From Lingula anatina (lineage: Eukaryota > Animalia > Brachiopoda): a stretch of 64,000 bases of DNA. Below, in pieces: positions 1 to 64,000 of the stretch (its first letter is position 1; each line of letters opens with the position of its first letter). Under the pieces are notes generated by a model that made no database searches, had not been told where the DNA came from, and saw only the letters and a program-made list of their open reading frames with translations. The position numbers and the translations under genes were made by a program. The stretch is taken from positions 26,722,001 to 26,786,000 of the forward strand of contig CM120642.1 of assembly GCA_051362555.1 (NCBI GenBank), in the 5' to 3' direction.

Positions 1-264
1 CATGAAGGAGATTTTTTGAAAAATACCAAAAGTAAAACAATGCATAGATTATTTTAAAACATAGCGCACATTTAGAAACTTTATTTCATACGTACATACT
101 GCAATCATTTCAACTTTTTCTGATGGTATGACTTGACGGACCCTTTTTTCCTTTACATTTAAAGTTTGCCCGTTATTATTATCATTATCACTGTTGTTAT
201 CATTATCATTGCTATTGTGATTATCGTCTTCATCCTCATCATAATTTTTTCATTACCTTTTCAG

Positions 265-698
265 GGCATTCATGGAGGCGACGAAGGCTGCACAAACACC
301 AAACTGGATCTGGTATTCGTCCTGGACGAGTCCAGTAGCATCTGGGGCCCCGATTTCAAGGCCCAGCTGCAGTTTTTATCCCATATCACAGAAGACTTTA
401 GGATAGGCCCAGATGCAACCCAGATTGCCGTCCTGACCTTCTCTAACCGCGCCACGGATCACTTTTACCTGAACAGATACAACACGGCCGAGGCCCTGCA
501 AAAGGCCATTGTCGGTAGGTGAAGGATAATGTTCAATATTATGGTATTTTAGGGTGTGGTAGTGTTAGTTTCATATGTCATCTTATCTGTGTGTGTTAAT
601 TTGTCACCGCAGTTTGTTAATTTATCGTTGGCTTGATCCTATTCTCTTTCCAGCAACACACAAACACACACAAACACAAACACAGACACACACACATA

Positions 699-754
<56 letters not shown>

Positions 755-1948
755 GCAACATTTAGGCCTTCTGTCTTTCGTTTGGTGTGTTTCCAATGAT
801 CTCTGAAACTGAAGGCGCCGTTTTGGCTGCCTCAAAGTCTTGCAGGATGTGTTCCAATGCGCCGGATCTGCGGAGCAGAAAACAATCCATCCTGATGTGA
901 GGTACCATTTTCTAAAGATGACCATTTACGCCATGCTCGTCAACATAGTTTTTGTCATAATCTTCAGGTATTAGACAGCAGGGTGGTGGAACCTACACCA
1001 ATAGAGCCCTTGATAGGATGCGAGAGCGGTACTTCCTTGCTGCCAATGGAGGCAGGCCAGGTGTCCCCAAGCTGGGTATTATCATTACTGACGGTGCATC
1101 CCGCGACAAGGCCTTGACCGCAGCAGCGGCAGCAGAGGTGCGATGAAAATATTTAGATGTCATTTCATGACCATTTATGTTTGATAGGCCTAAACTTTTT
1201 AAATAGTTTTTGACTGTTTTAGCTCCCATGAAACAGTGGTCATATGAGACCAAAATAATGCGATATGGTTTCAAAAAAAAATATATATATAAATAAATAG
1301 ATAAATAAACAAATAAATGATATAAAATAATAATAATAATAATAAATCACCTGAATACCCGTAAACTTGTAGACTAGACATTTCTTCTTTAATACAATTT
1401 GTACCACACATGAGTAAATCATGAAAGCGAACCGAATCCACCTGGGCCGTTTTAGAAGGTCAATTCAAAGCAAATATACAAATCGGACGAGTGTAGTTTA
1501 AAGGGGTGATTGTTGGATCATAAGAATGAAAAAGCCCCAACCTGTTAGCCATGGTTCCCGTGTCATTACATAGGCCTATGTTTTTTCTCTCTCATTCGCA
1601 TAATATAATAGATCACCTTTATTGATTGTAATTATACCATGCCTCCAAGTCTGCAAAATGTCAATATAGAACTTTTAATAGGTGTACTTAAAAATTAAAT
1701 ATTATATTAAATATATTTTTACCTCCATCGTTTAAGATATTGATTATATTGATTTTGTTGTCTGAAGGCTCGCGCGCAGAACATAACTTTGGTGGCCATT
1801 GGTGTCGGTGCCAATATTGGTCGCGAGGAACTGAACTTGATAGCCAGCGAGCGCAAGGGAAAACCCGGGGATAAGTACACATATACTGTGGAGAATTACG
1901 AAGCCCTGGACAGCATTCGAGTCGAACTATCTAAGGTGACTTGTGAAG
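265..1948 (+). other. Gene 1 N-terminal von Willebrand factor A domain (3 exons), intact MIDAS
   Basis: [13 protein letters not shown] ... [10 protein letters not shown] ... [17 protein letters not shown] ... LVAIGVG ... ELNLIAS, with flanking cysteines. Confidence 0.93.
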
Positions 1949-4900
1949 GTGAGTAGGATCATGAAGGTATTAAAACTATATAGTCGTCAATCAATAAAGT
2001 TTCATATATCGATAGCTTAAGAAAAATGAACTGAAGTTAACCAGCCATTTTTGTCTGCTGACAGTTAGACTTCATCAGGGTTATCACTGCATTCATTTCC
2101 CTGATGAAGTCTGACTGCATTGTTTAAATTCAAGATGTGCATGCAGTGACAGCTAATTGCCTCTTTCTTATCACAGACCTCATTATTTTATTAATTGGAG
2201 AATTTCAGCATTTCTGATGAGCATTAATATAGTCAACATGTGCATGAACTGGTGTTCGTTTTGAATACCAACACTGTTTATAAACGTGGATAGGACACAT
2301 GTGTAAATATAATCAACTCGTTCCGATTTCGTTTCAAAGAACCGGCAAAATGGAGCCCATGGACTCCTTACTCTACCTGCAGTAAGACATGCGGGGACGG
2401 TAGCCAAACCAGAACCAGAACATGTCCAAAGCCCGGAAAATGTCCAGGAGCGGCCGAGCAGACCAGGCCTTGCAATCTGAGACCATGCCGTGAGTAAATG
2501 AAAACAAGGGAATATATAGCGCAATCATTTCCTTGGCATTTTGGTTTGTGCTTGCACTCATAACCGCTAGGTGGCGATAACGTACATATAGCACTAAGGT
2601 GACATTCTCGAAAATTCGTTTGTCAGATTCTGGAGCTGAAGTTTGAAAGTTATTCCGTACTGACGCATGGGGTAATACGAAGATTTGCGGGCAACGAATT
2701 CTCCAGAATGTGCTGCCAACACACCCACCAATCTTTAACTACATTGCTACTGCTTTAACTGTTGAATTATGTTCTGTGTTTGCGGAAAGAGTTCAGTCAC
2801 GATAAGAAAGGTGAATTTTCCCCTTTAATCAGTTTATTCATGCTTCACTGCTTCCCCACCGATTCTTTTAACTAATTAACGGAAGTTAAAGAAACCTGAA
2901 AGTGAAATAAAATAACATTCACTGCGGGTATTTACGTTATAATGTTAACCGTTTGCATGGATCACACACACACACTGGCCCCCTATGTCACAATAACAGA
3001 TGTTCTTAGTTTTAAACGGTGATCAGAGATAAACTTAGGGCACTGTAAATTGCATGACTGTGCACATTTTTCCCTTGTTCAATCTTGACAGAGCCGTTTG
3101 GGCCCTGGGGGGAATGGGGACCGTGTAGTCAGACATGTGGCGGAGGCAAAAGAGAAAGAGCAAGACCTTGTCTCCTCTTGGAATGCACGCCTGAAGACGG
3201 GGCACTTTATCAAGCTACTTTTTGTAACGAGAGACCGTGCCGTAAGTATACAGTACTTCACCTCACGTGTGCGCCACCTTGCAGCGAGGGAAGGCATGGG
3301 GATAGGTCGCATTGTTTGAATTGCACATTTGAAGCACCGTACATCCTATTTGTTAGCATTTTGACTTTTCATTGGGATAACCGTTATGATATGCATCCAT
3401 TGGAAAACGAACTTTCTTCGTTAATTATAATGCATGTTGGTCTAACCATTTAATCATTTGAAATGCAATTATTGAAGTATTGCTTACTGTCAGCGTGTAG
3501 TTCAATACTGTAATATTCATCCTGCTTACACTCGATCCTGCAAGTAGGCCTATAATGGAAAATTGACTGCTGAATTAAAACTCAGTGCTGCATAAGGTAG
3601 AATACTTATATAACTTTGCTTTATACTTCAGTATTAATCTTTCTTGTAACAAAACAATATAATTCTGCATGACCAGCAAAAATATCTTTACCTTACAAAA
3701 CATGTCGATCTTTTTTTGACTTTGTGACCATTTTTCATGATGTTAAATTTTGTTCTTCCAAATTGAACGCAAGGTGCGTGTCCGATTTAACTGTGAGTGT
3801 TGACTGCGTTATGTTGTGTGCTGACGGGGTTGATGCGATTCTAATTCGTTTATCTTGGGTGCTTTTGGGTGTGGTCGTCTGCGGGTTTTTAGGGTTATCA
3901 TTGTGTTCTTTTGAGTCTCGTGGCTTGAAGAAACCAGTTTTCGAGGTGTTCCAGATTTGCAGGACCTCCTAATCCATAACTGTCCGCAACCCAGTAACCG
4001 GAGTTTGATAACAGTTTTCTTTGGGGCATTTGCTAACCGTGCGACCTAACAGCTATCATCTGTATTGGATAATACTGGAATGAACGGTAAGAAATGAGAC
4101 TTTTTGAAGTTTTATTAAATTTAACTGACGCAACATTTGCGTAGCGTAACATCCTGTTTGGAGGACTCGATATTTACAATATTACTTGCGTGAAGTACAT
4201 GTAGCTTGACTTTGCTAGTCGTATGGAACAGTCTCAAAGAATGCGAAAATATGTATGTTGTACAATTGAAAAAGTTAAAAGATAAAGAACAAATATGTTT
4301 GCAGAAACGGAGACTCATTATATGTTCAACTGTATAATTTTAGGATCGAAATCAAATATATCAAAGGAACAGGAAAGAGTCTCTGTCGATTATTTGCAAC
4401 TCAGCGACACTCCGGTTGATACAATACGGAACAAAGGTATTACATTTAGTTTTAAAAAATGTAATTAAAAACAACAATGATGCTGATATGTGAATTTAAC
4501 CTTACATCTCTATTGATCTGAAGATTTCTAAAATGCACAGCAATACTACTTTCACTTATAAGCTAAAGAACCGTGACTCTGTTTTTAGTATTGGCCTCAT
4601 GGACCGCCTGGTCTGAATGGACGGAATGTTCGGTCACGTGCGATACAGGGCAGACGACAAGGTCACGTGACTGTCGTAACGGAGTCCCATCGACCGACTG
4701 TCTCGGGGACTCGATAGAGGTCGGAAATTGTAGCAAGCGTTTGTGCGAAACAGGTAAATAAAACGTTTTTTAATAACTTATTGACACGATGATACTTCTA
4801 ATGAATTTTTGAATTGACCCAAAACATTGATCGCAAAATTCGCAGAATTAATTTCTTTTTTAAATATCCATTGACACGAAGATGCTACAACTGATGAATG

Positions 4901-7900
4901 TTTGATTTAACCCAAAACATCGATCTCAAATTTCTCCACATTAAGTACATTTCCAAATTAATTACATTTCAAAAGAATATTGCTTTCATTAAACACTGCT
5001 CCAAAAAGGGTGTGCTCGATAATTCAGAATACATCAAAAGTTTTAACGTTTTTGTTACATAAAAACTGATTTCTACTTTCTAGCTTGGTGGACGCAGTGG
5101 AGTCAGTTTGGCTCTTGCTCTGCCACGTGTGGGGACGGTGTGAGAGCCAGACGACGTGACTGTCATGGCGGGATAGCTGGAATTAACTGCACTGGGCCAA
5201 GCTGGGATGAACAGAAATGCAACGAGAAAATATGTGGTAAGTCAGTCGTACCGAACGATATAAAAAATACGAATTTGTCTTTATGTTGAATTCAAACCCT
5301 GAGACATCCTGGTGGCAGAATATTTGTTTTAAATTTCTAAAACAGTAAATAGAGTCAAACTGTGACAGCTATTATTGCTCTGATATGTACACCAATTCAA
5401 CAGGCCAAATTTACTAACCACGGTAAATATTTCTATCCCCCGCATTGTCCCGCCCCTTGCCATTGTAATCTACATGAGTTACGTGCCTTGGGGTTAGCTT
5501 TCAAAAAAGTTAAAGAATCATAACCACACAGTCTATGGAGGAAGCATATACCAAGGAAAACCGCCAGGGCTTGAGTTTAATCGCAGTCTTATATGTTACA
5601 ATGTTTCACGTGGCTTTAGCAAAAGCGTCCATTTCCTTGTCGTACAATCTATCAAGGGTCGCTACAGGATATTCCCTTCCTTTAAAGACATGATCCCAAT
5701 CAGAGAAAAATGGAGATGACACTGATAAAAGCAATACAGTAACAAAAAAGTAGTTTGCTTTACTGAATATGATGATGACTAAGTCTCTGTAAGATACTAA
5801 GTCTAGAATGTTCCCAATAGCGTTTTGTCTTCGTATTCAAAACGACTGACGCAGCAAGAAAGATACCGCTTGCTTGTGGAAGATGCTCACTTCTGTCATA
5901 AGCACTCAAAATGATAGGACACGTATATATCACCAGCCTTCATTTTTTGGCGTTTTCTTTAGTGGCTGCGTGGAAATCATTTCAACCCACTGGTAAGTAA
6001 ATTATATCTGCATTCATGGATTATTTAGCCAACGCCCAACTTAAGTTGAAGATTAGTGGATGCAATTCAGTATTAAGCTAGATACGGGTAATACTGATCA
6101 GAGATTGTGGCAAAATGGATTTCGAGTCCGGTTCTCGAGAAAATATAATGTAGTAGAGGGTAATTACCGATATATACATGTACATTTGAAAGTTACTCAA
6201 GACAAACCGTTAATGAAGGTTATAGATACTTGTAATACATAAGCGACACCTATAATTGTTTCAGAGAAGTAAATTTTTGTATATCAGCAAAACGTTAAAT
6301 GGAAAACGCAACTCTACAACTATTACCGAGAGGGCGAGGAAGGAGCCAGAAAACTGACATATGGATAATGTACACTTTTATAACGATTAAATGGTTGGCA
6401 CGATAACGAAGAAAACCGTTTAAGTTTGCAACGTGTAGCCGCCATTGTTGAGTGGGAGTTACATTTAGAGAAACCGGAATTTGTATGTTTGCCCATTTGA
6501 AGTCTTAAAACTGAATATACGGCGTCTAGAACTATATACAGGTGTATATTGTATCCATCAAATTATCCGTTTAACATGCATTGGTTGCTGAGTTTTATTT
6601 GCTTGTTTTATCTTTGGCCATTGTGTTTATGATTTTCAAGAACTGTGGAATATTGTCCAGTTTGACGTCACACGGCGGCAGAGAAGACTGTCACGTGGTC
6701 TCGATTCAGTTGCTTCTCCTGGGCAATGATAAAGGACAGTGCCTTTGATGAGCAATTTGAAGCGAGCACACGCTTAATTCAACTCGTCTTGAAGATGCTA
6801 TTAAGAGAAAGTGAAATGAATTTGAAACAGCACTGCTGTACTATTATGGTATTATATTATGGCGCAACGAAAAAACGATGCCAACATTATTCTTTACCAT
6901 AATGATTATGCAAAAATATGGTAAAATCATAGTAACCCAAAGTCGCAAAGCTGTGTGTTCATATGCTGGAATTGAAATTCTTCTCACCCGCACATTTGGA
7001 ATACTTGGGCATTGTGTCACACACCGTGTGTTATGTAATGCAGGAGCGACGGCAAAGATTGTTGAACCAAGTTGGCATGGCCCCCGTGGCCATAGTAATT
7101 TGTTATGACAAAACCAATAAACTTTTAACCAAATCAGTGAACCATACAGACGTGCCAGAAAAACATACAAAGTTATTTTATTCTTTAAATGTATTTCAAC
7201 TTTCTATAACAGGAAAGTGATTAAATCATCAACTGCTGGTACCAAATGACAAAAGAAAACAAATCTAAATTGATTAACTAAATTGCCCGTTTGTTTAACT
7301 GAATGAAATAAGTGCGCAATTATAAAACCACCAAAGGATTATTCTAAGCATTAGAATAGCACTTAACGTTAATCTGTTGCCGATCTTGGATAATGGTACT
7401 GAACAATTTAAAGTTCATCCCTCTGAAAAGACGTTGGCATCGAAACGAAAACCATTTGGTTAATTTAATGATAATGTACTGAACCATACTCCTGCGACCG
7501 CCCGTTTTACTGTTTTATTATATAAACTTAAATAGTGTGAATTTTTATGTGAGTTGGTAGAAGTGTAACTTTTGAATATAGAACTTAATTTATTTTGTCC
7601 CTCTAAGAATTAATAAAATATAATTCAAATATTTTTCTAACACGAACTTCGGACTGTTTCAGCTGTATGGAGTGGCTGGGGGCCGTATGGAAGTTGCTCA
7701 GTCACCTGTGGACGGGGAGAAGCCCTGGGTACACGTAAATGTATTGGTGGGTCCTCCCCCCAGGACTGCCGCGGGCCAGACAGGAGAGCAAGACCGTGCA
7801 AGAGGCAGTCGTGTCGTAAGTGTACAACGATATGTCTTTGTTGGTGATTATGAAGATATGGTTCTCCGCAATTAGCATCTTTTTGATTTTGTAGTCGTGC

Positions 7901-8410
7901 AATGTATGTCCTGGGTGCTCAAAAAGTGAATGATTTTCGATATGTCCTGATACAGCATTTGGGACAGTTTGACAGTTTTTAGTCGAGAGTTGGCTAGATA
8001 TAAGCATATATATCAGAAAAATATCCTAAAAACAATTATACTTTTACGCAATTGTAAAAATTAAGGATGTCAATGTCGAATGTTCATTTGAAAACTCTTA
8101 GGGAAATTTAATTTACATTGCCTACATTATCATTTGAAAACAACCGCAAATGTATGGCAAAATGTGTTGTGAAAATAGGCAACTGCTTTCTCAGCGTTTT
8201 TTTTCATTGACTTACAACATCAACTAAAACGTTGTAGCAAGTATCAATAAAATCATACATCAAAACTGTTGCATAATGGTAGCGCAGAATTTTTTTCAAC
8301 TGAACGGACGTCGTTGAGACACCTCAACCCATTTAGAAGTGTGTGTAGAGAATGGCGCACGCTGTTTTATCCAGCGCAATAACTTGGTGGTTGCAGTTTT
8401 CACACTTTGC

Positions 8411-8443
<33 letters not shown>

Positions 8444-11400
8444 GAATTTTTAATTTGTTTTCTAGCTGAGTGGACCCAGTGGAGTCATTTTAGTCAATGC
8501 TCAGTGACATGTGGCAATGGAGAGAGGAGCCGTGTTCGGACATGTATTGGAGGAGAAGCAGGTTATAGCTGCCGAGGAGATGCAACTGAATATATCGAAT
8601 GTAATCAAAGGCCATGTTGTAAGTAAAGTGGCTTTCGACCTATATAGTGAAAACCTGATTAAGCACAATATCTGCATTGGCTATCAATGTTACTACATAG
8701 CACAATGGTTTTCAACTTGACTATCGATTCCAGCACAATTTGTATCCACTTTAGGTCGATTACAATCACAAGCACAGCTACTATGATCTCAAGTGCAGTG
8801 TCTGTAATCTCAAGTACACCCAAAAATAATAGAAAACGTAAACGTCTTGAAAACGAGTTAAGCGACTGCACTGGCGATATTGTTTTTTTTTTTTTTTTTT
8901 TTATTTCGATATCAGAATTATCAAAACCATTTTCATGGAAGAGTGCACGCTTTGTTACTTATGGTGAAACAGCCCTAACTATTTACTGGTGTTCTTTTAG
9001 CAACTTGGAGCCAATGGGGTGAATATAGCTCATGCTCGGTGTCGTGCGGAAAGGGCCTGAAGGTTCGGAAAAGGAAGTGCGTCTACGGCAGAATTGGTTC
9101 TGACTGCCGAGGAGAAGATAGGCAGCAAAAGTCGTGTCAAGCGGGGTCTTGCGGTTGGTATCTATTACTGAAAGCAAATGACTTTGGCAGCTACACAGTT
9201 ACACTTAATTGCTTAGAGATAAATCCGGAGATCAAGGCTGTGAACACTACAAAATATTTTCAATCTAATTCAGTTCAAATTGGATTTTAAAGGAAACCTG
9301 GTGTTGTAAATTCAAAACATTTGGCATAAGACAATCATGTACAAAATGCTGTAGCCGTTATGTCTCCACTAAGGGTATGACCTTACCAACAAATCAAACA
9401 AAAATCTACCTTACAGTGGTCATATATAACATGAAATACATCATTACTACAAAGGGGACAGCACACTGTGCATTGTAAAGGTAGATTTTAATCCCTTTTT
9501 TTTTTTTGCAGTTTGAAACAACTGAAGGTTGGTTTCAAATTTTCCGGAAATATACTAGTACTTTTTTTGCCGCTGATCACTTCCCAAAAATGTGACTAAA
9601 ATGCGGTTTATGAGAACGAAAATTGTGGTTTAATTTACAGAAATACACGCAGAAGACCTTCGAGTTGGCATGGGGCCACTGTGCCCAGATGGAATTTCTT
9701 CAGATGGGACGTGTATCACCCCAGCTGTTGAAAGCAATTTAAGTGACCAATCACCGTGTAACACGCAACAATGTAGTAAGTAAAGCTAGCCGCCCATTGG
9801 ATTTTTAGTCAACGAGGTAAAAACGTTCCAATAATGTTAGTCCTTCTATTTGCCAGCGTTGTAAATAAAATGCTATCAACATCATTAATATATGTCTATA
9901 GCAATATTTATTTTGCTGTGGTAGAAGTAGTATATCTTCAGCAGTGCAATTAAAAGACCAAATATACTGGTATGTCACTCGTTTGTAGCAATCAGTGCGT
10001 TTGTTTCAGATATATGGGGGGAATGGAGCTCTTTGCGATCTTGCTCAGTGACATGCGGAAATGGAACTCAGTCCCGAACACGAGTTTGTGAGGACATTGA
10101 AAATAACGTTCAGTGCAGTATACGACAGACAGATGTAAGATCCTGTAATGAAGGGGCATGCCGTAAGTCTGTGTGAAGCATTTGTCGCAGGGACCGGGGT
10201 TTAGTGAGCTGGTAGGCGTGATATGGAATAAAAAAAGCTCGTTTTTATGTGTTGGGTGAAAGGATATGAGTGAACATCGTTTCAAGGACATATTTTGTTC
10301 TATATGAAAACGTTCAACGAAAATATCATTGGTCACATTGTCAAAATGGTGTACTATTTCCGTAAAATATATAGATCTTTAGCAGATAGTGAATTACTAA
10401 TATATTTCAACTAACCTCCTCGTATGCATAAATATTTTTCATATTTCAAATAATTTGCTTTTATACATATTATCATCTGAACGTTTGGTGTGTTGTGTAA
10501 GTATAACTTTCTTTCAAATCAACACTGATTGCAGTCATATATACACTACACCTCTTTGTAATACCAACGTTTTCTGTAATGGCAGAATAATAAGTTAAGC
10601 ACATCTGTCTTTAATTAAATAACTATTTGCACAACTTTTAACTTTTCAATATTGACTAAAGTGAACTTACCACACGTCTGTTTTGATAATTCCACTTTTT
10701 TTATCATGCACAGTCTTTAATAATGTAATACACAACAATGTAATACACGGGAAACACGTTATATTGCACATCAGCACCCACACCACACCCACAGTTAAGT
10801 ACGTATGCTGAGAGAACTGTGGCCACACTTCTGTTCATATCACCCACCTTTTACCCCCGCAGCCGCATGGACCGCCTGGACTCCTTACGGCGCATGCTCA
10901 GTGACCTGCGGGTCAGGGACGCAGGTTCGATCAAGAAGATGTGAGGAGGGAGTGCCTGGAGTAGATTGTCCAGGGAGTGAGAGAGAAAGCAGGCCATGTA
11001 ACCTCGGGTCCTGTAGGGTTCCAGGTAACAAAAATATTAAAAGTCAGAGTTGATGCCAGGCTTAGTAGAGTATTTAAGCGCATGTACGAAAAAAATAAGT
11101 TCCAGGTAGGTTTGATTAAGGCAATGAAAGTAACACATAGTTTTCTTCCCTTCAATCTGGAAGCAGCTTTTGGGATGTTTGGCGATGGCAGCAAAGGGCC
11201 TGCATAGAAAGCATGTGCTAGTTTGTAACCCAGAAGTAAAATCGGTATCTGTGCATTTAGAAATTCACTACCGATGTCATGATTTTATTATACATATTAG
11301 ATTAAGAAGTTGCATGGGTACATGTAGTTCAAACAGCGCCAGGGTAGGTGTTACTCGTAGAGGGAATTTTGTCAGTGTGCATGAAATAAAGTCCAACGAA

Positions 11401-14400
11401 TATTCAAGTATGGGAAGGGATTTCAATGATATCGCTATGTAGTCGGTAGGCCAGGACAGCTTAGCTAAATTGCCAGCATTACGGCACCAGGGGCATTTTT
11501 TATGTCTGACGCATATTCATTACGGAATCACTTTAAGGTAGAATTGGTGCCTGAACGGTACACTGAATCCAAAATAGATATAGCGTGAATGTTCTACTTC
11601 GCATCCAATAAAGAAATCCAAATAGACTGGGTTTATGCATAGACCAAAGAAGTTGATCGTGAGTAGCAAAGCTAGAAATCTCTGACCTCTCGCTTCATAC
11701 CATGTAGGGAATGGTTTTACAAATGTAGTTTTAACTTAAAAGTTGCAAATTGGTCGTAACTTTAAGATCGATAGTGTTCTTTGGCCCAAAATGATTACTT
11801 AGATAACGATGTTACTACAAAAGAAAATGTTATTGTTAATCCGATATTTTATTTTATTTTTGAACTACCAAATTGTTATTTTGGATGGAAATTTTCTTAA
11901 AGTTAAAACCAATTTTCAACTACGGTTATTTTGTGGGACTGGCCTCCGGTGTCAACGTGACAGTGCACTTACGTTCTTACATGTTTGCTTGCTTTCGTAT
12001 TATCTATAACGCATGGTTGTTTCAAATTTCCTCGTGTAATACTTAAACACATGTAGCTAATATCTCTCATTTCAAGATCTTCCAAGTGCGTTATTTTGAA
12101 TTAAAATTTAATCCAACACTTTTTTACAATTCTGTCGCTCTACTCTCTAAATGCCAGTATCTAATTAAATGCACTTTCATTTAATTTTGTTTTTAGCTAT
12201 TTTTCAGTTTCCATTGTATTTTTATTTACTTCTATTTTAACTGTTACTTTTTATATTTCGCACCTGTTTCAGTACTTATTCTTGCATACTTAACGAACAC
12301 TTGCAATCTTTGTTTTAAGCACCGCCCTGTTGCCCTATATTTCTTCTTTATTTTTGTGTTCAAATTGTATTTTCCTTGTGGTCCAGGCTGGTTCATTGTC
12401 TTTAAAGAATACTGTATTTGCTATTTAAAAATACTTTATTTGCTAAAATATTTTTTGTGCATTAATCATCATCATTATTATTTTATTTGAGATGGCACAA
12501 TCGTTATTGGTTTAATTTCTTTAACTTTTTTCTTTTTACCAACCCACTTTCTTTCCGATATTTAACCGAACTTCGCAGCCCGGACCACAGATTCTTATGT
12601 TTCTTTTTGCTAACATTATCGCACCATACCGCACTCTACCATTTCCTTATAAGCTGCATGGACGCAGTGGTCAGGGTATGGCGATTGCTCAGTGACCTGT
12701 GGCACGGGTGTCCAGTCGAGGTCACGTACTTGTGAGAGGGGAGTGGCCGGAGTGGACTGTCCAGGGAGTGAAGTGGACAGCAGAGAGTGTGTTCTGGCCT
12801 CGTGCAAGGCACCAGGTAGGGAGTTGTCGGCGTCGGTAGTCCTGAGATACGCTTGCTAGATGAAAAAAAACCATGCGATAAGTTTAGCAGACCTAGATTG
12901 TGTCGTATGCCTGTAGGAATTTCTGTCTTTAAAGAAATGTTCTGTAATAAGCTAGAAAAACTCATGGCTTCTAGAGGAACAACGAAGTGAAAGCCGCTCT
13001 AGGAATAACTTAAATGAGCTATTAGAAGGATATGTTGTGTTGTTCCATATTTGCCTTTAAACTTTTGCTGCAAGAATGATGTTTTAGTCAGGTACTGGCT
13101 AAGTGGAATGGAGCGAAAATGCTTTTTGCGTCACATATAAATATGAGAAATATGGCTTTTGTTTGAGAAGTTATTTTCTGGGCTGTTTAATGGATGATTG
13201 ACTATTGGCGATTGGCTATATGAGAGCGATTATACATTAAGTCTTATGTAATTTTTTTTGTCTAAGCATTGATGTGCCTCCTAACGTCATGTGATAAGAT
13301 GGCTTGTCTTTTAGGAATTGCAAGGAATTGGTAATAGGCTATAGCTAGAGTAGAAGAGAGAACCTTGTAGAGTTCTTATATGCATATGATTTGATAGCAT
13401 AAAAATTGAATTGACGTTATCTCAACGAAGCAGTTGCTTCAGATAATGCATGAGCTACCGGTACCCGCTATACGCCTATTGTAGTAAACAGCCAGATGAA
13501 GAACGCCATTCAAAGAATCGCAAATGTTTGACTACATACTGCCCAGTTGCTAGTTCTCATTTTTTTTTTTTTTTTTTTTTTGTTTGTTTTTTTTTTTTTT
13601 TTTTTGCACCACTTCCAATATGCACTTATTTCCCCTTGCTTTTCTTTGTTGTCAACTCTTGTTTATGTAATTTTTGAGTTTTTTTTTTAAGTTAAATATT
13701 AGTGTGACTTGTCATAACCACGTCTCTAATATTTACATTGATACCTGTCTTTTTTATTAATTCAAATGTACGATAACTCACCGTCTTTATCTTCAGTGTT
13801 ATTTCAACTTCTGCACATTTGTAGTAATCATGCACACATCTTTCTTTTACTTAACTGAATTCAGTATTAGTATGTTTTGTTAACCATTTGCACAATTGCA
13901 TCTTCCTTTGCAATGTTTCACCATAACCTTTTGTTTTCATCTTACAACATGATTGGCACTTAATATTGGATGTAGGATATATTCATGAAATCAAAATTTT
14001 AACCTTGTCTCGTACAAGGCATAAAAAGTTAACAAGATGAAAAAAATATTTCGATCAGAAATAATAATAGAGACTATTTTAAAAAGAAATAAAAAACTCC
14101 ATATTTAATGCCAAATATGTGTGAAACGCACTGTTATTAACCATAAATGCACCTTTTCTACCCTCTTTGCACTCCCTAACTTGCCTTTCCACCCTCAGCT
14201 GCATGGACGGAATGGGGAAGTTTCAGCGCATGTTCAGTCACTTGCGGAACTGGGTCAAGGATGAGGGCTCGCACGTGCAAAGGCGGGCGTCCTGGCATTG
14301 ACTGCCCAGGAAAGGCACTGGAAACACCTATATGTAAAATACGCGATTGTTCTCCGGCGCCGCCTCGGAAAGGTATTAGAATGATTGTGGTGTAGACGAG

Positions 14401-17400
14401 GAGGCAGATTAATCTTTTAATGATATTTATTACGTTTTTATTCTTTGTGATCCTGATTTTAATGTTATAAGTGATGCATCATAGATCAATACTAGTTTTG
14501 CTTTTCAAACAGAAAAAAATCTGCTATAGATACGTGGTCAAATCACATTTCATATGGACATGTCTTTGTGGGCACTGTAGTTAGGATTTCTAGCTTATGC
14601 CAAAACATACAATGGAAAGACAATTCCTTATGTTGAAACTACATGTCCCTCTGGGAAACATTTTAAGACCGGTTCATTAATGTGATTTTTAAAAGGATGC
14701 TACATGTATTATTCCGACACTCTAAGGAATACCAAGGTATTACTTTAGAACAAAATGTAGGTAGTTTAAGTTAATTCCTCCAAAATAGAATGAAGAGCAT
14801 GCCTTGGTATTTGGAATATTCGTATGGGATATCTTCTATTTAAGGTTATATATATAGATAACCTTTATCGACGTATGTAGTAGGATGATAATCAGAGGGC
14901 ATAACAACCGCATGTTAAATAACTCAACGACTAATTCGATTTCACTAAACAAGCACACTTGAATTGCAAAAATCACGTTTTTTTGAGAGCCTCCGATTAT
15001 TGTATACCATGCCACTTTTAAAATGCTATTGTTTACTTTATGACTTCATCTTCCTTGTAAATATCTGTTTTTTTTTTTTCTAATTCAGTGTATGTGGGAA
15101 ATTGCTTTATGGCGACAGACATATGTATTGACTTCTATGGTGCTTTTCCATATGGTCGGCAAAACTATATGCCAGTGACAATTGCACCATTCTCTATACT
15201 TCACTATATATGTAATCGTTTACGTGTGACCCTTTTCTAGTATATATAGTTCATTTACTCTAGCATTTTGGGGTGAGTGGAAAGACACCGAATGCTCCGT
15301 GACCTGTGGGGCAGGAATCCTGCTCCAAGTCCGTGAATGTGTCGGAGGCAGTCCTGGAGTGGATTGTGCTGGAAGTGGCGAAAAAACCAAATTATGTGTT
15401 CTCAAATCGTGCCGTAAGTGATCTCTACTAAAAGAACATTTTTAAACTTCATGAACAACGTGAAGGAAAACATTACATCGATTTTATTGCTTTTGTGTGA
15501 TAATTCTTCAGGAACGAAGTAAAAATCACCTGTTTCTCAGCCTAAAGCATTTCAAAGGTACCGTGCCGACGAACGAAAGACATTTGACAAATCAAATCAG
15601 TTCACGTTTACTTAACCAAATAATTAAGTAGTATTTCTGAATCAGTTTGTTTTCATAAAACACTGTTTGGACTTAACGTTATTGCCCTTGTCTCTCCTTT
15701 TCTCAATCACTGCTTCTCATGCTGGTTTATCTATACAGCGGCTTGGGGTCTGTGGGGAAAATGGGGCGCCTGTAGTAAAACATGCGGGGGTGGAGAGCAG
15801 CGAAGATATCGCAGCTGTGAAAATGGGGAACCGGGGCAAGACTGCATTGGTTCCACGGTTGACAAGCGCCCTTGTAACAGTAACGATTGTCGTGAGTAAA
15901 TGTTTCCCAAATAGATTCATCAACGCCTTTCATTGAAAGTAAAAGCGGAGTAAAATTTAAATCAATTTGATCCGTCTGATTTCACAAGTTGTTTACATTT
16001 AAGTGGACAAGGGGGAGAGAGCACGCCAGATTTAGTCCTTCAAGTTTAAAAATTAACTTATCAAATATTTTCTAACATTTTACTGAAAATGTCCTTCCCA
16101 CCATCAGCCCTATTTCAAGTAATAAGTCATAGTAAAACTTCTTTTATCGCGAAACCCCTTCTGAATAGCCGAAACGAAGCGGTAAAATGGTAATTTACTC
16201 GCTTTAGCTTCCTGGGGAGAATGGAGTCCTTACAGCACGTGCTCGGCAACCTGTGGGGGCGGTTTAAAGAACCGTTTCAGAGCATGCCAAGGAGGCGGGG
16301 TCCCTGGAGTCGACTGCCTTGGCCCCGCCACCGAATCCGTAGCATGTAATGAGGAGCAGTGTCGTAAGTGATATCATTTTCTTTTCTTTGCTTTCAGAAA
16401 CTGACTGCATGAAGCACGTTGGTAGAACTTGGTCTGATGTTTGGTGGTAACCACGTCACTTCTGCTGGACCTCTCCGCGGCTTTGTCGGGTGCTTGTTGT
16501 GGGAACTGTATCACGCACTAATAATAGCCACCTTTCTCATCTCTTGCAGAGAGAGAGATTTTTGCCCAGCCTTTGGAGATGCACATGAGGTGCACCAAGC
16601 CGTGAATCGAGCTTCTTTTGTGCAGACAGTATTTCGCAGATAGATAGCTAGACAGATTATGAAACAAAATTGAATATTAATTCAAATCCGGCAACTTTTT
16701 CTCTCTATCTAGGCCATTCTCTCTATCTATCTATCTCAGACCAAAACTTCAAATGATGGGCAGAAATTTAAACCGTAAATATTGATTCGTCTTCACTAAC
16801 TCTTTTGCATTATTACTTTTTTGAAACATCAAATGTGTATTGATAATTCCTTTCACAGTATACACGCTTGTGTGTTATTTACACTTTCGATAAAGCACGA
16901 ATGAAAATGTAAGGCATTTGCTTACACGTGGCTCCGAGTTATGTTGCCGGCTTTGAATGACACAAAATGCTGCTGAAAATAGAATTGGAAAGTAACTTGC
17001 TGCAAATTACTGCATTACGTGTAGTACAGCAAGAAGCTTTCAGTTTCTTTGTAAAATAAATCAATCTAAAGCTACGTGTTGCGATACTAAGTACGCATCA
17101 ATCACTTTGTCGTGCAACTGTGAAATACATAGCCCATTATTTTTCCGTTTCCTCATCTTTATATAACAGTATTCGTTTTCATTTGGAGTCATAATCATAT
17201 CTAAACCTCACCTAATGAACGCTCGTTTCTTCGTTAGCCCATTTTTCTTGCAGTCTGGTATGAGAATGTTCCACTTTTCTACCAACTATTGGAATGGTTT
17301 TCTTTTTATGGTATTAACCGAAACTTAATGGTATTAACCGGAACATCCATTAACACGATCTTATATAGAATCCCTCCAATTGGCGCCTCTCTGTAACAAA

Positions 17401-20400
17401 TAGAAAACAACCCAAAGTCAATTAAAGCATGCCCGGAATATTTTCTACAAATATCGAGACAACAAAAATAGACCTCAGGGCTTCAGTAGATTCGTATATG
17501 TTGCTTACTGGACACCAAGACAAAGCCTCAGCTTGAGTAGAGATCACTGTACGGGATTGAGAACACATATTTATTTTGTATAACCACATCTGGCACAACT
17601 GCATGTCTGATCGATTCTACAAAAAGGATTTTTCGTGACCGCAATGCTTTATTCGTGTAATTATATTAAATACAGCCATTTAAACACTTTACGTATACTT
17701 TATATTGGTGTCATTTGGACGTTGTGTAATTATTTGGCAGCTTGTTCTTCTATTGCTATATATACCATCAGTCGGATCAAGCGTACAATTGTCTCCATTA
17801 GCCATCGGCTCCATTTTGTAATCACCCTGTTTATTTACACATTTTGATTACAGCCTATTGGAGCCCCTGGACTCTCTATGAGGCCTGCTCTCGTACCTGT
17901 GGAGGCGGGGTTAAGACACGTACAAGAGTGTGTATAGGGGGCGTGGCAGGAGTAGACTGTCCCGGGCCCGAAACGGACTCTGCCGATTGTAATACTCAAG
18001 CATGTCGTAAGTGGACTCGATGAACCCCCTTCTGGCCAACGCACACTTGAAGCTACGCACTGAGCTACTAGTCTCTTGAGACTGATTGTTCATACCGCAG
18101 TTTTTTGTGTGCTCTGAAAATGTGGAAATGTGGTGTGTTCTTAAGACGTGTAAGGGAAACAAAACTTACTTGTATGTCTAGGCGACGTGCACTCTGATGT
18201 CACTGCTTGAAATGTGGAAAGAGGACAGTTCAGCTGATGGCTCTTTGTGTGCGTTGACTTTAGAATACAAAGTAGCACCTTAAACAGTATTTCGATACTG
18301 TTTCTGATTAGGAGAGATAGGTTTTGATTAAAATGTTTATTATATTGACGAATTAAAATTGATTTTGAAAAGTAAATCAAAGTAATGCATATAAAATGAC
18401 CATAGCCTGTATCCAACTGCCCATGGTGTGATAATTGTGTGTGCACATATATATTGCTTGAACATAAATACTCCAAAACAAATACTGGGCACATCTATGA
18501 CCACGTGTCTTGGCAGTTTACCCGTAACAAGTTACCATCCAATATTGTATTTTTCAGTCTTGTTTCAGCTCGTGATGATAGTGACAAGTTTAATATGGTT
18601 CTAAATAGCAAAGGCTTGTTTCAGATAGTTTAGACCGGATGAATGTTGGCATGGGTTGTATGATAACTAGTATTTGACAGATCAACAAGTGCTACTGTAT
18701 TTTTCATAAGGAGTCTCATATAACCGCGTCCTCAATGTGATTTCAGCGCAGTGGACGGCCTGGGGTCGCTACGGCGAGTGTTCGGTGACGTGTGGAGGTG
18801 GGGAGAGGTCAAGGAGTAGGTCCTGTATCACTGGGGTCCCCGGGGTGGACTGCCCGGGACCTGAAAAGATGACTGAACGCTGCAATGAAAAGCCATGCCG
18901 TAGGTTTCAGTATATGTTGTCGTTGTATATTTTTATTGTATAATTGTTGTATTTGGTGATATCTCATTGTGGTGAATGGTCAGCAAGAAGTGTGTTACTT
19001 GTGTTAGAAGCGACCGAATTATATATCACCTGAGACAATTAAGGCGGATATTATGATTCTTTTTCAGATAAGATCAATTCTGTTCATCTGTTGTATTATT
19101 GTTCGTCTCATGATGAGATAAAGTAGGCTGTCCTTTAGACATACTTTTGTGTGTATGAAGTTTGTATAATTGGGCTGAAAAGGCTCAGAATCCGTAGGTA
19201 CATAGTAGGGTATGTGAGCTGATGGAATGTGTTAGGTGAGACACGGGGAACACCCTAGCGCAATCTTGCTCTCCTGGCACTGAGTGTGCACCGCATTACA
19301 CACATACTTTACTAATTCTAACAGTACAAAGTTTTCCATATCGAGAAGTCGTGGTGATAATGCATTGTTAAATCATTTTTAATGTTTCTTTGGTTCAACT
19401 TTGTCCCATTTTATTATTATTAGGATATTTAAAACGTTTGTGGAAAATTTATATGTGACTAGTGTATCAATCTGGTGCAATTTATTATACTGTACATTCG
19501 GGGTTTAAACTTGCTTCGCACAGTAATAATAATTGTTGACACTTTCTTCAAATTATGTGTACTTAAAAGTCGAACAGTTAATTTAAAGTATGCAGAATAT
19601 TTGGCAATTCTTAAACGATTGCGCAGTATCTTAGGGGAATATCCATTAAACAAGTAATTTTTCACCCATTAAAGCGGCTTGGGGGCCATTCGGTCCATTT
19701 GGAAAGTGTTCTGTGGACTGTGGCATAGGAACATATACCAGAACACGCCCCTGCATTGGTGGTGTTGCCGGTGTTGACTGCCCAGGGTCTGACAGCGATA
19801 CACAGCCATGTGATGCAGGGAAATGCCGTAAGTTTCTCAATGTGCTTAAGGAAGTGAATATTTATTGCCTTATTGCCGACTGAATTATGTAGTTCAGCTT
19901 GTTCTGCGTAAATCTTAGTTATACATATGATTTGGATATGATATCAGCTGAATCGGCTAAGCGTTTTGCTATTGTCTCCATTATTGACATTTAGTGGACG
20001 TCGTTGTTAGGACTGTAATAGCGGTTGTGTTTAAGAATATTTTGCTCTGCCCTGTTTTGCAAAGTTGTGCAATTGCTCTTCATGTTATATTGTTGGTGGA
20101 AATTGAGAGTATCGCCGGCTAATTACGTTATTGCACTTAGGAGACCCGTTGACAATTTGGGGAAATACGTGCACGTGTGGAGTATCAAAAAGATAGCGTC
20201 TGTCACTATTGAGATTTGCACGCTAAACTTGAAACACTTTCCAATAACAGTTCCAAGACCTTCACATTGACAGTGCACATGTATTGTATAATGCCACATG
20301 AACCAACTGAACACGATGCATTTGGCTTAAAATTGCACAGCATACAGCTGACACATTGGCTAAACACCTGTACTTTTCTGCATATTCATTTTTAAGACAG

Positions 20401-21089
20401 GTGTAAAATAACCTTTACTTAATTTCATATATTATTGTGCCAAGTAAAATATTAGCTGCTGGTGCGTTTTAATCTCCTTTTTTCTAAATAGCTCTATTGT
20501 CCAACACTTGGTATTGGTTTACAGCTTTATATTTAATGTAGTGTTTTGATACAGTCATACGCATTACCGACATTGAAGTAATAATTCTATCCTTTCAATT
20601 TTCAGCAACACCTGTGGAAGGTAAGTGAATAATGTCCTTCCCAACTTCATTAATCAGTCAGATGCAGCGTTTCGTAATGAATTGCAGAATTTTTACTAAA
20701 ATTTTCTTTTAAAAATAATTTATCTCAAATAATTATTAGTGAGAATTTGGGTTGTTTGTTGATGCCAGCGAACCACGGTATTATGAAGTGAAATTTATCT
20801 CATACATCCCTTTATCTTTTAAAAGACCCTTGCTGCGAAGAACTGGACGAAGGTGACATAGCATTCGTGTCTGACAGCATGAACTTCGGTGGTGTGAAAG
20901 GGAACAAGGCCGTGAAATTCATTGAGGATGTCATCTCGGACCTGCCAATTGAAGGTGGAAAGGTTCAAGCTGCTGTGGTCTCCAACAAGTGTCTGGCAAA
21001 GATGGGCTTCTTCCTGAACACGTACAAGGATAAGGCCGCCATGTCGGAGCATTTGCATAATCTCCCAGGCACGAGAAGTCTTCATATTT

Positions 21090-21120
<31 letters not shown>

Positions 21121-21997
21121 GATTCCACTCATAGACCAATATTCAGTCCACTGCAATTTTTTTCAATGAAAATGTTAAAGAAATGTAATCAGGTTGCCTG
21201 CGACATAGAATTGGGGATTTCGGGGAATTTATGTGAGCATTATAAAATGTTCATATTTCTGGTGACTGTGACATTTTGTAAGAGTCCTCAATTGATTTTT
21301 TTTACAGGAGACGAAGTTGTCCAGCCAATGCTTGAAACCATGCGCACATCCTACTTCGATCCAGCCAACGGTGCCAGAGCCGGTGCAAGGAAAATCGGCG
21401 TCCTGGTCGTCGACGACGATGCCAAACTTACATACAAAACCATGGACGAGATCATGAAGGCTAAGCAGAATAACATCGAGCTTTTTGTCGTTGCCATGAG
21501 TCCCAATATCGACGACTTCAAAATGCAGTTCATGGCAGATGAGCCCCGTCAAATGCACATGTACAAGATGAAAGACGGCAGCGCGCCCAATATAGAAGAA
21601 ATGAGAAAGCAGCTACGAAATAACATCTGCACACGTAAGTTTACAGTTTATTGATATATTTATTTACCAAGAGATAGATATTTGTTGTGGTTCACCTTTT
21701 CTTTAACTCTGTCGGTATTGTGTTATAGGGCCTATATTGAATTATATTGTATTATATATTGAATGTCAAAAACCCCCTTTGATTTCGAATGGTATAGAGT
21801 AACTGCATAGCGCCACCCATTGTATTGTGTATATTTTACTTTAATTTTTTTACTTGCATGTTATAAATACGAAGTTGAAAAGTTCAAGTAGGCTGCTGCA
21901 GTGTTTTAACAGTTTTACTTTGAGCGTTATGTCAGGCATTACTGTGCGTTTAAAGCTGTTTGTTATTATTTTAGGTCTAATGAGGAGAAAGTTATAA
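265..21997 (+). CDS. Gene 1 (5' end lies upstream of the window): secreted vWA + 17 TSR (plus one degenerate TSR) + C-terminal degenerate vWA-like protein; hemicentin/coadhesin/SCO-spondin-like TSR array protein
   Basis: Manual exons: vWA 265-514, 968-1137, 1768-1948 (MIDAS DESSS..T..TDG). TSR exons, all phase 1-1: 2340-2489, 3092-3241, 4589-4753, 5084-5236, [microexon 5963-5992], 7663-7815, 8466-8618, 9001-9153, [degenerate 9641-9775], 10010-10162, 10863-11024, 12654-12815, 14199-14372, 15264-15413, 15739-15891, 16208-16363, 17854-18006, 18747-18899, 19675-19827. Then microexon 20606-20620, vWA-like 20826-21068 and 21308-21634, last exon 21975-21997 (RLMRRKL*). Sum is 4020 nt, in frame (1339 aa in window). 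TSRs show WxxWxxxxxCSxTCGxG...RxRxC. Confidence 0.88.
656..752. repeat. Compound (CA)n-like / (CT)n microsatellite in gene 1 intron
   Basis: Imperfect CA tract followed by perfect TC run 701-752. Confidence 0.95.
2062..2117. repeat. 19-bp inverted repeat containing CTGATGAAG; possible decayed Penelope-type hammerhead remnant
   Basis: cagttagacttcatcaggg (2062-2080) versus ccctgatgaagtctgactg (2099-2117), 18/19 complementary. Confidence 0.6.
4781..4935. repeat. Diverged ~90-bp tandem duplication in intron
   Basis: ttgacacga...atgaat...acccaaaacat.gatc.caaa.tt begins at both 4781 and 4871. Confidence 0.7.
20826..21634 (+). other. Gene 1 C-terminal vWA-like domain with degenerate MIDAS
   Basis: [11 protein letters not shown] (DxSxS lost), [32 protein letters not shown]; vWA topology motifs retained. 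Confidence 0.85.
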
Positions 21998-23039
21998 GTT
22001 GACCAAAAATCACAACGTAGGATGCAGAAACAACTTAATGTGAAGGAGCCAGGCGTATCTTTGATTTGGGATGTATAACAGGGTTTTTTTCAAGAGAGAC
22101 TGGAAAATGTTATTATACAAAACATACAATAGGAGAAAACACAAGAAATAGAATAACCTCCAAATATGGGTGTTCTTTGTACAGCATGGTGGATTTCAAT
22201 AATATGAAATACAGTTGGACTTCTGCGCTTGAACAAAAGAACATTTACCAGAAATATGCATCCATTTGTTTACTTTTTGTTAGAAACCACAGACGTATTT
22301 CATGGTTAACTGAATATCACCTTCATTATCAAAATCCATAGTTTGAATCCAGCGATAGTACAGTGGCGTACGCCTAATTGGCTGTATCCGCATACAATGT
22401 GAATCGTTGGACAATAGCACTGTACAAAAGATAGTGAACTTTGTTCTTCATTTGTAGTTTACACAGAAAACGAGAAGGTTCTTCGCGGGTGCAAAACTGA
22501 AATTGTATATTAATGCCTTCATTGTTTGTGATAACTTGTAAGGTCTTTCTTTCATTTTTGCGATTGATGTTATCTTAAACATAACGGGGAATCAATGTAG
22601 AAACTAACATATTCGTTTAATGCTTGATCGTGTAGATATTGATGCAAAGGACCCGGATGTTCAGTACCACTGAAACGATGGGACTTTCTCTGATTTTTTT
22701 CAATGCAGGGGTTCTTTGTGATATAGTGGGCACACCAGTGCACATTTAAAGGAGATATATTACCAACAAAACGGGTAGTATGCTATTGACGTTTAGCAGT
22801 ACTTGATTGTTTTAAAGGGCAGACGAGTCGGTTTGATAAAACGTCAGCTGGTTATGACATTTGCCTAACCAATCAAAAGTGTCGAAATATATGCACCAGG
22901 CAAGCAGGATCCAATGATAATTCTCGTTACAATTACCGAGACGCTTGTGAGATTGTGTTGCAATGTGAGTTAAATACACAGTCACTTTCTTATTTGGATT
23001 TTTCTTCATTACAAAAGTGTTTGGTTTTACTTCAGCAGC

Positions 23040-23081
23040 AATAAATGAGCATTCTTACGTGTATGAATGAATATGAATAAA
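23040..23081 (+). terminator. Candidate polyadenylation signals of gene 1
   Basis: AATAAA at 23040-23045 and 23076-23081, about 1.05 kb after the stop, followed by a T/GT-rich tract. Confidence 0.5.
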
Positions 23082-26000
23082 TGTTTCACGATCAAATAGT
23101 TTTTGGTTTATTTAAATTGTGCCAAGAATTTTGGTAGTAACGAATTTTAAGTCTTAATGTTTACGTGATTCATTCATGTCTTAATACATTAAATGATGAA
23201 TGGGATCATCTTCTTTTAGCCATACATTATTCTGAAATTACTCCCATAACAAAACACAGCTTTTTTACCTGCTGTTTGTTGCATATTCCTCATACCAATA
23301 TTATGCACTTATCAATAACAACATGTTTCCTGTATGATAATGTCTCGATGCAATATTTAAACAGCGCGATACATTCACTAAATAAGGGGAAAGGGAAATT
23401 TGTGCGTTGTCATCAAAGTACGTTGCCTTAATACGTACGGTAATGGACCGCAAATATCTTCAAAACTCCAATTACATTAAATTGAGGAGCGTGATCGGGT
23501 TCCAGTTAACTAATTCTGTGATTAAGATAAGTCTGTCTCGGCGGAAAGAACTCTATTCCAAGCCTTTGAAGTATTAATTTGAATTTAGAGATGGTAAAGA
23601 TGACGATGCATACTGAACTCTTAGTTGTCTGTCGGAGTAAAAAGTAAAACAGACCATTTAGAGATTGTACTTGAAATATGAAAAAAAGAAAGAAAAAATG
23701 CAATACGATCGATCTTATCACCATCCATGTCTAGACAATAATTTGCCTTTTCCTTAAAATTGAATGAAGTCCAAGCCACTCGCGCGTCATTAGCTCTATG
23801 TAATGTGTGACAAAATGGAGATTTGTTTCTGTATTATGGTCGAAGCTTACTTCTCGAAGCAACAGCAGATAGATGGGTTCAACTTTGAAAGGACGTTAAC
23901 TGGTCTTTTTTTCTTGTCACAAAGGAGCGCAAACACACGTTCATCATAGAATAAAAAACGTGAAGCTAAATAACGACCAAAGATTACAACAAAATTTATG
24001 TTTACCCGAAGGTTCACTGGTTAAGGGGCCCATAAATAATGCAAATCAAATAAAACGTTTTGGATTTGATTTCACAGATTTCCTGATTAAAGCGCTAACT
24101 ATATGACCCAGCGGACGTTTGCTCAGAAGTTAAAGGTAACGACTATTGGCGTTATTTTACTGTGCCGAAGCTACTTTTATTTCATGTTGAAGTGTAAAAT
24201 ATATGAAAGTTGGCGTATCTTGAAATAAATAGTAATAACATGACCCTTTCTTGAGCTATGAGATCTGCGTAGGGACTGTCTGGCTCGATGTTAGCAGTGC
24301 CAAATGTTACCAATGGAAATGTTATGTAACAACGCTTGAAAAAACAACTTGAGGGAATGCTTGAAATGCGTCCGAAATCGTTTAAAGAAGGGGCTCTCTC
24401 GCATGACTTGCACTTATCCTCACTTTTGATCCAAATGAATTTTACTTTTCTTTTCTCTTATAAAAATCAGTTACATTATTGAATTATAGTAATTAAGTAT
24501 TACATGTGTTTGCATTCATGTGTTTCCATTCATAGACTCGCTCGTCTGTCTAACTGCAGTACTGATCACACAAGGCTTATATAACTTGTATAAATTTGGG
24601 TTACATGAACCAGTATAAGGTTTGCTTGGCAGTGAGAACTTACATTGGGGGGGGGGGGGGAGGAATCATAATGCTTTTTATTTTTGTATCAATAGCTGGC
24701 ATTAATTCGCCATCTAGTTTTTATTCTCTGCAATTAATAATTTGCAATTATTTTTGGATAACTGGAATTAATCATTGGCCATTATGCTAATCTAGGTCAA
24801 ACATACCAAAAAAATCATATGAACAAATGAATTATGACTACTGCATTCATTTCCGTGCTGCTAGTACTGAGACATTCACAGTGCTTCTTATATTCATCTC
24901 TGTACATATTTCTACCACATTTCGCTTCCAACATATGAAAATATCGAGGGAAATAATTTACAGATGCCTACAAAACGGCCTTGCAACTTCCTTATTTTCT
25001 ATTTCCGTCAAACAGAACTGAGAGCTGCTTGTTAAAAGCGCACGGCAAAATTTACAGTCACGTTAAGTAAGGATTGTGCTTGTTACAGGTCAACGGACGC
25101 ACATCTCATCTTCATCATCAACGTTTCGATCACTATATCCGCAGAATCACAAGTCACAAATATAATAGCTTGTTGGTGTAACGGATACATGTACGAATTG
25201 TGTCCAGAGTGTGTGGACCTCAACATCAACAAACAAATGATATTTTCACTCAATACGATGTTCGGTGAATTTCTGACGTTATTTGAAATAATATAAAAAC
25301 AGATGGTTAAAACATCCATCAAAAGGCAGTGTACCCAAATCAATTAAATTTTCTTGTAAGCCATTAAGCGTCCTTTCTGAAGTTTGTTTAATATTTTTCA
25401 TTTAATCGTAAACGACTTAAATGCGGGATAATTTTTTTAAACTAAAACCGTATGAGGTATCCTTATAACACGTGCGCCACACAACGTTCATTTTTATTCA
25501 TCTATTTGATGTTGCAGATCGGAATGTTTATCTACTGCGTAACCCTGAATGAAAACTCTTGGATTAAAAAATACCATGGCGCAGGAGCAAATGCACACGA
25601 AAAAAAATTCACAGCACAAAAAAAACCAAATTCACCCGTTCGTCAAATATGATTACACGTCAGCCGTGTATTCGAACTCAAGATGCATGCATGTTTTGCA
25701 ACACATAACAGAAGAGACTTAGGAGAAAATATTGCGACAATGGCCATGAATGAATGAAACAGTAAAACCAAGGGACTTAAACACTGCGCTATCCATGAGA
25801 TTTTTTTCTCTTCCACAGAAGCCGTCTTTCAGTGTGTCCACTTCCCTTTCAGTGACACGATGATACTTTACTGAACTATTTCACGCAGAGAGACCGCACT
25901 AAGTGATCCATTAACGAATTAAAATAAAAGTAGACGTCTCAGATATAATCCACGAAGCATTCCCCGTTTTTAATCGAGTACACGTGGGTAACCCCTCTCG

Positions 26001-26271
26001 TGGCCCACCCCAAACGCAATCCTAACACATATGGCGCGCACCCTAACGGGTCAGATGTCAAACATCATCACCTCACTTTGGTGAATCTTATTAAACCTTC
26101 TGCCTCTTAAGTCAACCTGCCTTGGTGTCAAAGCTGCCCCTCTTCCCAAGCTTCGCCATTCACTCGGGCGCGGGAAGGCAGAAGTCGGGGGCTGATTTAT
26201 GCGTTGAGCCCCACGCCCAGGGTCGAGTCGGCATGCTGAGTCGGGCACGATCGCGCTGGGGCGCGGATAGG

Positions 26272-29200
26272 ATGTTTTCCGGTGTAATCGGTGCGTTTTT
26301 GATGTTGTCGTGGGTCAAGGTGTGTAGTGGACAACTCGGTGACCACCAGAAAATCTACCTCGAGGTGAGTAATTGCATTTAACAAGTTCTTAAACTGTAT
26401 TTGTGCATTCATCGGCGTCATGCCTGCTGCCGCTGAGACTAGACCTAGAGCTTTTCGATATCAGAAGTGTATCTAAGAAACAAGACTTCTTTCTGGCTTT
26501 GTTAAAAATAAACCAAAAAACTGATTTGAAATAACAACGCTGAACTTTGTCCTTGTCCTTAATATCATTCGCACTTTTGTTTTGAGACACTCCGCGGCCA
26601 AAGAAGCCTCGGCAACGCCGCATAATTCAGTTATGCAGTCACAATTCCAAATGCATACCTATTCTTCTAACCTAGACATAATTTGTACATTATCGAAGAC
26701 ACAGGCAACGATGACTCTTAACCCCATCCGTTAATGAGTACCTTTTTCATTTCTGGTTTAAGGATTGCCAAATTATATTTCGCTTTTTTTATGTATGTTG
26801 GATGAGATTGTCAAGAATTTTGGGTGTGAGCTTATGCGCGTCTACTGTCTTATAGCGATCGGGGTCTTAAGGGTCCCTCAGAAATAATTTGACATAACGA
26901 CGTCGTCACTTCAAATAATCGCTTGCTTCTAACAAGAAGGAAGTGGTTCGTCTATTCATTTCAAGGTTCAGTGAGTGTTCTCTCCATGCAAATGACATAT
27001 ACGTGTACTATAAGTTAATGTTGCTGAGAATTGATGATTCTGACGCTGCGATACTTTTTCACACCAGCAACCGATAAGGGATGGTGTCAGTAAAATTTTG
27101 AATTCCCATATCTGATAGAACGTGGAGGATTATCAAAATGGCTCCGTGGCACTCCTGGTGGCGTAACCCAAGTTTAGTCTGGAAAATTTAATCCTAAAAT
27201 GAGTAAAACTTACAAGTATCAGGTGAAAGGCTATTATCGGCAAAAAGAAAACAAAAAAGAAACATATTTTGTACTCATACATGTAATGGAACAATAGAGA
27301 GCTTTGACATGATTGTATCGAAATGCCGCGATATTAATTAACGCTCAACCCGGTATAGAATTATTAAAGGCGGCATAATATAAAGAATAGATTTTCCTAT
27401 TAGCTCAGAGGTTTGACAATTTTAGTTCTCACTGACCAATTATAGAATATAAGATTATTTAAATCCGTTATTTCACGACTTCCCTTAAACGTTTTCTTTG
27501 GATATTTGCATTGTGGATTAATGCAATAACATCTGAGAAGTGGTAATAATTTCGTAAGGGAAAAGTGTATTTAATAAATTATGTATTTTGGAAATACATG
27601 CAATAATTGGACATCTGAAAGGAAAGTGGGAAGATTCAAGGCAACAAAAATTCAATGCACCATCTCGTTAAAAGGAAACTTAAAACTTGCTATTTTCAAA
27701 GTACACGTGGCGGGGGACCTCAATTGGCTGCAAATTAACCATGGGATCTTATCGTGTGTTCCGCAGTTAAACAACCATTTACGATTATCTTGTGAAACAG
27801 AAAAGGGCAACAAAAACAAAGCACTGATATATCACTTATAGAATTGCAAGGCAGTTAAGAATAATTGGAACTTCCTTTAGAAAACGTTCCCATAGACGAG
27901 AAAGGGATTTCAGACTACTGGTATTTTCACATCTACCTCCTTTATAAATGATTATAGGAATATCTTGCATATGCTTATGCTTGGTGTCAGCAAATTGATA
28001 TTCAAGAAACTAGGCACGAAACCGTTCTGTATAGAAATTCCAAAGAATTTCTATATCGTAAAATAATCTTATTTAACCAGTTCAAAAGTGTGCACGAGAT
28101 TCTTTTCCTATTAAAACACTCCATAAACCACACTGGAACTGTCTGAGTGTCGTAACCAATCAGTGTTAAACATGATTTAAACCAAATTTACTTCATTATT
28201 GCACACCCAATTCAACTCCTGTCCAGAGTGTTTCTAAACTCTGAACTTTTTCACATTTAACATAATCTCGATCCCATCAGTGAATAATGTTCTAATTCGG
28301 CGTAAGGCGTTTTCATCATTATGATTTCATTGCACGTCATCGTTTTTCACTTACTATTACCCAGATAAAAGCCAAGAAAGAAAATGCGATTAACATCAAA
28401 TATAAATATAAAATTTTATCTAAACGCGACGCACTGGATATCTAGCTTGTTAGATATGAGATATTCCTCGAAGAAGTTTCTTTGCCAGTGGTAGTAAGTT
28501 TTGTTATACGTGTTTGATTTTTTTACTATGTGTGAGTGTGTGTGCACGTGTGTTTTTTTTTTCAGAGAAGTACTAAAGAAATGCCAGAATTGTATCATTT
28601 TTGCTCAGTAGCAATGGCCAATGCAATGATTGAAGTGCATTTGGCTTAACCTAGTCCGTAAAGAAAAAAAACATTTGAAGATTGCGAGCACGTACACACA
28701 CCTCACCTAGATCTTAAATAACCACCCGTGTGAAGGGGACCTTCACGGCTGAGGGAGGTTCGCGGCACGAGGCAGATTATGTAAGCGGAGAAAATCCGGT
28801 TATCGCATTGCCAAAAACGATAGCATATTGCAGACAGAGGGAGGCTTTACTGGTCAGTTCTCATTTATCTCACCTGGGGTCAGTTAAAAATACGATACTG
28901 AGGTCCGATTTGTAGTGTGTTCAACACGTGGTCTTAATTTACGGTATGTAATGTTATTGTCAGTCCAGGCAATCAAAACCATCTGCTGGTTCTGATTACA
29001 CACTCCGCGGGATCTTAAATTTTTTGATAAAGCTGTATTCATGTTTTTACAGCATTGGTAGGCCTAATATCCTTGCTTAAAATTCGGGAAAACGAAAATT
29101 TTATAATTGAACCAATCACTTTGTAAAAGTTAGTTATGATCCCCGCTCCTGTTAGACACAAAAGCCTTTGGTAGCAGAATAAAGCACGAAGCATTAAGCG

Positions 29201-32200
29201 CCTTGGATAAAAGAGTGACACTTTGCTCGTTGTATTTTAGCTGAAAGACGAAAGTGGTTCTCTGATGCTGCTGTAGGTTTACCAGCAATCCATTAGAAAC
29301 CTCTTGAAATGTGTAACTGTCTATTAACGCAAGAGAGAACCACGTGTTCGTGGCCGAGTTAATGTTGTTTCAGGATGACCAGAACACTTAGAACAACAAC
29401 TGTGAAGTGGCCCTTACTTCTCACCCTTAATTGTGATCCATACAAGCGAGTCCAAAACATTCCATCGCCGTTACGCTTGTTGGAATGAAGCTCGTTAGCG
29501 GTAATCGCTTTCAAAAAAGAACAATGAAAATATGAGCATTTCAATGGGTTTGGTAACTGGGATTGATTCGGAAATACAACGTTACGTGTGTTTCTCCTCG
29601 GGGCGAATCCGTCCACAAGACCCGCATCAAACAAAGTTAGAAATAACAATCGGGATACATCTAATTTACCAAAACATCACGTATTCCGTAAGAGGCACTA
29701 CTTTTAAAGAGAATTCTAATTAACCCAATAGACACGAGAAGTCAAAATTCATTAACATAGCAACAATTGTAACGTGCAGTCAAGTTTGTCGGGGTTATGT
29801 TAAAAGTCTCAACCATACATGATATACTGCTGACGTGTTTTAGAAACATGTGTTGCTCTGCTGTGAGAGCATGCTGAAAAAAGATGCCACCACAGTACTC
29901 ACAGCATGTGCGGTCACCGGCTGGTCGTGTATATAAAGTGGTTTATTTCAATCCAGCGATGGGCCATTAAAACTACATGCCCCTCTCACCCACTATGGCC
30001 TGTGCTTTGTGTGTGGTGGCCTTGTCCAAACTGTTGTAGACATTTTGCTTTTACGCGTTTTATAAATTGCGAGATGGATATACTCTAAGCAACGTAGGAA
30101 ATTCCAAAAGTCTGAAACAAAATGGCGCAGAAACCCTCAAAAGCAACTAATAAACTAACAATTAATAAAATCTTATGTGCAATGGTGGAAGGATGGGTGG
30201 TCAAAAATCCTTGACCAACCAGTGGAAATGTATAGGAGATATTGTCGCATAAACTTCAGACAATAAACAAGTATATGTGGCCTTTACAGTGTTTTCATAG
30301 AAAACTATGCTTTGTCGGGTCAAAAATATCAGATTTAGTGAGAACAGTGTAGAAATTGAAAATTGAAGGATGTCTTAAAATCTTACCCATATGTGAATAA
30401 GATTATGGAATTTTTTAATATTCTATAATACTTTCTTTTAAAAATAATGTTTTAATGTTGTTTTTATAACAGTAAGGCATATTCAGAATGATGCCAAGCT
30501 CCCACACCAAACAGCAGTCACATCTAGCACATTACTTTTAGCGAAACTAAACTAGGTAACTTCAATTGCGAACGTGTTGTCAGTATTGGTTATGTCTTGG
30601 TGGAAAATGTAATGCAAGACTTTTCGAGCATTTCAAAAGTCGAAGCATTCTCCATTACATTTTCTTTTTAGAAATCTGACTATTAGAAAATATGTCGATA
30701 TATTGTCAGTGTAATCGGTTTGATTTCAGTCATGTTTCTCTCTCTTACAGGTAAACAACACAAGAGGCGCCTTGTGTAAAAGCCCTCGCTTGGATATAAC
30801 ATTCATAATAGACGAATCAAGAAGTATATGGGAGCCAGACTTTAAAAAGCAATTGCAATTCCTCTCCCGAGTGACGGAGGACTTAACAATCGGACCAGAC
30901 GACATTCAAATTGGAGCTTTAACATTTGCCACTTACACAACTGACCATTTCTATCTCAACACATATAAGACACAGAAAGATGTACGGAGGGCATTATCAT
31001 ACATCCGGCAGTTAAACACTGGTAGAACGAATACGCATTTAGCAATTCAAAGGGTGCGTGAAAGATATTTCTTGCCGGAGAAAGGCGCTCGAAAGAATGT
31101 CCCAAAGGTTGCTATAGTGATAACGGATGGCGAATCGCGCGAGCCAAAGGATACAGCTCGTGAAGCTGCGCAGGTAAAGTGTTCCAGACACAAATGAAAC
31201 GTTTCGAATTCGGTATTTTTCTAACCACGTATAAAGGTGAAGGGAATTGTAATCAGTTATCAGTTTTCAAGTTCAATCCAATTGAAAATTTTCGGAAAAC
31301 CTCAATTTTCGGAATACCTCAAAATTGTTATTGAGTGGTTTGAATTAATTTCAAAAGAACCTATATTTAAATGACAGTGTTTCGTCTATATTTATTTTGT
31401 CACCCGTCACTATTAAACAAGGAATAAAAATGTATCTGCATTTTATTTCAGGCTAGAACAGAGGGGATTCTTATGATTGCTATAGGCGTTGGTAGGAAGT
31501 TTTCTATAAAAGAACTCAATGCTATTGCCAGTAACAGACCTGGGATAATGGGGAAGCTTGTTTTCACTGTAGAAGAATATGGAGCTCTGGACGAAGTTCG
31601 GTTTGAAATTGCAAAAGTAATGTGTTCCGGTAAGATGTTTACAGATACGTTATGTGTCGAAAAACGATTTGCATGTTAGTAAATGCAATGATGTTCGAAA
31701 TTGTAAAATTTGTTACTTTACTTTTCACGCAGCATTAAGGCTGCTATCAAATCCATCTTCCAGCTAAAAGCCGCTTACCCAAATTGTTCTTGTTATACTA
31801 ATACATTTTTGGAAAGCTGCTCCTTTGGCTTTAAGACCCCACAGAATAAAATCCATCCACACAAACTGTCCCCGATATATTGACCAGATAGGGGGAACAC
31901 GATTTATACTGGGTGGGGGAGCTTTAACTTCTCTCAGACACCAGTTGCATCCTATTTGCCCTATTAACTGGTTAAACAGCGCAGAAAAAAGTCAGTTGCT
32001 TCATGAGAGTTTTGCTTCAGTGGAAAATTCAAAGATAAACCCAGGATTTTGCTAAGGGGTGGGTGGTTGGGGGGCAATCTTTTTCTTCGCTTGGCAAGTA
32101 GAAAATAGAGAATGAGGACATTTTACTGTAAAATGAAGGGTGCAGGGATGGCAATTGTTTAATTTGGTATCGTTTCACTTGTTGGGGTGTTTCTGATAGG

Positions 32201-35200
32201 CAGAAGGAGGTTGAATTTTTTGGGAGGGAAAACTGGTGCCTCTAAAACTAAGGAAAGGGAGGGTATGTGGCTCAATTTTCCCACTAAAATTTTAATCAAA
32301 ATAATCACCCTGCCTTCTACAGGACAAGAAAGCCAGGCGCTGTCAGATGTGGCGTCCACGTGGGGAGCGTGGAGTCAGTGGACAGAATGCAGCAAGACCT
32401 GTGGCGGAGGGACACGGGGACGGTCAAGGCTCTGTGAAGGGATAACAGAGAGATGTGAAGGGACGGCAGAAGACGTGGAGCCATGCAACCCAACACCATG
32501 CGGTGAATTACATTTTTATAACCCTTCCAGAGCGTGTTAAGCCAGGGTTTCTTGTTTGGGCGTGCTTTCAAGCAATTTTCAAAATGAAATGACAGTTCAA
32601 TTATTACAAATAAAATGAAATATTGTTTAAAAAGAAAATTAAAAAAAAATGAATAAATGAATAATGAAACTGCGTTGCCGACATCCTGGCTATCGTTGTC
32701 GCCAAAATGTTTCACAAAAAATTATTTATCTTGAGTGCCATCAACATTGTATTTTTATTCGTATAGCGGAGTGGACGACATGGTCACCATGGTCACCTTG
32801 CCCTGTCACGTGCGGCCAAGGTCAGGCGGTCAGACGCAGGAAATGCCAAAATGGTGCCCCTGGTGTGGATTGTGTAGGACTAGAAATAGAGGGGAAGACA
32901 TGTTTTACTATAAATTGCCGTAAACCTGGTGAGCAAACATTTGTCTTGGATTCATTCTTGGGTGTTTCAAAGGAATCACTTTTTTAATATGAATAATAAG
33001 CATCCTTAATTATTGAAAGCATACATAATACCAAAATTGATTTAAATATTCAGGACAAAAGTCAGGCTATGAATTTTGTTAAATTGTGTATCGCATTGTC
33101 CAGAAAAAATCTTTATTCAGTTCTGTTTCTTAGGCGACCCATGTCAAACCCAAAAGATCGATTTGGTGTTTGTGGTTGACGAATCTACAAGTATCTGGCA
33201 ACCGAATTTTATGAAGCAACTTAAATTCCTTTCCCGTATAACTGAAGATTTCGAAATCGGACAAAATGCCACGCAGATTGGTGTTCTAACATTTGCAACC
33301 AATGCCAGGGATCAATTTTACCTCAATAAATACCAAACAGGAAAAGAAGTAAGGGAAGCAATTAAAAAGATTGTCCAACCAGACACGTTTTCTACAAATA
33401 CGCATAAGGCTATCAATCTTATGCGCATGGACTATTTCCTGTCAAAAAACGGTGATCGGCCGGATGTTCCTAACGTTGCTGTAGTAATAACAGACGGCAA
33501 GTCTCGGAACCAATTAGCTACAAAGAAAGAGGCGGCCGAGGTATGACCCATTCTTAAATAGTTTCTATATTAAACATTTAACACCTTACATTTGATTTCT
33601 CGTCGGCTTTACAGTTTCTATTTTTGCCAAAAAAAAAAAAAAAACGCAAAAAGGTATCCCAAGAAATAAATTAACCTAATATTGGCTATAAGCAGACTTT
33701 GATTAAAGATAACATACAGTATAATTTTTTGACCGACAGAACTAAAAATTGCGGATGAAATAAATGAAGATCCATCATTTTCAGGCCAAGAATCAAGGTA
33801 TCACAATGGTGGCTGTTGGAATCGGCAAGCAATACTCTCTGAACGAGCTCCGTAACATTGCCAGTGACCACGCAGAGATGCCGGGTGAGAAGATGGTGTT
33901 CACGGTGGAAAACTATGACACACTGGCTGACTTGAAGGAACAAATATCCAGGATAGTATGCCCAGGTATACAATAATAAGACCATTACTGCAACAAGCGT
34001 TTAGATACATTATCAAAATTACCCTTCCGTTCAAAAGCTATCTCATTGATTTCGTTTTACTACAAGTCAGGCTGAATACGTATAATTTTCCTTGACAGAT
34101 AAAAAATTGCATGTGTATATGCACTAAAACACCAAAAACTGTGGCTTCTAAGGTTGAACGTAAGTAAGTGCGCAGTGTACCTTAATACAGGGAAGAATCA
34201 AAACAAAATATCTTGCTTGTTTTTGCATATTAGCTATTTGACGTCAAAAAGCTCCGGAGCCATCAAAACAAAATAGGTTTTATCTCGTTTATTTATTTAT
34301 TTGGGGGGGGGGTGGAGGGGTGAAATGAGAGGCCCTTGGTTGCTGTTACCCCTTGTGTAACAGCTTGTAAGAAACAAAATTTAAGATACGTCTTTGTATT
34401 CCACAGACAAACCCATCTCACAGCCTGGATGGGGCAAATGGACCATGTGTAGTAAGACGTGTGACGGAGGTATAAGGACCCGCCGTTGTGACGGCGCAGT
34501 GGAACAGTGTAGAGGCAGAGCCCAGGAAATACAGCCGTGCAACACAAACCCATGCCGTAAGTAAAGGGTAATTTCACTATGAACGTGAAAGACTGCTTCC
34601 TCAATATTGATGGTGACTTGCACATCTGTAATTGACATAAATGTGATTGGAAGAGGCACCAACTGCATTGTACGTAGCTGCAGAGGTTTACATCAGGCAC
34701 GTAGGAAGCGATTTCTATGTGGGGCTGAACCACTCTGGGAAAATACTTTGGTTACGGGGTGGGGTTAAGGGGAAAATAATTAATGTATTTGAAGTAAGAC
34801 ATCGATTTATTGGGGTGTCGTTCAGCGACGTAATATTCTTATGACCTATTAAAGAATACATTTTACTGAAAATATCTGAATCCCATGCTCATAGCGCTTA
34901 GGATTTACTAGCATTTGGTTGAAAAAGTCTGAGCTCTTGTTCAAGCAGAGTAAAAATACGATATGTTTTAACATTCAGCCAATTGGGCGCCTTGGTATCC
35001 GTGGGGAACGTGTTCCGCCACGTGCGGGGTAGGGCTCCAGGTCAGGACACGCTACTGTATAGCCGGAGTAAGCGGAGTCGACTGCCTTGGGGACGCCCAG
35101 GAACGACGCGCGTGCAATACGACCAAAAACTGCGGTAGGTTTGCAGTTTTCTTTTACATCTGCATTTTTATTAATTTTCCAATGTCTAACGTACGCCGTT

Positions 35201-35861
35201 TAAGTTTTGTCTGTAGCATAACTGTCAATAGGCAAGTATTACCGCGCCATTTGCTGGCCCCAGACTGCAGGGAAGCGGATTTTTCACTCGATAAACTGTT
35301 TACCAGATAAAATTTGGACCAATCTCGAGTACATGTTATGTTTTTCTATGGATTGACATCGTTTGTGATGTGATGCTAAAAAGCCAAAAACCGAATTCGT
35401 AAATTGCATTTGTATGGAATGTACCTTGCATTACATGTATATGTATTATACGACTTTTTAAAAATAAAAGTTGACTCTGTAAAAAAAGATAATTTTAGCA
35501 CCGAAAATCTTTGGGAGTTAAGTCATGTTCACGTCTATTTCGACTAAAACCAATGAAAAATTCGTACCATAGGTTTTGTGGGAGATAAAAAATACTTTCA
35601 ATTATAAGGTGACGAGTTTCGCAGAATCAACTGTATATATTTGTTTGATATATATATACAGCATCATGGGCCACGTGGACCCAGTGGAGCGAGTGTTCAG
35701 AAACATGTGACGAAGGTTTCCAGTCGAGGACACGTGTGTGCGAGGGTGGCGCCCCTGGTGAGGACTGCCCAGGGAAATCTGAAGAAGGCCGAAAGTGTTA
35801 CCTCAAACAGTGCCGTAGGTTGAGTTTCCTTACATGAATTTTGGTCAGATTTAATTTTCTT

Positions 35862-35919
<58 letters not shown>

Positions 35920-38900
35920 TATCGTTTGCTTGTTTGTTAATCTTTGTATTTGCATTATGTGTAGAAAATGATTATTCTAAGTCACTCGGGGTCTTTTTAG
36001 GATCTGTAGCGATTGTCAATCACCTTGCGGTAACTCTGTTCAGTTAGATTTGTTCTTTGGCATTCCCTTCATCTCTTCTATCTATCACAGCATTGGTGAC
36101 CTCCTGTGGTCATTGGATTGGAGCCTTGGTCGAAATGTGTTCAGTTTCTAGCGTATGTGATAAAGTTCGATTGCTTTTTGCTGATCTGTTTCTCACCTAC
36201 AGCATTCTGGGTGTCGTGGGGAGAATGGGGCGACTGTTCAGCCACGTGCGGTAACGGCACTCAGTCCAGACGGAGGCGCTGTAGCGGAGGGTTCCCTGGA
36301 AAGGACTGTCTTGGAGAGCCAGAGGACAGCAGGCAGTGCATCCTCACACAGTGTCGTAAGTTGAAATCTGATCAAAATAGTATTTTTTTAGGGGGTGGAG
36401 GGTGAAGTGACGCACCAGTTTCATATTCAGAGTCACGTTTTATATTTAGACAGTCGCTGGTAAATACAGCTATTCATACGCTATAAGTTGTATTGTACGA
36501 ACAAGGGGGGGGGGGCAAAAACAAGAACGGAGGGATATCCCATACATACACTCACACGCACACATACACACGCGCACACACAAACATTCTTGCTTTCATT
36601 AAGTCAAGTTACTTCAATAAAGTTGATAATGTAGACAATTTCCGTGTACCAAAATCCAATTACATACGTAACACGTGCTCTTGTTTTGTTTTCAAAATGA
36701 ACAGCATTCTGGAATCCTTGGTCCACTTGGAGTGAGTGTTCAGCAACGTGTGGCAGTGACGGGTTTCAATCACGTACGCGTGTTTGTAATGATAGCACAG
36801 GTGCCGGTTGCGATGGAGAATCCGAGGAAGGGCAACAATGCAATAACAAGCAATGCCGTAAGTCAGTATGAACAAGAGTCTGTCATTTAAGACATTTGTT
36901 AGACAAATGCACCTTGAGCTTCAGAGATTACTGGATACTCATTTCAAGCAACGTATATCTATAAAACATAACGTGGAAAAACTTCACCAGGAATGCAGAA
37001 GGCGTATTCGATTAATTTTCTACTGAGGGCCATGTAATCGCATATATCCTCACTGTTCCATTCGCACATACAAATTTGTATATGATAGGAAATATTTTTG
37101 TATATATAAATAATAAAAGGTATATCAATAATGGTAATGTTTCACTAGCTGTACTATATTGGAACACGGTAAAGATCATTTATCTGTGTTATATATCGAA
37201 ATTTTATACATGTTAGCAACCTGGGGCTCCTGGGCTCCCTGGAGCGATTGTTCAGTAAGTTGTGGCGACGGCTCGCAGACCAGAACACGGCTCTGTACAG
37301 ACGGGATCCCCGGTGTGGACTGCATTGGAGATGGGGAAGAAATACAAGAGTGCAGGGTGAAACCTTGCCGTAAGTGGACATTTTATATATAAGTTGGTTA
37401 AAACAGCAAGCAATCAGAACTTTAAATCGTACTTACACTAGAAACACACCTCTTTCAAGGTGAAGGAATCACGTAATGAAGAGACCATCTGAATTTATCT
37501 TATTTATCATTTTTAAACACGAGTATAAATCCCCAGATATGGTACCGCAGTGTTTGCCGGAAGGGCCTTTTAATAGCGGTCATCTATCCATTCCTTTGTA
37601 TCTCGCTTATTATTATTTTTTCAATATCAGCAACCTGGGATTCTTGGACGCCGTGGACCGACTGTTCTGTCACATGTGGCAGTGGCTGGCAGTCCAGAAC
37701 TCGGTTATGTAAAGATGGCGTCCCCTCCGTAGACTGCCTGGGAGCCGGGAAGGAAGAGCAAGAGTGCAATATAATCCCTTGTCGTAAGTAAAAAATTAAA
37801 ATGTAAGTTGGTTCGGTTCGAAAAAAGCAGTCATTCCAAACAGATAGATGAACGGCATATATGTGAGACTCTTGGGCGTCCCGACGTGTAGGAACCTAAT
37901 AAGCAGAACCCACGCGCACGCATTTTCTGGGTGCAACGTGTGAGGGATGTATTTTTAAAAAAAGGAAAAGCTATAGAAACGCAGTGATACTCCTGATTTA
38001 TCAAATAATTTGGTTGTGTGTAAAAATATTTGATCTGTAAAATAATGATTCACTTCATGTTGTACTGGAATTTACCCCTATCCTACAATCACAAAGTCAT
38101 AAAAGGTTTAGGTGTCCATACTTCACAGGAAACGATATGGACTTCATGAACCCCCGCACAATAATAATAATAATTATAATAATAATATTTAGCAATCTGG
38201 GGCTCATGGACTCCCTGGACCGACTGTTCGGTGACATGTGGCAGTGGCACCCAGACCAGAGAACGGCTGTGTATAGATGGCGCCCCCGGTGTGGACTGTC
38301 TTGGAGAGCAGGATGAAGAGCGGGAATGTCATATTATACAATGTCGTACGTTATAAATTTATTTATCTGCTGTTTGATATTCTTTTACATAATCATATAT
38401 GTATGAAATGTCATTATTATTTATTTGATTATACATTTGAAATGTGTATGATATAGCAACTGGATCTAAGATCGAGTTTTTTGTAAATGGTAAATATTGA
38501 AAATACATCAAAATACCCACAGACTTTATCTTCGCTCTGAGAAAATGTCCATTCACTGTTGTATGAAGTTGTCTTTCTGCAGCGTCATGGGCCTCCTGGA
38601 CGCCATGGAGCGAGTGTTCGGCTACATGTGGTGACGGGTTTCAATCAAAAACACGCTATTGTGAAGGCGGAGTGGCCGGTGTGGACTGTGTTGGTGAATC
38701 CGAAGAAGGAAGGAAGTGCAACGTCAAATCTTGTGGTAAGCATACACTTTGTACAATTGTGATTCTTATTGAACTTAAGATCAGTTTGTCCAATATACAT
38801 TTTGAGGTATATATCGCACTTATAAGTCACCCTTTACATTTTATTGTCTCCGCCTATAATACGCATCTGCGTACACATCTTATTGCCAAATATATTTATA

Positions 38901-41900
38901 CACACGAGTACATGTATTATTTAACCAGATATTTTAATTCACCGCTATCTATGTCCCGCTGACAGAAGAAACAACAAACACACAAAACCCCGTAGGTCTA
39001 TTTTAATATCACTATTCTGTGTTACATCCTGAAAGGGCATTTAAAATCTTTATTTCTGATTACGATGAGAATGAGGGAGTCCCAAAACCAACATCAGAGA
39101 GAATCATTGCCCGAATGGGAACGGACAGATAAAAAGAAAAAATTCAGACCCTGTAGTAGGAACAGTTAGAGTGTGCACTAATATCCATATTTTTTCATTT
39201 TTATGTGTACATCAATTAACAGTTCAAGTTGCGCATTTGTGTCTGCTTGACTCTTTTCAATGCATTAATTTTGTATATACAGCTTATGCTTGCACGCTTC
39301 AAATGTAATCATTACCTTATATCTGCATGCGTCGTGCTGTATAACTTATATATGTATCCCATAACGTCATGCCAACTGAAGCATCTTGGGCAAATTGGGG
39401 AGAATGGTCAGCTTGTTCAGCAACGTGTGGCAGAAGCTTCAAAGCACGCTCAAGGGTATGCGACGGTGGTGCCCCTGGTGTCGATTGTACTGGAACGTCC
39501 GAGGAGGGGGCGCATTGCTATTTAAAGCCGTGCCGTAAGTCAACGGTCTTTCCTTGCTCTAACAGCCGCAGCAAAGCAGATTTCATTCTTTGTTTACACT
39601 AACAAAACGTATTTTATATTATTTATCCAACAGCTTACGCTTGAAAGCGGCAATGGTTTTGAAAATAACCGCATGCGTAAGCTTTTTCCAATCAGTTTCT
39701 GTCATTCAATTTTTAGTTCAATGCATCTATTATCTTTGACATCTAACTCTAATTTTATTTCTAACAAAAAACATATGACTTTGTTTGTGAAGGTAATCAC
39801 TAGTTTATCTCAATATTAGCGTCTTGGGTATCTTGGTCGCAATGGAGTAGTTGTACAGTCACATGTGGCGGTGGTCTACAGATGAGAACCAGATTGTGCG
39901 ACTTTGGTATTTCTGGAGAGGACTGCACTGGTGCTGCAGAAGATAAACGCGCATGCGCTACTACAGAATGTGGTATGAATTGCACGTGCTCTCTTCGCTC
40001 ATCCTTCTCTTGAAAAAACAGAATGTACACAGATATTGTCTTCGGTCTGCACAAAGGCAATTTATTGCACATTGGCAGCTGTATCATGTTAATCTTTTAC
40101 ACAAATATCTGCTTGAGTTTATTTGAAATGTTCATTGTTTTAACTTCAATTCATACAGGCCAAATATAAATGGCCTTTTTGCGTATGGACACATATGTAA
40201 ATATCCAGGTGCGTTTTTCTCTAAAATCAACTGTTTGTTATTATTATTTAGCTTCGTGGGCTACCTGGAACGCATGGGGCGCCTGCTCTGCCACTTGTGG
40301 TTACGGCAACCGTGCCAGAACCAGAACATGCACTGGTGGTGTGTCTGGTGTAGACTGTAAGGGAGATAATATCGAGCGACGGACTTGCACCGTTGGACAG
40401 TGCTGTGAGTGAACGGTGTGAGAGAATTGCTGTGTAACAGTAAAATAATCAAAGCTGTTTATTCAATGATGACAATCAATGCCTTTAGTGTAAGAAACTT
40501 TCCAATTTATTTGCTTTGACATAATGCAAACTTACCGTCTTTAAACATGCTCATTGCGACTTCAGCAAAAGAGGAGCCCCCTGCCGTCCAAACGTACTTA
40601 ATTCTAAATATCAAACCAGCATTTTATTTTCATATATATTTTAACCTTAGCGTCTTGGACGACCTGGAACCGCTGGGAACCGTGTTCAGTGTCCTGTGGG
40701 CGCGGCATTCAGACACGTACACGCACCTGTCTGCCCGGTATTGGAGGCATGGAATGCCCGGGTCTGCGGGAACAGAATCGTGGGTGTGACTCGGGACAGT
40801 GTCCGGAGCGTAAGTAGGACTACATCGTGATAATTGTGATATATAGACGGTTGGCATAAAAAAATTTACCCAGCATTTAAACAGTAGGCCCTATGCACTC
40901 TGAGACATGGCTTAAAATACCCAGTTGCTCATATCCATGGGATATAATGCAGCCTACATAATTTATGAAGAAAATTTTCGGAATAGTTATACGTAGACAT
41001 AGAAGTGAGAACGATTTAAATGTCACCTGCCTGTTATAATACATACATACGAGTTTATATCCGCAAACGTTAAATTTCAGTACCTGCCCCTCTTCCTCGA
41101 GACGCACGTGACGGTAAGTAACCTCTCTCTCAGCAATACTCTTAGACCTACTACAAGTATAACTTATAACCAAGTCAAAGTTTTCATAATTTTATCGCAT
41201 ATATGTAATATTTGACATTTAGGTTGATGAAAATGAACAGTTTGTTATCCTTTTAGAAAAAGTTAAAAGTCGGAAGTCACATCTTTCAGATGTATGCTGC
41301 AGCGATCTTGAAGAAGCCGATATAGTGTTCGTATCCGACAGCGTGGGTTTCGGAGGCGTTCGAGCCAACAAGGCCCTTAAATTTGTTGAAGATGTCATAA
41401 GCGACCTTCCAATTGATTCTGGCCGTGTTCAGGCTGCATTGGTGTCCAGCGAATGTTTGTCCAAGATGGGATTCTACCTCAATACTTATAAAGAAAGGAA
41501 TGAAATGACCTCGTATTTTCACAATCTTCCTGGTATTTATAAGTTATATTGTAATATTATATCAGAGGCTTTCTTTGCAATGATTTTTTTTTTTGTCTGG
41601 AAGTCATTAAAATAAATTTTTTCTTTAAGATGTATTACATTATTTCTAGGCAGGTTACCATATTCATGTGTAATAATAAGAATATTGCAATGAGACATGT
41701 ATAGATGTGATTGCTATTGTTATACAGTTTTGATTTTTAAACATTGTCTTGTAGAGTTTTCATTTTTTATCTGATCTATTTGCAAATAATAATGAATCAA
41801 AATATAAGGTCCTTTAATTGTGATGGTATTATACAAAGAATAACTGCCTTCTTTTTCAGTTGACGAAGTGGTCCCTCCAATGATTGCAAGCATGCGCAAA

Positions 41901-42226
41901 AAGTACTTCTCTCCCGAGCATGGTGCTCGAACAAACGTACGACGTATTGGCGTCATCCTTCTTGACGACGACGCCAAATTCTCATACGACGCCATGGATG
42001 AAATAATGGCAAGCAAAGCTGAAAACATTGAACTTTTTGCTGTTAGTTTCTCTAAAAACATCAACAATTTCAAGATGAAATTTATAGCAGACGATCCAAA
42101 ATCTGCTCACATGTTCAAGACGGTATTAGGTACCCGAGAGGAGTTGCATGAACTAAGAAAGGAACTCAGTAGTTCTATATGTAAAAGTGAGTATGGTTTT
42201 AATTAATAAAGCAGAGTTGTTTTCAT

Positions 42227-42289
<63 letters not shown>

Positions 42290-44136
42290 CTTGACATTTA
42301 ATATGGAATATTTCAGTTTCGAAGGTGTGCCTAGGTAGAAATGCGTTCTTTTTTCAAAAAACTAATATCTCATATAAGATATGTGAATGAAGAAGTGTGT
42401 AGTCAGGTGTGTCGCTTCCAATTAACTGAATACCAGGTTTGTTACGCTGCTGCATTATGTAATATGAAGTAATTTAATTGGGTAGTGCTCCTTTGGGCAG
42501 GTCAAAGCTTGGCTTTGGCAAAGCACGGTTCTGTCAAAAAAGTATCCATATGTCGGCAACTACTGCATAGAAGAATTTGAAATTTTGCATGCAAGTGGTC
42601 GATTTTGCAGTGTGTAAAATGAGCTATGCAGTGCTTTGCAAGTTTGTTAATCTGTGGCAAAATGGCGCGAAAAAGACAGACATTGCCAGACAGTTAATTG
42701 CGCCAAACGAAACGGTCCGCACAGTTTTATAGAATAATGCCCAGACTGATGTACCTACATAGAGGCCACACCCAATGTATTAAAATCTTACCACCAGAGT
42801 ACAGGACCCACTGTCTTTCAGGATATGCCGTTGCAACTGAACAAAAACCACCCAGTCCGTTCAGAATGAGGGGTAAATTGCCATCAAAACGCATTTTTCA
42901 AGGCCCTTAGCGAACACCAAACTGGTTTTTGCAGGTTAGCATACCAGACGACCTCCGAGGATCCCACTGTAAACAGCAAAACATCGTTGTATGTTTCTCT
43001 AATGAATTAGGGACCATGACCGTTTTTGGGTTGAACACTGAAACCTCGTGACTTTCTTTATTGAGGTCAGATTTCACCTGTACCGCTCAACTAGTCAAAA
43101 CAGAGTTTACAGACATCCAGAAGAGGCCAACGACGAAGTGTGTGCCGCCTCTAAAGTGACTTAGGTCATTAACAGTCAGTATTTGAAGTGGATACCACAT
43201 TGGTGCCAAAACATCAATGGCAGTCATCGACGAAAACCTGAACCAGATTAAATAAAGGAATAATCTGGGAACCACTTGCCTATCATTTGATAGGGGGCAC
43301 CTTAAGAACAATTTTAGGTTGTAGGGTGGGATTGCCGGTTCACACAGAGCAGTTTTAATAACAGATTACTTAGAGAACCAAGGGAATGAACAGCTACCTT
43401 GGTCATCAAAACCGCCATATTTGAACCACGTAGACAATATGTGGGTAGGCCATTACTCGCCAAATGAATGGCCTACATGTCCTACAACAAAACTGAGCCA
43501 AATTGGACAGATTTCGACCGATGCCTGGAATGTTATTCCAGATTGAACTCTAAAAACATATCCCAAGGAATGCCTTGCCGCTTGAGAGCGCTGGTAGCAG
43601 CCAGAAGAGGTCAGGCGTAACAGCGACTGTTACTGTGACTAGACACTGACATGAGGGTCCTTTGTGGAGCGTGTAACTCTTTTACAGACAATAATTTGGA
43701 AAATATGGAGATCTAAAATATCTCATTTAATGGTTGCCGTATGACGTAGAAAAGGCAATGTGTTTTTGTTTGCTTCTCTGGCGAATTCCATTGACGAACT
43801 GATGTCACAATGACATCAAAGAGATAATTAAAAGTTATTACAACACGATTTTAATCCTTATTTTCATTTATCAGTCAGTAAAATAGGAAAAAAACTGATG
43901 AAAAATGATTTGGAAAAAATATTCCATATTAAATGTCAAGTCTGTATATATATATATATAATTGTGTAGCATGAAATTTCAAACCAACTTTTCCTATACT
44001 CTCAATTTGCATTTCAATCGCAGTACAATATCAGACAGACAGGGGAATGATGCCCAAAATTAATTTTGAATCAAAACCCGTTTCAGTTATTTATGTTGTT
44101 TGTTCTTTCTTCTTGACAGGGCTTCGAAAAAGGTAA
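26272..44136 (+). CDS. Gene 2 (complete): secreted signal peptide-vWA-TSR2-vWA-TSR13-degenerate vWA protein, paralogue of gene 1 (~1412 aa)
   Basis: Exons: 26272-26364 (MFSGVIGAFLMLSWVKVCSG-QL, signal peptide-like; upstream in-frame ATG at 26233); vWA1 30751-31173, 31452-31629; TSR 32323-32502, 32767-32928; vWA2 33134-33540, 33785-33965; TSR 34407-34556, 34979-35134, 35662-35814, 36203-36355, 36705-36857, 37217-37369, 37631-37783, 38193-38345, 38583-38735, 39382-39534, 39820-39972, 40252-40404, 40651-40809; microexon 41081-41113; vWA-like 41290-41532, 41860-42186; last exon 44120-44136 (RLRKR*). Sum is 4239 nt, in frame; all introns GT-AG. Confidence 0.9.
35864..35917. repeat. (TA)n microsatellite
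   Basis: Perfect AT run in gene 2 intron. Confidence 0.95.
42229..42285. repeat. (TA)n microsatellite, left flank of the Tc1 insertion
   Basis: Perfect AT run that continues on the other side of the element at 43945-43960. Confidence 0.95.
42286..43944 (+). mobile_element. Decayed Tc1/mariner DNA transposon (1659 bp) in the last intron of gene 2
   Basis: Perfect 28-bp TIRs CAGACTTGACATTTAATATGGAATATTT (42286-42313 / 43917-43944) flanked by TA. Broken transposase fragments: HRAVLITDYLENQGNEQLPWSSKPPYLNHVDNMW (~43341-43445; cf. Tc1 WPxxSPDLNPIENxW) and MPCRLRALVAARRG (~43570-43612; cf. SMPRRLxAVIxAxGG). Confidence 0.9.
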
Positions 44137-46111
44137 CAAGGATATTACAGGCTGCCAGTCCGTCGTAAAACAGGGGGGGGGAAAGTGAAGACCATTGGAT
44201 TGTCAGTCAACAACCACGCAACCGCTTCGTGATTCTCACTGAGGCTACTCGATATGTCATCAGAAATCTAAGTGACGTCAGTTTTCGGGTTTTCAAGAAA
44301 AGAAAAAGAACGGTCTGGATTGAAATATCATCTCTCACTCCACTTGCTTTCATCGCACACCTGATGGTGTCCAGATGGTGTTTTAAGATCTTAGCTTCAG
44401 AGAAAACCAGACGCACTAATGTTGACTCGGGTTGAATTACTAATCGCGAACATCTTATTGCTTAGGCGACCTGCGTTTTAAGTCCGTTTTCTACCCCTAC
44501 AGCTTATCAGCCGTATTTGGCTGCTCTTGTTGCCCTATAAACGCAATCGATATTGTTGGGTCGACAGTGAAGTAATGGCAGTCACCGTAGCTTTACCTTT
44601 GCTTACCTGGATGTGTGCCTTTCATCTAGACGTCTGCCTGACGGGTCAGAAAGCTCAGCATTAAAAGCGTTCTTTTAAATTTCCAACGTGTGCTAACTAC
44701 ATGAGGATTTTTATCTCATTATTAAGGTTTAAAAGCTGCAGATTTCTCTTCTTTTGGAGAAAATTAGAACAAGTTACGTGCAGATCTTCATTATATTTCC
44801 TCAGAGCCGTGGCTATATATTTCATGAATATACATTTTATAAGATTTTTTTATTTGAAATAATGCATTTTAAAAATATGTAGTGCGAAAAACATTACAAT
44901 AACCCCTATTGTATCGACCAACTGAAGATAAACCTTCTCAAGGCCAATTGAACTTTTTAAAGAAAGTCACCATGTGACCAGAGAAATGAAATAAATCGTA
45001 ATTTATTTGTAACCAATGACAAATATCATCTTGTAAATAAAACCTCTTAAGACAAAATAAATCTATCTTCCGTATTTTGCATTAAGCTAGTACATCATCT
45101 CATTGGAGATAAGTAGGAAAAACTTAATTTGTCCTAAGATCTAATAAACGGATCTTAGATTTGTCTGATATAATTTGGCAGTTTTTTTAATTAATCGGCC
45201 ATTTCAAATATATATTTTATTTGAGAAGACCATTTCAATATAGTGATTTAAGCACCTTCACCTACACCAGCCGAGTGTTTGCCAAGTACGTTAATTGGCG
45301 AAATCGTTGTTCATATTATACATCTCAAGAACATTGAAAATGATCAACAACCAAGTGGGCATGCTGTGAATAATTCTGGGCTGATTTCAAATTGTATTGG
45401 GTGTGACAGAAAGTATACCTTTCTGGGCAACCCCTTCATTTGCGCAGTGCTATTTTTAGACCATGATGTCACACCTGTGCCGAAGCTACCCGATGACTCA
45501 TTGGGTCTGCATTCGGGGCCGGGAAATTAAGCATAAGAACGCACATTAGAGGCCCTTGAAGGTGCAAAAAATGTTGACTTCTTGGAGATTTTTGCAAAAC
45601 CAAGCTCATAATTCTACTGTGCTGATGGGGAATTCTGACAGACTGTACAAAAGAAATTGAAAACAAGAAACGACGGAAGTACATGTATCCTATTTAAAGG
45701 ATTGCTTTGATATTACACTTCTGTCGTATGGAAATTATTTCTGAAACACTAATTCTCCTTGTCATTTACGTAATTTGGACTTGTTTCCAATTGCATACCA
45801 AAGGTTCTAATGTAATCACAGATGCTCTCAGCATGCGATAAATGATACAACATATTAGGTGCCGCGAACTTAAAAGTAAATCGTGTATTCATGGCAATAA
45901 TCCTACGTGAAAATTTTGGGAATCTAATCGAAACTAACTTGAATGGGAATACTTACGCATTCGATAATTTTCACCTGTACAACCTTCCATTGGCCTCGCT
46001 CGAAACGTACAAAAAAGCCGCTGATGAATATTCATGACTCACCAAAAATCTCAGCTGCACCAAACGCCGAACGCACCCATAAATTAACCTACTCCTTCCT
46101 GCACAACGCAT

Positions 46112-46117
46112 TATAAA
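46112..46117 (+). promoter_or_regulatory. Candidate TATA box of the EF-hand gene
   Basis: TATAAA about 200 bp upstream of ATG 46310; ATTGG (reverse CCAAT) near 45990. Confidence 0.4.
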
Positions 46118-46309
46118 GCTGATCGAGAGAAGCAATTTGGCTCATTATTATACCTTAGGAGCTTTCCACATACCTGACCCTGTGAAATACGAGTGGAGCA
46201 CATTTGGTGGATATATTAAAAAGTCTACAGCGTCTGAAGACAGTTGGAGATTTAAGGCTTACGGAATAAACACTCACTTTAGCTATCCGATCTATATCAT
46301 ACTTTCATC

Positions 46310-49258
46310 ATGCCGCAACGGAAACTTCCGTAAGTATTTATTAGGAGTTTAGCGATAAGTTACAAGTGCCTTTTTCATGATTTTTAATTGATTTTGGAGG
46401 TTGCGACTGAGAGTTCCTTGTCGATTTTCAAGAAAAATTATAAATATGTTGGTATCGCTTTTTGGTTTGTTTCGTGTAGTGGGATATATCTTCTTGTACT
46501 CTCGAGGAAAACATTCACTTGCTTTTAGCCGGCGTTGAGTATCAAGTTAACGATCAAATTGCCAGATAACACTTTTCTACAGTTTTCGCTGCCCTTTCTT
46601 CTGAAGTGTTCTAATAGAGAAAGAACATACCTGCTGTTGAGCAGACGATTCTGCTTCTTACCTCCAAAGTAAATATTTAAAATCTCTGCACATACCATGT
46701 AGACTTTGTAAGTGATATCATAAATAATTTGCCTCTTACCGAAATTGCAATATTTCTGACAACTCTCTCTTGCAGAAAAGAAGTTCAAGCAATGTTTGAC
46801 AAATACACCCAGAAAAACATCCGTCGGTTGAAAAAAGAACAAGCCATAACAATGCTTACAACTGAATTTGGGCTTACTGCTGAACAAGCGGAAAATATGT
46901 TCAAAACGTTCGATTCTGACGGTAACGGCAGTCTTAGCATGTGGGAGTTCCAGCAATTCTATACGATAGTCGGATCCAGGTAAGTTGACCATACATCAAA
47001 CGAGATCAATGTCCTATAATTTTGCGATTTTATGACTTTACACCTCTTATTCTCAATTAATTGCATAACTGCAGTATATCAAAATAATGTTATTATCAAA
47101 ATAATGTATAATGTCTTACAATTTACGTCCCCGTATTGTTTCAATGTGAATACTTGTCTTTCGAAGCAATGCTTGTATTCAAGTCAATATCATATAGATA
47201 ACCTGTTTTCTAACGGTACTTTGAGCCTTTGTCCGACGAGCCATCAGGAAACAACACTAAGGCGGTGATAAAAACAACTAGCCCCCACACGTGTTATACT
47301 GTTCATTCAGCTGTGCCAATACGCCTTCGGTCGCATATAAAATAACACACTTAACTCCAAATAACTTCATAATTCATCTTTATGTACAATTTGATATATT
47401 TATTATAATGCATGTTAATTCTGAAATGAAAACATTTGGAATTACTGAGAAGAGATACACCAGCCAGAAGATGCTACCATTTAAAATGTTTAGGTGAATG
47501 GCATAAGGCCAGTTAGTTGAGGCCTGTAAACCACAAATCATGAAAGAAATGCAGACGGTTGGAATTTCAGCGAGGTTAGACTTTGGATAATTGCAAGTAA
47601 GACTAAGCATAAAAATGATTTCTTTGTCAGTAAATGTTGTGAATGTGAAATGATGTTAACTTCTCTCTAGTTTTTCTTTCCTCTACAGCAAGGTTCTAAT
47701 CTAGGCTTGTGGCAAGGTTCGCCCATTTTTACTATCCACTTATAATACCCACTGCTCCTTCAACCTCATGTATATTCACATCATCCTCAATTTCCCAAAA
47801 TATCCATAAAGCAACAATGGAAACACGTCTTGGCGAAAAAAGAGCACCAGTTTAAAAAAGCACGTTCAGCGTAAAAAGTCTACGCCGTGAGGCGCCTTTA
47901 AAGCGAGGAGTCTCCATAAGACATGGAGATAATGTGCCTTTTTTATGGCACTGATCTTGCAGCCATTGGCTCAGTTTGGGTCTGAATATATCTTTTTACA
48001 TCCTTGCAAATAGATATACTGCTTATGGCCTACCTTGTCCAGGGAGAGAGATAATAAAAATTACGGGCAGTATAAATCACACCATAGCTTTCTGTAGTTA
48101 TCAGCTTTACATCAAACGGTGACCAAGATATGGTAAAATAATTCTTTGTGAAAGCAAGGCGGAAGAAATAGTTATATTGATATATTTTGAAACGAAATGT
48201 TGAATATCACCTGTTCTTTAGGAAAACACGGTACAGGTGATGTATTTGCTACATCTATGTTGTAGTTCACAGCTATGTTGCAGTTCGAGGGAGCGGATGT
48301 AAATAGAGATAATAAAACATGTCTAGCAATATAACTCACACTGGGAGAGACTTAGGTTACACCAACTGGCAATCAAATGTAGTGAAACTCTCATTAAACA
48401 AACAGCAAATCCAGCATTAAGTGACGTAATGACTGGAAGATGAAAATTGGAAAGTAAACGTAATTTCAACATTAGTTTTTTTATGATCTGGATTGCTGTA
48501 GACTAAAGTAACTATTTACAAGCGATAATTCTGTAAGTAGAAATCTCGCTAATAACACGTTGAACTTTGTAGTTAGGTGGTGTAGTTCGTTAAAATGAAA
48601 AGGTAAGCAAAACAAGAAGAAGAAACGTTTGTTCAAGATAGATATTTATTCCAAGAGTGAAATCTATTATTTGCAATCCTCATCTCAGTTAAAGTGTATC
48701 ACTAGAGCTTATCCTAATTCTTCGCTTAGTTAGGTTTTCGAATATGAAACGATACATTGGATAGTACATATTCTTAGATGAATTATTTGTTTGTACACAC
48801 TGCCCTAGTGTTTATTTGACCACAAGCACCTGTTTTATATACCGTTCTCACCGGTAGTCCACAGCCTTTACAGTGGCCAAGTCAGCCAAAACACCTACCT
48901 AGACTGAAACCTTTAGGTATCTGTTTCTTGTGATAAAATACAACAGATGGATCCAGATCCCTGTAGTTCCTGTAGCTCGGTGTGTTCATTGAAATATTTC
49001 CATTTTCTAAGAGGGCTTACAAATTGCCAGCCTGATTTGATATCTAATCAAATACAGCCTGCCCGTGAACCCAGGTATTATCAACTATTTCTAATTATCG
49101 ACAGTGTTCTGGGGTAACTTTATGTGATCTTTGATTAAAAACCGACGTTCCTTTTGGTCTTAAGGTTATAGAAGTGGGAAATGCCATGGGAAAGGCAGCG
49201 AGGGCCAAATTTCCGAAAAAAAAAGTAGGCTAGTGATTTTCTTTCTGCACGCCCCAAA

Positions 49259-49293
<35 letters not shown>

Positions 49294-49833
49294 ATGGATT
49301 AGTACACACAAACACTCTCGCGGAAGGAAAGAGAGAGAGAGGGGAGGATTGGTAAACTGCGTCTGAGATATTGGAAGCTGAAGAAAGACGAGCTGCTCCT
49401 TGGAGTTTCATTTTCTAAACATCTCTCGATCCAGTAGTCATACTTATTAGATAATTCCTAGGGCATCAGCACTTTAATATTTAATAATAAATATACCTAT
49501 TATAAAGTAGTATCAATAATATATTTTTTATATTTCAGTGTCGGAGAGTTACTGGCAAAATTCAATGAGATGGACAAAGATGGAAGCGGGGCAATAGACC
49601 CAGAAGAGGCAAGGGCAGGGTTCAAGAGTCTGATGACCAAAACTGGCCGTAACTTGACCGAGAAAGAGGTGGACTTTTTCATCAAGACGACATCAAGTGA
49701 GGATGGGCAGGTGGACATTGGAAAATTTGGACATTTGTTGTACCGTCTCAAATTCTTCGAGGGTGCACCTTCCGAAACTCAAAAGTTGAAAAAGGCCGCA
49801 AAAGAGGCTGAAGAAGAAGAAGCCAAGGCATAA
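46310..49833 (+). CDS. Calmodulin-like EF-hand calcium-binding protein (172 aa)
   Basis: Exons 46310-46329, 46776-46979, 49539-49833 (phase 2/2, 519 nt, in frame). Canonical EF loops DSDGNGSLSMWE and DKDGSGAIDPEE; EF1 and EF4 degenerate; charged K/E/A tail. Confidence 0.88.
49257..49294. repeat. (AAAT)n tetranucleotide repeat
   Basis: Tandem AAAT units in intron 2 of the EF-hand gene. Confidence 0.9.
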
Positions 49834-50838
49834 AAAGACCAAATATTTCCAGCTTTTCATTTCCTTCCTATGTATCTAGTAGTTTCCCTTCTGTAAAAAA
49901 TTTAATATATTATTTAAGAATTTTACCTACTGCGGCTTTAAAACGTTGCATCGCTTTTTCATCATATTCAAATTTTATCATTAAAATTGTATATAAGTAC
50001 AACGGCAGAATCCTGCTGCAACGAAGCTTCAGTAACGTAGCCTTGGTTCATTAGCTGTGCAATGAAGTCTGTTCCAGGGATTGAAAAGAGCAAAGAAAAT
50101 ATGCGCAGGGAGATATTGTAACAGTGCAGAAGCACATGAGTGAGGGAATATTTTCCTCCTTATAGTCTGCATTACTTGAGACAGTATTGCTAAGTTCTGT
50201 CGAGTGAAAGATAATTTACGAAATATGTGTATATAAATCATTATAAAATTGTGCGTTTAAATATAAATTAAATTATAAGCTAAAGATATTAATCACATAT
50301 TCTTTTAAAATGTTATTGTTAAACTTAAAATAGAAATAGCAAGTTTACATGAGGATTCTTGGGACGCTGATTAATATCTTCTTTTTCCACGAGAATTACA
50401 TTTTCTCTTTTTAGCAACTGCAGTTGCCTTGTGCGTAGAATACATTTGGACGTTGTTGAACATACCATTGAAACTACTGCCTTGAAATTGCCTACATTTA
50501 TTCTTTTTTTTATAACTATCCACATCTAGATTACAAATGTATACTTTAGACATCATATAAATCATAATGAAACAGAGAAGCACAATGTTTTATGTCAAAA
50601 AATCAACAGACGGAAAACTTGACTATCTCTGTATAAGAGATAGGAAAAAAATTCTTCAAATCTCTTCCCTTTCATTCCAAAACATCTCTTGGCATATTTC
50701 TTGAGAAAAAACTTGCTCCATGTTATTATGCAATAGAAAATTTGAGAATATTTCGAAGCTTTGTTTTTTAACATTTGTAAGTAACAACATTTTCTGTTGT
50801 CAAATAATATTTATTTGCAACACTTTTTATACTTTTGA

Positions 50839-50882
50839 AATAAATTAATAAATCATATAGAGTAGTTCTTTATTGCTTTATT
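50839..50882. terminator. Candidate bidirectional polyadenylation region shared by the EF-hand gene (+) and UHMK1 (-)
   Basis: AATAAA on + at 50839 and 50847; TTTATT (AATAAA on -) at 50869 and 50877. Confidence 0.5.
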
Positions 50883-51913
50883 GCTTTAATAATACAGTAT
50901 TGGCAAGCACTGTGACTGTCATTAATAATAATAATAATAATGGCAAGATGTCATGGCTGATATTGTAAACAGAAGAAAGAAGAGTAACAAAAAATGTAAA
51001 CCTTATGAAAAATTTCAAGCCAATTTTCTACTTATTACCTTGCAAAAGCAACAGCAGACTTGTTTAGTTTAGTGCATCAATCTAATACTGTAAAATGTGG
51101 CAAATGCATGTATAACACTATGCCCTCCCAATCCCCATGTAAAATTCACAATATGTCTTCAGCAATAACACTAATAAGAGCATAATTTTGAGATTCATCT
51201 TTGTTGATAAATGTTTAATTATAAATACTCCACATGTTCCAGAATCCTGGAAGTTCTTTATTACAACTGAAATAGTTCCTCAGTCTCCCATTCCATACAA
51301 CATTGTTTTGACATGCCTTCTTTCTGAATTCTTCAGTTAAATCCATATCAAACAAACATTCACTACCATCTACTTTAGTAAGTAGAATATGATTATTTAT
51401 CATGATTATAACAATTCCAATATCTGTCTTACTGGTGTTTGAATTCACATCAGTTCCTCTTCTTTCAATAAATCTTGTACAACAAAAAAGGGGTCGGTTT
51501 TACTACAAAAGTAGAGTTTTGTTTGCATATAGCAGTAAATTTACAGTTCTTTTTAATAAAATCAAAGCAATTACCAATCTTGAGCAAATAAAACTGCAGC
51601 ACTGGTTGTTCAACTTATGCTGGTTTTTCAATTATCCAAAGTAACACTTCATTAATCTATATAACATGAAAAATGTATTACCATTCCCCAGCATAACTAT
51701 CCTGATTCCAGGGCATGGAACCAGGCAACAATAACATCACTTCTCAGACAACCTATTAAGGGGCCGAGGGAAGGGGTCGTTGGGGGGGGGGGGGGGGGGG
51801 GAGGATGGGGGATGCACTCTCTGTGTAAGTCTAAACACAGCAACCCAATTCTGTATGTATGAATACTATCTCAACTGTATTTCCCACATACACAAACATC
51901 CAGCATTTGTTGT

Positions 51914-54900
51914 TTACAGAAGTCTCCCACTCTCCATCCAGTCCTGGGGGAAGAATGTGGTGATGACTGTTCTTCCGGAGAAAGTTCTTCCACACAGTGA
52001 GGAGAATGCCACCTCACAATCCCTGCACTGACTGAACTCAACATACACCTGGAAAAAAAACAGGTTAAATATAACAAATTGAAAATAATAACAGGAAATG
52101 GAAATTTTATAAATTATCAAACTGAAATAGCATGTGATTACACACGGGACAAAGGGAAAATTGCAGTTCCTTTCATTTTGCACTCAGTGACTTGATAAGG
52201 GCATAAACCGATGCAATTTTAAATATGGGTTATTTTATAATTGAGAGATACTCTTGGAAATCTGTACCAGAAGTAATTTGCACAGAGTTTTTTTGAAGGG
52301 GGAAATGTGATTTATTAATCGCCATTCATGACCTTATTTAAACTTGTAGGTCATTGACTTTTTAATGTCAAAACAACAACAGTCACCCTGAGCTTCAGAG
52401 ATAGCTTGAAACAAACCTCTACACTATAGCATACCCTGGCCAGATTCTTTGGGCCCGGCTGCCCCTCACTCAAATTTAAAGCTCGTCCCAGTGAATCACT
52501 TAATGGTCTAACCAGTAAATAGGAATGAGTCAAAGCACAGTTTGTTCAAATCCAGACCTGGACCAATCAAAGATTACAGAGATTTATTGTGCTGTGCCAA
52601 TAAAAAACCTAGGAGTTGCTCTAGTGTCACTGGGCATATTCCTAGACTTTACTCAACCTTTGGTGAAAAAACTTGAAAACATGAATTCGACTGGCTTAAC
52701 AAACTAGGTCAAAATGAATCTGGTCACATGTAACTTGAAACGACAAGGGTATGCTATAGTGTACAGGTTTGTTTCAAGTTACCACCGAAGCACAGGGTGG
52801 CAACAGTAACCTCACAGGGTAATTCATGTTTGCAGGTTAGGTGACTGCTGGGGGTACTTTGTTACTGACGGCATACTATGGCATATGACCTGACAAAAAT
52901 GCCAGGTATCTCTCGCCCTCTTTAGCTCATTGAAGTTCACATAGAAATAATGCTGGTGTTTTATAATCAGTACAGAATAGTTGTCTTTTTGAGCTACTTT
53001 TGAGACCTTTAAAACAAATGTCATGTAAGTAGGTTCATAAAACCTGCGGTGCACACTTCATGTAATTTGTTATTTATAAGATGGAAGACATGAGTGATCC
53101 TGAACTCCTCCTCAAGAGGTCCTGCCGAATTCTTACCCTGAGCCTTTAAACTAATAACTGATTAAGTGGCAAAGTAAAACAACTTTTAGTTGTGATCGAA
53201 GCAGCCTAGGGTGATACACATTTAGCTTTTCTCATGTTTTTAAGCAAACAGTGAAGAATATGATGTGGTAGAATGACGAGGTCCATATAATTGTATTAAA
53301 AGTTTTAACTTAGACAGCATTCATAACATCTCAGAAAATAAAAATTTACTTAGATATTATGAATACTGTCTAACCAAAATCAAAGAAATGTTTTTTTCCA
53401 TTTCCTTTCCTTAATGTTTTCATCCATGAGTAGATAAAAAACCTCAATACATAATGATATGCCCTTAAATAATTCCTAAAAGCAGTTGCCCACCTTTCCT
53501 CTTCCTGGTCCCTCCTTTGGTATCACACATTTCACTACATGCCCATACTTCCCACACTCACTAAGCACATCAGTCTGGATATCTGAAACAGCAGACATAA
53601 TGTTTTCAATTGTGCCAAAAGGCTTCTCTACCACAATTTTCACATTGTAAAGGAAATCATCCAAGGGCTTGTTCCCAATGAAACTTAAGTTCTGTCTAGT
53701 GGGGGCTCTTGCTAAATGCAGTCAGATTAACAAACTAACACACCACCTCCTGGAATGAAGTAGAATTCAGGCCAGTGATTTTTTGGGCTGGCAAAAAGTT
53801 AGAAATCTAAGTACTAAGTAGTTGTAAAAATCCCATCCCTGATTACCCAGCTTGTACACTGTAAATACTGTGATAATTTGCTTTGTATGAGCAAGGTACC
53901 TTTATATTGCTCCTCATCTCTATCTTCATCTTCATTTTCAACTTCATCAAGAACATTGAGGAGTCTGAGAACACATGTGGGTAACAGCAGTAAATCATGA
54001 TAGGTGGGAGCTGAAGAAGAAACCAATGGGATAAAGATTTTTATTTGTGTACATCTAGACTGAAAACATCTACTAAAACAACACCATGTCTTCATTTTGT
54101 CAATGAGCATGAAGCATAATGCATCATTTATAAAAGAGCGAGGTCTAGCTTTCAGGCAATTGTAAAATAAGCACAAAATATTAGAAATTCTCATGCTATA
54201 ATATCAAGTTATCCAGTCAACCACCTCTAACGTGATAGCTGAAAAAAAAAACTACAGAAAAAGCCTAAAAATGAAAGAAGCTCACATAGTAACCTTACAT
54301 ATTAAATATGTGGAAAGAAATTAAGTGCCCATATGGGTAAGGGGGGGGCAAATTTATTGAAATCAAATTACCTATTGAGTACTCCAGGAAGTGATCTTGA
54401 GGTAAATTAGCACATTCTGCTTTAGCTCTGTTCTTTGGAAGACATGTTACTAAGCTGCAAAAAATAAGAGGATCAGCATGGTTTAACCCATTAAAGTTAA
54501 AATCTAGTCAGATATTTAACTTGTTTGAGATGAATATAGCACAGCTTATCAACTTTAAAAATCTATAATTTTTCTCCTGACTTCATTAACTCAGATACGC
54601 TCTTTAATACACAACTATGCAAAATACAAATTTATTTTATAACAAAGTCGCCAAATGAGTTTTCTTGGTAAATCATTATACCTGCAAATCATGTTACTAA
54701 AAGCTTTAAACACTTTTTCATCTGAGTGTTCTTCGGTTTTGGATGAGGTTATTGTTTGGCAAGCTCTTGCATAGTATCTACACTGAGTATATTTTGGGGC
54801 TGTACTCTGCAAGAAGATAAGGCTTTGGGTCAATGTACAGAAATATTCTCTGCTAATTGTTACATTTCATCATAATGTTTAAATTTGTCCTTTTTTTTTT

Positions 54901-54934
54901 TTTGGAAACATTTTTTTCAAAATGAGACATTTTA

Positions 54935-54990
<56 letters not shown>

Positions 54991-57900
54991 ACTGTTAAAC
55001 AAAATGAGTCTTTCAACATTAAATGTAAATAATAAGAAAAGAAATATTTCAAAAGATGTGTTGCTTTTCTTTGTTCAAGTTCATGAAAGCTACCTAAACA
55101 TAATTTTTAATAACAATAAAGCCAGTCAAACCTTGCAACTTTCACAAACTGCCACAGTGTCCCCTTTCTTCAAGAACTTTTCTCCAGTGAACGCTTCCAG
55201 CATTACACAGCCCACACTCCACATATCTGCCTCACAGCCTGGTGCTGACACCTGGTGTCTGTTTTCCTCAGCAGTTTCATTCCAGAGAGTGCTCTCTGGT
55301 GCCCGATAACCAGAGGTCTGAATCTGCCCTACATCCTGAAAGAGAACATTTTTCCTAATAAATTGATTTATTTGTATGCAAATATTATTTGTCAAGCAAA
55401 TGTAGAATATTTAAAGATAAAACCTGAGAAAAATTCTTGGTCTATGGAGGTAGTTGGAGTAGACTGGTTACATATAGTAAACCACATGATTAGCCAGACC
55501 CTAATGGCACTAGTCACATACATTAATATTATTTATTAGAAGCATTCTTCCCAATATTATTCAAAAGCAATAAAAATTAGAAAGTCACGCATATGTCCTT
55601 TATCACATAAAGTCCACTAAAAAAAAAGTTGAGTCTCTAAAGACACAATTTTCTTTTTTTTATCAAAACAAAAGATCACTCACTTTATCCTCAGTGTGGA
55701 AGCTGAGACCAAGATCTATTAGCTTCCAACAGCCACTCTGACCACTCCATAAGATATTGGTGGGCTTTACATCCCCACGGACAAAACCAAGACTGTGCAG
55801 ACACCACAGACCTCTGGATAGAAATTAACAGAAAGATCAAGCTGTGAAATGTTAGTGAAAAAATAATAAATAAATAAAACAGGAAGACACTGAAAACCTA
55901 CAAAATTTTAATGTTTTATGTTAAAACATAAATTACATTTTGCCACATTTAACGTGCTGCCACCTATTGTTCATACCTGAGAACTTACTGGTAAATATCC
56001 CTGGCAAGTCTCTGTATGTGATATAGCGACAGCCTCCCACTGCTCTTCAGGAGCAACTGTCTGATGTCTAAGTCCAACTGTTCCTGAACTAAACAGTGCT
56101 GGTTATTGTCAAGGATGCAGTAGTCTAACACGTTCACTGCAAAAAGATGTTTGTAAAACATCAGTAAGTATTATGATATATATTAAGATATAAGAAATGT
56201 ACTGTATATACCGGTAGTTATAGGCCAATCTTAAGTCTGGAATAAAAATATGAAGATATTGCTGGAATGGTTCATTTAACATTATCAAAAACAGATATCA
56301 TGTTAATTCAATGTGAAATTCACAGTCAAGTACAGCTTACAACATCAAACAACACCTTTTTAGTCTTTTATCAAATATGAGTATAATAATAACACTCTTT
56401 CTAACCTACTCTGAGCTTCAGACCTGATCTGTGTCTCTTCACTTCTAACTCACCATATCAGTTAGCAGGCCCGTAGCCAGCAATTTCAAAAGGGGGGTTC
56501 GTTTTCTGAAAATGTGGACCTTTTCCCATGAAAAATGCATGTACCTAGATCAAATTTTACCCAGCGTGGACCTTTTCCAAGCAAAAGGGGCGGTTCTCTC
56601 GAACCCCCCGAACCCCCCTTGGCTATGGGCCTGGTTAGGTTCCTATTTTACTATCAATAAGGTACAACAAGCAGGGATGTATAAATTGAGAAAGTGAAGA
56701 TGCTGACTGTGTTGTCTCTGAAGTTGGGATAAACTAACCAACTTTACCTATGTGTTGATTGCTTGGGTGTTTTGTGTGGAGAATATCCAGGAGAATTCTC
56801 TCTCTGTCACAGGCAAACACGTATCTGGAATCTGCTCTATATACTTTGATACACACCTGAAATATCAATTTCATTGAATTCTAAATCTTATATGTAATCT
56901 TACATTAATAAATATAAGGTTAAAATTAATGATTGATTAATTTATGACATTTGAGAAGTGACAGTACATGTACAGTTTGTATGTACCCAGTATAAACCAT
57001 TATTTAAAATGACTTTTTTAATATTAATGACTGACAAGTAAAATTTTAACAAAAATGTTTAAAAACTGAATTCAACCATTTTTCATCAAAATTATCTTGA
57101 GATCCAAAATTAATTTTTTTCTTAGCCAGCTACTAGGTACAGGTATTATACTTAAGAAATATTGTTTAAGCAATAAACAGCTAATATAATGCAAAAGTCA
57201 ATTCATTACCTCACCAAAGCCCACTGCTTCCACAGCTCTATAAACAGAACAGCAGCTGCCTTCACCTATTTTGTTCTTGACATGCCATACACGTCCCTCT
57301 GTCCCTTGGACGGCATGGTTTTCCATCTGAGCCCTGCAAGGTGATACAAGTAACAAGACATATAATTGATGAAGAGGAAATAATAGCTATATTATCAGTT
57401 AGTTAAACTGCTTCGTTTTGCATAGTGTTACACACACGATTAGTATTTTAGCAGTGTTATGCATTGCTGTACAAGCATTAACAGTTAATTTCAATTTATA
57501 GAAGTAGTTACAGAAACTTTCAATGCATCCTAGTAGTGTACTGACTATCTGGTGTACTTATGAACTTTTAACCAATATGAACAGAGCAAGTTGTTGTGAT
57601 AAGAAGCCATTGTTTGCAATAAACCTGCAACATATCCGAATCCAAGTCAAATTTAAAAAATGTGGACTTTAAGCTCACGATGTTAAGTTATGCCTTGGTT
57701 ACCAAGCACATCATAAGTTTTGTAATTATGATTGTTTCAAAAAAGCACTCACCATCGGTAAAATGAGGGGCTAATCTTTTTTAAAGAGAGATTGGAAAAT
57801 ATAGCACCTGTTCAAATGCGTTAGTTGTGACAGATGAGATATCAATTGCTCTCTAAACTACCGCAATTTGCTGCAGTGTTTTTTTTTTTTTTTTCAAATT

Positions 57901-58469
57901 TTCTTCTTAATCTAACATCCTTTGTAAATGCGACTGTTTACAACTCTTTATACGAGGGTAACTTATTCGTAATATCATGAAGTAATTACAAGGACATATA
58001 GAAATTCTATTTAAAGCTCTCTTTATTCATAACACAGATTGTGTTTAATTGGCAGTTAATTGACAAGGGAATCAAATTTTATACGCGTAAAACAAATTCA
58101 ATTAAGTCACAAAACAACCATATATACTGTTATCAAATAAGATACATCAGCTATGCGCATGAATATTCACAAATAATTACATCAATATACTTTTTTATTA
58201 ATAAAAAAGAACAAATGAATTCAGTTTCATTAAAACACGTCTCAAAATTATCATGCCTATTTCCAGTGACATAAGTTTCAGTATAGCAACTCTATACAAC
58301 CTGAGTTTCAGAAAAGGTGTTCTAACGATGACTGTGAATTTACTCTCATCAATTTTGTAACTGTATAACTGCAATAAGACTTATCAATTATTTTGGTGTA
58401 ACACGTATCCGCCGGGGCAACACTTTTGCCATGTCTACTTTCTTCTTTTTTTTTTTTTTAGCATGTTAC

Positions 58470-58532
<63 letters not shown>

Positions 58533-59065
58533 GGGAGAAAATGTCACCTTTACCGATGTCTGGTAAATTTTACTAATATACATTTGACGTGGATTTCTGT
58601 GACATGCACCCTTTTCTCATTCTCAATAAAGAAACAGCACAGTCAGATACATAAACCAGGGGCGGATCCAGAGATATTTTCTGACAGTCTTCCAAATTAT
58701 CTTTGTTGATCCATCCTCTATTTTTGACCGTCTTCTGGCAGAAAAAAATGGATACCCATCAATGTAAGCTTGAAAATCTGACCGTCTTCCAGAAGGCCCA
58801 GAAGACAGCCTCAATCCGCCCCTGTAAACACACCCAGTCAACGTGTAAATATAAAGACCCCGACGTGATTTACAATAAGCCCGTATGTATCATATACTAG
58901 CCTTTCAAACTGAAGCAACCACTCAAAATTCTTTTGAATTTCGTTAACCACAGCCAGATGTCAGCACGGTGCTCCCCGGCCGCAGCAGCAGGTGCCTGCT
59001 GTGTGTTTTGAATAAAAACTTCGACGGGTCTACGTACGCGCGAAACCCTTACAGTAGTTTTCCAT
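51914..59065 (-). CDS. UHMK1: Serine/threonine kinase Kist / U2AF homology motif kinase 1 (kinase domain + C-terminal UHM)
   Basis: Exons on -: 59065-59053 and 57807-57753 (both tentative), 57333-57210 (internal ATG 57326), 56856-56748, 56136-55989, 55813-55684, 55335-55132, 54806-54682, 54454-54372, 54010-53900, 53582-53494, 52048-51914; in frame (441 aa, or 416 aa from 57326). Motifs GRVWHVKNKIGEGSCCSVYR, VCIK, DVKPTNILWS, KLIDLGLSF, IQTSGYRAPE, DMWSVG, LPTCVLRLLNVLD, ECGKYG..V....IPKEGPGRGKVYVEF and UHM RxF (GRTFSGR) match the KIS family. Confidence 0.93.
52382..52801. mobile_element. Foldback/MITE-like element with ~56-bp imperfect TIRs
   Basis: tagcttgaaacaaacctctacactatagcataccct (52402-52437) versus agggtatgctatagtgtacaggtttgtttcaagtta (52746-52781), 2 mismatches; arms extend to 52382/52801; AACA on both flanks. 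Confidence 0.7.
54938..54985. repeat. (GT)n microsatellite
   Basis: Perfect TG run in UHMK1 intron. Confidence 0.95.
56466..56633. mobile_element. 168-bp MITE with 5-bp TSD
   Basis: TIR CAGGCCCGTAGCCA / TGGCTATGGGCCTG; GTTAG duplicated at 56461-56465 and 56634-56638. Confidence 0.85.
58475..58526. repeat. (AG)n microsatellite
   Basis: Perfect AG run. Confidence 0.95.
58657..58824. mobile_element. 168-bp MITE with 5-bp TSD
   Basis: TIR CAGGGGCGGAT / ATCCGCCCCTG; TAAAC duplicated at 58652-58656 and 58825-58829; internal direct repeat TGACCGTCTTC. Confidence 0.85.
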
Positions 59066-59384
59066 CTCTTTTCGAGTCAAATATAGTAAACAGAGTAACT
59101 GAAAGTCACTCAAAATAAATTTCTGTCCCAAGAAAATTGTCTGTTTTAAAACTTGAGCTTGTTAAGCGCCTTTGGTGACCTAGAGAATTTCATTCATTGA
59201 GACGAGCAATATAACAACAAGTTGGCTTCCGCGTTAAAACCACAAGGAAATAGTGCGAGTATAACTTTCAAAGTAATCGTTTCTTAAGTATTTCGTCTAT
59301 ATACTCGCACATAAACGGAGGAAATATATAAAACTATCAAAAACAGAAAAGTTTTAACGAAGTATATGTTGTTAAATTAACTTC

Positions 59385-59482
59385 GATAGCGCGCCGCTCC
59401 AATATTTAATTGGACGCGGAGTGATATGAGCACTCTGCTGGGCAAGATAAACTTTTTGTTCACAAGTAAAGGGGACGTCATC
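59385..59482. promoter_or_regulatory. Candidate bidirectional promoter between UHMK1 and a divergent gene
   Basis: CpG-richer patch with CCAAT (59399) and ATTGG (59408) in mirror arrangement plus CRE-like GACGTCA (~59474), lying between two divergent first exons. Confidence 0.55.
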
Positions 59483-59594
59483 GTGGAAGAAGCGAACAGG
59501 GACTCCACTTTCCCAACTCAGGATTTGGATAATTTGTCGGATATTACCAGAACCGATGCATGGAGTACGACTTGTATAGGAGTTTAACTTCGTG

Positions 59595-59670
59595 ATGCAG
59601 CCCCTAGTCTTTTGGATCTGTACCTTTTTTGTGCTACTAAGAACGACAGAAACAGAGGGGTCATCACCAG
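59595..59670 (+). CDS. First coding exon (signal peptide) of an unidentified secreted or membrane protein; the rest is presumably beyond the window
   Basis: MQPLVFWICTFFVLLRTTETEGSSP followed by a strong phase-1 donor CAG|GTAGGT; no convincing downstream coding exon seen before 64000. Confidence 0.5.
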
Positions 59671-62600
59671 GTAGGTGGCTGCGTGAGGGACAGTGAGTGG
59701 CTCCATACATATTGATCGGTCTCGAGATTTGAGGACCTTCTCTGCTCTGATTTAAACGTTTTATCAAATATTGAGAGGTCAGAGGGACGTGTATAACTGT
59801 ACTGAGTTTTGGGCAGCATGTTTCGTTATAAGAAGTGGTTGTATGGATTTATAGAACAGTGGTCGAATCGGTTAGTGCTTGACCTAGGCTAAATCGTAGG
59901 TTTAATTTATTACACCCCTACCCTTAATCTGGAAGAGCAGATGTTCGCCAAACAAAGAGGACTCGTAACACCCCCAATTAAGTATAACGGACGATGTTTA
60001 TTGAGTCGCTAAGGTTTCCATTCGAAAATAAGTTTATAATTCAGAAAATGCCCAAAAGTTAAATTTGGAGAAGTTGTGAACAGTGGTTTTGGTATGCTTG
60101 TAGGCTGAAACAGTGAAAGCATTTAGGGCAAGTGCATGTTTCAACTGGTGAATGTGGGAGTCATCATTTTCCTTTAACATCTGTCTCATTAACAATTAAA
60201 AGAATTCACATTTGGAATGTTGTTTTTTAAACTAAGTTAGGAAGTCACAGACTTCAAGTTTTTTTATGTTTTTTTGTAACAATCTACACCATTGAGAAAT
60301 GTTTGCAGTCAGGTTTGATATGTACAAATGTTAATTTCACTTAATCATTTCATTGTTGATGTGAAATAAGTGATTTAAGAATTCCTAGTGTCATTTTATT
60401 TCAATTAAATAAAAAAAATGAAGAATGATTGCATGTGATCAGATTTATTGGGAAAGCTGTGATTTAATTTGGAATAATCAAATCAAGGCAAATGATAATA
60501 AATAATACATTAACTAAAGACAGGAAACATAAAAAAATCCAATCCTTTATATTTTATAACTTTTCTTTCACATATAATCTAACAAAGTACAATGCAATCG
60601 GACAGATTTATATGTTTAGTTAAAATCTTATTTCATCTCTACCAAATCATAGTGGAAAGATGATAGTAAATAGTTTACATAAGTAAGCCCCTATGCCATA
60701 TCACTTGATCTGATTTGAACTGAGAGCCAGCAGATGCTCTGGTTTAACTGCCAATGTAATTGATTCTGATGAGCAGCTGTTAATTTTCCCACGAGTAAGA
60801 AACCTAACTTGTTGACTATTTGTGATGTGTGTAAAGGGCATAATTCATTAATTGCTATTATCTGTAATCAAAATAAATTTACAGTGTATCTGATGAGAGA
60901 AAATATTTAAAGTGCAATGAGATTTATTTGTAACAGATTAAATTTGGATGTAACGGTTGAAATATTAATCATAACAGAATGATGGCAAATTAACATGAAA
61001 TGTGTTTTTTAAGCATTAAGTAGAGTTATCACAAATGTACTTAAACAAAGTAATTAGAAACTACATAGCTGTCTTTTATTCACCTCAAATTGCATGTTAC
61101 ACAAAGGCACATTAATAAGTCTTTGTTTGAACTTCACTTGTTTTATTGTCTTTGTGGCATGAAGATAGAATTACAGCAGAGAGCTATTTATTTACTAGTT
61201 TTCTGCGGTGTCCCAGATTTGAGAAGCTCCATTGAAATACATACTTGGTCATGTGGGTTCGGATTGGAACCAAGCTGCAAAATCCTAACACCAACTAGGC
61301 CAACATCCTCGGGCCATGTGCTGATAATTTTCCATTTCCGTATATATGCATTACACACTGGGAGCAAATTTCAGACAGTTAAAAGACTTCAGAGTCTAAA
61401 ATTCAATATTTTCAACAAACCTGTTCTGTATTAGGTTTGAATTGGGCACGGGGCTTAGAGTGCTACGTTACTTTGTATGCAGCTTGCTGGGATGTGTGTT
61501 CAGTCCAAGAATAGACTAAATTTTGATCTCAATCAGAGGACTTTCCCACACCAAGATGCTATCTTAAGGCATCAAACATACTTTTACATGGAAACTAAAT
61601 GACATTAGGTTCCCAGAGTCTAAGAGATAATCTAATTGCCAGTGCCAATAATCCAGGTAAATTAAAAGCGTTTTCAAATTGGAGAAACTGTAAATTGATA
61701 ACTGAACTTGAAGCAATATGCAAAGGATGTTTTAGAACTTCTTGTTTATGCAATGAAATCGCAGTATTTAGACATCGTATTCAGTTCTGCATATCAATTC
61801 TGAGAATCAAGAAGCATCATGAAATATAAAGCTGTGATTTTGAGAAATGTGGCATTAAATCAAATCTTCTTTCCAATTAGGCTAATGAATGAAAGTGTAA
61901 GGTGAACTAGGCCTTAATAAATGTGGGCTGATTACTCAGCTTTGGTTAAAAAAAAACCTAATTGTCAATAAATATAAAATGTGGCTTAAGCTCCTTTATT
62001 TAACTATATGCTGCATCAGTTTGTTGAAATATTTAGTCAACATAATATGTGGATCTTCAGCTTAACCTGAATTTGAAAGATTGTGTTATAGTTTAACATT
62101 TGTGCATTTTTCTATACAAAAGAAGACCAATCTCAGTAGTTGTATAGAAATATTATAACCTAGATATTGTCCCATAATTGTATATAATGGTTCCTCGTGG
62201 AACAAAATGGTGCCCTTCTCGTTTTGCCAACAATTTTCACAATTTTAGTTTTCCATTTTTAACCTTTGAGTAGGGCAGACCATGTAATTGCACAAGACAC
62301 TATACTATAATGTCTCTTGTATAGAATTGTCAATCTGCTATGTACAAAGTTTGTAACTTGCATGAAATTGCTTGGTAATGGTGAAAGAATTGGCATACCA
62401 TCACAACTAGACGGATTTATAATGTTTTTGACACAGCACAGACAAATACATGCTTTTTTATCAGACGTAACAGGCAAAGAGGAATAAAACTGTGTGTTAT
62501 AAATGTAGTGGCTGCTTGTAGTTACATCTCAAGGGAGGGAAAATGACTTGCAAATTTGAGTTCTAAAGATTTAACTGCAATAAAAAAAATCTGTTGGGAT

Positions 62601-64000
62601 TTGGGAGCAATTTTGATTGAAGTCAAGAAAATTGCTGTGGCAAAATATAAGTCAAATGGGATGTGATAGAAAAAAAAGCTTGTGTTATTCTTTACCTTGT
62701 GCTAATGTGTTGCTCTTTCGGTTTTCAATGTCAGGGGTTGCCCATTGATGTGAACTGCAGAGCTAACAAGGTGAATGCTTAGAAATCTCGGGAAAATTCC
62801 TACAGGTGTTTCTGGGGAAATGAAGAGGCATGTGGTCTCATCTTAAGGATTTCCATGTATTTAAGATCACAAGGAGTTAGCCAGAATTTTATTTAAAACT
62901 TGGATTGGGAATTATTTCTTTTGGCTGAAATGTAGATTTTTAAGATTTCTGGAAATTTGAGGATATATTTATTCCAAGGGTTTAAATTGGAATTCTTAAC
63001 ATTTGATAGGCACTACCTGGAAGTTAATGTTTGATCTTGTTCATTCTGGTACCTTTATTGTCAGCCCCAGCTGATACATAGACTGAAAAAAGGATAGAAG
63101 ATGATAAAACTGTGTGTGATACATTTAAATCATTTTATCTGCAGTAAGAAATTCAGACAAGGGCACTCATTGTCTGAACTTTTGGTTCATTGATAAACAG
63201 ATGTATATCTTAAACTTTGCTTGTAATTGACTAAACAACTACCTTAAACTTTGCTAGAAAGAAGCAAAAATTGATTAATTTTGTTGTAACAAAATAGGGA
63301 CTGAATAGGTTAAAACAAGTTCACAAAATGCTATATTCCACAAGAAGTTTTTCTCTGTTTTACCAGTTACTCAGCAAGAACATCCCAGTGCAGACAAATT
63401 TATTATCTGGCTAGCGGAGACAAATGAAACCTGACCAGTAGTAGTTCTAAGTGCTGCTTATCTATTGTTAAACCCTTTTAATTTCCATGTCTGGCCTGCA
63501 GAAGAGTCAGGCCTCCCGGGTAAAACATGTTAGATATGAAATGACATGGAATGGAAAATCATCGGAAAAACCTGTGCCTGTTGTGATGAATTGGAAATAT
63601 TGAGAAAAAAAGGCAAGGAAATATAGCGAGCAGTTATCTCAGAGGAAGAATTACAAACACAGAAATTGTAATGCAGTGGATATTTTCATTTTTCAAAACT
63701 TCAGATTGCATCATTTACAACCGGTAATTTTGAGTAAAAAATTCTGAGCATATCAGAGCATCATTGCAAACAGTAAGATCAGACATCTGATAGCTATTCC
63801 CCTCACCTAAGAAACTTCTCAGCATGATATAAACCCTGTGTATTTGTGGTATTGTCATCAGTAAAATAAAGGTAAACCTTTCCTATACCAGCAGCAGAAT
63901 AAGCTGCCTCAGTGAACCCTTTGTTATACAGGGTGAAAGCCCTGTGAAGCCCATTACATCATTGGCAGCTCCTGTTAAGGAGGAATGTGTCTCTTGACAG

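What the first reader, a model, noticed from the sequence alone, without database searches (positions are those of the whole stretch)
265..44136. Tandem pair of secreted active-vWA / TSR rod / dead-vWA / polybasic tail proteins: candidate undescribed extracellular fibre, adhesive or matrix system
Seen: two paralogues share one plan, with MIDAS-intact N-terminal vWA (one in gene 1, two in gene 2), 15-18 tandem TSRs, a Pro-rich microexon, a MIDAS-dead vWA-like domain and a basic tail. There is no TM helix, GPI signal, collagen repeat, Ig or EGF. Known: vWA+TSR combinations occur in apicomplexan TRAP/MIC2/CTRP (membrane-bound) and in hemicentin (with Ig/EGF); vWA proteins occur in marine adhesives and shell matrices (e.g. 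mussel PTMP1). I do not recognise this dumb-bell architecture as a named family. Inference: a long TSR spacer with a cation-dependent binding head and a non-MIDAS docking end could bridge or polymerise head-to-tail, possibly as a heteropolymer of the two paralogues.
Basis: partly seen in the sequence, partly recalled or inferred. Interest (0 to 1): 0.8.

Follow-up and report, generated by a model that had tools for sequence, protein, structure and literature searches.

The report
Splice-adjustable two-headed matrix spacer proteins
Two neighbouring genes of the lamp shell Lingula encode predicted secreted proteins with a string of repeats between two different head domains; one gene changes the length of that string by skipping exons, and the proteins likely serve as spacers that cross-link tissue matrix rather than pairing with each other.

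Summary
Both genes give open, canonically spliced frames: MIDAS-intact vWA, TSR array, microexon, MIDAS-degenerate vWA, short tail, with no TM or collagen region. The window is Lingula anatina. Gene 1 is already in RefSeq under automatic names ('adt-1', 'coadhesin').

Corrections:
- No transcript model carries all 18 TSR exons. Seven RefSeq isoforms and RNA reads show cassette skipping (about 4-13 TSRs), plus three alternative signal peptides.
- Gene 2 had no exon coverage in 3 of 3 runs where gene 1 was abundant, which argues against a heteropolymer.
- The basic tail is not conserved in the one outside relative with the same plan.
- The dead vWA is not a local invention. It sits in a 59-domain clade that is the last vWA in 47 of 48 multi-vWA cases, mostly TSR-free secreted live+dead vWA proteins (one named, from a bivalve).

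Best reading: a matrilin-like matrix cross-linker with a splice-tuned TSR spacer inserted into an older live+dead vWA family. Neither protein was identified in two shell proteomes. The closest described analogue is the Pinctada byssal TSR/vWA protein. Verdict: new variant of a known kind.

The parts
265..1948 (+). Gene 1 N-terminal vWA with intact MIDAS (exons 265-514, 968-1137, 1768-1948); three alternative signal-peptide exons lie upstream of the window
   Evidence: identical in 7 of 7 RefSeq isoforms
2340..19827 (+). Gene 1 TSR cassette array: 18 phase 1-1 exons (17 six-Cys TSRs, one degenerate at 9641-9775), alternatively spliced
   Evidence: skipping junctions
4344..4436 (+).
   Evidence: present in 7 of 7 RefSeq isoforms, tblastn 100%
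20606..20620 (+). Gene 1 15-nt microexon
   Evidence: its letters lie between 19827 and 20823 in reads of X5, X8, X9 (table 5c)
20826..21634 (+). Gene 1 C-terminal MIDAS-degenerate vWA (exons 20826-21068, 21308-21634; GC-AG intron between)
21975..22970 (+). Gene 1 last exon: 7-residue basic tail, stop at 21997, 3' UTR to about 22970
   Evidence: joint 21634>21975 and depth profile
26272..26364 (+). Gene 2 signal-peptide exon
   Evidence: matches RefSeq XP_023932357.1
30751..31629 (+). Gene 2 vWA1, intact MIDAS
32323..32928 (+). Gene 2 two TSR exons between the two live vWAs
33134..33965 (+). Gene 2 vWA2, intact MIDAS; sister to vWA1 (internal duplication)
   Evidence: support 100/86
34407..40809 (+). 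Gene 2 array of 13 TSR exons
   Evidence: from sequence only, no RNA joints listed
41081..41113 (+). Gene 2 33-nt Pro-rich microexon
   Evidence: splice sites and open frame; not RNA-confirmed
41290..42186 (+). Gene 2 C-terminal MIDAS-degenerate vWA (exons 41290-41532, 41860-42186)
   Evidence: 57% identical to gene 1 C-domain
44120..44136 (+). Gene 2 last coding exon, 5-residue basic tail and stop
   Evidence: open frame and position matching gene 1; not RNA-confirmed

Best explanation
These are two paralogous Lingula genes for predicted secreted proteins in which an exon-skippable TSR array separates a MIDAS-intact vWA head from a conserved MIDAS-degenerate vWA end, and they likely work as matrilin-like matrix cross-linkers of adjustable span, each in its own tissue or stage. 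Shown: exon structure, MIDAS states, the gene 1 3' end, TSR exon skipping, alternative signal peptides (RefSeq models), constraint on the dead domain, and its membership in a clade of C-terminal dead vWAs. Inferred: (1) the live head binds an acidic residue of a matrix ligand, probably collagen, through Mg2+/Mn2+/Zn2+, as integrin I domains, matrilin A domains and PTMP1 do; (2) the TSRs form an extended spacer (about 5 nm each, recalled), so isoforms with about 4 to 13 TSRs would span roughly 20-65 nm; (3) the dead vWA is a cation-independent docking or oligomerisation module inherited from TSR-free live+dead vWA proteins, taking the role that the coiled coil has in matrilins; (4) tandem duplication gave gene 2, which doubled its vWA-TSR unit and is expressed separately.
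For: Architecture and MIDAS. Both vWA domains fold confidently with an alignment (most 10-residue blocks pLDDT 83-98; two C-domain blocks 67-69). The nearest solved folds of that model are collagen-binding integrin alpha1/alpha2 I domains, PTMP1 and collagen VI A domains; sequence hits to P0002 are collagen VI alpha3 and PTMP1. Variable rod: the 5 of 7 RefSeq isoforms with a C-domain have 13, 13, 13, 12 and 10 TSR exons. Read loose ends join exon 13 (ends 11024) to 17854 in X8 (21 reads), X9 (17) and X5 (12), exon 4 (ends 2489) to 17854 in X5 (6), and exon 13 to 19675 in X5 (6). The outside relative P0021 has only 3 TSRs. Dead module: 59-domain clade of 523 domains, support 0.984; 100/99 in a 51-row IQ-TREE subset. 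MIDAS is 5/5 in 1 of 59 against 387 of 464; an extra Cys is in 54 of 59 against 5 of 464; it is the last vWA in 47 of 48 multi-vWA cases. Constraint. Separate expression. Matrilin A domains bridge collagens cation-dependently (PMC2962504, abstract).
Against: No ligand, tissue or localisation is known. The runs are coded, and binding to collagen rests on analogy with about 30%-identical folds. Many live vWA domains bind non-collagen ligands. The TSR rod was poorly modelled (pTM 0.38; 459 of 980 residues under pLDDT 50), so an extended shape is recalled knowledge, not shown. The skip junctions come from loose-end consensus lines (51 more rows not shown) and could partly reflect allelic exon loss or pooled animals; three paths in one run (X5) argue for splicing. 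Two of 7 RefSeq isoforms end in exon 19 without the dead vWA, so it is not in every product. Gene 2 had at most 0.22x sense-compatible depth in any of 8 runs laid, so its full structure is sequence-only. Taxa of most clade members are unknown (one named, Sinanodonta woodiana).
Confidence: 0.55

Rival explanations
1. Head-to-tail self-polymer of gene 1 product: the live MIDAS of one molecule grips an acidic residue on the dead vWA of the next, giving filaments or nets whose repeat length is set by TSR splicing.
For: At the dead site the MIDAS Thr position is Glu/Asp/Glu and the T-D-G loop carries D-D-D in all three dumb-bell proteins; the C-domains are net acidic (-7, -6). The live-then-dead order is fixed across the family. 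Vertebrate all-TSR properdin forms head-to-tail rings (recalled).
Against: The D-D-D run is not kept in the wider clade (only the MIDAS Asp, 51 of 59). Two RefSeq isoforms lack the C-domain. In TSR-free relatives the two domains are adjacent with no spacer.
Confidence: 0.17
2. Heteropolymer or obligate pair of the two paralogues.
For: Tandem arrangement, same orientation, same plan; the rods differ in charge (+9 against -14).
Against: Gene 2 exon bins at 25918-26504, 30614-31200 and 32375-33548 have depth 0 in X8, X9 and X5, where gene 1 3' bins reach about 10-135x summed. No read-through between the genes.
Confidence: 0.04
3. Component of an external secreted material (shell or periostracum matrix, pedicle cuticle, mucus or adhesive), Ca2+-stabilised like the Pinctada byssal TSP-1/vWA protein.
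For: TSR and vWA domains are abundant in Lingula shell matrix lists. The Pinctada byssal protein with 24 TSRs and a vWA is linked to Ca2+-dependent extensibility.
Against: Gene 1 and 2 accession stems (XP_0134191, XP_02393235/6) and 5 peptide motifs have 0 hits in the 2026 shell-proteome supplement. The one VWA+TSP row in the 2015 table (06725: 437 aa, pI 10.3, 8% acidic) does not fit gene 1 or 2 (pI 7.6-9.0, 11-12% acidic). Pedicle cuticle and mucus proteomes were not available.
Confidence: 0.14
4. Soluble coelomic-fluid protein in defence or clotting: the vWA head binds an activated partner (as factor B/C2 or CR3 do) and the TSR rod binds surfaces or glycans (as properdin or mindin do).
For: The domain pairing echoes complement factor B (vWA) plus properdin (TSR) (recalled). 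Isoform diversity and three first exons suggest regulated use in several cell types. Integrin alphaM I domains are among the solved-structure hits.
Against: No protease, CCP or lectin domain. The relatives carry matrix-type automatic names. No expression data point to haemocytes.
Confidence: 0.1

Closest known systems
Pinctada fucata byssal TSP-1 protein (pfu_aug1.0_532.1_65503; PMC4597212)
   Same: Signal peptide, long TSR array (24), vWA with MIDAS, no TM; proposed Ca2+-dependent role in a marine fibre.
   Different: It has one vWA, with an intact MIDAS, and a Gly/Ser low-complexity region. The Lingula proteins have a vWA at both ends, the last one degenerate, and no such region.
Matrilins (and AMACO/VWA2)
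   Same: Secreted adaptors with two vWA domains separated by disulfide modules; cation-dependent collagen bridging (PMC2962504 abstract); nearest Atlas structures for the C-domain, TM about 0.8.
   Different: Matrilins use EGF spacers and a C-terminal coiled coil; neither is present here. The spacer is TSR and the second vWA is MIDAS-degenerate.
Mussel PTMP1
   Same: Secreted two-vWA collagen-associated matrix protein; sequence and fold hit.
   Different: No TSR rod. The dead-domain profile does not hit PTMP1 at E<=10 (37 sequences listed).
Unnamed lophotrochozoan (live vWA)1-3 + terminal dead vWA proteins (automatic names such as 'VWFA domain-containing')
   Same: Same terminal dead-vWA clade and same order of domains.
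   Different: Of 58 proteins with the clade domain, only g1, g2 and P0021 have TSRs between head and end. The family is delimited here; I found no paper naming it.
Coral coadhesin (B3EWZ3), hemicentin, ADAMTS adt-1, apicomplexan TRAP/MIC2
   Same: They share TSR and/or vWA domains; 'coadhesin' and 'adt-1' are RefSeq's automatic names for gene 1.
   Different: The defining TM, F5/8C, Ig/EGF or metalloprotease parts are absent.

Membership tests
Matrilin | vWA domain(s) with MIDAS | tested here: met
   (N-terminal domains only)
Matrilin | EGF repeats between A domains (recalled) | tested here: not met
   no EGF family on P0016, P0013, P0002; all spacer exons are TSR-type or the linker
Matrilin | C-terminal coiled coil PF10393 | tested here: not met
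   not hit; the protein ends 5-7 aa after the last vWA Cys
Hemicentin | tandem Ig array, G2 and EGF domains (recalled) | tested here: not met
ADAMTS (RefSeq name 'adt-1') | prodomain and reprolysin metalloprotease domain (recalled) | tested here: not met
   7 of 7 isoforms fully accounted for by signal exon, vWA, TSR and linker exons; Pfam
Coadhesin (RefSeq name) | F5/8 type C domains and TM helix besides TSR and vWA (recalled; the paper passages do not list the domains) | tested here: not met
TRAP/MIC2/CTRP | TM helix and cytoplasmic tail (recalled) | tested here: not met
   hydropathy; RNA-confirmed stop exon in gene 1
Pinctada byssal TSP-1 type | signal peptide plus long TSR array plus vWA | tested here: met
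Pinctada byssal TSP-1 type | Gly/Ser low-complexity region and a single MIDAS-intact vWA | tested here: not met
Pinctada byssal TSP-1 type | component of a secreted Ca2+-stabilised fibre | not testable with these tools
   no tissue labels; no pedicle or mucus proteome
Live + terminal dead vWA family (delimited here) | last vWA in the dead clade: broken MIDAS, extra Cys, at the C-terminus, preceded by live vWA | tested here: met
Lingula shell matrix proteins | peptides in shell proteome | tested here: inconclusive
   0 hits for accession stems and 5 motifs in the 2026 supplement; the 2015 table gives no sequences, and its TSP rows do not fit by pI or domains

The most novel reading that the evidence does not exclude
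The terminal dead vWA is an overlooked, ancient lophotrochozoan polymerisation module that serves as ligand for the live MIDAS head. By inserting an exon-skippable TSR rod between the two, Lingula built a cation-switched head-to-tail filament or mesh whose period (roughly 20-65 nm) is set by alternative splicing: a tunable extracellular molecular ruler without collagen.
Probability: 0.15. Interest if true: 0.75.

Novelty: new variant of a known kind. Interest (0 to 1): 0.45.

Why it matters
It corrects three misleading database names (adt-1, coadhesin, matrilin-4). It delimits a conserved C-terminal MIDAS-degenerate vWA module shared by dozens of uncharacterised secreted invertebrate proteins, of the broad kind that recurs in shell, byssus and glue studies. 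Gene 1 is a natural experiment on that module: the same two heads are held apart by about 4 to 13 repeats, so one can test directly what a dead vWA docks onto and whether splicing sets matrix spacing. If the ends bind each other, it would be a collagen-free, length-programmable matrix polymer of interest for biomaterials.

Tried and rejected
- No genome is held for the window, so further paralogues and the upstream signal exons could not be mapped.
- A search with the gene 2 C-exon found nothing among 130 candidates; weak evidence only.
- No indexed RNA holder was listed; raw runs were laid instead.
- In one search nearly all reads on gene 2 came from an intronic repeat.
- A single-sequence AlphaFold run of P0018 gave pLDDT 31.6 and was discarded; that isoform also lacks the C-domain.
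- XP_013391776.1 (820 aa, matching the length of gene 2's 3' half) was considered as the gene 2 shell-matrix product. It was rejected: it has a Reeler domain and its 5 listed peptides are not in gene 2 (compared by eye).
- Read-through of gene 1 into gene 2 was rejected: coverage ends near 22970.
- Pseudogene status of gene 2 is disfavoured by 24 intact exons but is not excluded by RNA.
- The basic tail as a functional hallmark was rejected: P0021 has an acidic tail and most relatives stop just after the last Cys.
- Ten full-text searches listed no paper describing this architecture or the dead-vWA clade, judged from listings; subscription journals are not covered.
- Three look-ups of earlier findings returned nothing.
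Full report
Observation. Six-frame scanning and splice-site mapping give two tandem + strand genes with open frames. Gene 1 (265..21997, 25 exons in the window, 1329 aa) is vWA, 18 TSR-type exons, a 15-nt microexon, a second vWA and a 7-residue tail. Gene 2 (26272..44136, 24 exons, 1412 aa) is signal peptide, vWA, 2 TSR, vWA, 13 TSR, a 33-nt microexon, vWA and a 5-residue tail. All TSR exons are phase 1-1. The three N-type vWAs have all five MIDAS residues. The two C-terminal ones keep the two Asp but lose the Ser/Ser spacing and have Glu at the Thr position. Pfam confirms VWA on 11 of 11 vWA pieces and TSP_1 on the canonical TSR piece given; the degenerate exon 9641-9775 has no hit. There is no TM helix or collagen run.

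Identity. The gene 2 first vWA exon hits Lingula anatina XP_023932357.1 'matrilin-4-like' at 98%. That model has 6 differences in 591 aa and ends early through a frame-shifting upstream acceptor before TSR exon 34979. Gene 1 matches RefSeq isoforms X1-X4 and X6-X8 (7 seen; X5 not retrieved), named 'adt-1' or 'coadhesin', with 0 mismatches apart from the last residue of the terminal exon in two of them. These names come from shared TSRs; no protease, Ig, EGF, F5/8C or coiled-coil family is hit.

Splicing. The 7 isoforms use three different signal-peptide exons. All include a linker exon at 4344-4436 and none includes TSR exon 3092-3241. They take the paths 13-14-15-20-21, 13-15-20-21, 13-21 or 13-(14)-16-17-18-19-stop, the last lacking the dead vWA. 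RNA reads laid on 17700-35300 (4 of 9 listed runs; 6-30% of each read) confirm every gene 1 junction from exon 19 to the stop exon, including the microexon and the GC-AG intron. Loose ends add exon 13 to 19 (21, 17 and 12 reads in X8, X9, X5), exon 4 to 19 (6 reads, X5) and exon 13 to 21 (6 reads, X5). The loose letters map uniquely to 10992-11021 (0 mismatches) and 2460-2489 (3 mismatches). Fifty-one further loose-end rows were not shown. So the rod carries from about 4 (inferred from one junction) to 13 TSR exons, never the 18 in the genome in any model seen. Another Lingula TSR protein group has isoform lengths of 820-931 aa in steps near 50, so TSR skipping is probably not peculiar to this gene.

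Expression. In X8, X9 and X5 gene 1 is abundant, while gene 2 exon bins in the same lay are at depth 0; X2 shows only a trace of gene 1. In X1, X3, X4 and X7, laid on gene 2 only, exon bins show at most 0.22x in X7 and a few opposite-orientation reads in X1 and X3; no sense joint is listed. Gene 1 was not examined in those four. Co-expression thus fails in 3 of 3 informative runs; tissues are unknown.

The dead domain. Among the top-listed read differences of the diverged runs X8 and X9, 16 of 25 changed C-domain codons are synonymous against 0.27 expected (p about 1e-4; only the 40 best-supported of 191 differences were shown). A profile of the two C-exons against 1.84 billion representatives gave 386 hits at E<=0.001, of which 150 were listed. 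One, P0021 (634 aa, unnamed Logan record), has the same plan with 3 TSRs and an acidic tail. It scores 275 bits on a C-domain HMM against 96 for the next non-Lingula protein, and its dead domain is closer to gene 1 (56%) than its live domain is (47%). A tree of 523 vWA domains from 158 of 162 proteins (18 isoform or cluster duplicates dropped) puts the three dumb-bell C-domains in a 59-domain clade (FastTree 0.984). A 51-row subset under LG+C20 separates 18 clade members from 33 others at 100/99, with long branches among them. In that clade MIDAS is complete in 1 of 59 (others 387 of 464). An extra Cys is present in 54 of 59 (others 5 of 464). 57 of 59 lie within 40 aa of the C-terminus (others 59 of 464), and 47 of 48 in multi-vWA proteins are the last vWA. 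Most carriers are 400-800 aa proteins, many with signal-peptide-like starts, with 1-3 live vWAs directly followed by the dead one and no TSR. One is named, from the bivalve Sinanodonta woodiana. Atlas look-alikes are vWA clusters of molluscs, cnidarians and chordates without TSR. The set was selected with a dead-domain profile, so its size is not a census. Inference: the dumb-bell arose by insertion of TSR exons between the live and dead domains of this older family. Gene 2's two live vWAs are sisters (100/86), an internal duplication.

Structure. AlphaFold2 on a 26-row alignment models both vWAs confidently and the rod poorly. Foldseek's best matches are integrin alpha1/alpha2 I domains, PTMP1, collagen VI and VWF A domains. 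Whether the two ends bind could not be modelled.

Mechanism. I put 0.55 on a matrilin-like cross-linker: a cation-dependent head on a matrix ligand, a TSR spacer whose span is set by splicing, and a cation-independent terminal docking module. The anatomy and splicing are shown; ligands and shape are inferred. Rivals: self-polymer 0.17, external secreted material 0.14, soluble defence protein 0.10, heteropolymer 0.04.

Literature seen. PMC13425148: abstract, passages, section 8, supplement searches and part 1 of 132; neither gene's accession stems nor 5 peptide motifs occur. PMC4595640: passages, supplement searches, part 9 of 24; one VWA+TSP shell protein (06725) does not fit by length, pI or composition, but no sequences are given. 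PMC4597212: abstract and passages; a secreted 24-TSR + vWA byssal protein, the closest described analogue. PMC2962504: abstract. PMC3748352, PMC12817120, PMC9168380: passages. Ten searches listed nothing on this architecture or the dead-vWA clade. Domain lists for hemicentin, ADAMTS, TRAP, coadhesin and properdin, and the 5 nm TSR length, are recalled.

Verdict. A real feature, correctly read. It is a new variant of known secreted vWA matrix adaptors rather than a new class. The fresh points are the splice-tunable spacer and the conserved terminal dead-vWA module. The heteropolymer idea is not supported. Interest 0.45.

Noticed in passing
window 42270-43960: About 1.66-kb element with perfect terminal inverted repeats, inserted in a TA run in gene 2's last intron; many diverged RNA reads map to it. 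Likely a multi-copy DNA transposon.
   Followed up: partly
window 35778-36197: Spliced joint with CT..AC ends (GT-AG on the minus strand), 4 reads from 2 starts in X1: an antisense spliced transcript over gene 2 TSR exons.
   Followed up: no
window 21069-21307: GC-AG intron inside gene 1's dead vWA, supported by reads in 3 runs; the matching gene 2 intron is GT-AG.
   Followed up: yes
window 5963-5992: 30-nt stretch with good AG and GTAAGT flanks, in frame and Trp-containing; a possible microexon, absent from 7 RefSeq isoforms.
   Followed up: no
window 26272-35134 against P0002: RefSeq's gene 2 model differs at 6 of 591 residues while gene 1 models are identical to the window; either another allele or a third, near-identical copy. 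Unexplained.
   Followed up: partly
window 46776-49833 (+): Two exons of a small EF-hand protein gene, judged from D-x-D-G-x-G loops in the translation; not scanned against Pfam.
   Followed up: no
window about 51860-57335 (-): Exons of a Ser/Thr kinase with a C-terminal RRM/UHM-like part, resembling UHMK1/KIS (name recalled; translation).
   Followed up: no
window 50001-58000 and 60001-64000: CpG counts fall to 10-22 per 2 kb against 44-77 over the vWA/TSR genes; fits gene-body methylation of housekeeping genes against unmethylated tissue-specific genes (recalled).
   Followed up: no
runs X8, X9 against X5 on window 17700-23000: Under one species label, X8 and X9 reads are much more diverged from the window (about half in the 90-95% class) than X5 reads: distinct populations or cryptic species.
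   Followed up: no
PMC13425148 supplement, XP_013391770-76: A Reeler + TSR shell protein has seven isoforms of 820-931 aa in steps near 50 aa, suggesting TSR cassette splicing in other Lingula genes too.
   Followed up: no
P0034, P0033, P0123, P0090, P0058: Five other unnamed proteins among the hits mix vWA and TSR in different orders (for example vWA-3TSR-3vWA, or alternating TSR-vWA); none has a domain in the dead clade.
   Followed up: partly
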